Counted from the stretch's first letter, positions 1 to 64,000 are shown. The stretch is 64,000 nucleotides of DNA from Eledone cirrhosa (GCA_964016885.1 OZ024740.1:330336001-330400000), one strand, 5' to 3'. Made by a program: numbers and translations. The notes: a model not told the origin generated them from the sequence alone.

Positions 1-766
1 TGACCGTCCGCTCCCGATTGCACGGGTACTTAAAGAATGGTACATACTTCCAAATCATAAGCAAGTGTAGTGCAGATGGTTTCATATCTCTTCTGACCTT
101 ATCATTTCATGCTTCTGTCACAACCAATTTTCAGCACGGACGTAAGCCACATGATTCCGCCTAGCTCATATCCCTCATCTCTCCCTCAACTATAAAATCT
201 GCCGTTTTATTTCCAAAACACCATTCTCACAAAGGACCTTCCAATATCCACCAATACTTCATTTGCACATCCATCAACCTTGCCTATGCTCTTCGGTGTT
301 CCTAATATCACAACGTTACAACTACCTCAAATAACCCATCACTAGGATAAGTATAATTAAATGCTCACTCACACACATTACTAAGTTTTGCAAGCACAAC
401 GTAAGACACTAACAATAAGATTAATAAAATAAACACAAAATTAACAAAATACGTATTATATGTTCATTGAAGTTGAACACCTAAGCTGCTTGTCACATAG
501 TAAGCAGTAGTTCATGTGGCGACGATCATTTTAATTAGATGACATCGGTCTCGTAAACATCAGTGGCATCGCAGATGATCGATCATTAATTTGGAAATAG
601 GTTGGCAAAACTTCTCCAGATAGTGGAGAAATATATGAGTATGGAGGTGTGGCGAGCTACATATATTCTAGCCATTAAAAAAAAAGCTAAATGCTTCAGT
701 TTTTTTAGAGGCATGGCTCAAGAAAATGTAGAGTCTATGGGCGTGCAGGAGAGATTATGTATTCGC

Positions 767-805
<39 letters not shown>

Positions 806-812
806 ATTATTA

Positions 813-1010
813 GGGCGGTGGATTGGCAGTATCGGTAGAGGGTCGGACGCCATGCTTTGACGTATAGAGTTACGACCCTTGTCATTCTGAGTTCAAATCC
901 CGCCGAGGTAAACTTTGCCTTTCATTCTTACGGGGTCGATAAAATAAAGTACCAGTAATGTACTGGTTAATTGTGGCCTTGTGCCAAAAGTAGAAACAAT
1001 TATTATTATT
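813..1010 (+). mobile_element. tRNA-derived SINE with Meta-like central domain
   Basis: A-box-like TGGCAGTATCGG, B-box GTTCAAATCC, central GCCTTTCATTCTTACGGGGTCGATAAAATAAAGTACCAG. Flanked by (TTA)n on both sides. Homologous copies at 3601-3703 and 44075-44262. Confidence 0.85.
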
Positions 1011-1919
1011 AATATTTTTTTTATTTTTATATAGTTCTTTATCCTGAAAAACTATACTGAAATGTATTCTACTTAAAAGAACGCAGTTTCTTTTGTATAT
1101 AGTAGATTATATATTATTAAATTGATCCTTCATTGTGCAGGACAGTACTTAATGATTTGATGAATTATGTTAGCAATTTCAAAAGGATGACGTCACTGCT
1201 TTAGGCTGAAAATATTCTACTCTTCTTTCTTGATGTGGTTTCTATTTAGTGAATAGCAAAGCAGCAGTTATAACTGTGTTTGAGCATGACAAAGAGGCAA
1301 AGGCATCGCCGTGAGTAATTGGCAGCAACACCAGCTGTAAAAAGCATCCCATCTCACGCGGCTCCTTCCTCAAATGGTATGCTGCCATTCCAATTGTTCC
1401 GCCTAGTAATGTAATTTATCATATTTTCAATTATTTTCTTATATTTTATTTCATATTAATTCAATTTAGAATCAGAAGTTGCAATCAGGAGATGCGAATG
1501 TTTGATGTCCTCTAGAAAAAATATAGGTGTTTCCTTTTCATGAAACATTTATATAGCCTGATCTGTGAAAATTAATCAAATTTTTGAAATTCAGAAGTAA
1601 ATTCAATTCCTGGGATATTATTGAGAAACATATTTGCATCGCGATAAAGCATTTTGAAGGGAATTGCAATAAATACTTGAAATAATTCGTGGCACATTGA
1701 AATAAATTCATAGAGGTATAAATAGAAATCTTATATAAATCATAACCGAATCGATTTTGATTTTAGAATCCTGGTCGGGTTTGGCGCTCAATATTAAAAG
1801 AACCAAAGGAAGCTAATAATAAGCAATGCCATCTGAAAGAATATTTTTCAGACAATCATGTAAAAAAACCTTGCAATCATGAACATCAACACAATCATTC
1901 TCATCCTAATCTCCGTTAT

Positions 1920-2011
<92 letters not shown>

Positions 2012-2035
2012 ATGTGTGTGTGTGCATGTGTGTAC
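1920..2035. repeat. compound (CA)n(TA)n(TG)n microsatellite
   Basis: Direct reading. Confidence 0.95.
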
Positions 2036-3529
2036 ATATATATATTTATTTATTTATTTATATGCATATACTGACAGAAAGTAAAAAAGACGAATAACTT
2101 TCCCAAAATATACAAGATTTATTGCGCATCAACATTAATTGCGAACTTCGAAGACGCAAAACATAATTCAATGCGTTGGAAGCATAAATATAAAGAGATG
2201 CAGCAAATAAAAGAGAAATAAAACAAGGAAATTGTGCAGAAGATGCGCATAAAATAAATAAAATTCTGAAAATAAAATATGTATTTGTGCATCAAGATGA
2301 GAATTCTAACCTTTCACGTCAGGCCACTAAAATGAATCTACGTTTGCTCTTTTAGCAATGGACGCAGAGTAACGTAGCAACTAAGTCAAACCAGTCAGTA
2401 CGCCTACAATATTTACTATACAATGAAGGAAGGTAAAGTTCAAGGGAAATAGATTTATTTCCAAGCTAGCGATAATAACATCATCATTAACATAATATTT
2501 TTATGATACCTGTCGAAATCAGTAATAAAATAAGCCACAAAAAATATCCAGACGCAAATATCGGGAAATTCTATAGATTTTGATTGATATAAAATGAAAT
2601 GTATATTTTGTTCAAAACAAAATGTAAAATATAATTACACACTGCCATATAAAATCCTTTATAAAATCAATGACATGAGAGCAAAGAAAATTACTGACAA
2701 CAATGTGAGCAAAAGAAAACTTCAGTACTTGTTCCGTAGATTATTTCTCCACCCCGAAAAGAGTTGACCAATCGGTTTATATATATATATAAGTTGATGT
2801 ATGGAAGCCTCGACAATGCGTAATAGACGAAGAAAATATGTTGAAGCAAGATGGTTTGTGTACATTATTTATTCATCTGATATTTCGAGATAAATCTCTT
2901 TTTCGGATGGAAATAGAAAGGGACTAGTCTGGGAATTGCGAAACGCGAAAGGTCATGAAAATATATGAGGGAGGAGGGAGGTATGAATATATATCTATCC
3001 CTCTCTAATTATATTAGAGGTTTTGCGGGGTCAATAGTGCACAGATTTATTTCCTTTTAAATCTACTTATATATATATACCCACGCGCAGGCACAAATGT
3101 ACATGCATACATGTGTGTACATATAAGGACGCACACAAATACGCATATATGCATACATATACCCATAAAATCACATACATACACATAAACACGTTCTCAC
3201 AGATAAATAAACTGAACATGTAATGACTTTTATATATGCAGCACCAACCGACACCTATACATCAGAATTAAATATCACCTCAATACAAATGTTTCCGCAT
3301 TAAAAAAAACACTTGGAAAAAATGTAAAACCAGAGACAACAATATTGTGGTCACGGTAGAAGCCAGACAGAAATGTATGCAATTTAAGAATAAAAAAACG
3401 TGTTAATAATAGCAAAAACACATTCGCAGATTGATAATAGACTAGAATTAAGCACGCAATACTTAACAATTTTACTAGTACCTGATATATGTTATATCTT
3501 CTTATTCGATTTCAAGTAAACCACTAACG

Positions 3530-3600
3530 TGCCTGATTATTCTCTATATGCCGGTCCTTGTGACCAATAAATTTATTATTATTATTATTATTACTATTAT
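3530..3600 (+). mobile_element. 3' tail remnant of a Tx1-like LINE
   Basis: CTATATGCCGGTCCTTGTGACCAATAAA+(TTA)n matches the 3' end of copy C (CTATATGTCGGCCCTTGTGGCCAATAAA near 29078-29104). Confidence 0.6.
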
Positions 3601-3703
3601 GACTTTGCCTTTCATCCTTACGGGGTCGATAAAATAAAGTACCAGTAATACACTGGATAATTGCTGGCCTTGTGCCTAAAGTAGAAACAATTATTATTAT
3701 TAT
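3601..3703 (+). mobile_element. 5'-truncated copy of the Meta-like SINE
   Basis: Near-identical to 913-1010 and bounded by (TTA)n. Confidence 0.85.
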
Positions 3704-6670
3704 TCATTGAGTCTCAGTCATTGATGTTAGTTAACTGGAAAGTTTGTTGAAATGAATATCAAGCCACTACCTGCAGCGTCAGATATTCAGGACGTATCGG
3801 AGAGTGCTTGCTGTTCCCAGCAAGCATGCCTTTTGAAAAGTTCCAAGAAGCGGGGCTGCGCCAGTTTTCTTTAACCATCTCTGGAAACTTTTTGAGATAG
3901 TACCTAGTGCGCCTATGACAATCGGGACCAGTTTGATTTCATGGCAGTTCCAAATCATTTTTACCTCTCACTTTAAGTACTGGTATCGGTTAATGTTCTC
4001 CCTCTCCTTCTCTTGCACTCTCGTGTCGAATGGGCAGGCCACAACCACAATCAGGCACGATTCTTTTTCCTTGTCCAAAACCACCAGGTCAGGTCTATTG
4101 TGTTCCAGATTCCTGTCCGTCTGTATCCTAAAATACCACAGCACCTTCACCTGATCGTTTTCTATCACCGACTCTGGCTTATGCTCATACCACTTCTCAG
4201 AATGTGGTAAATTGTTTACTTTGCACAGGTGCCAGTGGACCACCCTGCCCATCACATCATGTCTCCAGCCCTTATAGTGAGTCTGGGCTAGGTGTTTACA
4301 CTCGGATACAATGTGAACCACAGTCTCCTCCCTCTCTCCACAGATCCTGCACAGTGGGCTAGCCTCCTCCTTGTAAATATGGTGTTTCAGCCACTTCGTT
4401 TTGAGGGCCTGCTCCTGCGCAGCCATTAGCATTCCTTCTGTAGCCTTTTTAAGGTCTCCTCTTCTCAACCAGTTCCATGTCTGTGAATCTCTGAATTCCG
4501 TTTTCTCAAAGAAGGTACTATGAAGGGATTTTTTATGAAGGTTGCTCTTTCTCCTCGTTGTTATTTCCTCCTTGGACATCCCATGGTCTATTGTCCTCTC
4601 CTTCAGTACAATTCTGAGCATTGGCTCCTTACTATCGGTGACGTATTTGTGTAGGTTGTTTTTCTCCATCTGAACACAGTCCTCTATGCTGATAAGACCT
4701 CTTCCACCTTCAGATCTCCTTAAGTAGAGTCTATCGACATCACTCCTCTGGTGGAATATCTTGTAGATAGTCAATAGCTTCCTAGTCTTCCTATCCATTT
4801 CTTTTTGTTCAGCAACATTCCATCTCAGAATTCCCGCATGTCAAATGCCTTTTCGTAGTCTATCCATCCCATGGCAAGACCAGTGTGTATCCTCTTGCAA
4901 TTCCTCATTACCATCTTATCAATAAGTAACTGGTTCTTTGTACCACGTGACTTCTTTCGGCATCCTTTCTGTTCGTCCGGTAACAAGTTGTTTGTGTGGA
5001 GGTGATGGTAGATTTGCTCAGACACAATGCTTATCAACAGTTTCCACATTACGGACAGACATGTGATAGGTCTATAGTTGTTTACATCATCACCCTTGAT
5101 TCCGTCTTTCATTACCAGAACTGTGGTGCCTATTGTCAACCACTCTGGTACCTCACCTGACATCAACCAGTCATTGAACATGGTTGTCAGTTTCGAGTGT
5201 AGGGATGTTACATTTTTAATCCAATACCCCTGCACACCATCTGGGCCTGGTGATTTCCAGTTGGTTAGTTTTTTGGCCTGCCCCTTAAGAGTTTCAACTG
5301 TGATACTCAAATCAGTTTGTTGGTGTGCCTGTTCACTAATCTCCTTTTGTACTGTCTCAATCGACGCTGCCTTGTCATTATGTTTAACATCCTGCTCCCA
5401 TATTCCTCTCCAGAATGTCTTAGTTTGTTCCGCCTCAGGGATCAAGTCGTTGCCTCTTTCTTTCCCTTCAAGCTGTCCAAACAACATCTTCTGGTTGTTG
5501 TCAAACATGCGGTTCTGTCTATACTGACTCACTCTGCTCTCGTATCGCCTAATTTTTGCACTCTTTGCTACAATGCGTTGCTTCAGTTCCTCTATGATAA
5601 TATTAAGACTTTTCCTCCTAGTTTTGTACTTTACTCCCAGTCTATTTTAGTGTCTATGTTTTTTTAGTGTCCCATTCAGTAGACTCTCAAGCTTTACAAT
5701 GTCATTTCTCATTTCCCTGATTTGACCACTCAGTCGTTTCCGCCACCAAGGCTCTGATCTTTCTTGTTTGTTGTTTCCTCTTGCTTTTATGCCAAGTAAT
5801 TTCCTCACCGTATTTGCTGTTGCTTTGAGGATATTGTTGCTATGGTGAAGGCTCGTCGGTATGGCTCGAAGGTATGGGATGACTTTGTTTACCTTAGCTG
5901 TTGTTTCTTTTAACTTTTTCCTGTCTACAAATCTTAGGTTCATAGGTTTCCCACTATCATTGTTCATTTCATCTACCACTAAGTTTAGGATATCAACCAA
6001 CTCTTGTCCTAGCCCGTCAGCATTCATCTCCTCAATGGCCGTATCTTTGTTCCAGGTATTATTTATTTCAGCATACAGATCATTGTCTGCTTCGGATGGT
6101 TCCTCCGTTCTCTCAACCTCTTCACCTTCATTTCCCACTGGCTCATTTGCCTGGCATACTCCACTCTCCATTTCCAACCTAAATCTCTCTGCTCAGTCCC
6201 TCCAGTTCCAGCTCGCTTATCCACACGTTTGTTCTTATTACCCGAGCTTGCCCGGCCAAATTTTGTTCATCTAATTTAAATAGACCAATCTCGTTCCAGA
6301 TGTTATGCATCCGTTTCCTATAGCCTTTTTCCTTCGGGTTACTTTTCAGGTAACATTGCATAACAGTTCTATTCAATTCTTTCGTCCAGTTGGTTCTGGC
6401 CCCTTTCCTTCTTCTTCCTCCGTCACCAGCAGTATTTGGTTGACAGCCAGGTCCCTGCTGCTGAGCCAGGGAGCACCTGCTGGGTGAGCGTCTGTCACAT
6501 GAAATTCCAGTCTCCACTTCACCGTTATTCGAACTGTTTAGGTTCGACATTGAAACACTCTTATCGAGGATTGGTGAATGTTTGTAGTGTTGGTGAAATT
6601 GCTGTTATTTGGCTGTTCTATATAGTGTAGACAGAGGGGTTTTCTTCCATTTATAACCATTTACCTTTTT
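3704..6670 (-). mobile_element. R4/Dong-clade RLE non-LTR retrotransposon, copy 1 (internally deleted)
   Basis: Fragments encode N-terminal RT motifs (KSPGPDG, NYRPITCL, WIDYEKAFD), CCHC finger (CRICGEREETVVHIVSEC) and RLE motif (HNRPDLV...ACPFD). The 3' end abuts (TAA)n on its own strand. Lacks about 650 bp of RT core and about 1.1 kb of leader present in copy 3. Confidence 0.9.
3779..6550 (-). pseudogene. disrupted RT-CCHC-RLE ORF of Dong copy 1
   Basis: ORF pieces 6179-6550, 5647-6177, 4825-5532 and 3968-4798 are collinear with copy 3, with frameshifts and a deletion at 4837-4838. Confidence 0.88.
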
Positions 6671-6674
6671 GAAT

Positions 6675-9600
6675 TCAAAACGCCACAGTAGACGTATTTT
6701 TCGCCCCCCCCCCCCCCCCCCCAGGAAACAAAGTCTCACTCTTTGGAAATCCTGAACAGTGAGGTGATAGTCTTGGTGCCCTCCTACTGCGGGCTGAAAA
6801 TTGTGAGGGTCAAAGTGACCCAGGTCCCACCCGACGTGCCCTTACCTTGGCTGGCCGCGTCTGTCCTTCCTGGAATCGAGAACATGACGACCATGCTGCA
6901 AGTAGAAAAATAGGGAGGGAGAACTGGTCAGGGATAGGCATGCAAATGCTTATATAAACTGACCAGGAATGTATCGACGCTATCCCCGATATCATAGACA
7001 TCGAGGAAGGCCTCTATATCCCTATAAGTGTAGAAGCAAGACGGCCAAAATCTTATCTCTGTGGGTCGAAGGGTCACCTCAGGGCCTTTAACCCGCAGAA
7101 AACAGCGAAGAAGAAGGCCCCTCTCCTTCCAGTACCTGGTCCGCTGCTACCAAGAGCAAGGCAGGCAACAAACGCAGGAGCCCCTTCCACGGTGAGTAGG
7201 AGGGCAACGACCGTAGAACCTGTACCAAGGCCACGGGCAACTAAAGCAACATCATCAGTGGCGGCAACACCAGTAGCTACATTTGAAGTAGCTACACCAG
7301 CAACAAAATTGCCAAAGAGGGCTCCACTACCACCACCAACAGCCGTGGAGCACATACCCCTCCCAGACCCCACAGAATCCGACATGGAGTTTTAGGCGGG
7401 AGGGAAGTGGCAACCGGTTTGCCACAAAAATAAAGAAAAACAAAAAAACCTTAGATTCACCCTCCAAAAGCGAAGGCATACAAAGAGGGGCAAAGGCAGC
7501 AAGGAAGCTTGCAGTAACACCACCACCATCACCACCACAAGCACCACTGACAACAACAACCACACCACCACCAGCATCACCAAAAACACCAACAGCGCAA
7601 ACACAAAAAGACACACACACCAAACAGCAACAAGAAGAAAACAGCAACAAAATCACCCCTCCCCCCAAAAGGTACATAGCCATAAACATGCAAAAAAAGA
7701 ACTCATACAATATACAAAGCAGCACACAGACATCACAAAAAAAAAACTACTACACGCCACCAACCCCAAGAACTCTCCCGACAAACATAAGCATAATCGA
7801 AATCTCAATAGAACAGTACAAATCTTTAAACCAAAAATTCCCCAACGTAGTTGGAGACTCCAGAGGTTCGGTTACCAAGAGGATATACACTGACATTCTC
7901 TTGGAAACACCCATGACCAGCGAAAGGGACCGTTCTACTGTCCCTTCACCATACGATCAAGGTAAGTGACCCTTTCTCACTTGCCCCGTTTCTCGTCCAA
8001 CATGGCCGTACTCAGAATAGGCAGTATAAATTTACGTGGCCTGGGGTCATCTTGGAAGCAGAGTCACCTGCTCAACGACCTCAGGTCACTAAACATAGAT
8101 GTGGTGGCCATCAGTGAAACCAGAATCTCCGAAGCACACGCCTTCGCACCGATCTTCGGCGGCTACGATGAATACGCATATCCCAGCCGTCCAGGTTCGG
8201 GGGGAGGGGTTGCCGTCTTTTTTCGGAGAGGCTTGGATCTCGCGATACGGGCCATCTTCCTAGACCCAGAAGCTAAGTCGGTGGTGCTGGACGTGACCGG
8301 CAGCGAAGACAATGCTTTCAGGCTACTAGCCGTCTACGCCCCAACAGGGGCAGGACGGCCAGATTTATTCAGACGTCTAGAGACCTTTCTTGGAACGTGC
8401 CGCACTTTAGTGTTAGTGGGCGACTGGAACGGTATCTTGGCTGCACACTGGGATTGTGTAGGGCTAGTGGATAGGGGAGGAGGGTCAAGAGCCTCACCAA
8501 CCTGCTCAGATGTTTTGAACTGTCTGACAGGTATCGACTGGATCACCTGAATGTGCCAATGCGGACAAGGACAAACTGCATCGGGTCATCCAGATTGTAT
8601 CTCGATAGGGTATTCTGCAGAGAAATAGATAAGGCTAGTATAAGTCGTCAACAATTTAAAATAGTCGACTACACAGATCACAAATTTGTGATCTGTGAGA
8701 TCGACATAGACAGACTTCATAGACAAGGGCCTGGTTACTGGAAGCTGAACGCGTCTTTCTCGGCGCGCAAAGCCTACAGACACCGGATTAGCGTATTAAT
8801 TAAGCGGTCGTTGACGGGAGCGGTCGTCAACAACAGGTGGTGGTTCACCCTGAAAAGGGCAATTAAAGTAGAGTCAATTAGGTTTAGCAAAGGAGTAGTG
8901 ATAGAGGAAAATAGAGTAGAGGGAGAGGTAGTCAGAAAGCTAGAAGAGGCGTTTAGGACAGGCATCGCAACCGACGTGCTTGCGGCGAGATTGGCACTCG
9001 ACCAATTCTTCAACGCAAAACACGAAGGCTGCGTTGTCAGAGCTAGAGCGCGTGCTCTGAAACACAACGGGACAAAAGCAGTCCAATGGGCCCGGGTGGC
9101 AGAGGCCCGACGTGGCAAATAAGCCACAATTCGGTCTTTGTCTGACCAAAACGGGTGCGTGATGCTCGAACCCGAGCGGATGTGTGAAGCTTTTCAGCAG
9201 CACTTTGCTGAACTGTTCGGGAACGGCGACGGCCCGGATCGGGGCATGGACTTCAGTGCATACCTCGACGGACTGCCTCGGCTCTCGACGACCGCAGCAC
9301 GGTGTTGCAAAAAGCCAATAACAGCCGGTGAAATACGGGAAGCGATGACTAACTGCACAAGGGGTAAATCGCCAGGTTTGGATGGTCTGCCCTACGAGCT
9401 TTATGCATTTATGCGAGACTTGGTCGGTGATCTCTTGGCAGACGTCTACTGCAACTGGCAGCAAAACGGGAGCATTCCCAGTTTTGTGAGCCGGGGAGCA
9501 GTGGCGCTGCTGAGAAAAGACCCGAACAAGGGGAATGTTATCGATAATTTCAGGCCCATAACCCTGCTAAACGAAGAGTTCAAGATTTTGGCCAAGGTGT

Positions 9601-11740
9601 TAGCAACGAGGTTGGCGCTTGTCGTCAAGTGTCTGGTGGGAGAGGCGCAGACATGCGCCATTCCGGACAGATCCATACACGACAACCTCCACCTCATGCG
9701 ATACATCATAGAGAGGGTGGTTAAGGAACCTGGCACGGGTGGCGCCATGATCAATTTGGATCAATCCAAAGCATTCGATAGGGTCGAACATCGGTACCTG
9801 GCGGCGGTCCTCGAGGCAGCCGGTTTCGGGCCCGTTTTAAGGGGTTGGATCGCAGCAACGTACAGCGACATCTGCTCAGTTGTGAGGGTGAACGGTCACC
9901 TGTCGTAGCCGTTCCACATCATGCGGTCAGTCCCCCAGGTTTGTCCCCTCTCGTCCCTCTTGTACGTATTGGCTCTTGAGCCGTTACTGCACAAACTGGG
10001 GGCGATGAGGGGCGTCCCACGCGAACTAGAATGTGGGAAATCCGAGTCGACTTACGCTCACGACGTCACCGTGGTGGTGTCGATAACCAGACACGTCCAG
10101 ATGCTCGGCACCGTTCTCAAGGAATACGAAGCGGTGACAGGAGCAAAGATAAAACAGGAAAAGTCGGTGGCCTTGCAGTTCGGCACCTGGAGAGGCAAGT
10201 CCATGCCGTCCGACAGCGTCGTGGGGCGTTGGACAGACGGACTGATTAAATTGCTCGGAGTCTGGTTAGGACGGGACCTCCAGATGGAGAAAAACTGGAA
10301 CGGGGTGACGAGCAGGTTGGCCTCCCTCACCCAGAAATGGGCCGAGAGAAAGCTGTCCCTGAAAGGCCTGGCGGAGGTGGCGAATGCGTACATCACATCC
10401 GTCATCTGCTACCGCCTCGCCGTCGTCCCTTGCTCCAGCCTAACTCACACCAAAATGGAGCGCCTCCTCTTCCGCTTTTTGTGGAAGGGACGCGCTCCCA
10501 TGGTCAGACGATCCATCTGCTGTCAACACCCGTTGCGTGGAGGACTGGGCATGCCATGGCTGATGATGTGCAAACATGCGCAGAGGCTGCGACATCTCTG
10601 GCGCTTCCTTGATGGTGAACAGGTGTGGTCGCCGTTCGCGAGGCACATTTTCCCACATTTCGTCTCCTTGACAGAGCTGCAGTCCTGAGTTAGACAAAGA
10701 CCGAGGGATAGCGCTTGGAAACTGGAATGTTTCCAGGCGCTGACTGCCCTCTGCCAGTTGGGCACCAGTATCGGTGGAACATCCACCTCGGCCTTCTATA
10801 GAGGACTAGTGGAGGGTAAGAGCGACGACACTACCGGAGAGATCCTGGGCATCGAAGAAGATCAGCTGTTTGCTCTCTTCCGGAGAACTTTCAGCTCGGG
10901 GCTTATGGATAACTTCCAAAAATTCCTGGCCTGGCAGTGCTACCGGGGAGCGCTGCCGGTTCGAGATAAGCTCTACAGGCATGGAAGTGCCGTCACCGAG
11001 CCTGTCCGAGATGCGCTGATAGCGACGAAACCGTCATGCACGCACTCGTTCAGTGCCTGAGCATTGCTGACTTGTGGAGCTATGTCGAACAGTTGCTGTC
11101 GCGTGTAGGACTGATCCGGTTGTCGACTGAGTCCATCGTGCAGATGGTCTCGGCGTCTTCTTTCGAGGAGGAAGGGCAGGTATTTTCATCTGCCTGGTGG
11201 CCATGGCGAAAGAGATTGTGTGGTGGACAAGGGTTAAAGACAGACACTTTCCTCTTCGGCGAATCCCTAATTAACTTTTTCAAGTTTCACTTGAAGAGGA
11301 AAATAAGGGCGGAGAGGCAAGTGCTGCCTTCTAGCAAGTTTGTTGAAAGGTGGGTGAATGTAGTGAGAATGGTTCGAGTGAACGGGACGGGACCACTCTA
11401 AATATACGTCTGTAGTTTGAGAAATGGAAACATTGAGAGAGAGCACTTGCCCTGGTGGTCAGGGTGGCCGTGTTCCTTTGTGTGGTTTTCGCCACGAATA
11501 ACCCTCGGAGGTTTCCCACTAATGGGGAATGTTTCATTGTTTCAATTTTCATTTTTATTGTTTATATATATGTTACTATGTCCTTTTTTTTTCTATTCTT
11601 ATATAAATAATAAAAATATTTACACGCACAAAATCCACATCGTACCGTCCTGTGGCGTCTTGTGCCGTCTGTAATGGTTTTCTTGATCTCAGCCCTTGTG
11701 GCCAATAAAGAAATCTATATTATTATTATTATTATTATTT
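6675..11740 (+). mobile_element. Tx1/L1-clade LINE, copy A (5'-truncated within ORF1)
   Basis: ORF1 remnant to 7969, ORF2 APE-RT pieces, and 3' UTR ending GCCCTTGTGGCCAATAAAGAAATC+(TTA)n. Confidence 0.92.
8002..11415 (+). pseudogene. disrupted ORF2 (APE endonuclease + RT + C-terminal Cys-rich domain), Tx1 copy A
   Basis: SINLRGL, ISET, VYAP, GDWN, LDR, TDH, GYWKLN, KSPGLDGLPYE, NFRPITLLN, DQSKAFDRV, degenerate YAHD. Multiple stops and frameshifts. Confidence 0.92.
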
Positions 11741-13055
11741 TTCTTTGAGTTTAGTCATTGATGTTAGTTAACTGGAAAGTTTGTTGAAAAGAATATCAAG
11801 CGACTACCTGCAGCCTCAGATATTCAGGACGTATCGGAGCGTTCTTGCTGTTCCCAGCAAGCATGCCTTTTGAAGCGTTCCAAAAAACGTGGCTGGGCCA
11901 ATTTTCTTTAAACATCCCTGGAAACGTTTTGAGATAGTACCTAGTGCGCCTATAACAATCGGGACCACTTTGACTTCATGGTAGTTCCAAATCCTTTTTA
12001 CCTCCCACATTAAATCCTGGTATCGGTTAATTTTCTACCTCTCCTTCTCTTGCACTCTCGTGTCGAATGGGCAGGCCACATCCACAATCAGGCACGATCT
12101 TTTTTCTTTGTCCAAAACCACCAGGTCAAGTCTATTGGGTTCCAGTCTCTTGTCCCTCTGTATCCTAAAATCCCACAGCACCTTCACCTGATCGTTTTCT
12201 ATCACCGACTCTGGCTTATGCTCATACCACTTCTCAGAATGTGGTAAATTGTTTACTTTACGTAGGTAACAGTGGATCACCCTGCCCATCACATCTTGTC
12301 TCCAGCCCTTATAGTGAGTCTGGGCTAGGTGTTTACACTCGGATACAATGTGAGCCACAGTCTCCTCTCTCTGTCCACAGATCCTGCACAGTGGGCTAGC
12401 CTCCGCCTTGTAAATATTGTGTTTCAACAACTTCGTTTTGAGGTCCTGCTCTTGCGCAGTCATTAGCATTCCTTCTGTAGCCTTTTTGAGTCTCCTCTTT
12501 TCAACCAGTTCCATGTCTGTGGATCTCTGAATTCAGTTTTCTCAAAGAAGGTACTATGAAGGGATTTTTCATGAAGGCTGCTCTTTCTCCTTGTTTAAAA
12601 TGTCCTCCTTTGACATCCCCTGGTCCTCTCCTTCAGTACGATTCTGAGCAATTGCTCCTTACTATCAGTCACGTATTTGTGTAGGCTGTTTTTCCCCATC
12701 TGAACACAGTCCTCTATGCTGATAAGACTTCTTCCAGCTTCAGATCTCCTTAAGTAGAGTCTATCGACATCACGCCTCTTGTGGAATATGTTGTAGATAG
12801 TCAGTAGCTGCCTAGTCTTCATATCCATTTCCTTTTGTTCAGCATCATTCCACTCAGAATTTCCGCACTGTACCTAATAATAGACACAGCTCGGGTAATT
12901 ACTGCACTTATGGCATTCCTACTGTTCAGATGTGACCTTAATACGCTCCTTACTCTCCGAATGCATTCAGATCTTATCAATTCCTTCATTTTTTTTGTTC
13001 TTGATGCCATCAGCCTCCAGAACACCCAAATACTTGTATCCTTGTTCAGTGTCAA
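11741..13055 (-). mobile_element. R4/Dong-clade element, copy 2 (5'-truncated)
   Basis: Same 3' end as copies 1 and 3, with CCHC and RLE fragments (12035-12514, 11816-12010). Truncated just upstream of YKYLG and bounded by (TTA)n on both sides. Confidence 0.9.
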
Positions 13056-13075
13056 TTATTATTATTATTATTATT

Positions 13076-16000
13076 CTTTGAGTCTCAGTCATTGATGTTA
13101 GTTAACTGGAAAGTTTGTTTAAATGAATATCCGGCCACTACCTGCAGCCTCAGATATTCAGGACGTATCGGAGGGTTCTTGCTATTCCCAAAGAGCATGC
13201 CTTTTGAACCGTTCCAAAAAGCGTGAAGGGCCAATTTTCTTTAACCATCCCTGGAAACTTTTTGAGATAGTACAAAATGCGCCTATGACAATCGGGACCA
13301 CTTTAACTTCATGGCAGTTCCAAATCCTTTTTACCTCCCACTTTAAGTCCTGGTATCGGTTAATTTTCTCCCTCTCCTTCTCTTGCACTCTCGTGTCGAA
13401 TGGGCAGGCCACATCCACAATCAGGCACGATCTTTTTTCTTTGTCCACAACCACCAGGTCAGGTCTATTGTGTTCCAGTTTCTTGTCCGTCTGTATCCTA
13501 AAATCCCACACACCTTCACCTGATCGTTTTCTATCACCGACTCTGGCTTATGCTCATACCACTTCTCAGAATGTGGTAAATTGTTTACTTTGCATAGGTG
13601 CCAGTGGACCACCCTGCCCATCACATCATGTCTCCAGCCCTTATAGTGAGTCTGGGCTAGGTGTTTACACTCGGATACAATGTGAGCCACAGTCTCCTCT
13701 CTCTCTCCACAGATCCTGCACAGTGGGCTAGCCTCCTCCTTGTAAATATGGTGTTTCAACCACTTCGTTTTGAGGGCCTGCTCCTGCGCAGTCATTAACA
13801 TTCCTTCTGTAGCCTTTTTAAGGTCTCCTCTTTTCAACCAGTTCCATGTCTGTGGATCTCTGAATTCAGTTTTCTCAAAGAAGGTACTATGAAGGGATTT
13901 TTCCTGAAGGCTGCTCTTTTTCCTTGATGTTATTTCCACCTTGGACATCCTTGGTCTATTGTCCCCTCCTTCAGTACAGTTCTGAGCATTGGCTCCTTAC
14001 TATCAGTCACGTATTTGCGTAGGTTGTTTTTCTCCATCTGAACACAGTCCTCTATGCTGATAAACCTCTTCCACCTTCAGATCTCCTTAAGTAGAGTCTA
14101 TCGACATCACTCCTCTTGTGGAACGTGTTGTAGATAGTCAATAGCTTCCTATCCATTTCTTTTTGTTCAGCAACATTCCATCTCAGAATTCCCGCACTGT
14201 ACCTAATAATAGACACAGCTCGAGAATTTACTGCACTTATGGCATTCCTACTGTTCAGATGTGACTTTAATACGCTCTTTACTCTTCGAATGTATTCAGC
14301 TTTTATTTTTTTGTTCTTGATGTCATCAGCCTCCAGAACACCCAAATACTTGTATGCTTCTTCAGAGTCAATTTCCTTTATCATCTCACCTGGTGGTACC
14401 TGGATTCCGTTACTTCTGCTCAATTTACCCCTCTTCATCACAAGGACTCCACACTTACTAATACCAAATTGCATACATATATCATATCCTGAAAATACGG
14501 ACAGTGTTAACAAGCACACCCAACGCCTTCTCACTCTTCCCGAAGAGCTTAAGATCGTCCATGAAGAGAGGTGATTGATGGTAAGCCCTCCCTTTCCCAA
14601 CCTGTATCCTGCTCTCACTTTTCGCAGTACACTGGTCAGGGGCATCAGGGCAAGGATAAACAACAGAGGGGACAGACTATCTTCCTGGAAGATACCTCTC
14701 TTGATCTTCACGCCTCCCCAAGGATTCTCTAGTTGATGTTAACTCTGTTTCCCAGGACTTCATACTTTTGCCCAACAACTGTGTGATGTTATCTGCCACC
14801 TTGAAGATGTCCAAGCTTTTGGTGATCCAAGAATGAGGCACCATGTCAAATGCCTTTTTGTAGTCTATCCATCCCATGGCAAGACCAGTGTGTCTCCTCT
14901 TGCAATTCCTCATTACCATCTTATCAATAAGTAACTGGTCCTTTGTACCACGTGACTTCTTTCGGCATCCTATCTGTTCGCCCGGTAACAAGTTGTTTGT
15001 GTGGAGGTGGTGGTAGATTTCCTCAGACATAATGCTTTTCAAAAGTTTCCACGTTACGGACAGACATGTGATAGGTCCATAGTTGGTAACATCATTACCC
15101 TTGATTCCGTCTTTCATTATCAGAACTGTGGTACCTTTTGTCAACCACTCTGGTACCTCACCGGACATCAACCAGTCATTGACAATGGTTGTCAGTTTCC
15201 GGTGGAGGGATGTTATATTTTTAATCCAATACCCCTTCACACCATCTGGGCCTGGTGATTTCCAGTTGGTTAGTTTTTTGGCCTGCCCCTTAAGAGTTTC
15301 AACTGTGATACTCAAATCAGTTTGTTGGTGTGCCTGTTCACTAATCTCCTTCTGTACTGTCTCAATCCACACTGCCTTGTCATTATGTTTAACATCCTGC
15401 TCCCATATTCCTCTCCAGAATGTTTTAGTTTGTTCCGCCTCAGGGAACAAGTCGTTGCCTCTTTCTTTCCTTTCAAGCTGTCCAAACAGCATCTTCTGGT
15501 TGTTGTCGAAAATGCGGTTCCGTCTATACTGACTGACTCTGTTCTCGTATCGCCTGATTTTTGCACTCTTTGCTACAATGCGTTGCTTCAGTTCCTCTAT
15601 GATAATATTTAGCTTTTTCCTCCTAGTTTTGTACTTTATTCCCAGTCTATTTTAGTGTCTATGTTTTTTAGTGTCCCATTCAGTAGAGTCTCAAGCTTTA
15701 CAATGTCATTTCTCATTTCCCTGATTTGACCACTCAGTCGTTTCTTCCACCAAGGCTCTGATCTTTCTTGTCTGTTGTTTCCTCTCGCTTTTATACCAAG
15801 TAGTTTCCTCACCGTATTTGCTATTGCTTTGAGGATATTGTTGCTATGGTGAAGGCTCCTCGCCTCAAGGTATGGGCTGACTTTGTTTACCTTAGCTGTT
15901 GTTTCTTTTAACTTTTTCCTGTCTACAAATCTTAGGTTCATAGGTTTCCCACTATCATTGTTCAATTCATCTACCACTAAGTTTAGGATATCAACCAAAT

Positions 16001-17957
16001 CTTGTCCTAGCCCGTCAGCATTCATCTCCTCAGTGGCCGCATCTCTGGTCCGGGTATTATTTATCTCAGCATTCAAATTATTGTCTGCTTCGAGTGGTTC
16101 CTCCGTTTTATCGACCTCCTCACCTTCATTTCCCACTGGCTCGTTTGACTGGCATACTCCACTCTCCATTTCCAAGCTAATCTCTCTGCTCAGTTCCTCC
16201 AGTTCCAGCTCGCTTATCCACCCATTAGTTCTTATTACCCGAGCCTGCCCGGCCAATTTTTGTTCATCTAATTTAAATAGACCAATCTCGTTCTAGATGT
16301 TATGCATCCATTTCCTGCATAACAGTTCTATTCCATTCTTTCGTTCAGTTGATTCTGGTCCCTTTCCTCCTTCTTCTTCCTCCGACACCAGCAGTATTTG
16401 GTTGACAGCCAGGTCCCTGCTGCTGAGCCAGGGAGCACCTGTCGGGTGAGAGTCTGTCACATGACATTCTAGTCTCCATTTCACCGTTATTCGAACTGTT
16501 TAGGTTCGACATTTAAATCGAGGATTGGCGAATGTATGGTTACATAACCACCGGTGATTTCATCACCTCCGGTGATTTCGTCACTCCCGGTGATTTTTGT
16601 GTGGTATTATCACGCTGTAGACGAACATAAATAAACATACAAACAAACAGGCAACCCCCCCCCCCCCAAAAAAAAAAATGAATAAGCATAAGTTTCATTG
16701 TAATGTAATGTTTGTATGTCTGACTTAGTTTTTCCCATCCCTTCTCTGTCCGTCTTTTTGTTTTTCTCTTCATTTTTCTTTTCTTTACGTTTTTCGTTGT
16801 TGCTGTGCTGCTTTGATTTTGATTTTTGGCTCTTTGATTTTGGCCGGGTCATCAATTCAGTCTATTTATATATTTTGATGCCTTCCTCTTTTAGTGGGGA
16901 CACTACGATGTAGCAGGAGCTAGTGGGAGAAAATAGCAGGCGGCAGTGATAATGAGGCAGTGGCGGTGGTAGTGGTGGCGATGCTGTGCTAGTAGTACCT
17001 AGCAGGAGGCAGTGGGAGAGAATAGCGGCGTGAGCGATAATGAGGCAGTAGCGGTGGTGATGTGATCGTAGTACTGTAGCGATGGTGTTGAAGTTGGAGT
17101 AGAAATTAGGGCCGAGGCAACTTGACCAGAGTTTTTAGCGTGGCAGTGGCGGCGGTGTTGGTGGTGAAATTATCTTTAGCTATTTAGCTATTTAGTCATT
17201 TTGCCATTTTTCTCCTTTTCGACTCTAACATTCCTGATCCAAAATTAAATATTAATATAGTTTATTAACATTGTCTAGTGATACCGCCACCTTCCCCTTT
17301 CATAGGTTAACAGAAGATAATGAGGGAATAGCAGTGGCAGCAATGAAGGAGTGGCGGCGGCGGCGATGGGATAGTGGTAGCAATGATGGATGGGTGGTGG
17401 CGGTGGTGACTGTAGTGATGGCGTTGTCGTTACTGAGTTTTGTTGAATAGACTGTATTTTTGTTTGATCGGTGAATCTATGTGGTTAGTCGCGTATATGT
17501 GTTGACATATTTTCTTAATATTGGAATTAAACATTTTGTGAAAACTAGAGACAATAATAATAGTAAATATAATTATTATGCTGGGATTGGCGGTGGGGGT
17601 CGAGAAATTGCCGTTATCTGGCTGTTTTATTTAGTGTACACAGAGGAGTGATGTATCTAGTTTGTGGTGTTGGTGAAATTGCTGTTATTTGGCTGTTCTA
17701 TATAGTGTAGACAGAGGGGGTTTTTTCCATTTAAAACCATTTTCTTTTTTTAATGTAAAATGTATATTACAAAATTGAATATTTGAGCGATATAACAATA
17801 TATCATGGATCCGAATTTTCCTGAGACTTTAGTCTGGTGCTTATGCATCATTTGTACGAAGAATTGTTATTTCACAATTGATTTAAATATGTTAAAAATC
17901 AAAAAACTTACGGGAGCGATTTCATGACCTTCTTTCCACCATGTGTGTCTTCTTCCC
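13076..17957 (-). mobile_element. R4/Dong-clade element, copy 3 (probably full length, decayed)
   Basis: Complete domain order plus about 1.4 kb leader, bounded by (TTA)n at 13056-13075 and 17958-18015. Confidence 0.88.
13150..16512 (-). pseudogene. disrupted RT-CCHC-RLE ORF of Dong copy 3
   Basis: KSPGPDG, WIDYKKAFDMVPH, GIFQEDSLSPLLF, FGISKC, YKYLG, LYLRRSEGGRGL, CRICGEREETVAHIVSEC, WDFRIQTD..HNRPDLVV..VDVACPFD..EKINRYQDL. Confidence 0.9.
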
Positions 17958-18015
<58 letters not shown>

Positions 18016-21000
18016 GATGACCTACGTAGGAAATCGTATTCTCGTGAGCTCCGCAAAATTTTGTAGTTTTCAGTTGTTTCAAATTGCCATTTATGGAAAC
18101 TTTTTGTTAAGTGTTTATAAGTTCACAGATATTGCTTTCTGAAAAGGACACTCAAAAAGATTGGCGCCTTGAGCCCCAAATTTAAACTTTTATAATTATC
18201 AAACAAAAAAATTCTTTGAAAAAATCATCGACGACTCACCGTCACACCAAGCTGACAGCCTTCCTCATAAACTAAAACCTCACACCAACACCACCATTGT
18301 AATTATTACTACGTTTGCCAACACTAAAAATATAAGCAGTAGCAATAATTTAAATTTGTCTCGTGCAGACATTCATTTCCCGCCATTACCAATAACTGCA
18401 GGTGTTAAAGCCGCCACCCCCACCACCACAACAGCGACAACAGAAACAAAAGGAAAAAAATAAATGATTATCTCGTGACATCGAAATGAATTCACACAGA
18501 ATCGACTTTTCAACACCGAACACCACTGACGCCACCACCACCAGAACTGAAACTAAAAATAACAATAACAAAAATAACAATAACAACAACAGCATCAACA
18601 ACAGTGAGAATAACAACAAAAACATCAACACCACAATTGTGTCTTTGACAAAGCAGCTAAGAAATGTGAAACAATCGAGGTAACTAAGGAGGAATTAAAT
18701 GAAGCCAAGAGAATGGTAAAGAAAGATGGGTACATGGTCAGCCTCCCCCACACACACACCTAATAAAACGGGGCATCGGCGCCTTTGCACCGTGTCTTAT
18801 CGGACGATTAACACAAAATCGTGCCGAGTTGAACGGGCATCCGATCCCAAATCCAAAAATCTTTCGGACATGTGTGGGCCAAAAAACTCACATCGGATGT
18901 AGGCAGAAATATGAAACCGTGGACGTATTCTTTAGAACGCCACAGGAGGCCAGAGAGCACTCCATGGCCCCATTAAGAAGCGACGACTCACACTCGTCCC
19001 AAGCTATTGTGGCCAGAGACTCGTGAAGATCAGGGTCACGCACGTTTCACGGCCATCTAAATTCCCGGGATAATGGCTGCCTTCCTCGCCGGCATCGAGG
19101 CCAACACCAAAATAATTGAAATATCAAAAGAAAAGCAGGAGAACTGATCCGGATCTGGGATGGAGCTCCTGATCCAAGCGGACCAAAAAAGCATTGAGGA
19201 AATCCCAGAGGTAATAGACTACACTGACGGAAGCCCCCTCACCGTAATCGTCGAGGGTAGAAGGCCTAGGTGTGTCGTTTGTGGTGAAGGAACCCACCTA
19301 AAGGATTTGTGCTCTCAGGCTAAAAAGTTGAAGCCACCTCTCTTACCCACCCCAGTGACTCACCATCAACACCACCAGCAGCAGAAATTGCAGCAACAAC
19401 TGTAGCAGCAACAACAGAAGCAACTGTAGCAACAAACCCCAGCAACAGTAGCAAAGCCAACACCACCACCACCACCAACCGCGCCAGAACTAGCACCAGC
19501 GTCTCGACCAACCACCACGCCACAACCAAAACCAACGCCTGTGGAGGATTTTCCCCTCCCCGACCTATCGCAACTGGAGACAGATTGTGACGACGAGGAG
19601 TGGGAAACTGTATCAGGAAAAAAGTAAGAAAGAAAAAATCCCCTTCCTTCCCCCTCCAAAAACAAAATACAGAGGGAAACAAATAAACTATCAAACAAAA
19701 AACTTAGGACAGCTATGCCACCATCCACACTAGCATCACCAACCCCATCACCACAAACACCAACACCATCACCACCATTAACCCCAACACCACCATCACC
19801 AACACCACAAAAGTCACCAAAAACGAAACAGAAACAAACCCACAACAAACGCAAACAAAACAAAACAACCAAAACGATACACACTACACAGGATTAAATT
19901 TGAACAACAACCAATTATTACACTATATCCAAAACAATACCAGCATCACAGAAAAATACTACACAACACCCCAAGAGTTCACACCATCCCCACACATACA
20001 AATCATTCGCATCACACAGAAAACGTACACGACACTAAAAAAAAAATTCCCCAAAGACATCGGAGACTTCCGACAATCATTCTCCAGGAGGATTTATAAG
20101 GACATCCTTCCGGAGGAGGCCACAAGCAGTGGAAAGGATGGAGAAACCATCCTTCCTCTAAGAGAAGTAAGGTAATTGGTATTTCCATCTTTTCCACTCC
20201 TTTTCAACATGACCTCACTCAGAATAGGCAGCATAAATGCGCGTGGCTTGGGGTCGTCATGGAAGCAGGGCCACCTGCTCAACGACCTCAGGTCACTAAA
20301 CATAGATATAGTGGCCATCAGCGAGACCAGAATCTCCGAAGCACGGGCCTTCGCACCGATCTTCGACGCCTGAGATGTGTACGCATCTCCCAGCCGTCCT
20401 GGATCGAGCGAAGGAGTTGCTGTGCTTTTTCGGAAAGGTTTGGATCTCGCCATACAGGCCATCTTCCTGGACCCAGAAGGTAAGTTGGTGGTGCTGGACG
20501 TGACCAGCGGAGACGGGCAAGCTTTCAGGCTAGTCGCCGTATATGCCCCCACAGTAGCAGGGCGGCCTGATTTCTTCCGGCGTCTGAAGACCTTTCTTGG
20601 AACGTTCCGCACTTTAGTGTTAGTGGGTGACTGGGAGAGGATCTTAGATGCACGCTAGGACTGTGTGGGTTTAGCGGATATGGGAGGAGTGTGCAAGAGC
20701 CTCACCAACCTGCTCAGACGTTTTGAACTGTCTGACAGGTACCGATTGGATTTCCCGAATGTGCCAATGTGGACTTGGACAAATCGCATAAGTTCATCCA
20801 GATCATATCTAGATAGAGTATTTTGTAGGGAAATAGATAGGTCTAGCATAGGCTGTCCACAATTCAAGATAGTCAGCTACACGGACCACAAATTCGTGAT
20901 CTGTGTGCTTGACTTAGATAGGCTTCATAGACGAGGACCCGGCTACTGGAAGCTAAACGCGTCCTTACCAGCATGCAAGGACTACAGAGACCGGATTGGC

Positions 21001-23568
21001 GAATTAGTTAAGCAGGCGTTAACGGGCGCCATCGTCAACAACAAGTGGTGGTTTGCTCTGAAAAGAGCGATTAGAATAGAGTCCATTAGGTTTAGTAAGG
21101 CTTTAGATATAGAGAAAAATAGAACAGAGCGAGAACTAGTTAGACAATTAGACGAGGCGCTTAGCAAATAAATCGCGACCGACGTACTTGCGGCGAAATT
21201 GGCCCTTGACCAATTCTTCAATGCAAACCACGAAGGCTACGTTGTCAGAGCTATGGTGCGTGCTCTCAGACACGAGGGGACGAAAGCCGTTCAATGGGCC
21301 CGAGTGGCGGAGGCGCGTCGTGGCAACAAAGCCTCGACCCGGTCTTTGGTGGACTAAGACGGGCGCATGCTACTCGATCCCGGGCAAATGTGTGAAGCTT
21401 TTCAGCGACACTTCGCTCAGCTGTTCGGGGGCAGTGGCGGGCCGGATCGAGGGATGGCTTTTGGTGTCTACCTCGGCGAAGTGACGCGGCTCTCGGCCAC
21501 TGATGCGGAGTGTTGCGAAAAGCCGATAACAACCGCTGAAGTACGGGAGGCAATGACTGGCTGCACAAGGGGTAAATCACCTGATTTGGATCGTCTGCCC
21601 TATGAACTTTACGTACTGATGCCAGATTTGTTCGGAGGCCTCTTGGTGGACGTCTACTGCAACTGGCAACAGAACGGGATAATTCCCAGCTCTGTGAGCC
21701 GAGGAGCGGTGTCGCTGCTGAGAAAGGATCCGAACAAGGGGGATAACATAGATAATTTCTGGCCCATAACCCTGCTAAACACAGAGTCCAAGATTTTGGT
21801 CAAGGTGCTAGCAAAGAGGTTGTCGCTTGTCGTTGGTAGTCTGGTGGGAGAGGGGCAGACATGCGTCATTCCAGACAGACTCATCCACGACATCCTCCAC
21901 CTCATGCGATACATCGTGGAGAGAGTAGCTAGGGAACCTGGCACGGGTGGGCCTTTGATCAATTTAGATCAGTCGAAAGCTTTCGATAGGGTCGACCATC
22001 GTTACCTAGCGGTAGTCCTGAGGGCGGCTGGCTTTGGGCCCGTCTTCAGAGGCCAGATCGCTGCCATGCACAGCGACACTGCTCTGTGGTGAGAGTGAAC
22101 GGTCACCTTTTGGCACCGTTCAACATCATGCGTTCGGTCCGCCAAGGATGTCCCCTCTCGTCCCTCTTGTACTTATTGACTCTCAAGCCTTAACGCACAA
22201 ACTAGAGACGTTGAGAGGGGTCCCGCGCGAACTAGGATGGGGAAGATCCTTGTCAGCATATGCGGACGATGTTACCGTAGTGGTGTCGAACGCTAAACAC
22301 ATCGAGGCTATCGGCACTACACTAAGAGAATAAGAAGCGTTGACAGGAGCAATAATCAACCAGGAAAAGTCAGTGGGCCTGCATCTCGGCACCTGGAGAG
22401 GCAGGTCCATGCCGTCCAACAGCGTCGTCGGGCGCTGGATGGATGGACTGGTTAAATTGCTAGGGGTCTGGTTCGGTCCGGACCTCCAGACGGACAAAAA
22501 CTGGGACGAGGTGACGAGCAGGGTGGCTTCTCTCACCCAGAAATGGGCCGAGAGGAAGCTATCCCTGAAAGGTCGAGCGGAGGTGGCGAATGCGTACATC
22601 GCATCCGTCATCTACTACCGCCTGACCGTCGTACCTTGTCCTAAGCCCCGCCTGACTGGAAACTCCACCTTGGCGTTCTATAGAGGATTAGTGGAGGGGA
22701 TAGCGACGACGTCCTTGGGGAAACTCTAGGCGTGGACGAAAATCAACTAGCCAATCTCTTCGCAAGAACTTTCGGGCCGGGCCTATGGTCAACTTCCAGA
22801 AATCCCTGGCCTGGCAGTGCTACCGAGGAGTTTTGCCAGTTCGGGATAAACTCTACCGGCTTGGACGTGCCATCAGCCGAGCATGTCCGAGATGCGCGCA
22901 GGGCGACGAAACCGTCCTACACGCACTCGTCCGGCGTCCGAGCATTGCTGACTTGTGGGTTTATGTCGAACACCTGCTGCCGCGTGTAGAACGGATCCAG
23001 CTGTCAACTGAGTCCATCGTGAGGATTGCCCCGCCCTCTTCCTTTAGCCGGGAAGGGCAGGCTGTTTTTATCTGTCTGGTGGCCATGGCGAAAGAGATAG
23101 TAAGGTGGACACGTTTGAAAGGGCTGAAGACAACCACTTACCTCTTCGGTGATGCCCTGATTAACTTTTTCAAATTTCATTTGAAAAGGAAAATCAGGGT
23201 AGAGAGGGAAGTGCTATCTTCCCAGCATTTTGTTGAAAGATGGGTGAGAGAAGCAAGTATGGCCCGAATGAATGGGCCTTCTCTGAGTATGTGTCTGTAA
23301 ATTAAAGGTGGAAAACTGGGAGAGGGCACTTGCCATGGTGGTCAGGGTCACTGTGGCTTTTTAATGGGCTTTCTCCACGGATGTTCCTCGGAAGTCTCCT
23401 CCCTATTGGGGAATTTTTCATTGTTATTATTTTGTTACATCCTCTGTTTTTGTTTTTTACACGCAGAAATGCCCATTTGTACCGTCCTGTGTGTCCTGTA
23501 CTGTCCTTAATGTTCTCTTTATGTAAACCCTTGTGGTTAATAAAGAAAGCATTATTATTATTATTATT
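18016..23568 (+). mobile_element. Tx1/L1-clade LINE, copy B (near full length, decayed)
   Basis: Starts right after (TTA)n. Asn-rich ORF1 start, CCHC knuckle CVVCGEGTHLKDLC, ORF2 20209-23300 with YADD near 22259, about 330 bp deletion near 22655, tail AACCCTTGTGGTTAATAAAGAAAGC+(ATT)n. Confidence 0.92.
20209..23300 (+). pseudogene. disrupted ORF2 (APE-RT-zinc domain), Tx1 copy B
   Basis: ORF pieces 20176-20373, 20377-20658, 20665-21171, 21367-22092, 22340-22729 and 22785-23300 (CPRC..ETVLHAL). Confidence 0.9.
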
Positions 23569-26500
23569 GGTCTAATCGCACGTATTTTGCTCGCTCCCAG
23601 TAATAGGCTTTTGCCTGTTAAAATTATTTGTGGTTAAATATTTCTTGTTGTGTAAGGGACATAAGCCCTTAGACTTTGCCCTGTGAAGGGATAAGTATAA
23701 TACTTGGGCCTTTTGGCCCAAATATTTGAACTTTTTTTACATGTTAAAAAATGTACGGAGAAAAAAAACATGGCTGAGCCATGACCCCAGCGATATGTCT
23801 GCTGTCGTGCGACAACGACGTAGAAGTTGAGAGGGGCGCTACAGCGAAATTAACACAAATTGATAACACAAACACCACCACAAACAATGTAAACAAAGAC
23901 ACAAAGGATACTAATGAGAACTCTAATTTTGGAAAAAATGACAGTAACAACAACAACGAAAATACAGATAACAAAAAACAATAACAAATGCAACAACAAT
24001 ATCAACACCACTAACATGAAAACAAATAGCGACAACACCAACAGCAACAATACCAACTGCACCGAGAACAACACCCACAACGAAAACAATAAGAACACTT
24101 TCACTGCGGCAGCAGCAAAAAAGGGGCCATGCTTCAACATGGACCTCTCAAACAAATATGAAAAGTTAACCCATGCATGGAAGCTCATCAAGCAAGAGCA
24201 AACCTGGACCAACTTAACTGTCCCGGTAGAAGATATTGAGGCATTGGAGCGCAGAACGGTGCATTATAGATGCATCTCCGCACAAACCAAAGGGGCAGCT
24301 TTAATCCCACAAGAAGATGTCGAAGTCGCGCTGAGGTGCATCAGAGATGACACCCAGTACATAGAGAGTACGGCACCATTTCAGGGTTGTTCAAGTCAGA
24401 AGCCCTCGCTATGAAACACGCTATGATTCCTTGCGAAATCAGCAAAGGCATAATGTACCCCTCCCACATGGGAAAAAGAACGGCCCGTCTCCGCATTCCC
24501 AGAATCCCACCAGGACTTGACATGTGGTGGCTTCTGGGATGTGTGATTGTGGAAGGGACGGATACAGTCCCTATAGAAGTGACCAGTACGGCCAGAGAGG
24601 ACTGGTCCGGGGTTGACCTGGAGATCCTTCTCCAGATCAGGCCCGAGAATGTGAAGACAATCCCGGACCACATCCGCCATTCTCATTATGACGGAAGGCA
24701 AAAGGCCGCAGTGTTTTGTTTGTGAGGAAAAAACCCATTTGCGAGCCTTCTGCCTTCAACTACTGAAAGAGGCAAGGGGTCGAAAGGCTCCACTGCTGCC
24801 GGTGCCGGGGCGAGGACCACAACCAACACCAGCACCGGCAAAACCACCAACAACACCAATAGAAAGACCACCACCAAATTTGACCACCCAGGGGGGAAAC
24901 GAGGAAAGCTGTCAAATTCCCCCTCCCCCCCAAAATACACACAGCATTAAAACCATAACATACATACAGACACAGATCCCTCATCTACCAGTAATGAAGA
25001 TGAGGGAAAACCAAAATGCACCAAAATACAAAAAAGGAAACACAAAAAGAAAAAAAAAACCCAACAAAGCACAAAATCACCCCCAATAAAAAACGCAAAC
25101 CCCACCCACGCAAACATGTCTCCAATAACACCAACATCAACACCACCATCACCATCACCAGAATCCCCCAAACGCAAACTACCCAATCAGACGCAAGAAC
25201 AAATATACACACAAACATCTGAAACCACAGACACCGCACTCACAACAAACACAGACACAACCGAAACAACACCACCAAAACCATCACCACCACAGCCACG
25301 AAAACAAATAAAATCATACCAACAAAACATACAAAACTTCGTGCTCGTCAGGAGGACCAACAAGGAACTGATGGCCCTCGTAGCACGAAGTGAAAATATA
25401 CAAAAAGAGGGGGAAATTTTTAAATCGAGCACATTTCGCGTGCCGGAAGATTTGGTTCTGGTGCGAATGTCGATCGAATTATACAAAGAAATACGAGACA
25501 GCTCTCCTCGGGACGTGGGAACCCCGAACGTAAAACCAACTACAAGACTTTTAAAGGGGTTCCCAAAAGAAACCCCACCAACTATGGAGGTCGAAAAACC
25601 CGACCTTCACAAGAGCCCGGAAGGTAAATAAACCTTCCTCTCTCTCTTTTTAACCTGCCCACATGGCCGTATTAAGAGTAGGATGTTTAAATGTTCGAGG
25701 CCTGGGATCGTCCTGGAAGCAGGTCACCTGCTCAATGATTTCAGGTCTCTAGAAATGGATGTAATTGCCGTCAGCGAGACCAGGATTTCCGACACGCGCG
25801 CACTAACCCCATTTTCGACGACTATCAGATATTTGGATCTGTTAGCCGGCCGGGAATGGGAGGCAGGTTGGCAGTGCCGTTTAGGAAAGGCCTGGATCTC
25901 GAGGTAAGGTCGATCTCCCGGGACACGGACGGGAAGTTGGTGGTCCTGGACGTGAACAATAACGAAGGTGGTGCCTTTAGACTGGTGGCCGCCTATGCTC
26001 CTACAGGGTAGGACAGCCGGACTTCTTTAGACGCCTGGAAGCCTTTCTCGGCACGTCTCGCCTTTTACTGTTAGCGGGGGACTGAAACGGCATCTTAGAC
26101 GCACGCTGGGACTGTGTGGGAGTATCCGATAGGAGCGGGGTGTGCAAAAGCCTCAAGAACCTGATCAGCCAGTTCCAACTGTCTGACAGGTACCGACTAG
26201 ATTTCCCTAATGTGCCAGTGTGGACCTGGGCTAACCGCATAGGGTCATCTAGATCGTATATAGACATGATATTCATTAGGAAAATAGACAGAAATAGTGT
26301 ATACTGTCCACGTTTTGAAACAGTCGCCTATTTAGATCACATGTTTGTGATCTGTATGGTCGACCTAGATAAGACGCGTAGGTTAGGACCTGGTTACTGG
26401 AAGCTTAACATGTCATTTCCGGCACGTAAAGCTTAAAGGGACCAGGTCAACAATTTAGTTAAGAAAAAGTTGACAGGGGGAGTCGTCAACAATAGATGGT

Positions 26501-29135
26501 GGGGGGCTCTCAAAAGAGAGATTAGAGTAATGTCGATAGAGTTTAGCAAAGAAGTAGCGCTGGAGAAAAATAGAAAGGAGGGGGAGTTGGTAGATAAGTT
26601 AGACGAGGCTATTGGTAGTGGCATTGCAACTGACGTGCTAGCGGCGAGAATGGCATTAGACCATTCTTCAATGCGAAACGCGAAGGTTGCATTGTCAGCG
26701 CCAAGGCGCGTGCTCTGAGTAACAAGGCAACCAAAGCTGTTCGATGGGCCCGCGTGGCAGAGGCGCAGCATGGTAATAAAACTACGATTCGGTCCTTGAC
26801 GGACTGAGACGGACACGAGCTGAACGATTCCAAGCGGATGTGTGAGGCCTTTCGCCAACATTTTGCTCGGTTTGTTCGGGGGAAGTGGCGGGTCAGAGAT
26901 GGTGGCGGACTTCAGTCCCTACCTCGATGGCTGTCCGCAACTCTCGACGGCTGACGCTGGGCGCTGCGAAAGGCCAATTACTACAGCCGAGATGCAGGAT
27001 GCGCTTGTCGGCTGCATGAGGCGCAAGTCACCCGGTTTGGATGGTCTGCCCTACGAGCTTTACGTAAATATGCCAGACTTGTTCTCCAATCTCCTCGAAG
27101 CCCTCTACTGCAACGGGCAGCAAAACGGGAGTATTCCCAGTTCTGTGAGCCGGGGCGTAGTGACGCTGATAAGGAAAGACGAGAACAAGAGGGACACATT
27201 AAACAATTTCAGGCCCATAACTCTGCTCAACACAGAGTTTAAGATTTTGGCCGGGGTGTTAGCGACGAGGTGTTCCAACCAGGTCCATACACGACAACCT
27301 CCACCTAATGCGATATATCATAAAGAGGGTAGGGTGTGAACCTAGCTTCGGTGGGGCTCTGATTAATTTAGATCAATCGAAAGCATTCGATAGGGTCGAC
27401 CATCGATACCTGGAGGCTGTCCTCAAGGCGGCTGACCTCGGCCCTGTCTTCAGAAGCTGGATCGCTGCAATGCACGGCGGCACCTGCTCGATGTTCAAAA
27501 TTAATTGCCACCTCAAGGAACCGTTTCAGGTCTCCCGATCGGTCCGTCAAGGGTGCCCTCTCTACTCCCTTCTGTACGTATTGACTCTCGAGTCTTTACT
27601 GCGGAAGCTGGAGCTGTTGCAGGGCATCCCGCTCGAACCGGGAGGCGGAAAGGCTGTGTCGGCTTATGCGGACGACATCACCGTGATGGTGTCGGACACC
27701 TCAGAAATCGAGGTGGTCGGCAACTTATTGGAGAAATATGAAAGTTTGACGGGAGCAAAATTTAACCCGGAAAAGTCGGTGGGCTTGCAACTCGGCACCT
27801 GGAGAGCAAGTCCATGCCGTCCAACAGCGTCGTTATGCGCTGGACGGACGGACCGGTAAAGTTGCTAGGGGTTTGGTTCGGGCCAGACCTCCAGGTGTAT
27901 AAGAATTGGGACGAGGTCTCGGGCAGGGTAGCCAGTCTCATCCAGAAATGGGCTTTGATGAAGCTATCACTGAAAGGTCGGGCTGAGGTGGCGAACGCGT
28001 ACATCGCGTCCGTCATCTACTACCGTCTGACCGTCGTCCCTTGCCCCCGTTCGCGCCTCGCCGTCTTGGAGCGGCTCCGCTACAAATTATGTGGAGGGGT
28101 CAGGTTCCGCTGGTGAGGCGGTCCATCTGCTGCCAGCTCCCTCTATGTGGAGGGCTTGGCGTGCCGTGGCTAACGATGCCCAAGCACGCGCTTAGGCTGG
28201 GTCAAGAAGAGACCGAGACTCGGTGACTGGCATCTGGAATGTTGCCAGGCACTTACTGCCCTCTACTAGGCGGGCAATGCGGTCAGTGGAACTTCCACTC
28301 TCGAGTTCTATAGAGGACTAATGGTGGGAAGTGCGAGGACGCACTCGGAGAGGCTCTGGGAGTCAACGAAGTCGAACTAACCAGTCTGTACCAGAGGAAT
28401 TTCGAGTCCGGGACGATGGACAATTTCCAAAAGTCCCTCGCTTGGCAGTGCTACCAGGGGGCACTGCCGGTTCGAGATAAACTCTAGAGGCACGGAAGTG
28501 CAGTCAGACGGACCTGCCCGAGATGCGTGCAGAGCGACGAAACAGTTCTGCACGCACTCGTCCAGAGTCCGTGCTTTACTGACTTGTCGCGTGTAGAACG
28601 GATCCGGCTATCGGCCGAGTCCATAGTGAAGTCCATAGAGTAGCGAAATAGGTAATATGATGGACGAGTTTGAAAGGAATGAAGACAGACACTTTCCTCT
28701 GCGGCCAATCCCTCATCAACTTTTTCAAGTTTCATTTGGAAAGGAAGGTAAGGGTGGAGAGAGAAGTGCTGCCCCCCAGTACATTTGCTGAAAGGTGGGT
28801 GAATGTGGCGAGAATGGCCCGTGTGAGTGGGCCTACTCTGGTCATGCGGCTGTAGGTAGGTAAATTTGAGGAGGAGAGGGGGTGCTCTTCGAGGGTGCTC
28901 TCGAAGCGTCGGGTCGTTCAGGATTGGTGGGGTACATGAGCGAACCCTGGGTGGTCATCCCCCCTATTGGGTAATTTTTTTTTGTTGTAATTTTATTGTT
29001 ATTTTGTTATTGTGATTCATATTGTTTACTCGATTTTTCTGTAAAACCTCACTGTCCCAGTCTTTTGTATTGTCCCCTATATGTCGGCCCTTGTGGCCAA
29101 TAAATGAAATCATTATTATTATTATTATTATTATT
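23569..29135 (+). mobile_element. Tx1/L1-clade LINE, copy C (near full length, decayed)
   Basis: Directly follows the (TTA)n tail of copy B. ORF1 pieces with CFVCEEKTHLRAFC, ORF2 25663-28855 with RQGCPL and YADD, tail GGCCCTTGTGGCCAATAAATGAAATC+(ATT)n. Confidence 0.92.
25663..28855 (+). pseudogene. disrupted ORF2 (APE-RT), Tx1 copy C
   Basis: GYWKLN, KSPGLDGLPYE, NFRPITLLN, DQSKAFDRV, RQGCPL, SAYADD, KLLGVWF. Confidence 0.9.
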
Positions 29136-29149
29136 TTTATTTTCTTTCA

Positions 29150-30228
29150 TTATTGTTTCTGAGATATAAGCTGAGTGTCTTCCTGACATCTAGAGCACGG
29201 TTTGTAGCAGTAGCAATAGCAACAGCACCAACAACAAAACCAGTAGCAGCAGTAGCGGCGGAAACAATGATGCCACTGAAAAAGGGTCCATTTATTTTGC
29301 AAAGGTCGCTCGCAAGGTAGAAACAGTCCTAGTCACAGAGTAGTAGATGGCGGTCGCAAGACACATGGTAACCAGAAATGAATTTCGAGTGTCCTTGAAA
29401 GCACCAACAGACTTCCTGAAGGAACAAGTGCGACGCACAATGTCATAGCTATGGTTGCCACGAAATGACGCCGCCGTCGGGAGTGAGCCACATCCAGAAC
29501 GCCTTGGGGTTTGTGGGAGCATGGAAAATCCACATCACTCGAGGTAAGAAGTATGCTACCGTGGACGTCCTCTTTGCTACAACCCAGGAAGCAAAATCAC
29601 ACTCACTGAGGACCCTACGGAGTGATGTCATAACATTAGACCCGTTTTACTGCGGGAAAAAAATTGCAAAGGTCAGGGTAACACAGGGTAACACAGGTCC
29701 CGCCCTACGTACTGTGCATGGCTGGTCGTGTCTGTTCTTGCGGGCATAGAAGATAAAACAACCATTCTGCAGATACAGAAGTTGGGCAACGAGGACTGGT
29801 CCTGTATTAAAATGGAGATGCTCATCCAAACCTACGAGGACTGCATCAGCGCTATTCCCGACGTAATAGACCTCGAGCTTCTACAGATACTAGGAGGACG
29901 ACGTCTGTGGCACCCTCACCAAAGCCACGGACAACAAAAACAGCGGTTGTCACAACAAAAAAAAAACAAATGCAAAAACACCACAGATTCGCCCTCCAAA
30001 AGCGAAGGCAAAGAAAGAGGGGTATAGGCTGCAAGGAGACTTGAGGCAACGCCACCACCATCACCATCACCACCAAAACATGCACACTAGAATTAGCATC
30101 ACTAAAAACACCAACATCGTAAACACAACAAAGCACACACACATCAGCAACAATAAAACAGCAAGACCCTCCCTTCCCCCCAAAAAAGAATTTAAACTGC
30201 CATAAACATTGCAAATAAAGAACTGTCG
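29150..30228 (+). mobile_element. Tx1-clade ORF1 remnant, copy D (3'-truncated, internally deleted)
   Basis: YATVDVLFATTQEAKSHSL..FYCGKKI and IEDKTTILQIQKLG..W are homologous to ORF1 of copies A and E. Confidence 0.8.
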
Positions 30229-30267
30229 AATACAAAGTGTCCGCTCTAACATAAGAGCTAATTCACC
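30228..30267 (-). pseudogene. 5' half of a tRNA-Ala pseudogene
   Basis: CGCTCTAACATAAGAGCTAATTCACC matches the array copies, followed by the long array spacer. Confidence 0.6.
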
Positions 30268-30596
30268 TCACTCAAACTTCTTAATTATCGTCATCTATTT
30301 TCTGAATGGCCAATGCTGACCGAGAACGAATTCTATTTGTCTGGATTGTAAAATTTAAAATATAAATCTCAGTAGTAAGGGATTTGAATATTATATATCT
30401 TCTTATACAGATTCAATTCCTGTGCATTATACAATGTTGATAATTTTATTCTATTTGATAAACATGTTTGGGTAAGATCCTGTTCGATTTTAAGTACTAA
30501 TTGTGTGATTACTTCTAGCGACTATACCTGATAACAAGGTCACATGATCCTGCTAACTTAAAGAATAAAAGCTAAATTAAAATAAAACTTAATTCA

Positions 30597-30669
30597 TGGA
30601 GAATCTGGGTATCGAGCCCGGTACTTTTCGCATGCTAATTGAGCGCTCTACCATCCGAGCTAATTTCCC
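30597..30669 (-). pseudogene. tRNA-Ala(AGC) pseudogene
   Basis: Reverse complement aligns to GGGGAATTAGCTCA..TTAGCATG..ATTCTCCA with several stem mismatches. Confidence 0.8.
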
Positions 30670-30975
30670 TTACACAGGTGTATATATACATATTACATAG
30701 GCGTATATATAATAATTAACTTACTTACTAAAGTTTCACTCCAACTAATTGGTTTCTGAATGGGGAAATACATAGTTTTCAAAATCATGGAGAATTCCTT
30801 TCGGGGAGTCAATTCTCTGCTAAGATCTCTGGCGATAGGCGGACACAGGGATCTCAAACAAAAATAATTCAGTGAATGGAAAAGAAGCAAACGCGGACTA
30901 AATTTCAAGAGACTGAAAATTTCACTACCTTCCCGGTCAGTGGCAAATTCAAAAGAATCAATCACATGACATCGA

Positions 30976-31968
<993 letters not shown>

Positions 31969-31969
31969 T

Positions 31970-32120
31970 TGTTGTACTTGAGGAGGGTCATATTTGCGTA
32001 ATATTGCCAGAATTAATAACAGAACACACTCACTGTTTGGTTGGTTTTCGCTTCTCGATGTGTTTTATATCTGCGATCTAACTTACTCGGTCCTCAATGT
32101 TGCCATTGACTGACCGACGG
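31970..32120. mobile_element. unclassified dispersed repeat abutting (TA)n
   Basis: Near-identical copy at 49191-49340 and a short piece at 36828-36864. Confidence 0.75.
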
Positions 32121-32499
32121 TCAAAAATAATACAGATACAATATAGACACAAACACATATATATAGTTTACATAATTTACATAAATCTTTCGTTGCACAT
32201 CTGCAACATCGTCAGTGGTGTTATATTTTTTCCTCCTGTTGTGTTGTATGTCTACGCCATTTTTTTTATTCAGTCTGTCTATATATTTATTTATTTATTT
32301 GCTTGTTTGTTTATTTTATTTTATTTTGTCTTCTTTGCGCATGCGTTTGCGTGTGTGTATAGTGTTATGTGTGCTGTGTGACTAGTATGTATAGTTTTGT
32401 GTCTGCTGGGTGACTAGTGTGTGTTTATGTGCTTGTTGTTATTGTGCTTGTGTATGTATTTATTTATCTTATTTTATTTTATTTTATTTATTTACTTAT

Positions 32500-32973
32500 T
32501 TATACTTCTCTTAGGTCAGTGTTGTTTGTTTGGGTGTTGTTGTTGTTCCACTCATTCTTTCTGTTTAGCTTTGGTCTTCTAATTTCTATTTCACTGGCCT
32601 CTCTGATTTGCCTATCTGCTGGGTCATTCCTATGTTTAGATATTATTCTAAATTCTATGATGTCTATGTTACCGTCATGTTGTTGTCTAGCATGTACGTA
32701 TAGTACTGACCCGTTTTTTCGTCCTTTTAGTTCCCCCCAGTGTTGGTCTATCCTTTCACCTATTCTACGAGCTGTCTCACCTATGTATGTTGTTGTCATG
32801 TTTCTGCAAGTACCCTCTGTACATCTTATGCTATAGACTACGTTTCTAGTTTTACAGTTTATCCGGGAGTTCACCTTACATATGATACATTTCCTATTGG
32901 TACAGTGGGTTTTCTTAAAAGGGTAGGTTTTGCTGATCAGGGATTTTATGGTGGTTCCTGGCTTTTTTACCAC
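32500..32973 (-). pseudogene. Penelope-like element 3' fragment: Cys linker + GIY-YIG endonuclease
   Basis: CTNRKCIIC..NCKTRNVVYSIRC..C...YIGETAR.IGERI.QH....H....H...R.IREA.EI...P.LN, the Penelope GIY-YIG signature. 5'-truncated into (TA)n. Confidence 0.88.
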
Positions 32974-32974
32974 C

Positions 32975-33329
<355 letters not shown>

Positions 33330-33538
33330 AGAAAAAGAGATGAAATCGAAAATGCAACAGGAGTCTTATTTTATTTTTAAATATATATATATATTTATTT
33401 CGTTCCTTTACCGGTTTCGCAGTTCTTCTGCTTTTGAAAAGCAGAAGAACTGCGAAACCGGTAAAGGAACCAAATAAACATATATATATTTTTTAAAAAC
33501 TAAGACTCCTGTTACATTTTCGATTTCATCACTTTTTC
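33330..33538. repeat. ~210 bp fold-back palindrome
   Basis: Core GTTCCTTTACCGGTTTCGCAGTTCTTCTGCTTTT-G-AAAAGCAGAAGAACTGCGAAACCGGTAAAGGAAC is a perfect inverted repeat, and the arms extend about 100 bp with mismatches. Confidence 0.92.
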
Positions 33539-33605
33539 TTTATACTTTCACTCGTGTAGGACACCTCGGTCATTTTTCATTTTGTAAAAAAAACCTCACA
33601 TTCTA

Positions 33606-34825
<1,220 letters not shown>

Positions 34826-34839
34826 AAGATTTACATATA

Positions 34840-35950
34840 CAGCTTGGTCTAATTGATTTTTTATATGGTTAATTATGCTATTTGGGAGAAGAAATGGTAT
34901 ATATTTTATCTAAAAATTCTAAAGACATGATTTATGATATATTGCTCTGATTATTTAATTTATTAATTCTTCATTGAGCCACAACGTGACCGGTTGCCAC
35001 ATATATATCTATGACTTTATGTATATGTAAATCTTTATATTTAATAATATCCCATTAGGTTGAGATACAATTGGGTGATATTGGGCTGCGCTTTCTAGCA
35101 ACAGCCTACCCGCCGTAAGCAACTAATCACCCTCTTTCTAATTTGACCACTGCCACGTCACGATTCTTAGCCATTTTTGAATTTATTTTTGGCGCGATCA
35201 CTTCGGAAAATTAAATGTCTAATTTTGAGTTGACTCATGATGAATCCGATACACTGGATGTATCCTGTTATTGTATGTCTAAAAATACGGAAGAAACCAA
35301 GGTAGAGATATAATTACGGTATGTACACATTTCTTCTAAGTTTGAATTTACACCTAATTGTGTATGGTTGACGGTATATTTAGTCAGTTTCTACATGCTG
35401 TTAAAATCTTGGATACATACTCAATCGGGGCCACCGCGAAGAGGCCGCTTTTGGTTATTTATCGGAAATTTCTTCATAGGAGCCTTTATTCTTATAGCTT
35501 GGTCTAATTGAATTTTTATATAGTTAATTATGCTAATTTGAAGAAGAAATGGTATATATTTTATCTAATAATTCTAAAGACATGATTTATGATATATTGC
35601 TCTGATTATTTAATTTATTAATTCTTCATTGAGCCATAACGTGACCGGTTGCAAAATGTATATATCTATGACTTTATGTATATGTAAATCTTTATATTTA
35701 ATAATCTCCCGTTAGGTTGAGATACAATTGGGCGATATTGGACTGCGCTTTCTAGCAACAAGCCTACCCGCCGTAAGCAACTAATCACATTCTTTCTAAC
35801 TTGACCACTGCTACGTCACGATTCTTAGCCATTTTTGAATCTATTTTTGGCGCGATCACTTCGGAAAATTAAATGTCCAATTTTGAGTTCACTCCTGATG
35901 AGTCCGATACTCTGGATGTATCCTGTTATTGGATGTCTAAAAATACGGAT
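34840..35950. repeat. two ~455 bp direct repeats (34840-35292, 35496-35950) separated by ~200 bp
   Basis: Both begin AGCTTGGTCTAATTGA and end ATGTCTAAAAATACGGA. Flanked by (TA)n. Confidence 0.9.
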
Positions 35951-35988
35951 ATATATATATATGTATATATATAATATACATATATATG

Positions 35989-36083
<95 letters not shown>

Positions 36084-36116
36084 ATATATATATGTATATA
36101 TATATATATACATATG

Positions 36117-36174
<58 letters not shown>

Positions 36175-36189
36175 TGTAAAAGTATATAT

Positions 36190-36235
<46 letters not shown>

Positions 36236-36240
36236 ATGTA

Positions 36241-36279
<39 letters not shown>

Positions 36280-36300
36280 ATGTATATATGTATATGTGTG

Positions 36301-36332
<32 letters not shown>

Positions 36333-36422
36333 CATGCATATGTATATATATATATATATTTATATATACATATATATTTATATATATGTATATATATATA
36401 TATATATATTTATATATACATG

Positions 36423-36459
<37 letters not shown>

Positions 36460-36611
36460 ATATAAATGTATATATATATTTATATATACAAGTATATGAA
36501 TATAGATATATATGTATATATATATATATATTTATATATACATGTATATGTATATATATATGTATATGTATTTATTTATATATATATGTATATATATATA
36601 TATGTATATAA

Positions 36612-36642
<31 letters not shown>

Positions 36643-36660
36643 CATACATATATGTATATA

Positions 36661-36699
<39 letters not shown>

Positions 36700-36721
36700 A
36701 TGTATATATATATATATATAT

Positions 36722-36782
<61 letters not shown>

Positions 36783-36891
36783 TATGTATATATATATGTA
36801 TATATGTATATATGTATATATATATGTGGAGGGTCATATTTGTCTAATATTGCCAGAATTAATTCATCGCGCAAAACTAATTCATCGCCGC

Positions 36892-36965
<74 letters not shown>
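35950..36965. repeat. degenerate (TA)n/(TATG)n tract
   Basis: Direct reading. Short non-repeat insert at about 36826-36892. Confidence 0.95.
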
Positions 36966-36970
<5 letters not shown>

Positions 36971-38609
36971 ATCTTATACGCCGATCTTGGAAGAATTACA
37001 ATTTTGTGAGTTTTTCTATCAAATATGCCTCAATGATATCCATATAATAAGTTCACGTGATTCTGACAATGTATTGAAGAAAAATCCTATCGACTCAACC
37101 TGACACACTTATTCATAAGAAGGTCTCATCATGCTCCTGCATTGTTAAATAATAAAAACTAAACTAAAAGAAAACTTAACATTTGGAGAATACAGGTATC
37201 GACCCCGTTCCCGCTCGCATCCAAAGCGAACGCTGTACCATCTGAGCTAATTCCACTCAAAAATTATGTTTTTAGATTATGTATATGTAGTCAACTGTAT
37301 GCAGTGATCTTGAAGAATTATAATTTTGTGTGGTTTTATATCAAATATACCTCATTAAGTTCACGTGATGCTGCCACCTTGCATGTAAAGGGAGTGCTCT
37401 ATCAACTGAGCTAATTCCCCTCACACAATTATCTCTCTTTAGATTATATATATAATGCGAATTGTATATGGTGATCATGGAAGGATTGTAATTGTGTGAT
37501 ATTTTCTATGAAATATGCCTCATTAACCTCCACATCTTAAGTTCACATGATGCTGACATTGTATTGAAGAAAAATTATCGAGAAGAAGAAGAAGAAGAAA
37601 GAGAAGAAGATGACAAAACATCAAGAAATAATTCCAATGGAAAATTAACATTTAGAGAATCGGGGGTTCGATTCTGGTACCTCTCGCATACAAAGCGAGT
37701 GCTCTACCGTCTGAGCTAATTCGCCTCATGCAAACAATTTAATTATAGACATTTACTTCCTGAATAGCCAACGCTGTCCGAGAACGAATTCTATTTGTCT
37801 GTATTGTTAAAATTAAAATACAAATCTCTCTAGTAATGGATTTGCCTATGATCGTAATTTAAATATTATATATTTTCTGATACTGAATCAATTTCTATGT
37901 ACTATATATTTCTGATAGTTTTTTCTATTTTATGTACATACTTGGGTAACAATCTGTGGTGCGATTTTTATGCTGTTTGAATTTAAGGGACAATTGTGCA
38001 ATTACTTCTATCGAATAAACCTGACAGGCTTACTCATAAGAAGGTCCCATGGTGCTCATGTTGTCTAAAAGAATAAAAACTAAACTAAAACAAAACTTAA
38101 CACCTGGAGAATCCAGGTATCGGTCCCGGTACCTCCCGCATGCAAGGCGAACGCTGTACCATCTGATCTAATTCCCCTCAGAATTTCACTCTTTCTAGAT
38201 TATGTATATATAGTGAATGGTATACGGTGATCTTGAAGAATTATATTTTTGTGGGGTTTTCTATCAAATATGCCTCATTAACTTCCCCATATTAAGTTCA
38301 CGTGATGCTGCCACTATATTGAAGAAAATGAAAACGAGAAGAACCAAAGAATTATTCTGATGAAAACTTAACACCTGGAGAATCCGGACATCGATCCAGG
38401 TACCTCTTGCATGCAAAGCAAGCGCTCTACCAACTGAGCGACTTCCCTTCACACAAGTCTCGCTCTTTAGATTATATAGAGTAAATTGTATATGGTGATC
38501 GTGGAAGAATTGTAATTGTGTGAGGTTTTCTATCAAATATGTCTCACATAACTCCACATATTAAGTTCATGTGATGCTGACATTGTATTGAAGAAAAATA
38601 ATCGAAAAG

Positions 38610-38650
<41 letters not shown>

Positions 38651-39995
38651 GAAGAAGAAGATAAAAAACATCAAAAAATAATTTTAATGGAAACTTAATA
38701 CTTGGGGAATCCAGGTATCAATCCCGGTACCTCTCGCATGCAAAGTGTGCGCTATACCACCTGAGCTAATTACCATCTTGCTAACATCTTAATTATAGAC
38801 GTGTATTCCCTGAATGGCAAAGGGTGATCGGGGAACGAATTCTATTTGTCTGGTTTGTTAAAATAAATATACGATTATTCCTAGAAACGGATTTGATTAT
38901 GATCGTAAGATAATTTTATATATTTTCTCATACTGATTCAATTACTATGTTTCTGATAGCATTTTATATTTTATAAAACATACCTGGGTGAGATCCTCCG
39001 ACGCTATTCTCAAGCTGTTCGAATTTACGGCCAATTGTCAGATTAGTTCTATCGATTATATCTTACCGCCTTACATGATGCTATCACATGATGCTCCTGC
39101 TGTCTTCCAAAAAATGAAATAGATTGAAAGAAAACTTACCACATGAAGAAGAAATTATCCCAATAAAAACTTAACACTTGGAAAATACAGGAATTGATCC
39201 CGGTACTTCTCGCATGCTAAGCGAGCGCTCTACCAGCTGAGTTAGTTCCTGTCAACAATTATCTCCTTCTAGATTATATATATATATATATATATAAATG
39301 TTATACGGCGATCTTGGAAGAATTATAGTTGTGTGAGGTATTCTATCCAATATTCCTCACAGACCTCTATTAAGTTGACGTGACACTGTATTGAAGCAAA
39401 AGAAAACGAGAAGAAAATAAAAAAATCAAACAATTATTCAAACAAAAAAGTTTAACACCTGGAGAATCCGAGCATCAATCCCGGTACCTCTCGCATGCAA
39501 AGCGAACGCTCTACCATTTGAGCTAATTCCCCTCACGCAAAATCTCTCGTTCTAGATTATACATATATAGTGAATGTTATAAGGCGATCTTCGAATAATT
39601 ATAACACTGTGAGGTTACCTATCGAATATGCCTCCCATCCCTCCACATTATAAGCTCACGTGATGCTGCCACCGTCTTGGAGAAGAAGGAAACGAAGAAG
39701 ACGACGACGAAAAAGAATAAAAAGAAAAATAGAAATAGAACAAGAAGAAACATCGAAAAACTTTTTGAATGAAGACTTGATAGTTTGGAAATCCGGGCAT
39801 CGATCCCGGTACCTCTTGCATGCAAAGCGAGCGCTCACCATCTGAGGTAATTCCCCTCACGCAAATATATCACCTATAGGCTTATATATCCTGAATGGCG
39901 AACGGCGATCTAGAACGAATTCTATTTGTCTGGTTTGTTAAAATTAAAATTTAATTCTCCCTAATACTGGATTTGCCCATGAGATTAATTTGAAA
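36960..39995 (-). repeat. tandem array of tRNA-Ala genes/pseudogenes with conserved spacers
   Basis: Copies at 37184-37256, 37376-37420 (partial), 37653-37725, 38105-38177, 38376-38448, 38703-38775, 39179-39251 (AGC), 39460-39532 and 39786-39856. The full-length copies have a T4+ run about 10 nt downstream on the minus strand. Confidence 0.92.
39460..39532 (-). tRNA. tRNA-Ala(UGC), most intact array copy, possibly functional
   Basis: GGGGAATTAGCTCAAATGGTAGAGCGTTCGCTTTGCATGCGAGAGGTACCGGGATTGATGCTCGGATTCTCCA. All four stems pair and G3:U70 is present, but the T-loop has C56>T. Confidence 0.6.
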
Positions 39996-42309
39996 CCACT
40001 AAATAAATTAAAAAAAATATGTATATGTGCATTATGCAAAGTGATGTAACTTATCTATGAACGAGTATATAAATAGAAACATAGTAGAGCTGTCTTAAAA
40101 ATGAGGTGGTGATTACTTCGACTGTGGAAGTAAGGTGTAAAGACGCCGACTGAGGAAGGAATGGATTAAGCTGATGACTGATGAAGGAAGGGGTGATATC
40201 ATCGGTAAGGATGGCAGCGTCCAATATTCGCTACACCTGTGTGTGCATACCTATAGCGAATTTGCCTCACATATTGGTTGTTATGATTATGTGAGTGTTC
40301 GTGGGTTGCATATGTGTTTGTGAAAATTATATTAATATATAATATTTGTGTGAGCGAATATGTGTTTGGGTATATTTCGTTGGAAAGATACATAGGCAAT
40401 ATAATTACAAGCACACACTAATCTACACATGTATATATATATAAACAGACTCACTTAGAACAAATAATTATTATGAAACGATGTATACAGGCTACGAAAT
40501 AAAGCATGATTGGAACGTGAAGAGTATGCATAATATGCGTGGTATTGAAATTTGTAAGCATGCTGGTTCCCCAAAGAGGCCCTGGTCTCCATATTGTTTT
40601 CTTTAGTCCTGATATATGACTATAGTAACCTTGCATCTTATTTTCGTATGTACGCCACAATTTATTTTGTTATTCTTTCTGCATCAATATGGTTTATTCT
40701 GTCTAATTAAAAGAACAACTTTATATGAAATATAATTTCCCTGACATGTCTGATTGACTATTCGTTGATGGCTTCATTAAAATAGAAGTAAATGATAGTT
40801 ATATAAGTGGAAGATAATAGACCTACAATAGATAGAGAACAGTAAATAATAGATAAAGAACAGCAAATATTTTAATGTAACAAATTATGAATAAAATGGA
40901 AAAAAGTTTATTTCTTTGCTTTTAATATATAACTAAGACAAAAGATGATTTTATTAAAATGGTCTGCTACATTATCCCCAGCGGCTATTGTATGTGTTAA
41001 TAGCAATAATGTTCCACTAATGTATTGGGGGAAACCCTATGAATAGGAAACGCTGTGGATTATTAAAAAAGAGTATAATACATCTGCAATGAAATAATAG
41101 TCTTGTTTCAATCAGGCAATATATTTTGTTATAATAACTAACATTTTTTTAAATTGCACATCAATTTTCATATGATTATACGCAAACATTATGTTTCGCC
41201 TACGATTCTATATATACATTGCATTTGTAATAATTTTAAATTAAATTGCATTCAATTATCTTCACAGATGAATGTAATGTTCTTATTTAGAAGTCAAAAT
41301 ACTAACGGTATCATTGTTAGTTTATTGCAAATGTACAATACATTCTGCACTATATTATTTTATTTTCAATGTGAAACTGTTACAATGAAAAAAGTGAATG
41401 AAAGCCGAGAGGAATTTATTCATGTTTACGAATCGCTGCATGATTTCTATATTTAATTGATTATGATATGCCGTAACATAAATTCGGCACCATTAACTAT
41501 GTCCGTTACAATAATGGAAGCAATAAAAGTAAGTAACAACAACACCAACACCAACAACAACAACATAATATTTTTAGCGACACCAGAAACGCTGCTTCAT
41601 TCGGGGTTTTTTGTCCAATTTTACATATTTACACCGACTACGATCGGCCAAATATAATATCATTGTTTTCTGTAAGTGAAAAGACAGCTGTAAAAGTCCA
41701 TATATTTTCCCGCATACGTATTTCCTCCTTTTGATGGCCGTTCCAAAGATTATATTCTCGTAACTGCAAGAAAAATATTCAAAAGGGCCTGTTTAAATTT
41801 TGAGCCGAAAGCGGAATCAGATTTCAACTCTTCAACCTGCTGCTAGTAGAAATAACTCCAGGGTTTAATTAGGCGTACAGAACAAATCACAGACAAAAAC
41901 TAACAGAACAATACCTCGTTGTAATGGCGAGAAAATTTAACCATAACAAAACATAATATTAGCAGCAACAACACCCAAATACTCAATCCCCAACACAATC
42001 ACTATGTTGTTTCTACTGTCATTGTCATATCTGATTGCCTATATCTCAGCAGAAGGGCACGTAAGATTCGTGACATGGATGTGACTCGCCCTGCTTTGAG
42101 TGTAAGGCGTTATGTGCAAAACAGTTGCTTGAGAGTGTGGATATTCTCTGATGCATTTCTGGTGTCCAGCTTTCCTGGGTGTTTCATACCACAAAATTTG
42201 TAAACTGTTTTAGCTCTACATTAACCTGCTCCTATTTCACTCATTGTTTAACGAATTGCATTTTACGGTAATTTCTTAAACAATCGTACATATATACTCA
42301 CAAGACAAC

Positions 42310-42422
42310 GCACGTGGCCTGGTGGTAAATGTTTCGTTCTCGCTATCATAAAGCCGTGATTTCGTTTCTATGACCAAACGGTATATATTGTTATTGAGCA
42401 TTACGTTTCATTTAACATTGCT
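42310..42422 (+). mobile_element. highly degenerate tRNA-derived SINE (same type as 46930-47022)
   Basis: A-box-like TGGCCTGGTGG, eroded B-box and TTGAGCA..TTTCATTTAACATTGCT. Confidence 0.45.
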
Positions 42423-42687
42423 TTTTAATGATACGACTGGGAAGCTTTGAGAAACCTTAGAGGATGCCAGGTAAACCTGCATAGTTTAGAGTTTGAGTAT
42501 AATATTGATTTTTTATTTGAATAAAATGTATCATTTTTTACAAGAATATTTCTATGTGTAAAAGTAATTACTTTTCGCTGTCACAGAATGTATGTTTAAA
42601 GGAATATTGGAATCATAAAACAAGGAATTTATATATTCCAAGAGGCAGCGTGTTTGACACGTTGCCTACTCCTGGTAACACGTTGTT

Positions 42688-42887
42688 NNNNNNNNNNNNN
42701 NNNNNNNNNNNNNNNNNNNNNNNNNNNNNNNNNNNNNNNNNNNNNNNNNNNNNNNNNNNNNNNNNNNNNNNNNNNNNNNNNNNNNNNNNNNNNNNNNNNN
42801 NNNNNNNNNNNNNNNNNNNNNNNNNNNNNNNNNNNNNNNNNNNNNNNNNNNNNNNNNNNNNNNNNNNNNNNNNNNNNNNNNNNNNNN
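42688..42887. other. assembly gap (200 N)
   Basis: Run of N. Confidence 1.
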
Positions 42888-43047
42888 CGAAATATTGGAA
42901 AATTAATCTCCCATGAGCAGATGTCTGATGTCTATAGCATATATTTTTGAATGTATAGCACACACCCATACACAGTGACACTAACACGTGACCATCTATA
43001 GACTCAAAATCAAGCACATGCATATATATATGCATGTAAATACATAC

Positions 43048-43128
<81 letters not shown>

Positions 43129-43527
43129 TACATATAATCAAATGAACGTAATAACTTGTAGTTAAGTCTAGTATACATCTACAAAATTAGCATCAGAGAG
43201 ATAACTGTATTCATACTGTATACACAGTATGTAGCTATCAAATATTTAAGGAAGATATCATAATATTAATATTCCGTGACATTTTTCATGAAACTTCATT
43301 CAGACATGTTGAAAATACATACATAATTTATGGCTGGGTAACAGCTATTGTGTATATTGAAACTGTGTAGGCTATGACATCTGAGGTTGCGAAATTATCT
43401 CTTTCTTTAATGTCTGTTTGTTAACTCTCACACAGCACACACTCACACAGACAGGCACACATACAAACGCACATACACGATCGCATACACACTCACACAC
43501 ATGTATACATCTCTCTCTGTATATATA

Positions 43528-43579
<52 letters not shown>

Positions 43580-43615
43580 ATATTAACAAATGGAAACTAT
43601 AATTAAAACCATATT

Positions 43616-43681
43616 TATTTCATTATACATATTTCAGGGGCCACCAAGGCAAATTATGGTGCGCTTTCATCAGATAAAATA
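43616..43681 (-). ncRNA. type I hammerhead ribozyme (mirror copy)
   Basis: Reverse complement has the same core, with one mismatch at the base of stem II (CCT instead of CTT). Confidence 0.6.
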
Positions 43682-43798
43682 CAATATAGGTTAGTTTCAT
43701 TGACATACCCTGGTTGGTTGCATTTTATTGACATACCCTGGAATGGTTGCATTTTTTCAGGGCATGACAACATTTATTTATAAAACTAACCTTTATTA

Positions 43799-43864
43799 TA
43801 TTTTATCTGATGAAAGCGCACCATAATTTGCCTTGGTGGCCCTTGAAATATGTATAATGAAATA
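43799..43864 (+). ncRNA. type I hammerhead ribozyme (minimal, Penelope-type)
   Basis: TATTTTAT-CTGATGA-AAG..CACCA..TGGTG..CTT-GAAATA-TG-TAT-A-ATGAAATA. 8 bp stem I, interrupted stem II, 3 bp stem III, AUA cleavage triplet at 43854-43856. Confidence 0.72.
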
Positions 43865-44074
43865 AATATGGTTTTATAAATATAGTTTTTATTTGTTAAT
43901 ATATTGTATATTTACTCCAATAATTTGTTGAGTGCTTTATATCAGTTATAAAAATATTTTGCTTGTTGTATCCCAACAAATTAAATATAACCTCTATATA
44001 TATATATATATATTTACATATACATACATACAGAGAAACATATATATACACTTAAACATATTCCAATTTAAGTA

Positions 44075-44262
44075 AATAATTGTTTCTACTTTAGGCACAC
44101 GGCCAGCAATTACTCAATGCATTACTGGTACTTTATTTTATCGACTCCGTAAGGATGAAAGGCAAAGTCTACCTCGGCGGGATTTGAACTCAGATCGTAA
44201 AGGGACGTAACTATGCTGGAAAGCATGGCGTCCGACCCTCTACCGATACTGCCAATCCAGCG
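44075..44262 (-). mobile_element. Meta-like tRNA SINE, full length
   Basis: Reverse complement of 813-1010. Candidate TSD GTAAATAAT at 44072-44080 and 44265-44273. Confidence 0.85.
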
Positions 44263-45815
44263 GGGTAAATAATAACTACTAATATCATTAGAAGGCAGCT
44301 ACCTCAAACGTATTTCCATTATTTGCAGTGGGCACCCGAAATAAGGAGATATTAAATTACTGTTTCAGATCAGTTAGCGATATATATATATTATAGGAAA
44401 TCAACATAGCATTTCACAGTGAGAATTTCTATTTTTATCGTCTATTAAGTGTATAAGGTCTGACAACATCTCTCATATTCTATACGTGGATACGTTTATA
44501 TTAAATGCGAACTGCTTGGGAGAAAGTTGTGTATTATATGTTACAAATCATTTATTACATATTGTAAGCTGTTCTATATAACCTGACTAAAATGTTATGG
44601 TTGTTTTACTGTTTACAGAAGCCGTGTTTCTATTCTGTCGAAATAATGTTTTGATAGTTCTGGAAATAGCGAGGATCAAACATTAATTGTGACTGATTTG
44701 CCTACTTCGTAGTGCTTTAATCAGTATTCGTTTGAGAAATATAAACACCACATTCAGATGGAGAGTGTTAAACATGATATTAAACAAAGTGTATAACATA
44801 AGTCCATCTGATGTTTAATGGACATTTTTTATGACTATTTATGCTTGATCTAAATAATATGGCTATAATGGCAGTGCGAACATTGAAATGTACGGGGGTG
44901 GGGTTGGTTACATTAAGCTATGTAAATGAAACACACTGCGCCCCTTATTCCCAGCAAAATATTTGTTCGAGCTGACAAGATTGTATACCCTCTAAACAAA
45001 CAAACAACCCTGACATTTATCTGTCCTAACATTTAATATCAATCTTTGAATATAAACATATACAAAGGTATGTTGGCAATAAAAATCAAGAAGTAATTTA
45101 AAATATGATGCACTCAATTGAACACCGTATTTTCCGCCATAGCAATAACATATCCGCCACAGGTCCTCTATGTATTTCTGAAAATTGAAGTTCTAAATAA
45201 ATTCTGAGATTTTGTTTCAATAGATATTAAAACCCATGAAGCATATATTATAACATATAACAATAATAAAATTTAACAATGCTTTATATTTAAACATTTC
45301 TTTACTGGTTTCAGACCCTCCAGTAATTCCAATATTCGTTACTAGCTTCGAGTCTTTTTTATTGGATCATATCGTACGTATTTCCTACATCACTCCTGCA
45401 TTTATTTCATTATTGAAATCTGTAGACTCGTTAAAACAGATGTATCGTGGCATATCGATATAACTCAATGGAATTCATAAACATACATATACACACATGG
45501 AAATATATATTTCACTTGTCTTCCATTAAGATGCCATTTTCATTATTCCATGCATGTGGCATATGCCAGCCGAGGGATCATTATAAGATGTATGGCCAAT
45601 ATGAAAGACAGTGTGATCGAGCAAGTAACCGCCATATGGCCGTAGTTGGATTCTTACCTTGACAGTGTGTTTTGGTGGGATGACAGATTTAGGGACATGA
45701 AGTATTTGCTGTAATAGTTTATATCTTTATATGGGAGAAGATTATTAATGTAATAATAGCCAAGATATTTAGGAAAGTACACCACTTATGCACGCTTACA
45801 TAGCAAACATACACG

Positions 45816-45857
<42 letters not shown>

Positions 45858-45890
45858 GCACACACAAACCTATATACACATACACACACG

Positions 45891-45955
<65 letters not shown>

Positions 45956-46229
45956 CATACTCTGTCTGTAAATCATGTTCTTGCACTGCTTGTGAATTGA
46001 TGTATCTATGCTTGGTTTGTTTTTTGATCATGCTGAGTAACACCATCATTCATTTCCTGCTCTTCTCTCTCAACCTCCTTAGGATCTATTGCACCATTTA
46101 TGTGATAAACCTTTGACGTAATTGTTTATGACATTATATATATCATGCATTGTGTGCCCCCCTTGTCCTACTTGTCCTTCTTCTTTGTTCTGGTGACTAG
46201 GCTCGATGGAGCCTGCAACCTTTGATATA

Positions 46230-46296
46230 CTTTTGTTTATAGGCTCTGATGAATCCTGCTCTAGGGTGTGGATGAAACACTGTTAGCAAATAAAAG
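46230..46296 (+). ncRNA. type I hammerhead ribozyme (minimal)
   Basis: CTTTTGTTT-atag-GCT-CTGATGA-ATCC..GGAT-GAAAC-act-GTT-AGC-AAATAAAAG. Bulged stem I (3+9 bp), stem II ATCC/GGAT, 2 bp stem III. Confidence 0.7.
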
Positions 46297-46335
46297 AATG
46301 TATTTCTAAGCACTATTTGGTTGTTCGTAACTTAT

Positions 46336-46885
46336 ATATCTATCTATATATCTATATATATATATATATAAATGCAAGTTTATGATTCTGTGTGTCCGCC
46401 TAGGAAACTACCGGACCAAACACCTCAAAATCACATGTACATATTCACTATACACTCGGAGAGGTAACAGTCGAAAGAGTTTTATTTTGCAAAGCAAGGA
46501 ATTCATTTAAATTCAATTTATCTTATTTTCTAATGAATATAAAGAGATCATCCATTTTGTTTTTTTTATATTCTCCAGTCTGTAAGAGAGTGAGGGATGG
46601 GAGAGAGAAAGAGAAAAATACTAAGGGATGAGAGAGAAAGAGTGAGAGTGGGAGATGGAAGAGAGAGTAAGGGGATGAGAGAGAAAGAGATAGAGTGAGT
46701 GGATGGGAGAGAGCGTAAGGGGATGTGACAGAGAAAGAAAGAGAGTAAGGGATTAGAGAGAAAGAGAGGGAGTGGGAGATGGGAGGCAGAAAGCGGAAGG
46801 GGATGTGAGAGAGAAAGAAAGAGAGAGAGTGGGCGATTGGAGAGAGAGAGAGTAAGGGGATGTGAGAGAGAAAGAAAGAGAGTTG
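46336..46885. mobile_element. Helentron/HINE-like non-autonomous element remnant with (GA)-rich internal repeat
   Basis: ATCTATATATATAAA..CTGTGTGTCC terminus typical of HINE/DINE-1-like elements (from memory). GAGAGAAAGAGAGAGTAAGGGGATG-type repeats at 46585-46882. Confidence 0.45.
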
Positions 46886-46929
46886 GTCTTTCCAATTGTT
46901 AATAGTGTCTATCGGTCGCAACTCCAGGT

Positions 46930-47022
46930 AGAAGGAGCAACGTGAAATAAAGTGTCTTGCTCAAGGACATAATGCATCATCCGGTCCAGGAATCGAACTC
47001 ACAACCTCACGATTGCGAATCC
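46930..47022 (-). mobile_element. tRNA-derived SINE fragment with CORE/V-type domain
   Basis: Reverse complement has B-box GTTCGATTCC followed by TGTCCTTGAGCAAGACACTT. Confidence 0.75.
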
Positions 47023-47640
47023 GTGGCTTCACCCATTTGTCATTCCATATATGAAAATATTTGTATAGAATATGACATTTTACATATGTTAATATATAAA
47101 TGACCATCATCGATCCATGTATCTTCGTAAACACTCGATAACATATAATATAAAATGTATCAAAGCGATATTTTAATGGCATAAGTGGATGATGTAGCAA
47201 AGGACAATTTATGTGATATAATCCACAAGTAGTAAATGTGATATTCAATTCGTCACTTATAATACATGTGAGCTGGGTTTCTGGTTTGAAACAATTCATT
47301 TTCAATTAGATACAATATAGAGGTTTGACATGAAATCTGTTCCTGGTTTATATTACAGGGATACAAGCCACAATATCAAAGTATTCAAACTGTTCTCTCT
47401 CGGTCAAACAGAATGACACTGATCAAAATGATATCATATAAAAAGATACGAATCTTTGACCCATCGAAACTATAGATACGTGCTCACACAGACAGAAACA
47501 AATAGACAGACACACACCTATATATGTACACACACACACACTACAGAGAAACACACAAACGCATGTATATAAATATATATATAAGTATGCATATTATATA
47601 TATATATTATATTATATTATATATATATATATATAAAATA

Positions 47641-48262
47641 TTACTAATTATATCTAAATGTTCCTTCTCTCTTCATAATGTATTTTTAACTCTGATACTG
47701 GTTCAGTCTAATTCAACCGGATTGGTCTGTCCCAGTCATTCATCGAGCAACATCGGTAAGGTTGGCACCATTAACTCACGGATGGGTGTGGATGCATTCA
47801 TGTATATGTGTGTGTCCGCATGTGTCTGTGTGTTTCTAAATATATTGTTCATAACTCCCTCTGGTCGAGTAATCTTTGAAGTGTGGTGACTGCTGGAAAG
47901 CTGCCATTACTCATAGTTCTCGTCTCCTTCACCACCTCTTCTACGGCTTCGATATGAATACCCCTCCGCCTCCGTGGTATTTTCTTCGGGGTTATAAGAG
48001 GCTTAGCTCTGTTTCTCGAGCGTTATATCGCGTGACTATCTCCCCCTCCGCCTTTTGGGATTCTTTTTCACGTCGTGTAGACGCGTTCTTGAGGCTGGAA
48101 AAACGAGGTATCCTCTTGATAAGTCGGCAGACCTCGCAGAGACTCTATATCTTTATGATTGTTTTTGTTTATGCCACGAAACTACGTAGTCGAGAAATCT
48201 AGGAGCAGTTTAGGTATGATAGATTTTATTACTAATTATATCTAAATGTTCCTTCTCTCTTC

Positions 48263-48267
<5 letters not shown>
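47641..48267. mobile_element. unclassified element with 39 bp terminal direct repeats in (TA)n
   Basis: TTACTAATTATATCTAAATGTTCCTTCTCTCTTCATAAT at 47641-47679 and 48229-48267. Confidence 0.65.
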
Positions 48268-48361
<94 letters not shown>

Positions 48362-48720
48362 ATAGTGAAATTAATGTGAGCAAGAAGCCAACAGTAATTC
48401 ATGCATATAAGTGACTATTACTTCAAGATGCGAAAAGCGTCCTGCGCTGTTTGTTGTTTCCCCCACCCCGGAAAAACCCCCAGTTGATGGTGTGAATCCG
48501 AAATATATAGGGACTATTAAATCTCTCCCAAAGTAACTCTCTCTCGTGTTGTTATTTTTATTTTCTCTTTTATACTCTTTCCTTCATTCTTCTACACATC
48601 TCATACACACCACGCATCTCAACGTACACCCACTTACATCTCTCTCCCCACCACCGGATCTTGTTACCCGGAGATTTACCTATTTGCATTGTCAAGGCTT
48701 CCAAACGACTTAAAGATATT

Positions 48721-48765
<45 letters not shown>

Positions 48766-49000
48766 ACTTGGCGAGCTATTTAGAACACTGGTTTAACCGC
48801 TATATTTCCCTCCGGAGAAGAGATATTATCTCGAAAATTAAGGACATTTAAATAAAGTAAAAGACAAATTGTCAACAATATATTTTCCATTTGCATTCTT
48901 TATTCTATGTCCATAGCTGCATTGTTTTGGCTTTATTATACATATACAAACGAACGTTTATACCTCATTACACAATGCTTCAAGTGGACTATAACTTCCT

Positions 49001-49052
<52 letters not shown>

Positions 49053-49124
49053 GATAAGTTATTCCTGGTTGAATCGGGGGTAACCACAGTAAGTAAGGTA
49101 CTCAATACATAGCAGAGTATATAT

Positions 49125-49190
<66 letters not shown>

Positions 49191-49194
<4 letters not shown>

Positions 49195-49340
49195 TACTTA
49201 GGGAGGGTCATATTTGTGTAATATTGCCAGAATTAATAACAGAACACACTCACTGTTTGGTTTGTTTTCGCTTCTCGCTGTCTTTTATATCTGCAATCTA
49301 ACTTACTCGGTCCTCAATGTTGCCATTGACTGACCGACGT
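49191..49340. mobile_element. second copy of the 31970-32120 repeat
   Basis: Near-identical sequence, again starting right after (TA)n. Confidence 0.75.
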
Positions 49341-50547
49341 GCATGTCTACGTGCGTTTAGGTTTCTTTGTGGGTTGCGTTCGTGTCGTGAATACGACATA
49401 TTTCTCTCGAGAAAAAGAGCGTATAAGGCGGAAAATATATTTGAAGTAACACTGGTACTGTTAATTTACCCATTGCCCCAACTATTGAATTTCTACTCGC
49501 ACCGAACCACAAACTCAGTTATAATTCTGGCCCTAATCATACCTGAATTCCAGTATTAGACCATAACCACAAACACTATCACCCACCATCTCATTAAAAT
49601 CAACAAAATCATTCCCATAAAAATATGCGTGTGTATGTACGTGGGTGAAATTGTGTGTGCACGTCTATTCTTTTGTCCTATAGGTTAAGTCTACATACGC
49701 TAATGCATATGCAATTAAATTCATTTCAGCTGTGAACAACCTATTGGTTTAGAACTAAACATACCATATCATACAATATATTCTACCCCTGTTTAAAAAC
49801 CTCAGTATTATATTTCATGCGGTGTCAATAGATTTTTCGGGCTACTCAGCCGAATACGAACAAGCGTTCTCCATGACATACATGTATGTTTATATCCATA
49901 GCATTCAAGACAATATTGATCTCATTACATTGAACTAAAGTAAAGTGCGTTCTATTTGAAGTTTCCAATATACATTTAAATAAATATAACCAATCCAATT
50001 AATTTTGAATTGAACTGAATATTTTGTGCGAAATTTTTGTACAGTCTCCTTCGATGTCTTTTATTAAGAAGGTATGACGTCTTCAAAGGAGATATTTTTA
50101 ACAAGTAGGATTATTTTCAGCACGCTGACGCGTATATGTTTAGGTGTTTGCTGTGCGTGTGTGTGCATATGCATACATATATATGTATGAGTATATAAAT
50201 ATAAATGCGCAAACACAGACACACTTACAAAAATACACACTGAAAGCCATACAAAAAAAACAAAAACGCATATACATTCGCACACACATATACATTCACA
50301 GAAACACACAGGCATACAATTACACAAACACCCACATACACTTACAAACACACACAGCGTAGTTTAACCATCCGTTCCTTCCTTTTACACACACATACAT
50401 TTAAGCAGGCAGCAGACGTAAAGAGAGAGGAGTAGTATGAGGTAGTATGAGTAGTATTAGTAGTTTGATACTCCCCGCACTTTACGTGCTGACAGAATCG
50501 CAGTATTTTATATATAGATGAAATTATTTAAAATCTCATAGCTACAA

Positions 50548-50595
<48 letters not shown>

Positions 50596-51584
50596 TGCCC
50601 CATAGCCTCAGTCTCTCGGCTGGAACATCTTCTATATATATATATGTGAGTGTGTGTGTGTTTATATATATATATATATATATATTAGCTCATGTTGAAT
50701 AATCGAAATAATCTCCTTATATATCATTACCCCTATACAATACATGGGGTATGTTACTGGACATTCTAACATTCTTCAACATTTCGATACCTATCAATCC
50801 ACGTAATGCATAATGCAGTAGCCAGGAACATGTGAACGGTAAAACCTTGAATGAACAAGTTTGTATATCTATCAAACTAATAGTTCGTATGATATAAACA
50901 TAAACGACGATGCAGAGACGAAATATAGACTAAAATAGTAGGTAACATAATTTTTATAGAAATACACTTGTAGCATACGACACTTTGTATTAAAATGTAA
51001 GATATGAAGAACGACATATATAGCAATTTATATATTCATCCCGATCTGCTTGAATATAGTTTGGTTAAATGATAAGAATTAAAGCATTATGTTTTTGTCA
51101 CATATTCACTTTGAACATTCAGCAGATGACTATAAAAGAAAGACTGCGAATCTTTTTCTAGTGTTAGTTTCCTTTCATAACGAACAATGCCGCTAAATCC
51201 CGGTAATAGATATTCTAGAATTAGAATATTGCATAAAATCATGCTGAATTGGCTACAGTGCCTCCGAGACTGCTGCCGGAAGGCGGATTTCAAACAATGC
51301 TGATTTCTCACACTGTTACGATACATTTCAATAGGTATTCAATCGTTTCTAATAGAGCGAAATCCACCGGAAATAATGTAATAATGCTGATACATCAAGT
51401 TGGAAAGATCATTTTGTCCTTTTTACCTGGAATGTTAGAAGAACAATTTCAGCGTAATATGTTCGCAAATACTTAATTCAATATGGGTGATTTCTGTAAT
51501 CCGACAAACTACAAAAAACATGCAATTTCATGAGATGATGAAGTATTAAATTAAGTGTATTGTTGGAATGTGTAAATGCTATCA

Positions 51585-52870
51585 ACGTCTTCAACTATGT
51601 CCATTCTTCCTGGGTCAATAGAATAAATAACTCTAATATACATCATAGAATTTTCTCTCAGCTAGAAACTACTATATTTTGCCTTTAATCAATTTCTATT
51701 TTAAAGAAATACCAGGGATCAGATAGCAGATAATGCCACGTGTAGTTATTTCTTCTAATTTATACTGAAAAGAGCATTTTGTTTGTTAAAATAGAACTAG
51801 AATTCATAATCAACAACGAAGATTGTGATTATTTGCCCATAGTGGTAAACTTGACAAAAGAACTTTTGAACTCTGAATAACGGAAGAAATTTTGGTGAAC
51901 GCATTTATCAAAATATTTTTCATATGGAGAAACGAGAAAACAAATTTCCAAGGTAGTTGCTTCACTTTAAAATTAATTATATGAATCTTTTGAAACTATA
52001 TATGTAATGCGTTGGAAGTTTCGCTGTACATTATTCCTAAACAGTTTTCGGCTTACATATGAATGGGTACATCATCGGCCTCACTTGCCTCGTGTCATTA
52101 ATACATTCCTAGAGAAGGGACTTGCGAATATGTTCACCTCTCTGAGCACCACACTTGTATTTGGAACTTCCCATCCACCGTATAAATTTATAGCCGCTGT
52201 CCATTCCGCTGGAATATTTTAGAGGAAACTCCGATTATATCGTACCGGTAGCGTCTGGTTTCCTCTACTGGTTCCTGCTTTTAAATTCCGTTCTGCGGGC
52301 GAAAAAGACTTGTTCGTCCCATCCGAAGAAAGGAGAAGGTTATAAAACACGACTTAGTAATAAATACTCACTCTTGCAATTACTATGGAGGGCGCCAAAC
52401 TTTATAGCAGAGTGAGTACAAGTGTGAAGCTTAAGACATGAAAAGACATTGGATTGAAGCTGGAATCAGACGTAAAATCGACAAATAAAATATTATGGTA
52501 CACCATCCACTGACTCCGTAATAACCATGCTCGCCTGCTTTCGGGACCTCGCCTAAAGATAGGTGCATCCTCACGAGATGTAGAGAAAAAATGCTATCTC
52601 CGTCTTCAAGTATGTCAACCCTTCCTGGGTCAATAGAATAAATAACTTTAATATACATCAATAAAATGTTCTACCAGCTAGAAACTATTACATTTTGCTT
52701 TTAATCAATTTCTATTTTAAAGAAATGCCAGTGATGAGATAGCAGATGATGCGATATGGATTTATTTCTTCTTTTTTATACTGGAAAGAGCCATAATATT
52801 TTGTTTGTTAAAATTGTGCTAGAATTCAAAATCATCAACGAATATTATGATCATTTGCCCATAGTGGATA
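51585..52870. repeat. diverged ~270 bp direct duplication (51585-51850 and 52600-52870)
   Basis: Shared CTTCCTGGGTCAATAGAATAAATAACT, TTTAATCAATTTCTATTTTAAAGAAAT and TTTGCCCATAGTGG. Confidence 0.85.
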
Positions 52871-53673
52871 AATTAGTGAGATGCGATAGCTACATTAAAT
52901 TAATTTCATTATCGCAGACAAATTTTCTTTACTTTATCATTTGAATACCGATTCTATCTTTGGAGAGACATCACGTAGATTGCCAAAGCTGTGTGTTCGG
53001 CGACAAAACGCTTAATTGTCTACCATTAAAAAAAGGTTTATCTCAGTAATAACTGACTCATATAATATTAATCCATTCTAAAATCAACAAGTTAATCAGC
53101 ATAGATTTTTCATTTACCCTCTTGACCTCCCTCCCTGGCTCCCACTCACTCTCTCTCCCATATATATATATATATTTACGAAGGAAGTAGAGGGTTGGCC
53201 ACTTACTTAGAATTCGTTAGGAAAACGTCTCAAAATTGTGGAATATGAGAAAAGACAAGAGAGGTAGAAAGGAAGGAAAAGAGGATGAAAAAGAGGAAAG
53301 AAGGGAAAATAAAGAGGGTGGCCAGAAAATAATGAAGAAAGCATAAAAGAAAAAAGGAATTTAAATGAAAGAAAATGACATATTGCACAATCATGTATGT
53401 GTGTGAAAACAATGCACATTCTCTCTATCACTAAACAGCATCACCCCCCCCTCCGTATTCTCAGGAATTTATTGCCATTGACTGTACTTCTACCCAAGCT
53501 AGCCATAGACCGCTACTTCAAGAATACACCCATTATGTATTTTACCATGTATACATCACTACTCTCATTTGTCGTATTCCAGGTTGCTGTGCCACAGACT
53601 ATTAATATATATATATATATATCGATGTCTAGGTTCACTTCTGTATCGAGGTGTAGAGCTAAGCAGAGTGTAT

Positions 53674-53948
53674 TATAATAAAATAAACAAGGACGAGTGG
53701 TTTCTTCTACGTTTTTGGTTGGTGACGCGCGTTTCGCCACTGATCAGCTCAAGGTTTGATGTGCATCGTCAGACCCCTTTTAATGGGTCTGGTGTGTATC
53801 GTCAGACCCCATTAAATGGGGTCTGATGAGCCGTGGATTACAGAGTCGGGCTAGATCGATACAGATCCAACCCTGAGCTGACCAGTGGCGAAATGAGCGT
53901 CACCAACCAATAAACGCAATGAAAGAGTAACGACTCGTCCTTGTTTGA

Positions 53949-53958
<10 letters not shown>
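53674..53958. repeat. fold-back element with hammerhead motifs
   Basis: 53674-53768 is the reverse complement of about 53857-53958. Central hairpins such as TCGTCAGACCCCATT-A-AATGGGGTCTGATGA. Confidence 0.85.
53820..53904 (+). ncRNA. type I hammerhead ribozyme with long stem II
   Basis: GGT-CTGATGA-GCC...GGC-GAAA-TGAGC-GTC-ACC. The mirror arm keeps GAAAC-GCGC-GTC (palindromic stem III). Confidence 0.65.
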
Positions 53959-53987
<29 letters not shown>

Positions 53988-54467
53988 TATTGTATTTGTG
54001 ATCAAAAGCGTGCATAAACTGGCTCAATTTGTCTTATGTTAGTATCAATTAACTAATTATTTAAGTGATGGTCACTTCTATCAAAATTAATAGTAATATA
54101 CAATCGATGAAATAATTATAATGTGGGTAGTAATAATATATACGTAAGTAAATTTCACTAAAATATTCTATGTCCCTTTTATCATTTAGCAAATATTAAA
54201 TGACAAGTTTTATGTATATATCTAACTTGAAAGTTGGTATTTCTTTTATAAGAAATGAATAGCAAAAATACATATTGCAGTACTTTCCTATAGTTCGGTT
54301 CAATCTTTTGATTATTTGCAAACATCAAACAATTTGTCACTGATAATTTTTCTTTTACGAAGGTGAATTGTTGAAATGCCAATGGGGCATCCTTGTATTG
54401 ATAGTTATGCCAATACCAGATTCTTTGAAGACCGTGTTTAGATATTGAAAGTTGAACACACTATAAT

Positions 54468-54604
54468 ATCTTCTTCTTCTTCTCCTTCTTCTTCTTCTTC
54501 TTCTTCTTCTTCTTCTTCTTCTTCTTCTTCTTCTTCTTCTTCTTCTTCTTCTTCTTCTTCTTCTTCTTCTTCTTCTTCTTCTTCTTCTTCTTCTTCTTCT
54601 TCTT
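54468..54604. repeat. (TTC)n microsatellite
   Basis: Direct reading. Confidence 0.97.
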
Positions 54605-55225
54605 TCTGAAGAGCATTGGGCAGTGAAGGTTCTAAATACGCAACATTCATAAACGTCCCTGCTCCTATACACTATTTATGTCTGAAAGTCCTTTCTCCAT
54701 CCAATCAAATCTTGCTGGACTTGCGTTGCCTTCCACAAACCCAAATGTTTTCGAATGGAAAACATTTGGGTTTGTGGAAGGCAACGCAAGTCCAGCAAGA
54801 TTTTATTGGATGGAAAAAGGACTTTCAGACATGAATACATTCGTGAAGTCGGCACAAGAAGAGATTATAAAAATCATCCTGAAACAACTTCAATGGAGAA
54901 CGGGTGTCGTTCTCAAATCAAGTGTCGTTGAGATATCCAAACGAAATGTTGTAACATACATGATGGAGGAGTTGCATCATACAAGCTTCCATCACTGGAG
55001 GACATGTGGACGTTTGGAAAGTCTAATCACCACGTTAGAACTGCTGAGACAAAACTATGCATTAACGTGTAGGTGGTATAAAAACGAGCTATATTGTCGG
55101 CGAAGATAAGATATGTAAGCATTTTCTTACCCCTTTTTATGCCGAATTCTAGATCCATCAGCGAATATCTCATGCTGCATTCACCCAAATAGATAAGCAT
55201 GATATATATATATATATATATATAT

Positions 55226-56230
55226 ATACTAACATTAAAGCCCGGCATTGCTCGGGGTCATGAAGTTACAAAAGTTAGGTTGCACTACCCATTTTATGGC
55301 ACCACGTTTTTGTCTGCCAGGCACTGGGTGAATGAATTGCAGACCTGGAAGCATGAGCTGCGCCAGTAGTGACAATTGTAGTTAAGCCTATGGATATTAT
55401 CTCTGTGCAAAAAATTGTTGAAATTTATTTGTTCACAGTACTTGCGCAACACGCGCGTAGACGATGCCAGCCGAACAACAGAGCTGCGATGGAGTTGTTC
55501 TGCATGGTTGTCTGTGTGTTTTCTAAATTTAAGACAGTAGGGAGGGTTGTGATATGAGGGAGAGTTAGCTGTTGCTTCTAGCAGGTTTAGTGACCTCATA
55601 GAGGATATGTGTTTTCTAAATTTAAGACAGTAGGGAGTGGTGTGATATGGGGGAGAGTTAGCTGCTGTTTCTTGCAGGTTTAGTGACCTCATAGAAGATA
55701 TGTTTTCTAAATTTAAGACAGTAGGGAGGGGTGTGATATGGGGGAGAGTTAACTGCTGTTTCTAGCAGGTTTAGTAACCTCATAGAGGATATGTGTTTTC
55801 TAAATTTAAGACAGTAGGGAGTGGTGTGAGGAGGAGTGTGATATGGGGGAGAGTTGGCTGCTGTTTCTAGCAGGTTTAGTAACCTCATAGAGGATATGTG
55901 TTTTCTAAATTTAAGACAGTAGGAAGTGGTGTGAACGGACAGTATCACCATCAAGCTTGGAAAGAGAAAGTAGCAGGAAGTATGAAGTTGTATAGATTTT
56001 GAATGGTAGTAGAAAGAGTTCAGCAGTTTAAATGAGAGAGAAAAATCGTAAAATATTGACTTTTATCTATTTTTTGCGTAATTGTGGGTGAAATTGAAAA
56101 AAATTATCTGCGTCAAGACGCAATCGAAACTATTTCGAATACTGAATTGTATATTTCAATTGAAGAAATTCTATATCGTAGATTTCTATAACAAAGGAGC
56201 ATGACTACACACTGAGCTTTATAGATTATG
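55226..56230. mobile_element. Helentron/HINE-like non-autonomous element
   Basis: Terminus ACTAAC..CCCGGCATTGCTCGGG hairpin (55241-55256), other end ..CTTTATAGATTAT. Inserted in (TA)n and carries an internal minisatellite. Confidence 0.6.
55515..55935. repeat. ~93 bp minisatellite, about 4.4 copies
   Basis: Unit TGTGTTTTCTAAATTTAAGACAGTAGGGAG...GGTTTAGTGACCTCATAGAGGATA. Confidence 0.95.
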
Positions 56231-56307
56231 ATATATATATATATATTTATATATATATATATGTATATATATACGTATATGTGTGTGTATATATATATAT
56301 ATATATT

Positions 56308-56670
56308 TTAGGGCGGGTAAAATTCCCGAGATCCATGGACGAGTTCTCTCCAGCGATCTCTGTGCCTCATTATCGCTGCCATGTCCTGCGTCTCCAACAA
56401 ACCATTGTTTGTCCTTAGGGCATCAACATACGTTAACCTTGGTTTTCCTCTTCCAGTGTGTCCATGTAGGGGCTCCCACAGAAGCACTGAGTGCAATGTC
56501 AACTCTGGATGCCGGTGAGCATGTCCAGCTAACCTCAGTCTCTTCTGTGTAACTTTTGAGCTGACTTCTGAGGCTCCCATACGGCTCTGAGTTTTTTCCT
56601 CCTTCAGTGTATACTGATTAATGTTCAGAGCCATCCTCACCATTCTCGTGTAGCACCCATCCACCATCTG
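56308..56670 (-). mobile_element. RTE-clade LINE 3' fragment
   Basis: RLRLAGHAHRHPE...LLWEP.HG..GRGKP..TYVD.L...D....M..RD.WR is a typical RTE ORF C-terminus. Confidence 0.8.
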
Positions 56671-56828
56671 AGTGAGTTTCTTGGGGTGGTGGGCGTGCGT
56701 GAGTGGGTGTCAGTGTGTGTATGCTTGTGAGTGAGAGTGTTTGTGTATATATGCGTGTGTGTATCTGTGTATGTGTGAGTGTGCCCCTGTATGTGTGAGT
56801 GTGTGAGTGTTTGAATATATATATAAAA

Positions 56829-57214
56829 TAAAATAAGTAAGTCAAACATGTTAAATTTGCCTTCGTTATTATAATTCTCTGCTATATGTATTTCAATGAC
56901 AGCTATTATTGGCAGTACGAATTAATGTAGAAAAAACAGGTAAACATGGTGTTGAAATGTGTTCCACTGTCAATTCATCGATATGTCCAGCTCCTGCGTG
57001 TGTTGTTACTCCTCCTTGGAACTGGAATCCATTCTGGACATATCGATGAATTGACAGAGTGGAACACATTTCAACATCAAGTTTACCTGTTTTTTCTACA
57101 CTAATTCGTACTCCCTGATAGGGTCATAGCCAATAATAGCTGTCACTGAAATATATATAGCGGAGAATTATAATAAACAAAGCCAAATTTAATATGTTAG
57201 ACTTACTTATTTTA
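56829..57214. repeat. ~385 bp fold-back palindrome
   Basis: 56829-56990 is the reverse complement of 57034-57214 (right arm has about 17 extra nt), with a 43 bp loop. Confidence 0.92.
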
Positions 57215-57224
57215 CGTTACTGCG

Positions 57225-59829
57225 GAGTAAACAAACCAACAAAAATTCACCAAAACACAAAAGACAACTGCCACTCTGATCACCAGGGCAAGCAACCTCT
57301 CTCACTTTCCCCACTCCTCAGTCTGCAGGGCTATACTCAGAGCGGGCCGGTTCACTCGAACCAGACTCGTTATTTTCACCCACCTTTCAACAAACTTACT
57401 AGAAGACAGCACTTGCCTCTCCACTCTGATTCTCTCTCCAAGCTTGAAAAAGTTAATCAGGAATTGGACGAAGAGGAAAGTGTTCGTCGTCAACCCTTTC
57501 AACCTTGTCCACCGCACAATCTCTTTCGCCATGGTCACCAGGCAGATGAAAACTGCCTGCTCATCCTCCTCTTTAAAGGAGGATGGCCTGGTTATCTGCA
57601 CAATGGACTCAGTCGATAACCGGATCCGTCCTACACGCGATAACAGCTGTTCGACATAGATCCACAAGTCATCATTCCTCGGGCACTGAACGAGTACGTG
57701 CAGGACGGTTTCGTCGGGCTGCGCGCATCTCCGACAGGCTCGGCTGACAGCACCTCCGTGCCTGTAAGGCTTATCCCGAACCGTCAACGCTCCCCGGCAG
57801 CACTGCCAGGCCAGGAATTTCTAGAAGTTGTCCATAGGCCCCACGCTGAAAATTATCTTGAAGAGAGCGAACAGCTGATCGTCTTCGACGCCCATGGTCT
57901 CCCCGAGAACGTCGTCACTCTTCCCCTCCACTAGTCCTCTATAGAACGCCGGAATATTTGCTACTACCACCGAGATCTGCACCCGCGGTCGGCTTCACCC
58001 GGGCTCGCGCTGTTGCTGTTGGGTGCGTGTGTTTTGTTGTGTTTGCGATGTTGGTGTTTTTGGTGATGCTGGTGGTGGTGTGGTTGTTGTTGGTGGTGAT
58101 GCTTGTGGTGGTGATGGTGATGGTGGTGGTGTTGCTGCAAGTCTCCTTGCAGCCTTTACCCTTCTTTGTCTGCCTTCGCTTTTGGAGAGTGAAGCTAAGG
58201 GGTTTTTCGATTTTTTTTTTTGTGGAAGACGGTTTGCTACTTCACTCTCGCCTCAACTTCCATGTCGGACCCTGCGGCGTCCGGGAGGGGCATCAGCTCC
58301 ACTGCTGTAGGTGGTGGTAGTGGAGCCTGCTCCAGCAACTGTTGGTGTTGACGCTGCTTTAGTTGTCCGTGGCCGTAGTATGGGTGCCACGGACGTTGCC
58401 CCCCTACTCACCATGGAAGGGTCTTCTGCCTCTGTTGTCTGCCATGTTCTTGGTAGCAGCGCATCAGGCGTCGGAAGGAGGGGCCCCTCTTCTTGGCTGT
58501 CTTCTGCGAGCAGAAGGCCCTGAGTTGACCCTTCTACCCACAGAGATAGCACTTTGGGTGCCTTCCGTCCACGCTTATACGGAGTAGGAGCCCTTCTTCG
58601 AGGTCTATGATGTCTGGGAATGCCTCGATGCACTCCTGGTCAGTCTGTATTAGCATGTGCATGCCTATTCCTAACCAGTTCTCCCTTCCCATTGTCTGTA
58701 TTTGCAGTATGGTGGTCTTCTCCTCTATTCCAACCAGCTCAGACGCGGCCAGCCAAGATATGGGCACGTCGGGCGGGACCTGGGTCACTTTGACCCTCAC
58801 AATTTTCTGCCCACAGTAGGGGGGCACCAATCCTATCTCCTCGCTCTTTAGGGTTTCCAAAGAGTAAGACTTCGCGTCTTGGGGGGTGGCGAAAATTACT
58901 TGTACTGTGGCGTACTTTTTGCCTCGGGTGATGTGGGTTTTGCGCGCTCAGAAAGCACCCCAAGGCCTTTTGGATTTAAGCCTCCGTGGCTCTCTCCACC
59001 CCATGTGACATGTTGCTTACGGTGCAGTAAGTCACCGTGCGCAGTTGCTGGTATTTGAATAAAACGGTGGAGGATTCAGAGATACTCTGTTGTTGTTTCT
59101 CGACACCATGGTTTTTGCGACTGCCATCTCCTCCTCCGTGACTAGCACTGTTTCTATATTTCGGACCACACCTGCGAAAGAAGTGGCCCCTTTTTCAGCG
59201 GGACCATTATTGCTGCCGTTCCTGGTCTTGATGTTGGTGCTGTTGCTAGTGCTACAAACGGTGTTGTTGGTGTTGTTGCTGTTATCACTGTTGTATTTTT
59301 TTGTGTTTTTGGTGCCACCGTTGTTGTAATTTTCGGTGCAATTTGTATTGTTGCTGTTGGTGTTGTCGTTGTTTATTTTCGTGTTAGTGGTGTTAATATC
59401 GTTGTTGCATTTGTTGTCATTTGTTTCTGTTGTCTGTATTTTGGTTGACGCTGTTATTGTTGTATTTTGTGTGGTAATGTTTTCAAAATTAGTGTTCTCA
59501 GTGTTGTCTTTGTTCACGTTGTTTGTGGTGGTGTCTGTTGTAACACTATTTGTAACCCTCCTCTCAACTTTTACGCCGTTGTCAAACGACAGCAGACATA
59601 TTGCTGGGTGCGTGGCTCAGCCATGTTTTTTTTTATTTCAAAAGTAAACTGTTCAAATATTGTTCAAATATTTGGGCCAAAGGGCCCAAATATTATACTT
59701 TCCCCTTCACAGGGCAAAGCCCAAGGGCTTATATGCCTTGCACAACAAGAAACATTTAACAAAAATAATTATAACAGGTACATAAAGCGACTTACTGGGA
59801 GCGAACAAAAAGGACGTCCGAACAGATCA
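57225..59829 (-). mobile_element. Tx1-clade LINE, copy E (large internal deletion)
   Basis: 5' end follows (TTA)n on its strand and is homologous to the copy C 5' end. ORF1 with CYLCG knuckle, junction near 57955 to the ORF2 C-terminus (57302-57787), 3' tail missing. Confidence 0.9.
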
Positions 59830-60020
59830 ATAATAAAAATAATAATAATGATTTCTTTATTGGCCACAAGGGCTGACATTAAGAAAAACATAACAGACAG
59901 CACAGGACGGTATGATGTGGGTTTTGTACGTGTAAAGATTTTTATTATTTATATAAGAAAAGAAAAAGAGAAAAGACATAGACACATATATATATGTAAA
60001 CAATAAAAATGAAAATTGAA
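59830..60020 (-). mobile_element. Tx1-clade 3' UTR-only copy F
   Basis: Reverse complement matches 11540-11720 and is bounded by (TAA)n. Confidence 0.88.
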
Positions 60021-60041
60021 AATAATAATAATAATAATAAA

Positions 60042-60240
60042 AGCTACTATGGGATTTCAGGATACAGAGAGATAAGAAATTAGAACACAATAGGCCGGAC
60101 TTGGTGGTTTTTTACAAGGAAAAATATCGTCCCAGATTGCATATGTAGCCTGTCCCTTTGGCACGAGAGTGCAAGAAAAGGAGAAGGTGAAAATTAACCG
60201 ATATTACGATTTAAAGAGGGAATTAAAAAGGTCGTCCAGC
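60042..60240 (+). mobile_element. R4/Dong RLE-domain fragment (same family as copies 1-3)
   Basis: LLWDFRIQRDKKLEHNRPDLVV...ACPFGTRVQEKEK. (TAA)n on both sides. Confidence 0.85.
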
Positions 60241-60260
60241 ATAATAATAATAATTATAAT

Positions 60261-63200
60261 TGTATCTCAATTTTTCCCAAAATGTTTAGTTCAAATATTA
60301 AATTAGGATAGCAACATGTATATTAAATATAAGTAAAGAACCACAAAGCTACTGAACAGAACAAAGAAAACAACTAATAAAAATATCATATCAAACAAAT
60401 ACAACACAACATTGTAATGGCTACAAAATTTAGAAAAAACCAACAGAACAATAACGCCATCACTACAGTACCACTACCCCATCACCACCGCCAACACTAC
60501 TCCATCGCCCCCGTCATTCCATCATTGCTAACGCCACTATTCCCCCACCGCCTTCTGATAACTTAAGAAAAGACGACACAAAATTTGCTGAGGAGAGGGA
60601 AGGTAGCAATAACACTAGACAAGACTAGAAAAGAAGAATCTTCAAAATATAAATAGACTGACTTTGTGACCCGATCGGTTAAGGATAAAATGCAACAAAA
60701 TAAATCCAATGTCAAATGGTAAAAACTCATACCCTATCGGCCGTCACCCGGGTCAACAAGAGTCGTGTCCCTCAGAGAGGAACCAGACTGGGGCCAAAAA
60801 ATCAGCTAATAGTTCAAACCCTCCTATCAATTCAGAGTTGGGGACCTCCCATAACCGGAATATTTCCACTGATGGCCCTCCATGCTCACCACCAAGAAAT
60901 CCAAAGAAAAAGAGAGTAAATGGTCAAGGGAAGACAATAAAGAAGTCCTTCAGGCTTTCTACACTGCCATATACTGTCCATCAAATAGATCGAATACAGA
61001 AAAATCATATATTTACTGGAAAAAGAAACATCCTGAAAACAGAGATTATATTGATAGTAACAAACTAGCTAATATACGAAGAAACATTGTAAGAAGAAGT
61101 TATTAACTGACATAGAAATTGATCAGATCAAGCAATTAGCGCAAGGCCATGGAAGAGGGAGAATGAAACATGTGTCAGTGAAAAAGAAGTAAATTCTAAC
61201 ACCTTAAATCCCAGGGCCGGGCCGGAATCACTGATAGCAGAACAAATTAACGAAAGGATCGAAAATGTGGAAGGAGTTGCGTGTTCAAGAGGAAACCCAA
61301 AATGAAAACAATGAGGAGATCATCAATGATATAGAAATGAATATGAATGAACTCGCCAACTTGAAGAATAATATTATGATCGAATGGATGAAAATAAAAG
61401 AATCTGACATCGGGGAACGAGACACTCTCCCTAAGATCCAGAATTCCAAACAAAAGCAGAGGATAATATGCAAGACACCCATAGCTCTCACCGCGAATAA
61501 GCTAAACATTACTGATCTAAATCATCTCTTCTATGCATCGGCTAAAGCCACTACCCACTTATGTGGAGTGAAACATGGAGAAACAAAAGGATTTCCACAA
61601 CACACCTATTTTGTAAAAGAACTTCAATCGACAAAAAATCACTGGAAGCTGGAGAAGTTAATATTAATTGTCGAATTTTTCAGGGTGACTCATTATCATC
61701 GCCTTATTCTGCATCGCACTCATACCATTAAGTAAAATACTCAATGAAACAAAATATAGATATAAAGTCGATGACAAAACACTTAATCACTTGTTCTACA
61801 TGGATGACCTGAAACTATTTGTAAAAAGTTATGAGCAATTGCAGGGCTATCAACCACTGTGAAACAATTCAGTTATGATATTAAGATGGAGTTTGGACTA
61901 GATAAATGCGCCAAAGCTACGTTTAGCAGAAGAAAGCTGCTGAGAAGTTCTAACATTAATCTTGATGATCGGGTGAATGTGATAAGAGAACTTGATCAAG
62001 AAGAAACTTATAAACATCTAGGTGTGTATGAAGGAGACGGAATCAAGCACACGATAATAAGGGAAAGGATAAGGAAGGATATTTACCGCAGATTAAAGGC
62101 AATCTTAAGAACGGAGTTGAATGCAAGGAATAGGATTGATGCCATAAACACACTGACCATACCAGTACTAACTTACAGTTTCAATGTCATCAACTGGTCA
62201 AGTATAGAGATCCGTAGACTTGATACGAACATTAGAACATTCTTAACCATGCACAGAATGCATCACCCTAAGACAGATACAGTTTGAATATATCTCCCTA
62301 GGAAAGAAGGAGGTCGTGGATTAATCCAGTTAGATATTTCTTTGAAAACTGCAACAGTTGGATTATCTACATATCTAAGGGAAACACGTGATTGGATGAT
62401 CAAACTCGTTTTGAAACATGAAAGCTTCAAAAGATCATACTCCATTACAAAAGATGCTCATAGATACAGAAATCAACTACACATCTCAAAAGTTCCCTTT
62501 ACGGCTGAAATCAAAAATAGAGAAAAAGCAAAGCAGGTAAAAGTAACTGCAAAGAAAGAACTGCTACAGAACCTGACTAAGAAATTACAAGAAAAGCCTA
62601 TGTATGGAAAATACCCAGAAAGAGCTAATAATCCTGAAGTTGACAAAACTTAACCCATCAGTGGTTGGCATGCTCTAGACTGAAATCGGAGACTGAAGAT
62701 CAGTGTCTGCCAATAAACAAATATCAAGACAACATCATAAAAAAAAAGATGTAAGACATTATGCCAAGTATGTAAAAATCAACCAGAAACCATTGTAAAT
62801 ATAATTTCAATGTGCAGTCCTATAACTCCAACTGAATACCTACACAGGCACGACAGAGCTGGACAATACATACATTGGGTAATGTGTAAGCATTTTGTTT
62901 TGCCGCACCAAAAGAAATAGTGGGAGCATCAAGCAACTCCCGTACTTGAAAAAGGTCACATCTCAATTTGGTGGAACATTATCATCCAAACAGACCGTAA
63001 AATAGATGCAAATAGACCTGATATAATAATGAAGGACTTGCAAAAGAGGGTATGCCAGCTAATTGATATGTCCCTTCCTACAGACAAGAATGTATCTATA
63101 AAAACATTTGAAAAAGTGAGCAAGTATAAAGATAGAAATTGGAAAAATGTGGAAGTTGAGAACTAAAACAACACCAGTGGTTGTAGGCACGCTAGGAATG

Positions 63201-63425
63201 ATACCTATCCCGAATCCCAGGAAAACCGCGTATAGAAGAAATACAAAGGATATGATTAATAGGAACTGCCGATATACTAAGGAAGATTCTGTTAATATAA
63301 ATACATCGCACGTCTAAACCCATAGAGATACATGTGTGTGTGTGTATGTGTTCTTTCCTGAACACGGTGATGTCACTGGTGTTGTCTTGGTGATAACTCG
63401 TATGGACATAAATCAATATAAATGA
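60261..63425 (+). mobile_element. second R4/Dong-clade family, internally deleted
   Basis: N-terminus KWSREDNKEVL, FQGDSLS near 61679, HLFYMDDLKLF near 61790, FGLDKC, YKHLG, LPRKEGGRGL, CQVC..ETI..IISMC, RHD, NRPDII..LID. Stop at 63300, and the first half of RT is deleted near 61630. Confidence 0.88.
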
Positions 63426-63426
63426 A

Positions 63427-63527
63427 AGAAGAAGAAGAAGAAGAAGAAGAAGAAGAAGAAGAAGAAGAAGAAGAAGAAGAAGAAGAAGAAGAAGAAGAAG
63501 AAGAAGAAGAAGAAGAAGAAGAAGAAG
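63427..63527. repeat. (GAA)n microsatellite
   Basis: Direct reading. Confidence 0.97.
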
Positions 63528-63573
63528 CGAAATAGCAAATATTATCAATATAACATCTTCATTTTACTTCATA

Positions 63574-63658
63574 TGTGGCGCGTGTTTCGCAATCGATTAG
63601 CTCAATTCACGACCAGTAGTGTTGGGGCATGACACTGGAATCGATAGCTCATCAGACC
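63574..63658 (-). ncRNA. hammerhead ribozyme motif, probably inactivated
   Basis: Reverse complement GGT-CTGATGA-GCTATCGATT...AATCGATTGC-GAAAC-ACGC-GCC-ACA. The cleavage triplet is GCC instead of GUC. Same architecture as 53820-53904. Confidence 0.6.
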
Positions 63659-63762
63659 TGTGGATTCACGGGAATATATATATATGTGTGTGTATGTGTT
63701 TGGTGTATGTGTATGTTTGTACAGTTTGATGGAGAGATAGATAGATTGGTACACACACACAC

Positions 63763-63828
<66 letters not shown>

Positions 63829-64000
63829 CACACACACGCACACACATACAAACACAAACACACACACCTATATATATATATTTATATAGATATAGATTTA
63901 GATATATTCTCATTTTAAACAAAATTATCCAGTCTATATAATAATCTTTATAATTTTATTGTTTGATTCGCCAGTATGAAATATCCAATTTATGTTAACA

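Follow-up and report, generated by a model that had tools for sequence, protein, structure and literature searches.

A Tx1-like LINE as the probable partner of an abundant SINE with a shared 3'-terminal hairpin in the octopus Eledone cirrhosa

Elements in the window

The window, by which we mean the whole stretch of DNA analysed, comprises 64,000 nucleotides of Eledone cirrhosa (GCA_964016885.1 OZ024740.1:330336001-330400000) from an assembly of 3.0 Gb. Its first 30 kb are filled by a stack of retroelements within trinucleotide arrays, in which Tx1-type LINEs of three families (A, B, and C) occupy the plus strand and Dong/R4-like LINEs the minus strand, and in which SINEs are present as well. 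The elements of the window that bear on the present analysis are:

813..1000, plus strand: full-length short-form SINE with a tRNA-like head carrying A- and B-box-like motifs, a central body and a Tx1-like tail; hairpin 974-986; recognised from its sequence and a 21-bp target duplication with 1 mismatch
3469..3574, plus strand: Tx1-type 3' UTR of ~100 nt, 5'-truncated; hairpin 3553-3565; adjoins an unrelated Penelope-like fragment at 3230-3468
3602..3692, plus strand: 5'-truncated SINE; hairpin 3665-3677 with the outer position unpaired
3712..6584, minus strand: Dong/R4-like LINE (CCHC and restriction-like endonuclease motifs) in the same arrays on the opposite strand
6680..11720, plus strand: Tx1-type LINE of family A without its 5' end; APE, RT and zf-RVT coding region; hairpin 11691-11703
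~11744-13057 and 13075-16538: further Dong/R4-like copies
18016..23550, plus strand: Tx1-type LINE of family B, internally deleted near 22650; hairpin 23526-23538; trinucleotide arrays on its flanks
23570..29111, plus strand: Tx1-type LINE of family C, head-to-tail behind the family B copy; hairpin 29086-29098; spacer of 17 nt
44075..44262, minus strand: third SINE copy, with one loop substitution and the outer position unpaired
59850..60021, minus strand: 5'-truncated family A end (copy F); hairpin 59862-59874

An earlier reading of this DNA, hereafter the original prediction, had cited six hairpin motifs with a CTTGT loop at the ends of these LINEs and SINEs. All six were found where it placed them or within one base; the motif of the second SINE, which it ended at 3676, is present and extends one base further, to 3677. 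The copy with the hairpin at 3553 consists of a tail of about 100 nt without an ORF, and it is preceded upstream by a Penelope-like GIY-YIG fragment, a label based on resemblance of its translation (similar ORFs match GIY-YIG). Since this upstream DNA is Penelope-like, a separate LINE family represented by the 3553 copy was ruled out. Its exact motif occurs 10 times genome-wide, and eight of the ten occurrences are tails of the same LINE type. The LINE at 3712..6584 we take, by its motifs, to belong to the Dong/R4 clade. Contigs from four runs were also aligned on the family B end: those of two runs cover the end with the hairpin unchanged, which has no bearing on transcription, and those of the remaining two cover only its last ~40 nt together with pieces of the coding region.

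Identity of the Tx1-type LINEs

An intact natural copy of the LINE contains frames of 713 and 1204 codons. The Pfam domains detected in this copy are Exo_endo_phos, RVT_1, and zf-RVT, corresponding to the APE, the RT and a C-terminal zinc motif in ORF2. The ORF2 product matches the 149 kDa TX1 protein of Xenopus (298 bits, 29% over 974 aa, residues 60-900) and, in a different database, human L1 ORF2p (182 bits), and the LINE protein is 73% identical to a protein from Argonauta hians. Based on these comparisons, the elements appear nearer to Xenopus TX1 than to human L1, and their assignment to Tx1 in the original prediction is borne out to the extent that they are Tx1-like in sequence. A tree of the ORF2 ends (31 drawn from 128) separates, with full support, a clade with a trinucleotide target (families A, B, and C) from a clade with a tetranucleotide target. 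Sequence identity in ORF2 is 70-80% between families and 90-95% within them. Each of the 14 full-length copies whose 5' end could be resolved lies within trinucleotide arrays, while the sister clade has a tetranucleotide-repeat target and the same hairpin.

Occurrence of the hairpin and conservation of the loop

In the LINEs the hairpin lies directly before the poly(A) signal. As a bare 7-mer the motif is no more frequent in the window than expected by chance (10 matches versus 6.05 expected), but its position, unlike its count, is above chance when the poly(A) signal and the repeat are taken into the pattern. A pattern in which only these two elements were fixed and the hairpin was left free recovered at least 12,956 Tx1-type LINE ends genome-wide, versus 56 for a reversed control, and the loop is identical in 93 of the first 100. 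Further patterns added 2,082 family C ends and gave 6,096 matches that derive mostly from the sister clade with the tetranucleotide target. Contrary to the original prediction, the loop is not invariant: minor Tx1 subfamilies that recur in the genome alter loop base 2 or 3, and 113 matches, again of recurring types, carry a changed base 3. The Tx1 loop is thus conserved without being invariant. A corresponding hairpin-free pattern for the SINE recovered at least 148,691 ends genome-wide (0 for the control), with the identical loop in 82 of the first 100, counted manually.

Pairing and covariation of the stem

The stem had been predicted to comprise four pairs. The three inner ones hold, but the outer one is often unpaired. 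At 11691-11703 and in copy F it is an A.C mismatch, which is the commonest form of family A (32 of 50 copies), and in the SINE at 3665-3677 it is U.U, as in 43 of the first 100 SINE ends genome-wide by manual count. Among 14 chosen representatives (12 Tx1 and 2 SINE ends), all three inner pairs persist throughout (42 of 42 cells) and the outer position is unpaired in 6. In this set the closing pair is always C-G. At the middle position 11 representatives have C-G, both SINEs have G-C and the 3553 copy has U-A; at the third, 12 have G-C and 2 have A-U. The RNAalifold consensus contains only the three inner pairs, and at -3.2 kcal/mol the predicted 3-bp stem is marginal. Folding of single sequences yields the hairpin in six of the eight ends in the window; it is missing from the minimum-energy fold of two of the three SINE ends there. 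Predictions for families A and B include, in addition, a longer and irregular stem that spans the poly(A) signal (z = -4.1 for B). A long lower stem shared by every Tx1 family was considered as well, and rejected as missing from the family consensus.

The covariation score of 0.43 exceeds those of all 500 shuffles and all slid controls (at most 0.15), for rows that are related and a shuffle that ignores kinship. Because the A-U change of the third pair maps to the family B branch on the ORF2 tree, the real evidence for covariation amounts to about two independent events, namely this branch and the swap of the middle pair between SINE and LINE. Covariation of the stem, a central element of the original prediction, therefore stands as both-sided changes across families at two inner pairs, but as few events and with none among SINE copies. 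Compensation among the latter was absent, with 2 of 100 and 1 of 100 versus 3 and 3 for non-matching control changes. This is as expected for dead copies, yet it lends covariation no support. The U-A pair of the 3553 type is doubtful as a compensation: in family C ends this pair is unchanged in 97 of 100 copies, changed on one side in 2 and on both in 1, and 3 of 100 LINE ends mutated at it are compensated. Double changes of this type number about 8 genome-wide versus ~1 expected under independence, although these are old copies and their unequal ages inflate the excess.

The run might have no function as RNA structure and be just a short self-complementary segment kept by descent; its apparent compensation would then be a product of chance, through one or two double changes, or of a slip by one base. 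The scarcity of events and the rarity of the 3553-type double change suit such a reading, under which the swap between SINE and LINE could represent one base lost per arm. We nevertheless regard it as very improbable, for in families that differ in ORF2 as much as noted above all three inner pairs persist in a UTR that has otherwise diverged, the slid controls score far lower than the true register, and double-changed copies exceed expectation even though that excess is inflated.

Form and class of the SINE

The SINE exists as an old long form and a younger short form. Pairwise identity in the samples is 85% (short form) and 77%, as compared with 90-95% in the sampled Tx1 families, with samples biased to best matches; on these values the sampled SINE copies look somewhat older than the sampled Tx1 families. 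Neither ARAGORN nor Rfam recognised the SINE head. The body may resemble the 5' part of the Deu/Inv domain, and by eye it is only faintly similar to CORE consensus sequences at their 3' end. The SINE is probably one of the annotated octopus families. It had been described as Meta-like, a label that is not upheld by a comparison made by eye, with inferred domain edges, against the region shared by BivaMeta-SINE1 and BivaMD-SINE1 as given in the supplement of PMC4824008, since the body is unlike that 66-bp Meta domain.

Comparison of the SINE tail with LINE ends

The sharing of a 3' tail between a SINE and the LINE that mobilises it is textbook knowledge. In ungapped, end-anchored comparisons of up to 25 SINE and 12 LINE copies each, the last 30 nt of the SINE share 13.3-17.5 positions with four Tx1 groups (null 7.7-8.0, sd 2.4), and 4.3-9.4, near the null, with CR1, RTE, and two Dong-like ends. 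Gapped scores for the SINE and Tx1 ends are 3-16 versus about -11 for the null. In a MAFFT alignment of both SINE ends with 12 Tx1 ends, no gap falls between the hairpin and the terminus. The similarity fades ~28 nt from the end, so that the shared stretch spans ~25-28 nt at roughly 55-60% identity; this counts against the partnership, as it is shorter and weaker than the 35-61 bp with 72-95% identity shared by bivalve SINE/LINE pairs (PMC11481361). Loop and repeat are separated by 16 nt in 102 of the 110 SINE copies whose loop is intact, in the long and short forms alike, and by 16-17 nt in Tx1.

The search for a partner covered ~2 Mb of the 3 Gb, 600 kb of it evenly spaced, a scope in which rare or extinct LINE families may be missed. 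Searches designed to expose a non-SINE element with the exact SINE tail found none and yielded SINEs or very small truncated SINEs: 14 of 16 and 23 of 30 loci contain the SINE body, and the rest recur in no family. No extant Tx1 family with the middle pair of the SINE was found in the same searches. Among elements ending at a microsatellite in the evenly spaced 600 kb, the best non-SINE look-alikes are Tx1 ends. An Ingi/I-like element and other LINE ends were also seen, outside the scored set. The original prediction had named in advance a better fit of the SINE tail to another LINE family as the result that would count against it; among the LINE ends sampled (CR1, RTE, Dong-like) there is none. 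CR1 was rejected as tail donor (4.3-4.6 of 30, at or below the null, for one CR1 family), as were Dong/R4, which lies on the opposite strand of the repeat and has no tail match, and RTE, which ends in another repeat and likewise has no tail match. The proposal of Tx1 as the LINE partner of the SINE stands in that Tx1 is the best partner found by tail match, with the reservation that the match is short.

Insertion sites and target duplications

Target duplications of 10-20 bp (mode 18) flank 26 of 69 random SINEs, versus 1 of 273 controls, and all 26 begin within 2 nt of the element end; in a wider set, duplications were found for 49 of 132 SINEs versus 17 of 393 controls. At most two repeat units follow 60 of the 69 random copies, and five or more follow none. 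As so few units follow the SINE and its duplications start at the element end, the trailing repeat is mostly target DNA and not tail. The inheritance of (TTA)n targeting by the SINE, as originally proposed, thus is not supported in its strict sense, the SINE sites being short.

Tx1 elements, by comparison, lie in long arrays, with eight or more units in 80 of 202 cases, although this sample was partly selected on the repeat. Duplications of Tx1 are overall not clearly above control (7 of 126 versus 7 of 250), long arrays being apt to hide them; those that are readable measure 14, 14, 15, 18, and 19 bp and begin at the element end as in the SINE. Both elements insert on the same strand relative to the target. 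The comparison of sites and ages called for in the original prediction gave a mixed result: judged from the few readable Tx1 duplications, the register and size of the Tx1 insertion signature appear to be shared by the SINE, but its site choice is looser and its sampled copies are more diverged. In no match was the SINE end linked to the tetranucleotide repeat that the sister Tx1 clade targets.

A rival to Tx1 is a CR1 family with at least 4,359 exact 3' ends in the same trinucleotide repeat and on the same strand. This family, or one that is unsampled or extinct, might move the SINE, and the Tx1 likeness would then represent chance or an older capture. The CR1 ends have a terminal hairpin of their own and dispersed sites like those of the SINE, the usual SINE partners in molluscs are CR1-group and L2 LINEs (PMC4824008; PMC11481361, in the portions available), and the fraction of the genome covered, like the unscored Ingi/I-like and other ends, leaves some room for another donor. 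However, the tail similarity of CR1 does not rise above the null, and duplications of 8 bp or more, found in only 4 of 33 CR1 copies, each follow added repeat units, unlike those of the SINE; the strand of the Dong-like elements and the terminal repeat of RTE speak against these two. A LINE other than Tx1 is in our view a decidedly unlikely source of the enzyme. What is shown for the SINE and Tx1 is similarity at the level of homology, equal spacing, insertion on the same strand with respect to the target, and duplications that are alike; with all readings taken together, we consider it likely that Tx1 is the partner.

Proposed mechanism

That the stem-loop is strictly recognised is a weaker step than the partnership, and one that we infer. 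Tx1 might be the partner and the hairpin still not be the recognition signal, but a captured relic or a part of LINE 3'-processing, with priming determined mainly by pairing between the RNA end and the target. The location of the hairpin immediately before the poly(A) signal, and the longer stem predicted over that signal in families A and B, would fit a role in processing; the stem is also short, the loop tolerates changes, and the SINE is never found at the tetranucleotide repeat targeted by Tx1 families that carry this hairpin. On the other hand, the longer stem is not conserved across families, the middle pair of the SINE has been swapped rather than broken, and both the long and short SINE forms have lost the poly(A) signal and kept the hairpin and spacer. 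We judge a partnership without hairpin recognition to be unlikely, though it is the most serious of the alternatives.

We favour, as the somewhat more probable course of events, that the SINE, which over its last 25-30 nt matches a Tx1 lineage at the 3' end, is copied by the enzyme of that lineage, which likely reads a 3-bp hairpin with a pentaloop 16 nt from the RNA end. A tRNA-derived SINE would have captured the 3' end of a Tx1 lineage that targets trinucleotide repeats. The SINE would then have dropped the poly(A) signal, which it lacks and which transcripts of Pol III do not need, and retained the hairpin, a spacer of the same length and the A-rich motif at its terminus, which are all present. 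ORF2p would bind the hairpin, set at a constant distance from where the RNA ends, and its endonuclease would nick the target at a short site of (TTA) type; reverse transcription may then be primed by pairing of the target with the initial repeat bases at the RNA terminus, and a second nick ~15-20 nt away would produce the target duplication.

The model for such a mechanism is provided by ZfL2-1/ZfL2-2 and UnaL2/UnaSINE, in which ORF2p recognises a stem-loop at the RNA terminus, specificity lies in the loop whereas the stem is exchangeable, and the RNA finishes in a short repeat (PMC4176376, as far as available). Those systems belong to the L2 clade and were demonstrated experimentally, whereas the Eledone pair is known from sequence alone. 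Within the L1 group, stringent pairs have been described for maize and sorghum (LINE1-1_ZM with ZmSINE2/3) and for Chlamydomonas (PMC3472496, PMC3747384). As is proposed here, LINE and SINE share a 3' hairpin with a conserved loop and compensatory stem changes; in the accessible parts of these reports, however, the pairs are poly(A)-ended and have longer, more stable hairpins (-11 to -18 kcal/mol), in contrast to the animal Tx1 elements described here with their 3-bp stem and microsatellite targets. In crocodilians, SINEU was inferred from shared targets and ages to be mobilised by Tx1-Mar, i.e., by Tx1-clade LINEs as proposed here (PMC4494074). The SINEU elements have snRNA heads and poly(A) tails, no shared 3' tail is reported in the portions available, and the word "stem" is absent from the main text; the Eledone SINE has a tRNA-like head and a shared, structured 3' end. 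The same source names Kibi and Koshi, Tx1-clade LINEs that insert into simple repeats like those of Eledone, in other repeats and hosts and, in the portions available, with no mention of a SINE partner or a 3' hairpin; here, sister clades target tri- and tetranucleotide repeats with the same hairpin.

Among octopuses, the SINEs OK, OR1, and OR2 and the tRNA-Core and tRNA-Deu classes are likewise very abundant and tRNA-derived, and for O. vulgaris recent activity is recorded for L1-Tx1, Dong-R4, CR1, and RTE (PMC8967140, PMC13282606, PMC4758252, in the parts available). In the available parts of two of these repeat surveys (PMC13282606, PMC8967140), Tx1 and abundant tRNA-Core/Deu SINEs are listed with no partner LINE named. 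Partners reported for mollusc SINEs, in the sections at hand, are CR1, CR1-Zenon, L2, and Nimb (PMC4824008, PMC11481361, PMC4758252), and the accessible parts of PMC11203168 and PMC5804259 contain nothing further on Tx1/SINE pairing. We found no report of an animal Tx1/SINE pair with a shared structured tail in the literature searched, although either the SINE or the link may already be recorded in Repbase, in the SINEBase supplement or in the paper of 1994 on octopus SINEs. SINEs mobilised by Tx1 and stringent L1 elements of plants were known separately; the probable tail-sharing Tx1/SINE pair in an animal appears to be new.

Significance

The broadest reading, which we put forward tentatively and rate somewhat below an even chance, is that an animal LINE of the Tx1/L1 group with strict recognition of the RNA 3' end drives one of the most abundant octopus SINEs, and that its hairpin module was kept across a switch between tri- and tetranucleotide targets while the SINE follows only the target with which its RNA end pairs. 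Should this be correct, the choice of RNA would be separable from the choice of site in a natural set of enzymes, and among animals, too, the relaxed poly(A) recognition seen in mammalian L1 would count as derived. The natural variants of stem, loop and target, together with intact copies of ORF2, make the question of recognition testable. If the partnership and the recognition are real, stringent recognition would extend to metazoan elements of the L1 group, with a bearing on whether it is ancestral, and Tx1 would be the likely engine behind a major part of the expansion of the octopus genome, in which the SINE is present in at least 148,691 copies.

Insertion sites in the trinucleotide arrays

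The trinucleotide arrays at positions 3575-29141 and 59829-60060 of the window are a landing site common to several types of retroelement. The Tx1 families are nested in them head-to-tail on a single strand, Dong/R4-like LINEs occupy the other strand of the same arrays, and insertions of the SINE are present there as well. Other elements annotated in the window are as follows.

Other elements in the window
30223-30680 and 36945-39994: clustered tRNA genes and tRNA-like repeats
37184-37256: tRNA-Pro (ARAGORN call)
39460-39532: tRNA-Ala (ARAGORN call)
~60750-63425, + strand: second Dong/R4-like family, with its end beside an (AAG)n array

Elsewhere in the genome, RTE-like ORFs at three loci (L158, L165 and L169), and likewise at L155, carry a PHD finger immediately behind the RT domain.

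At a small share of Tx1 ends, as at the minus-strand locus L187, the adjoining trinucleotide repeat is in its reverse-complement orientation. This type of junction was found for six Tx1 ends among the first 100 family C pattern matches listed, and also for three SINE ends in the set scored for the spacer between loop and repeat.

Structure of the SINE and its junctions with Tx1

The short form of the SINE lacks ~29 nt of the older long form and contains a 7-bp hairpin (e.g., at 951-967 of the window), which lies just upstream of the hairpin shared with Tx1 and is the stronger of the two. At three loci (L028, L076 and L088) the Tx1 3' end breaks off just past the shared hairpin and is joined directly to a SINE; these fusions may have arisen by template switching or by insertion accompanied by deletion. 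Seven SINE insertions of ~36 nt (L348, L349, L353, L356, L361, L363 and L373) consist of just the hairpin and the end, and several of them are flanked by target duplications.

Diversification of the Tx1 lineage

Full-length copies of family B have two distinct 5' ends attached to one and the same 3' end, which suggests an exchange of the 5' UTR/ORF1. A sister Tx1 clade (loci L241-L270), sharing 70-74% ORF2 identity with the trinucleotide-targeting clade, retains the hairpin and the poly(A) signal and is inserted in a tetranucleotide repeat. The pattern search for this clade returned 6,096 matches, mostly Tx1 ends at the tetranucleotide target. The difference between the tetranucleotide- and trinucleotide-targeting clades is a target switch inside one lineage.
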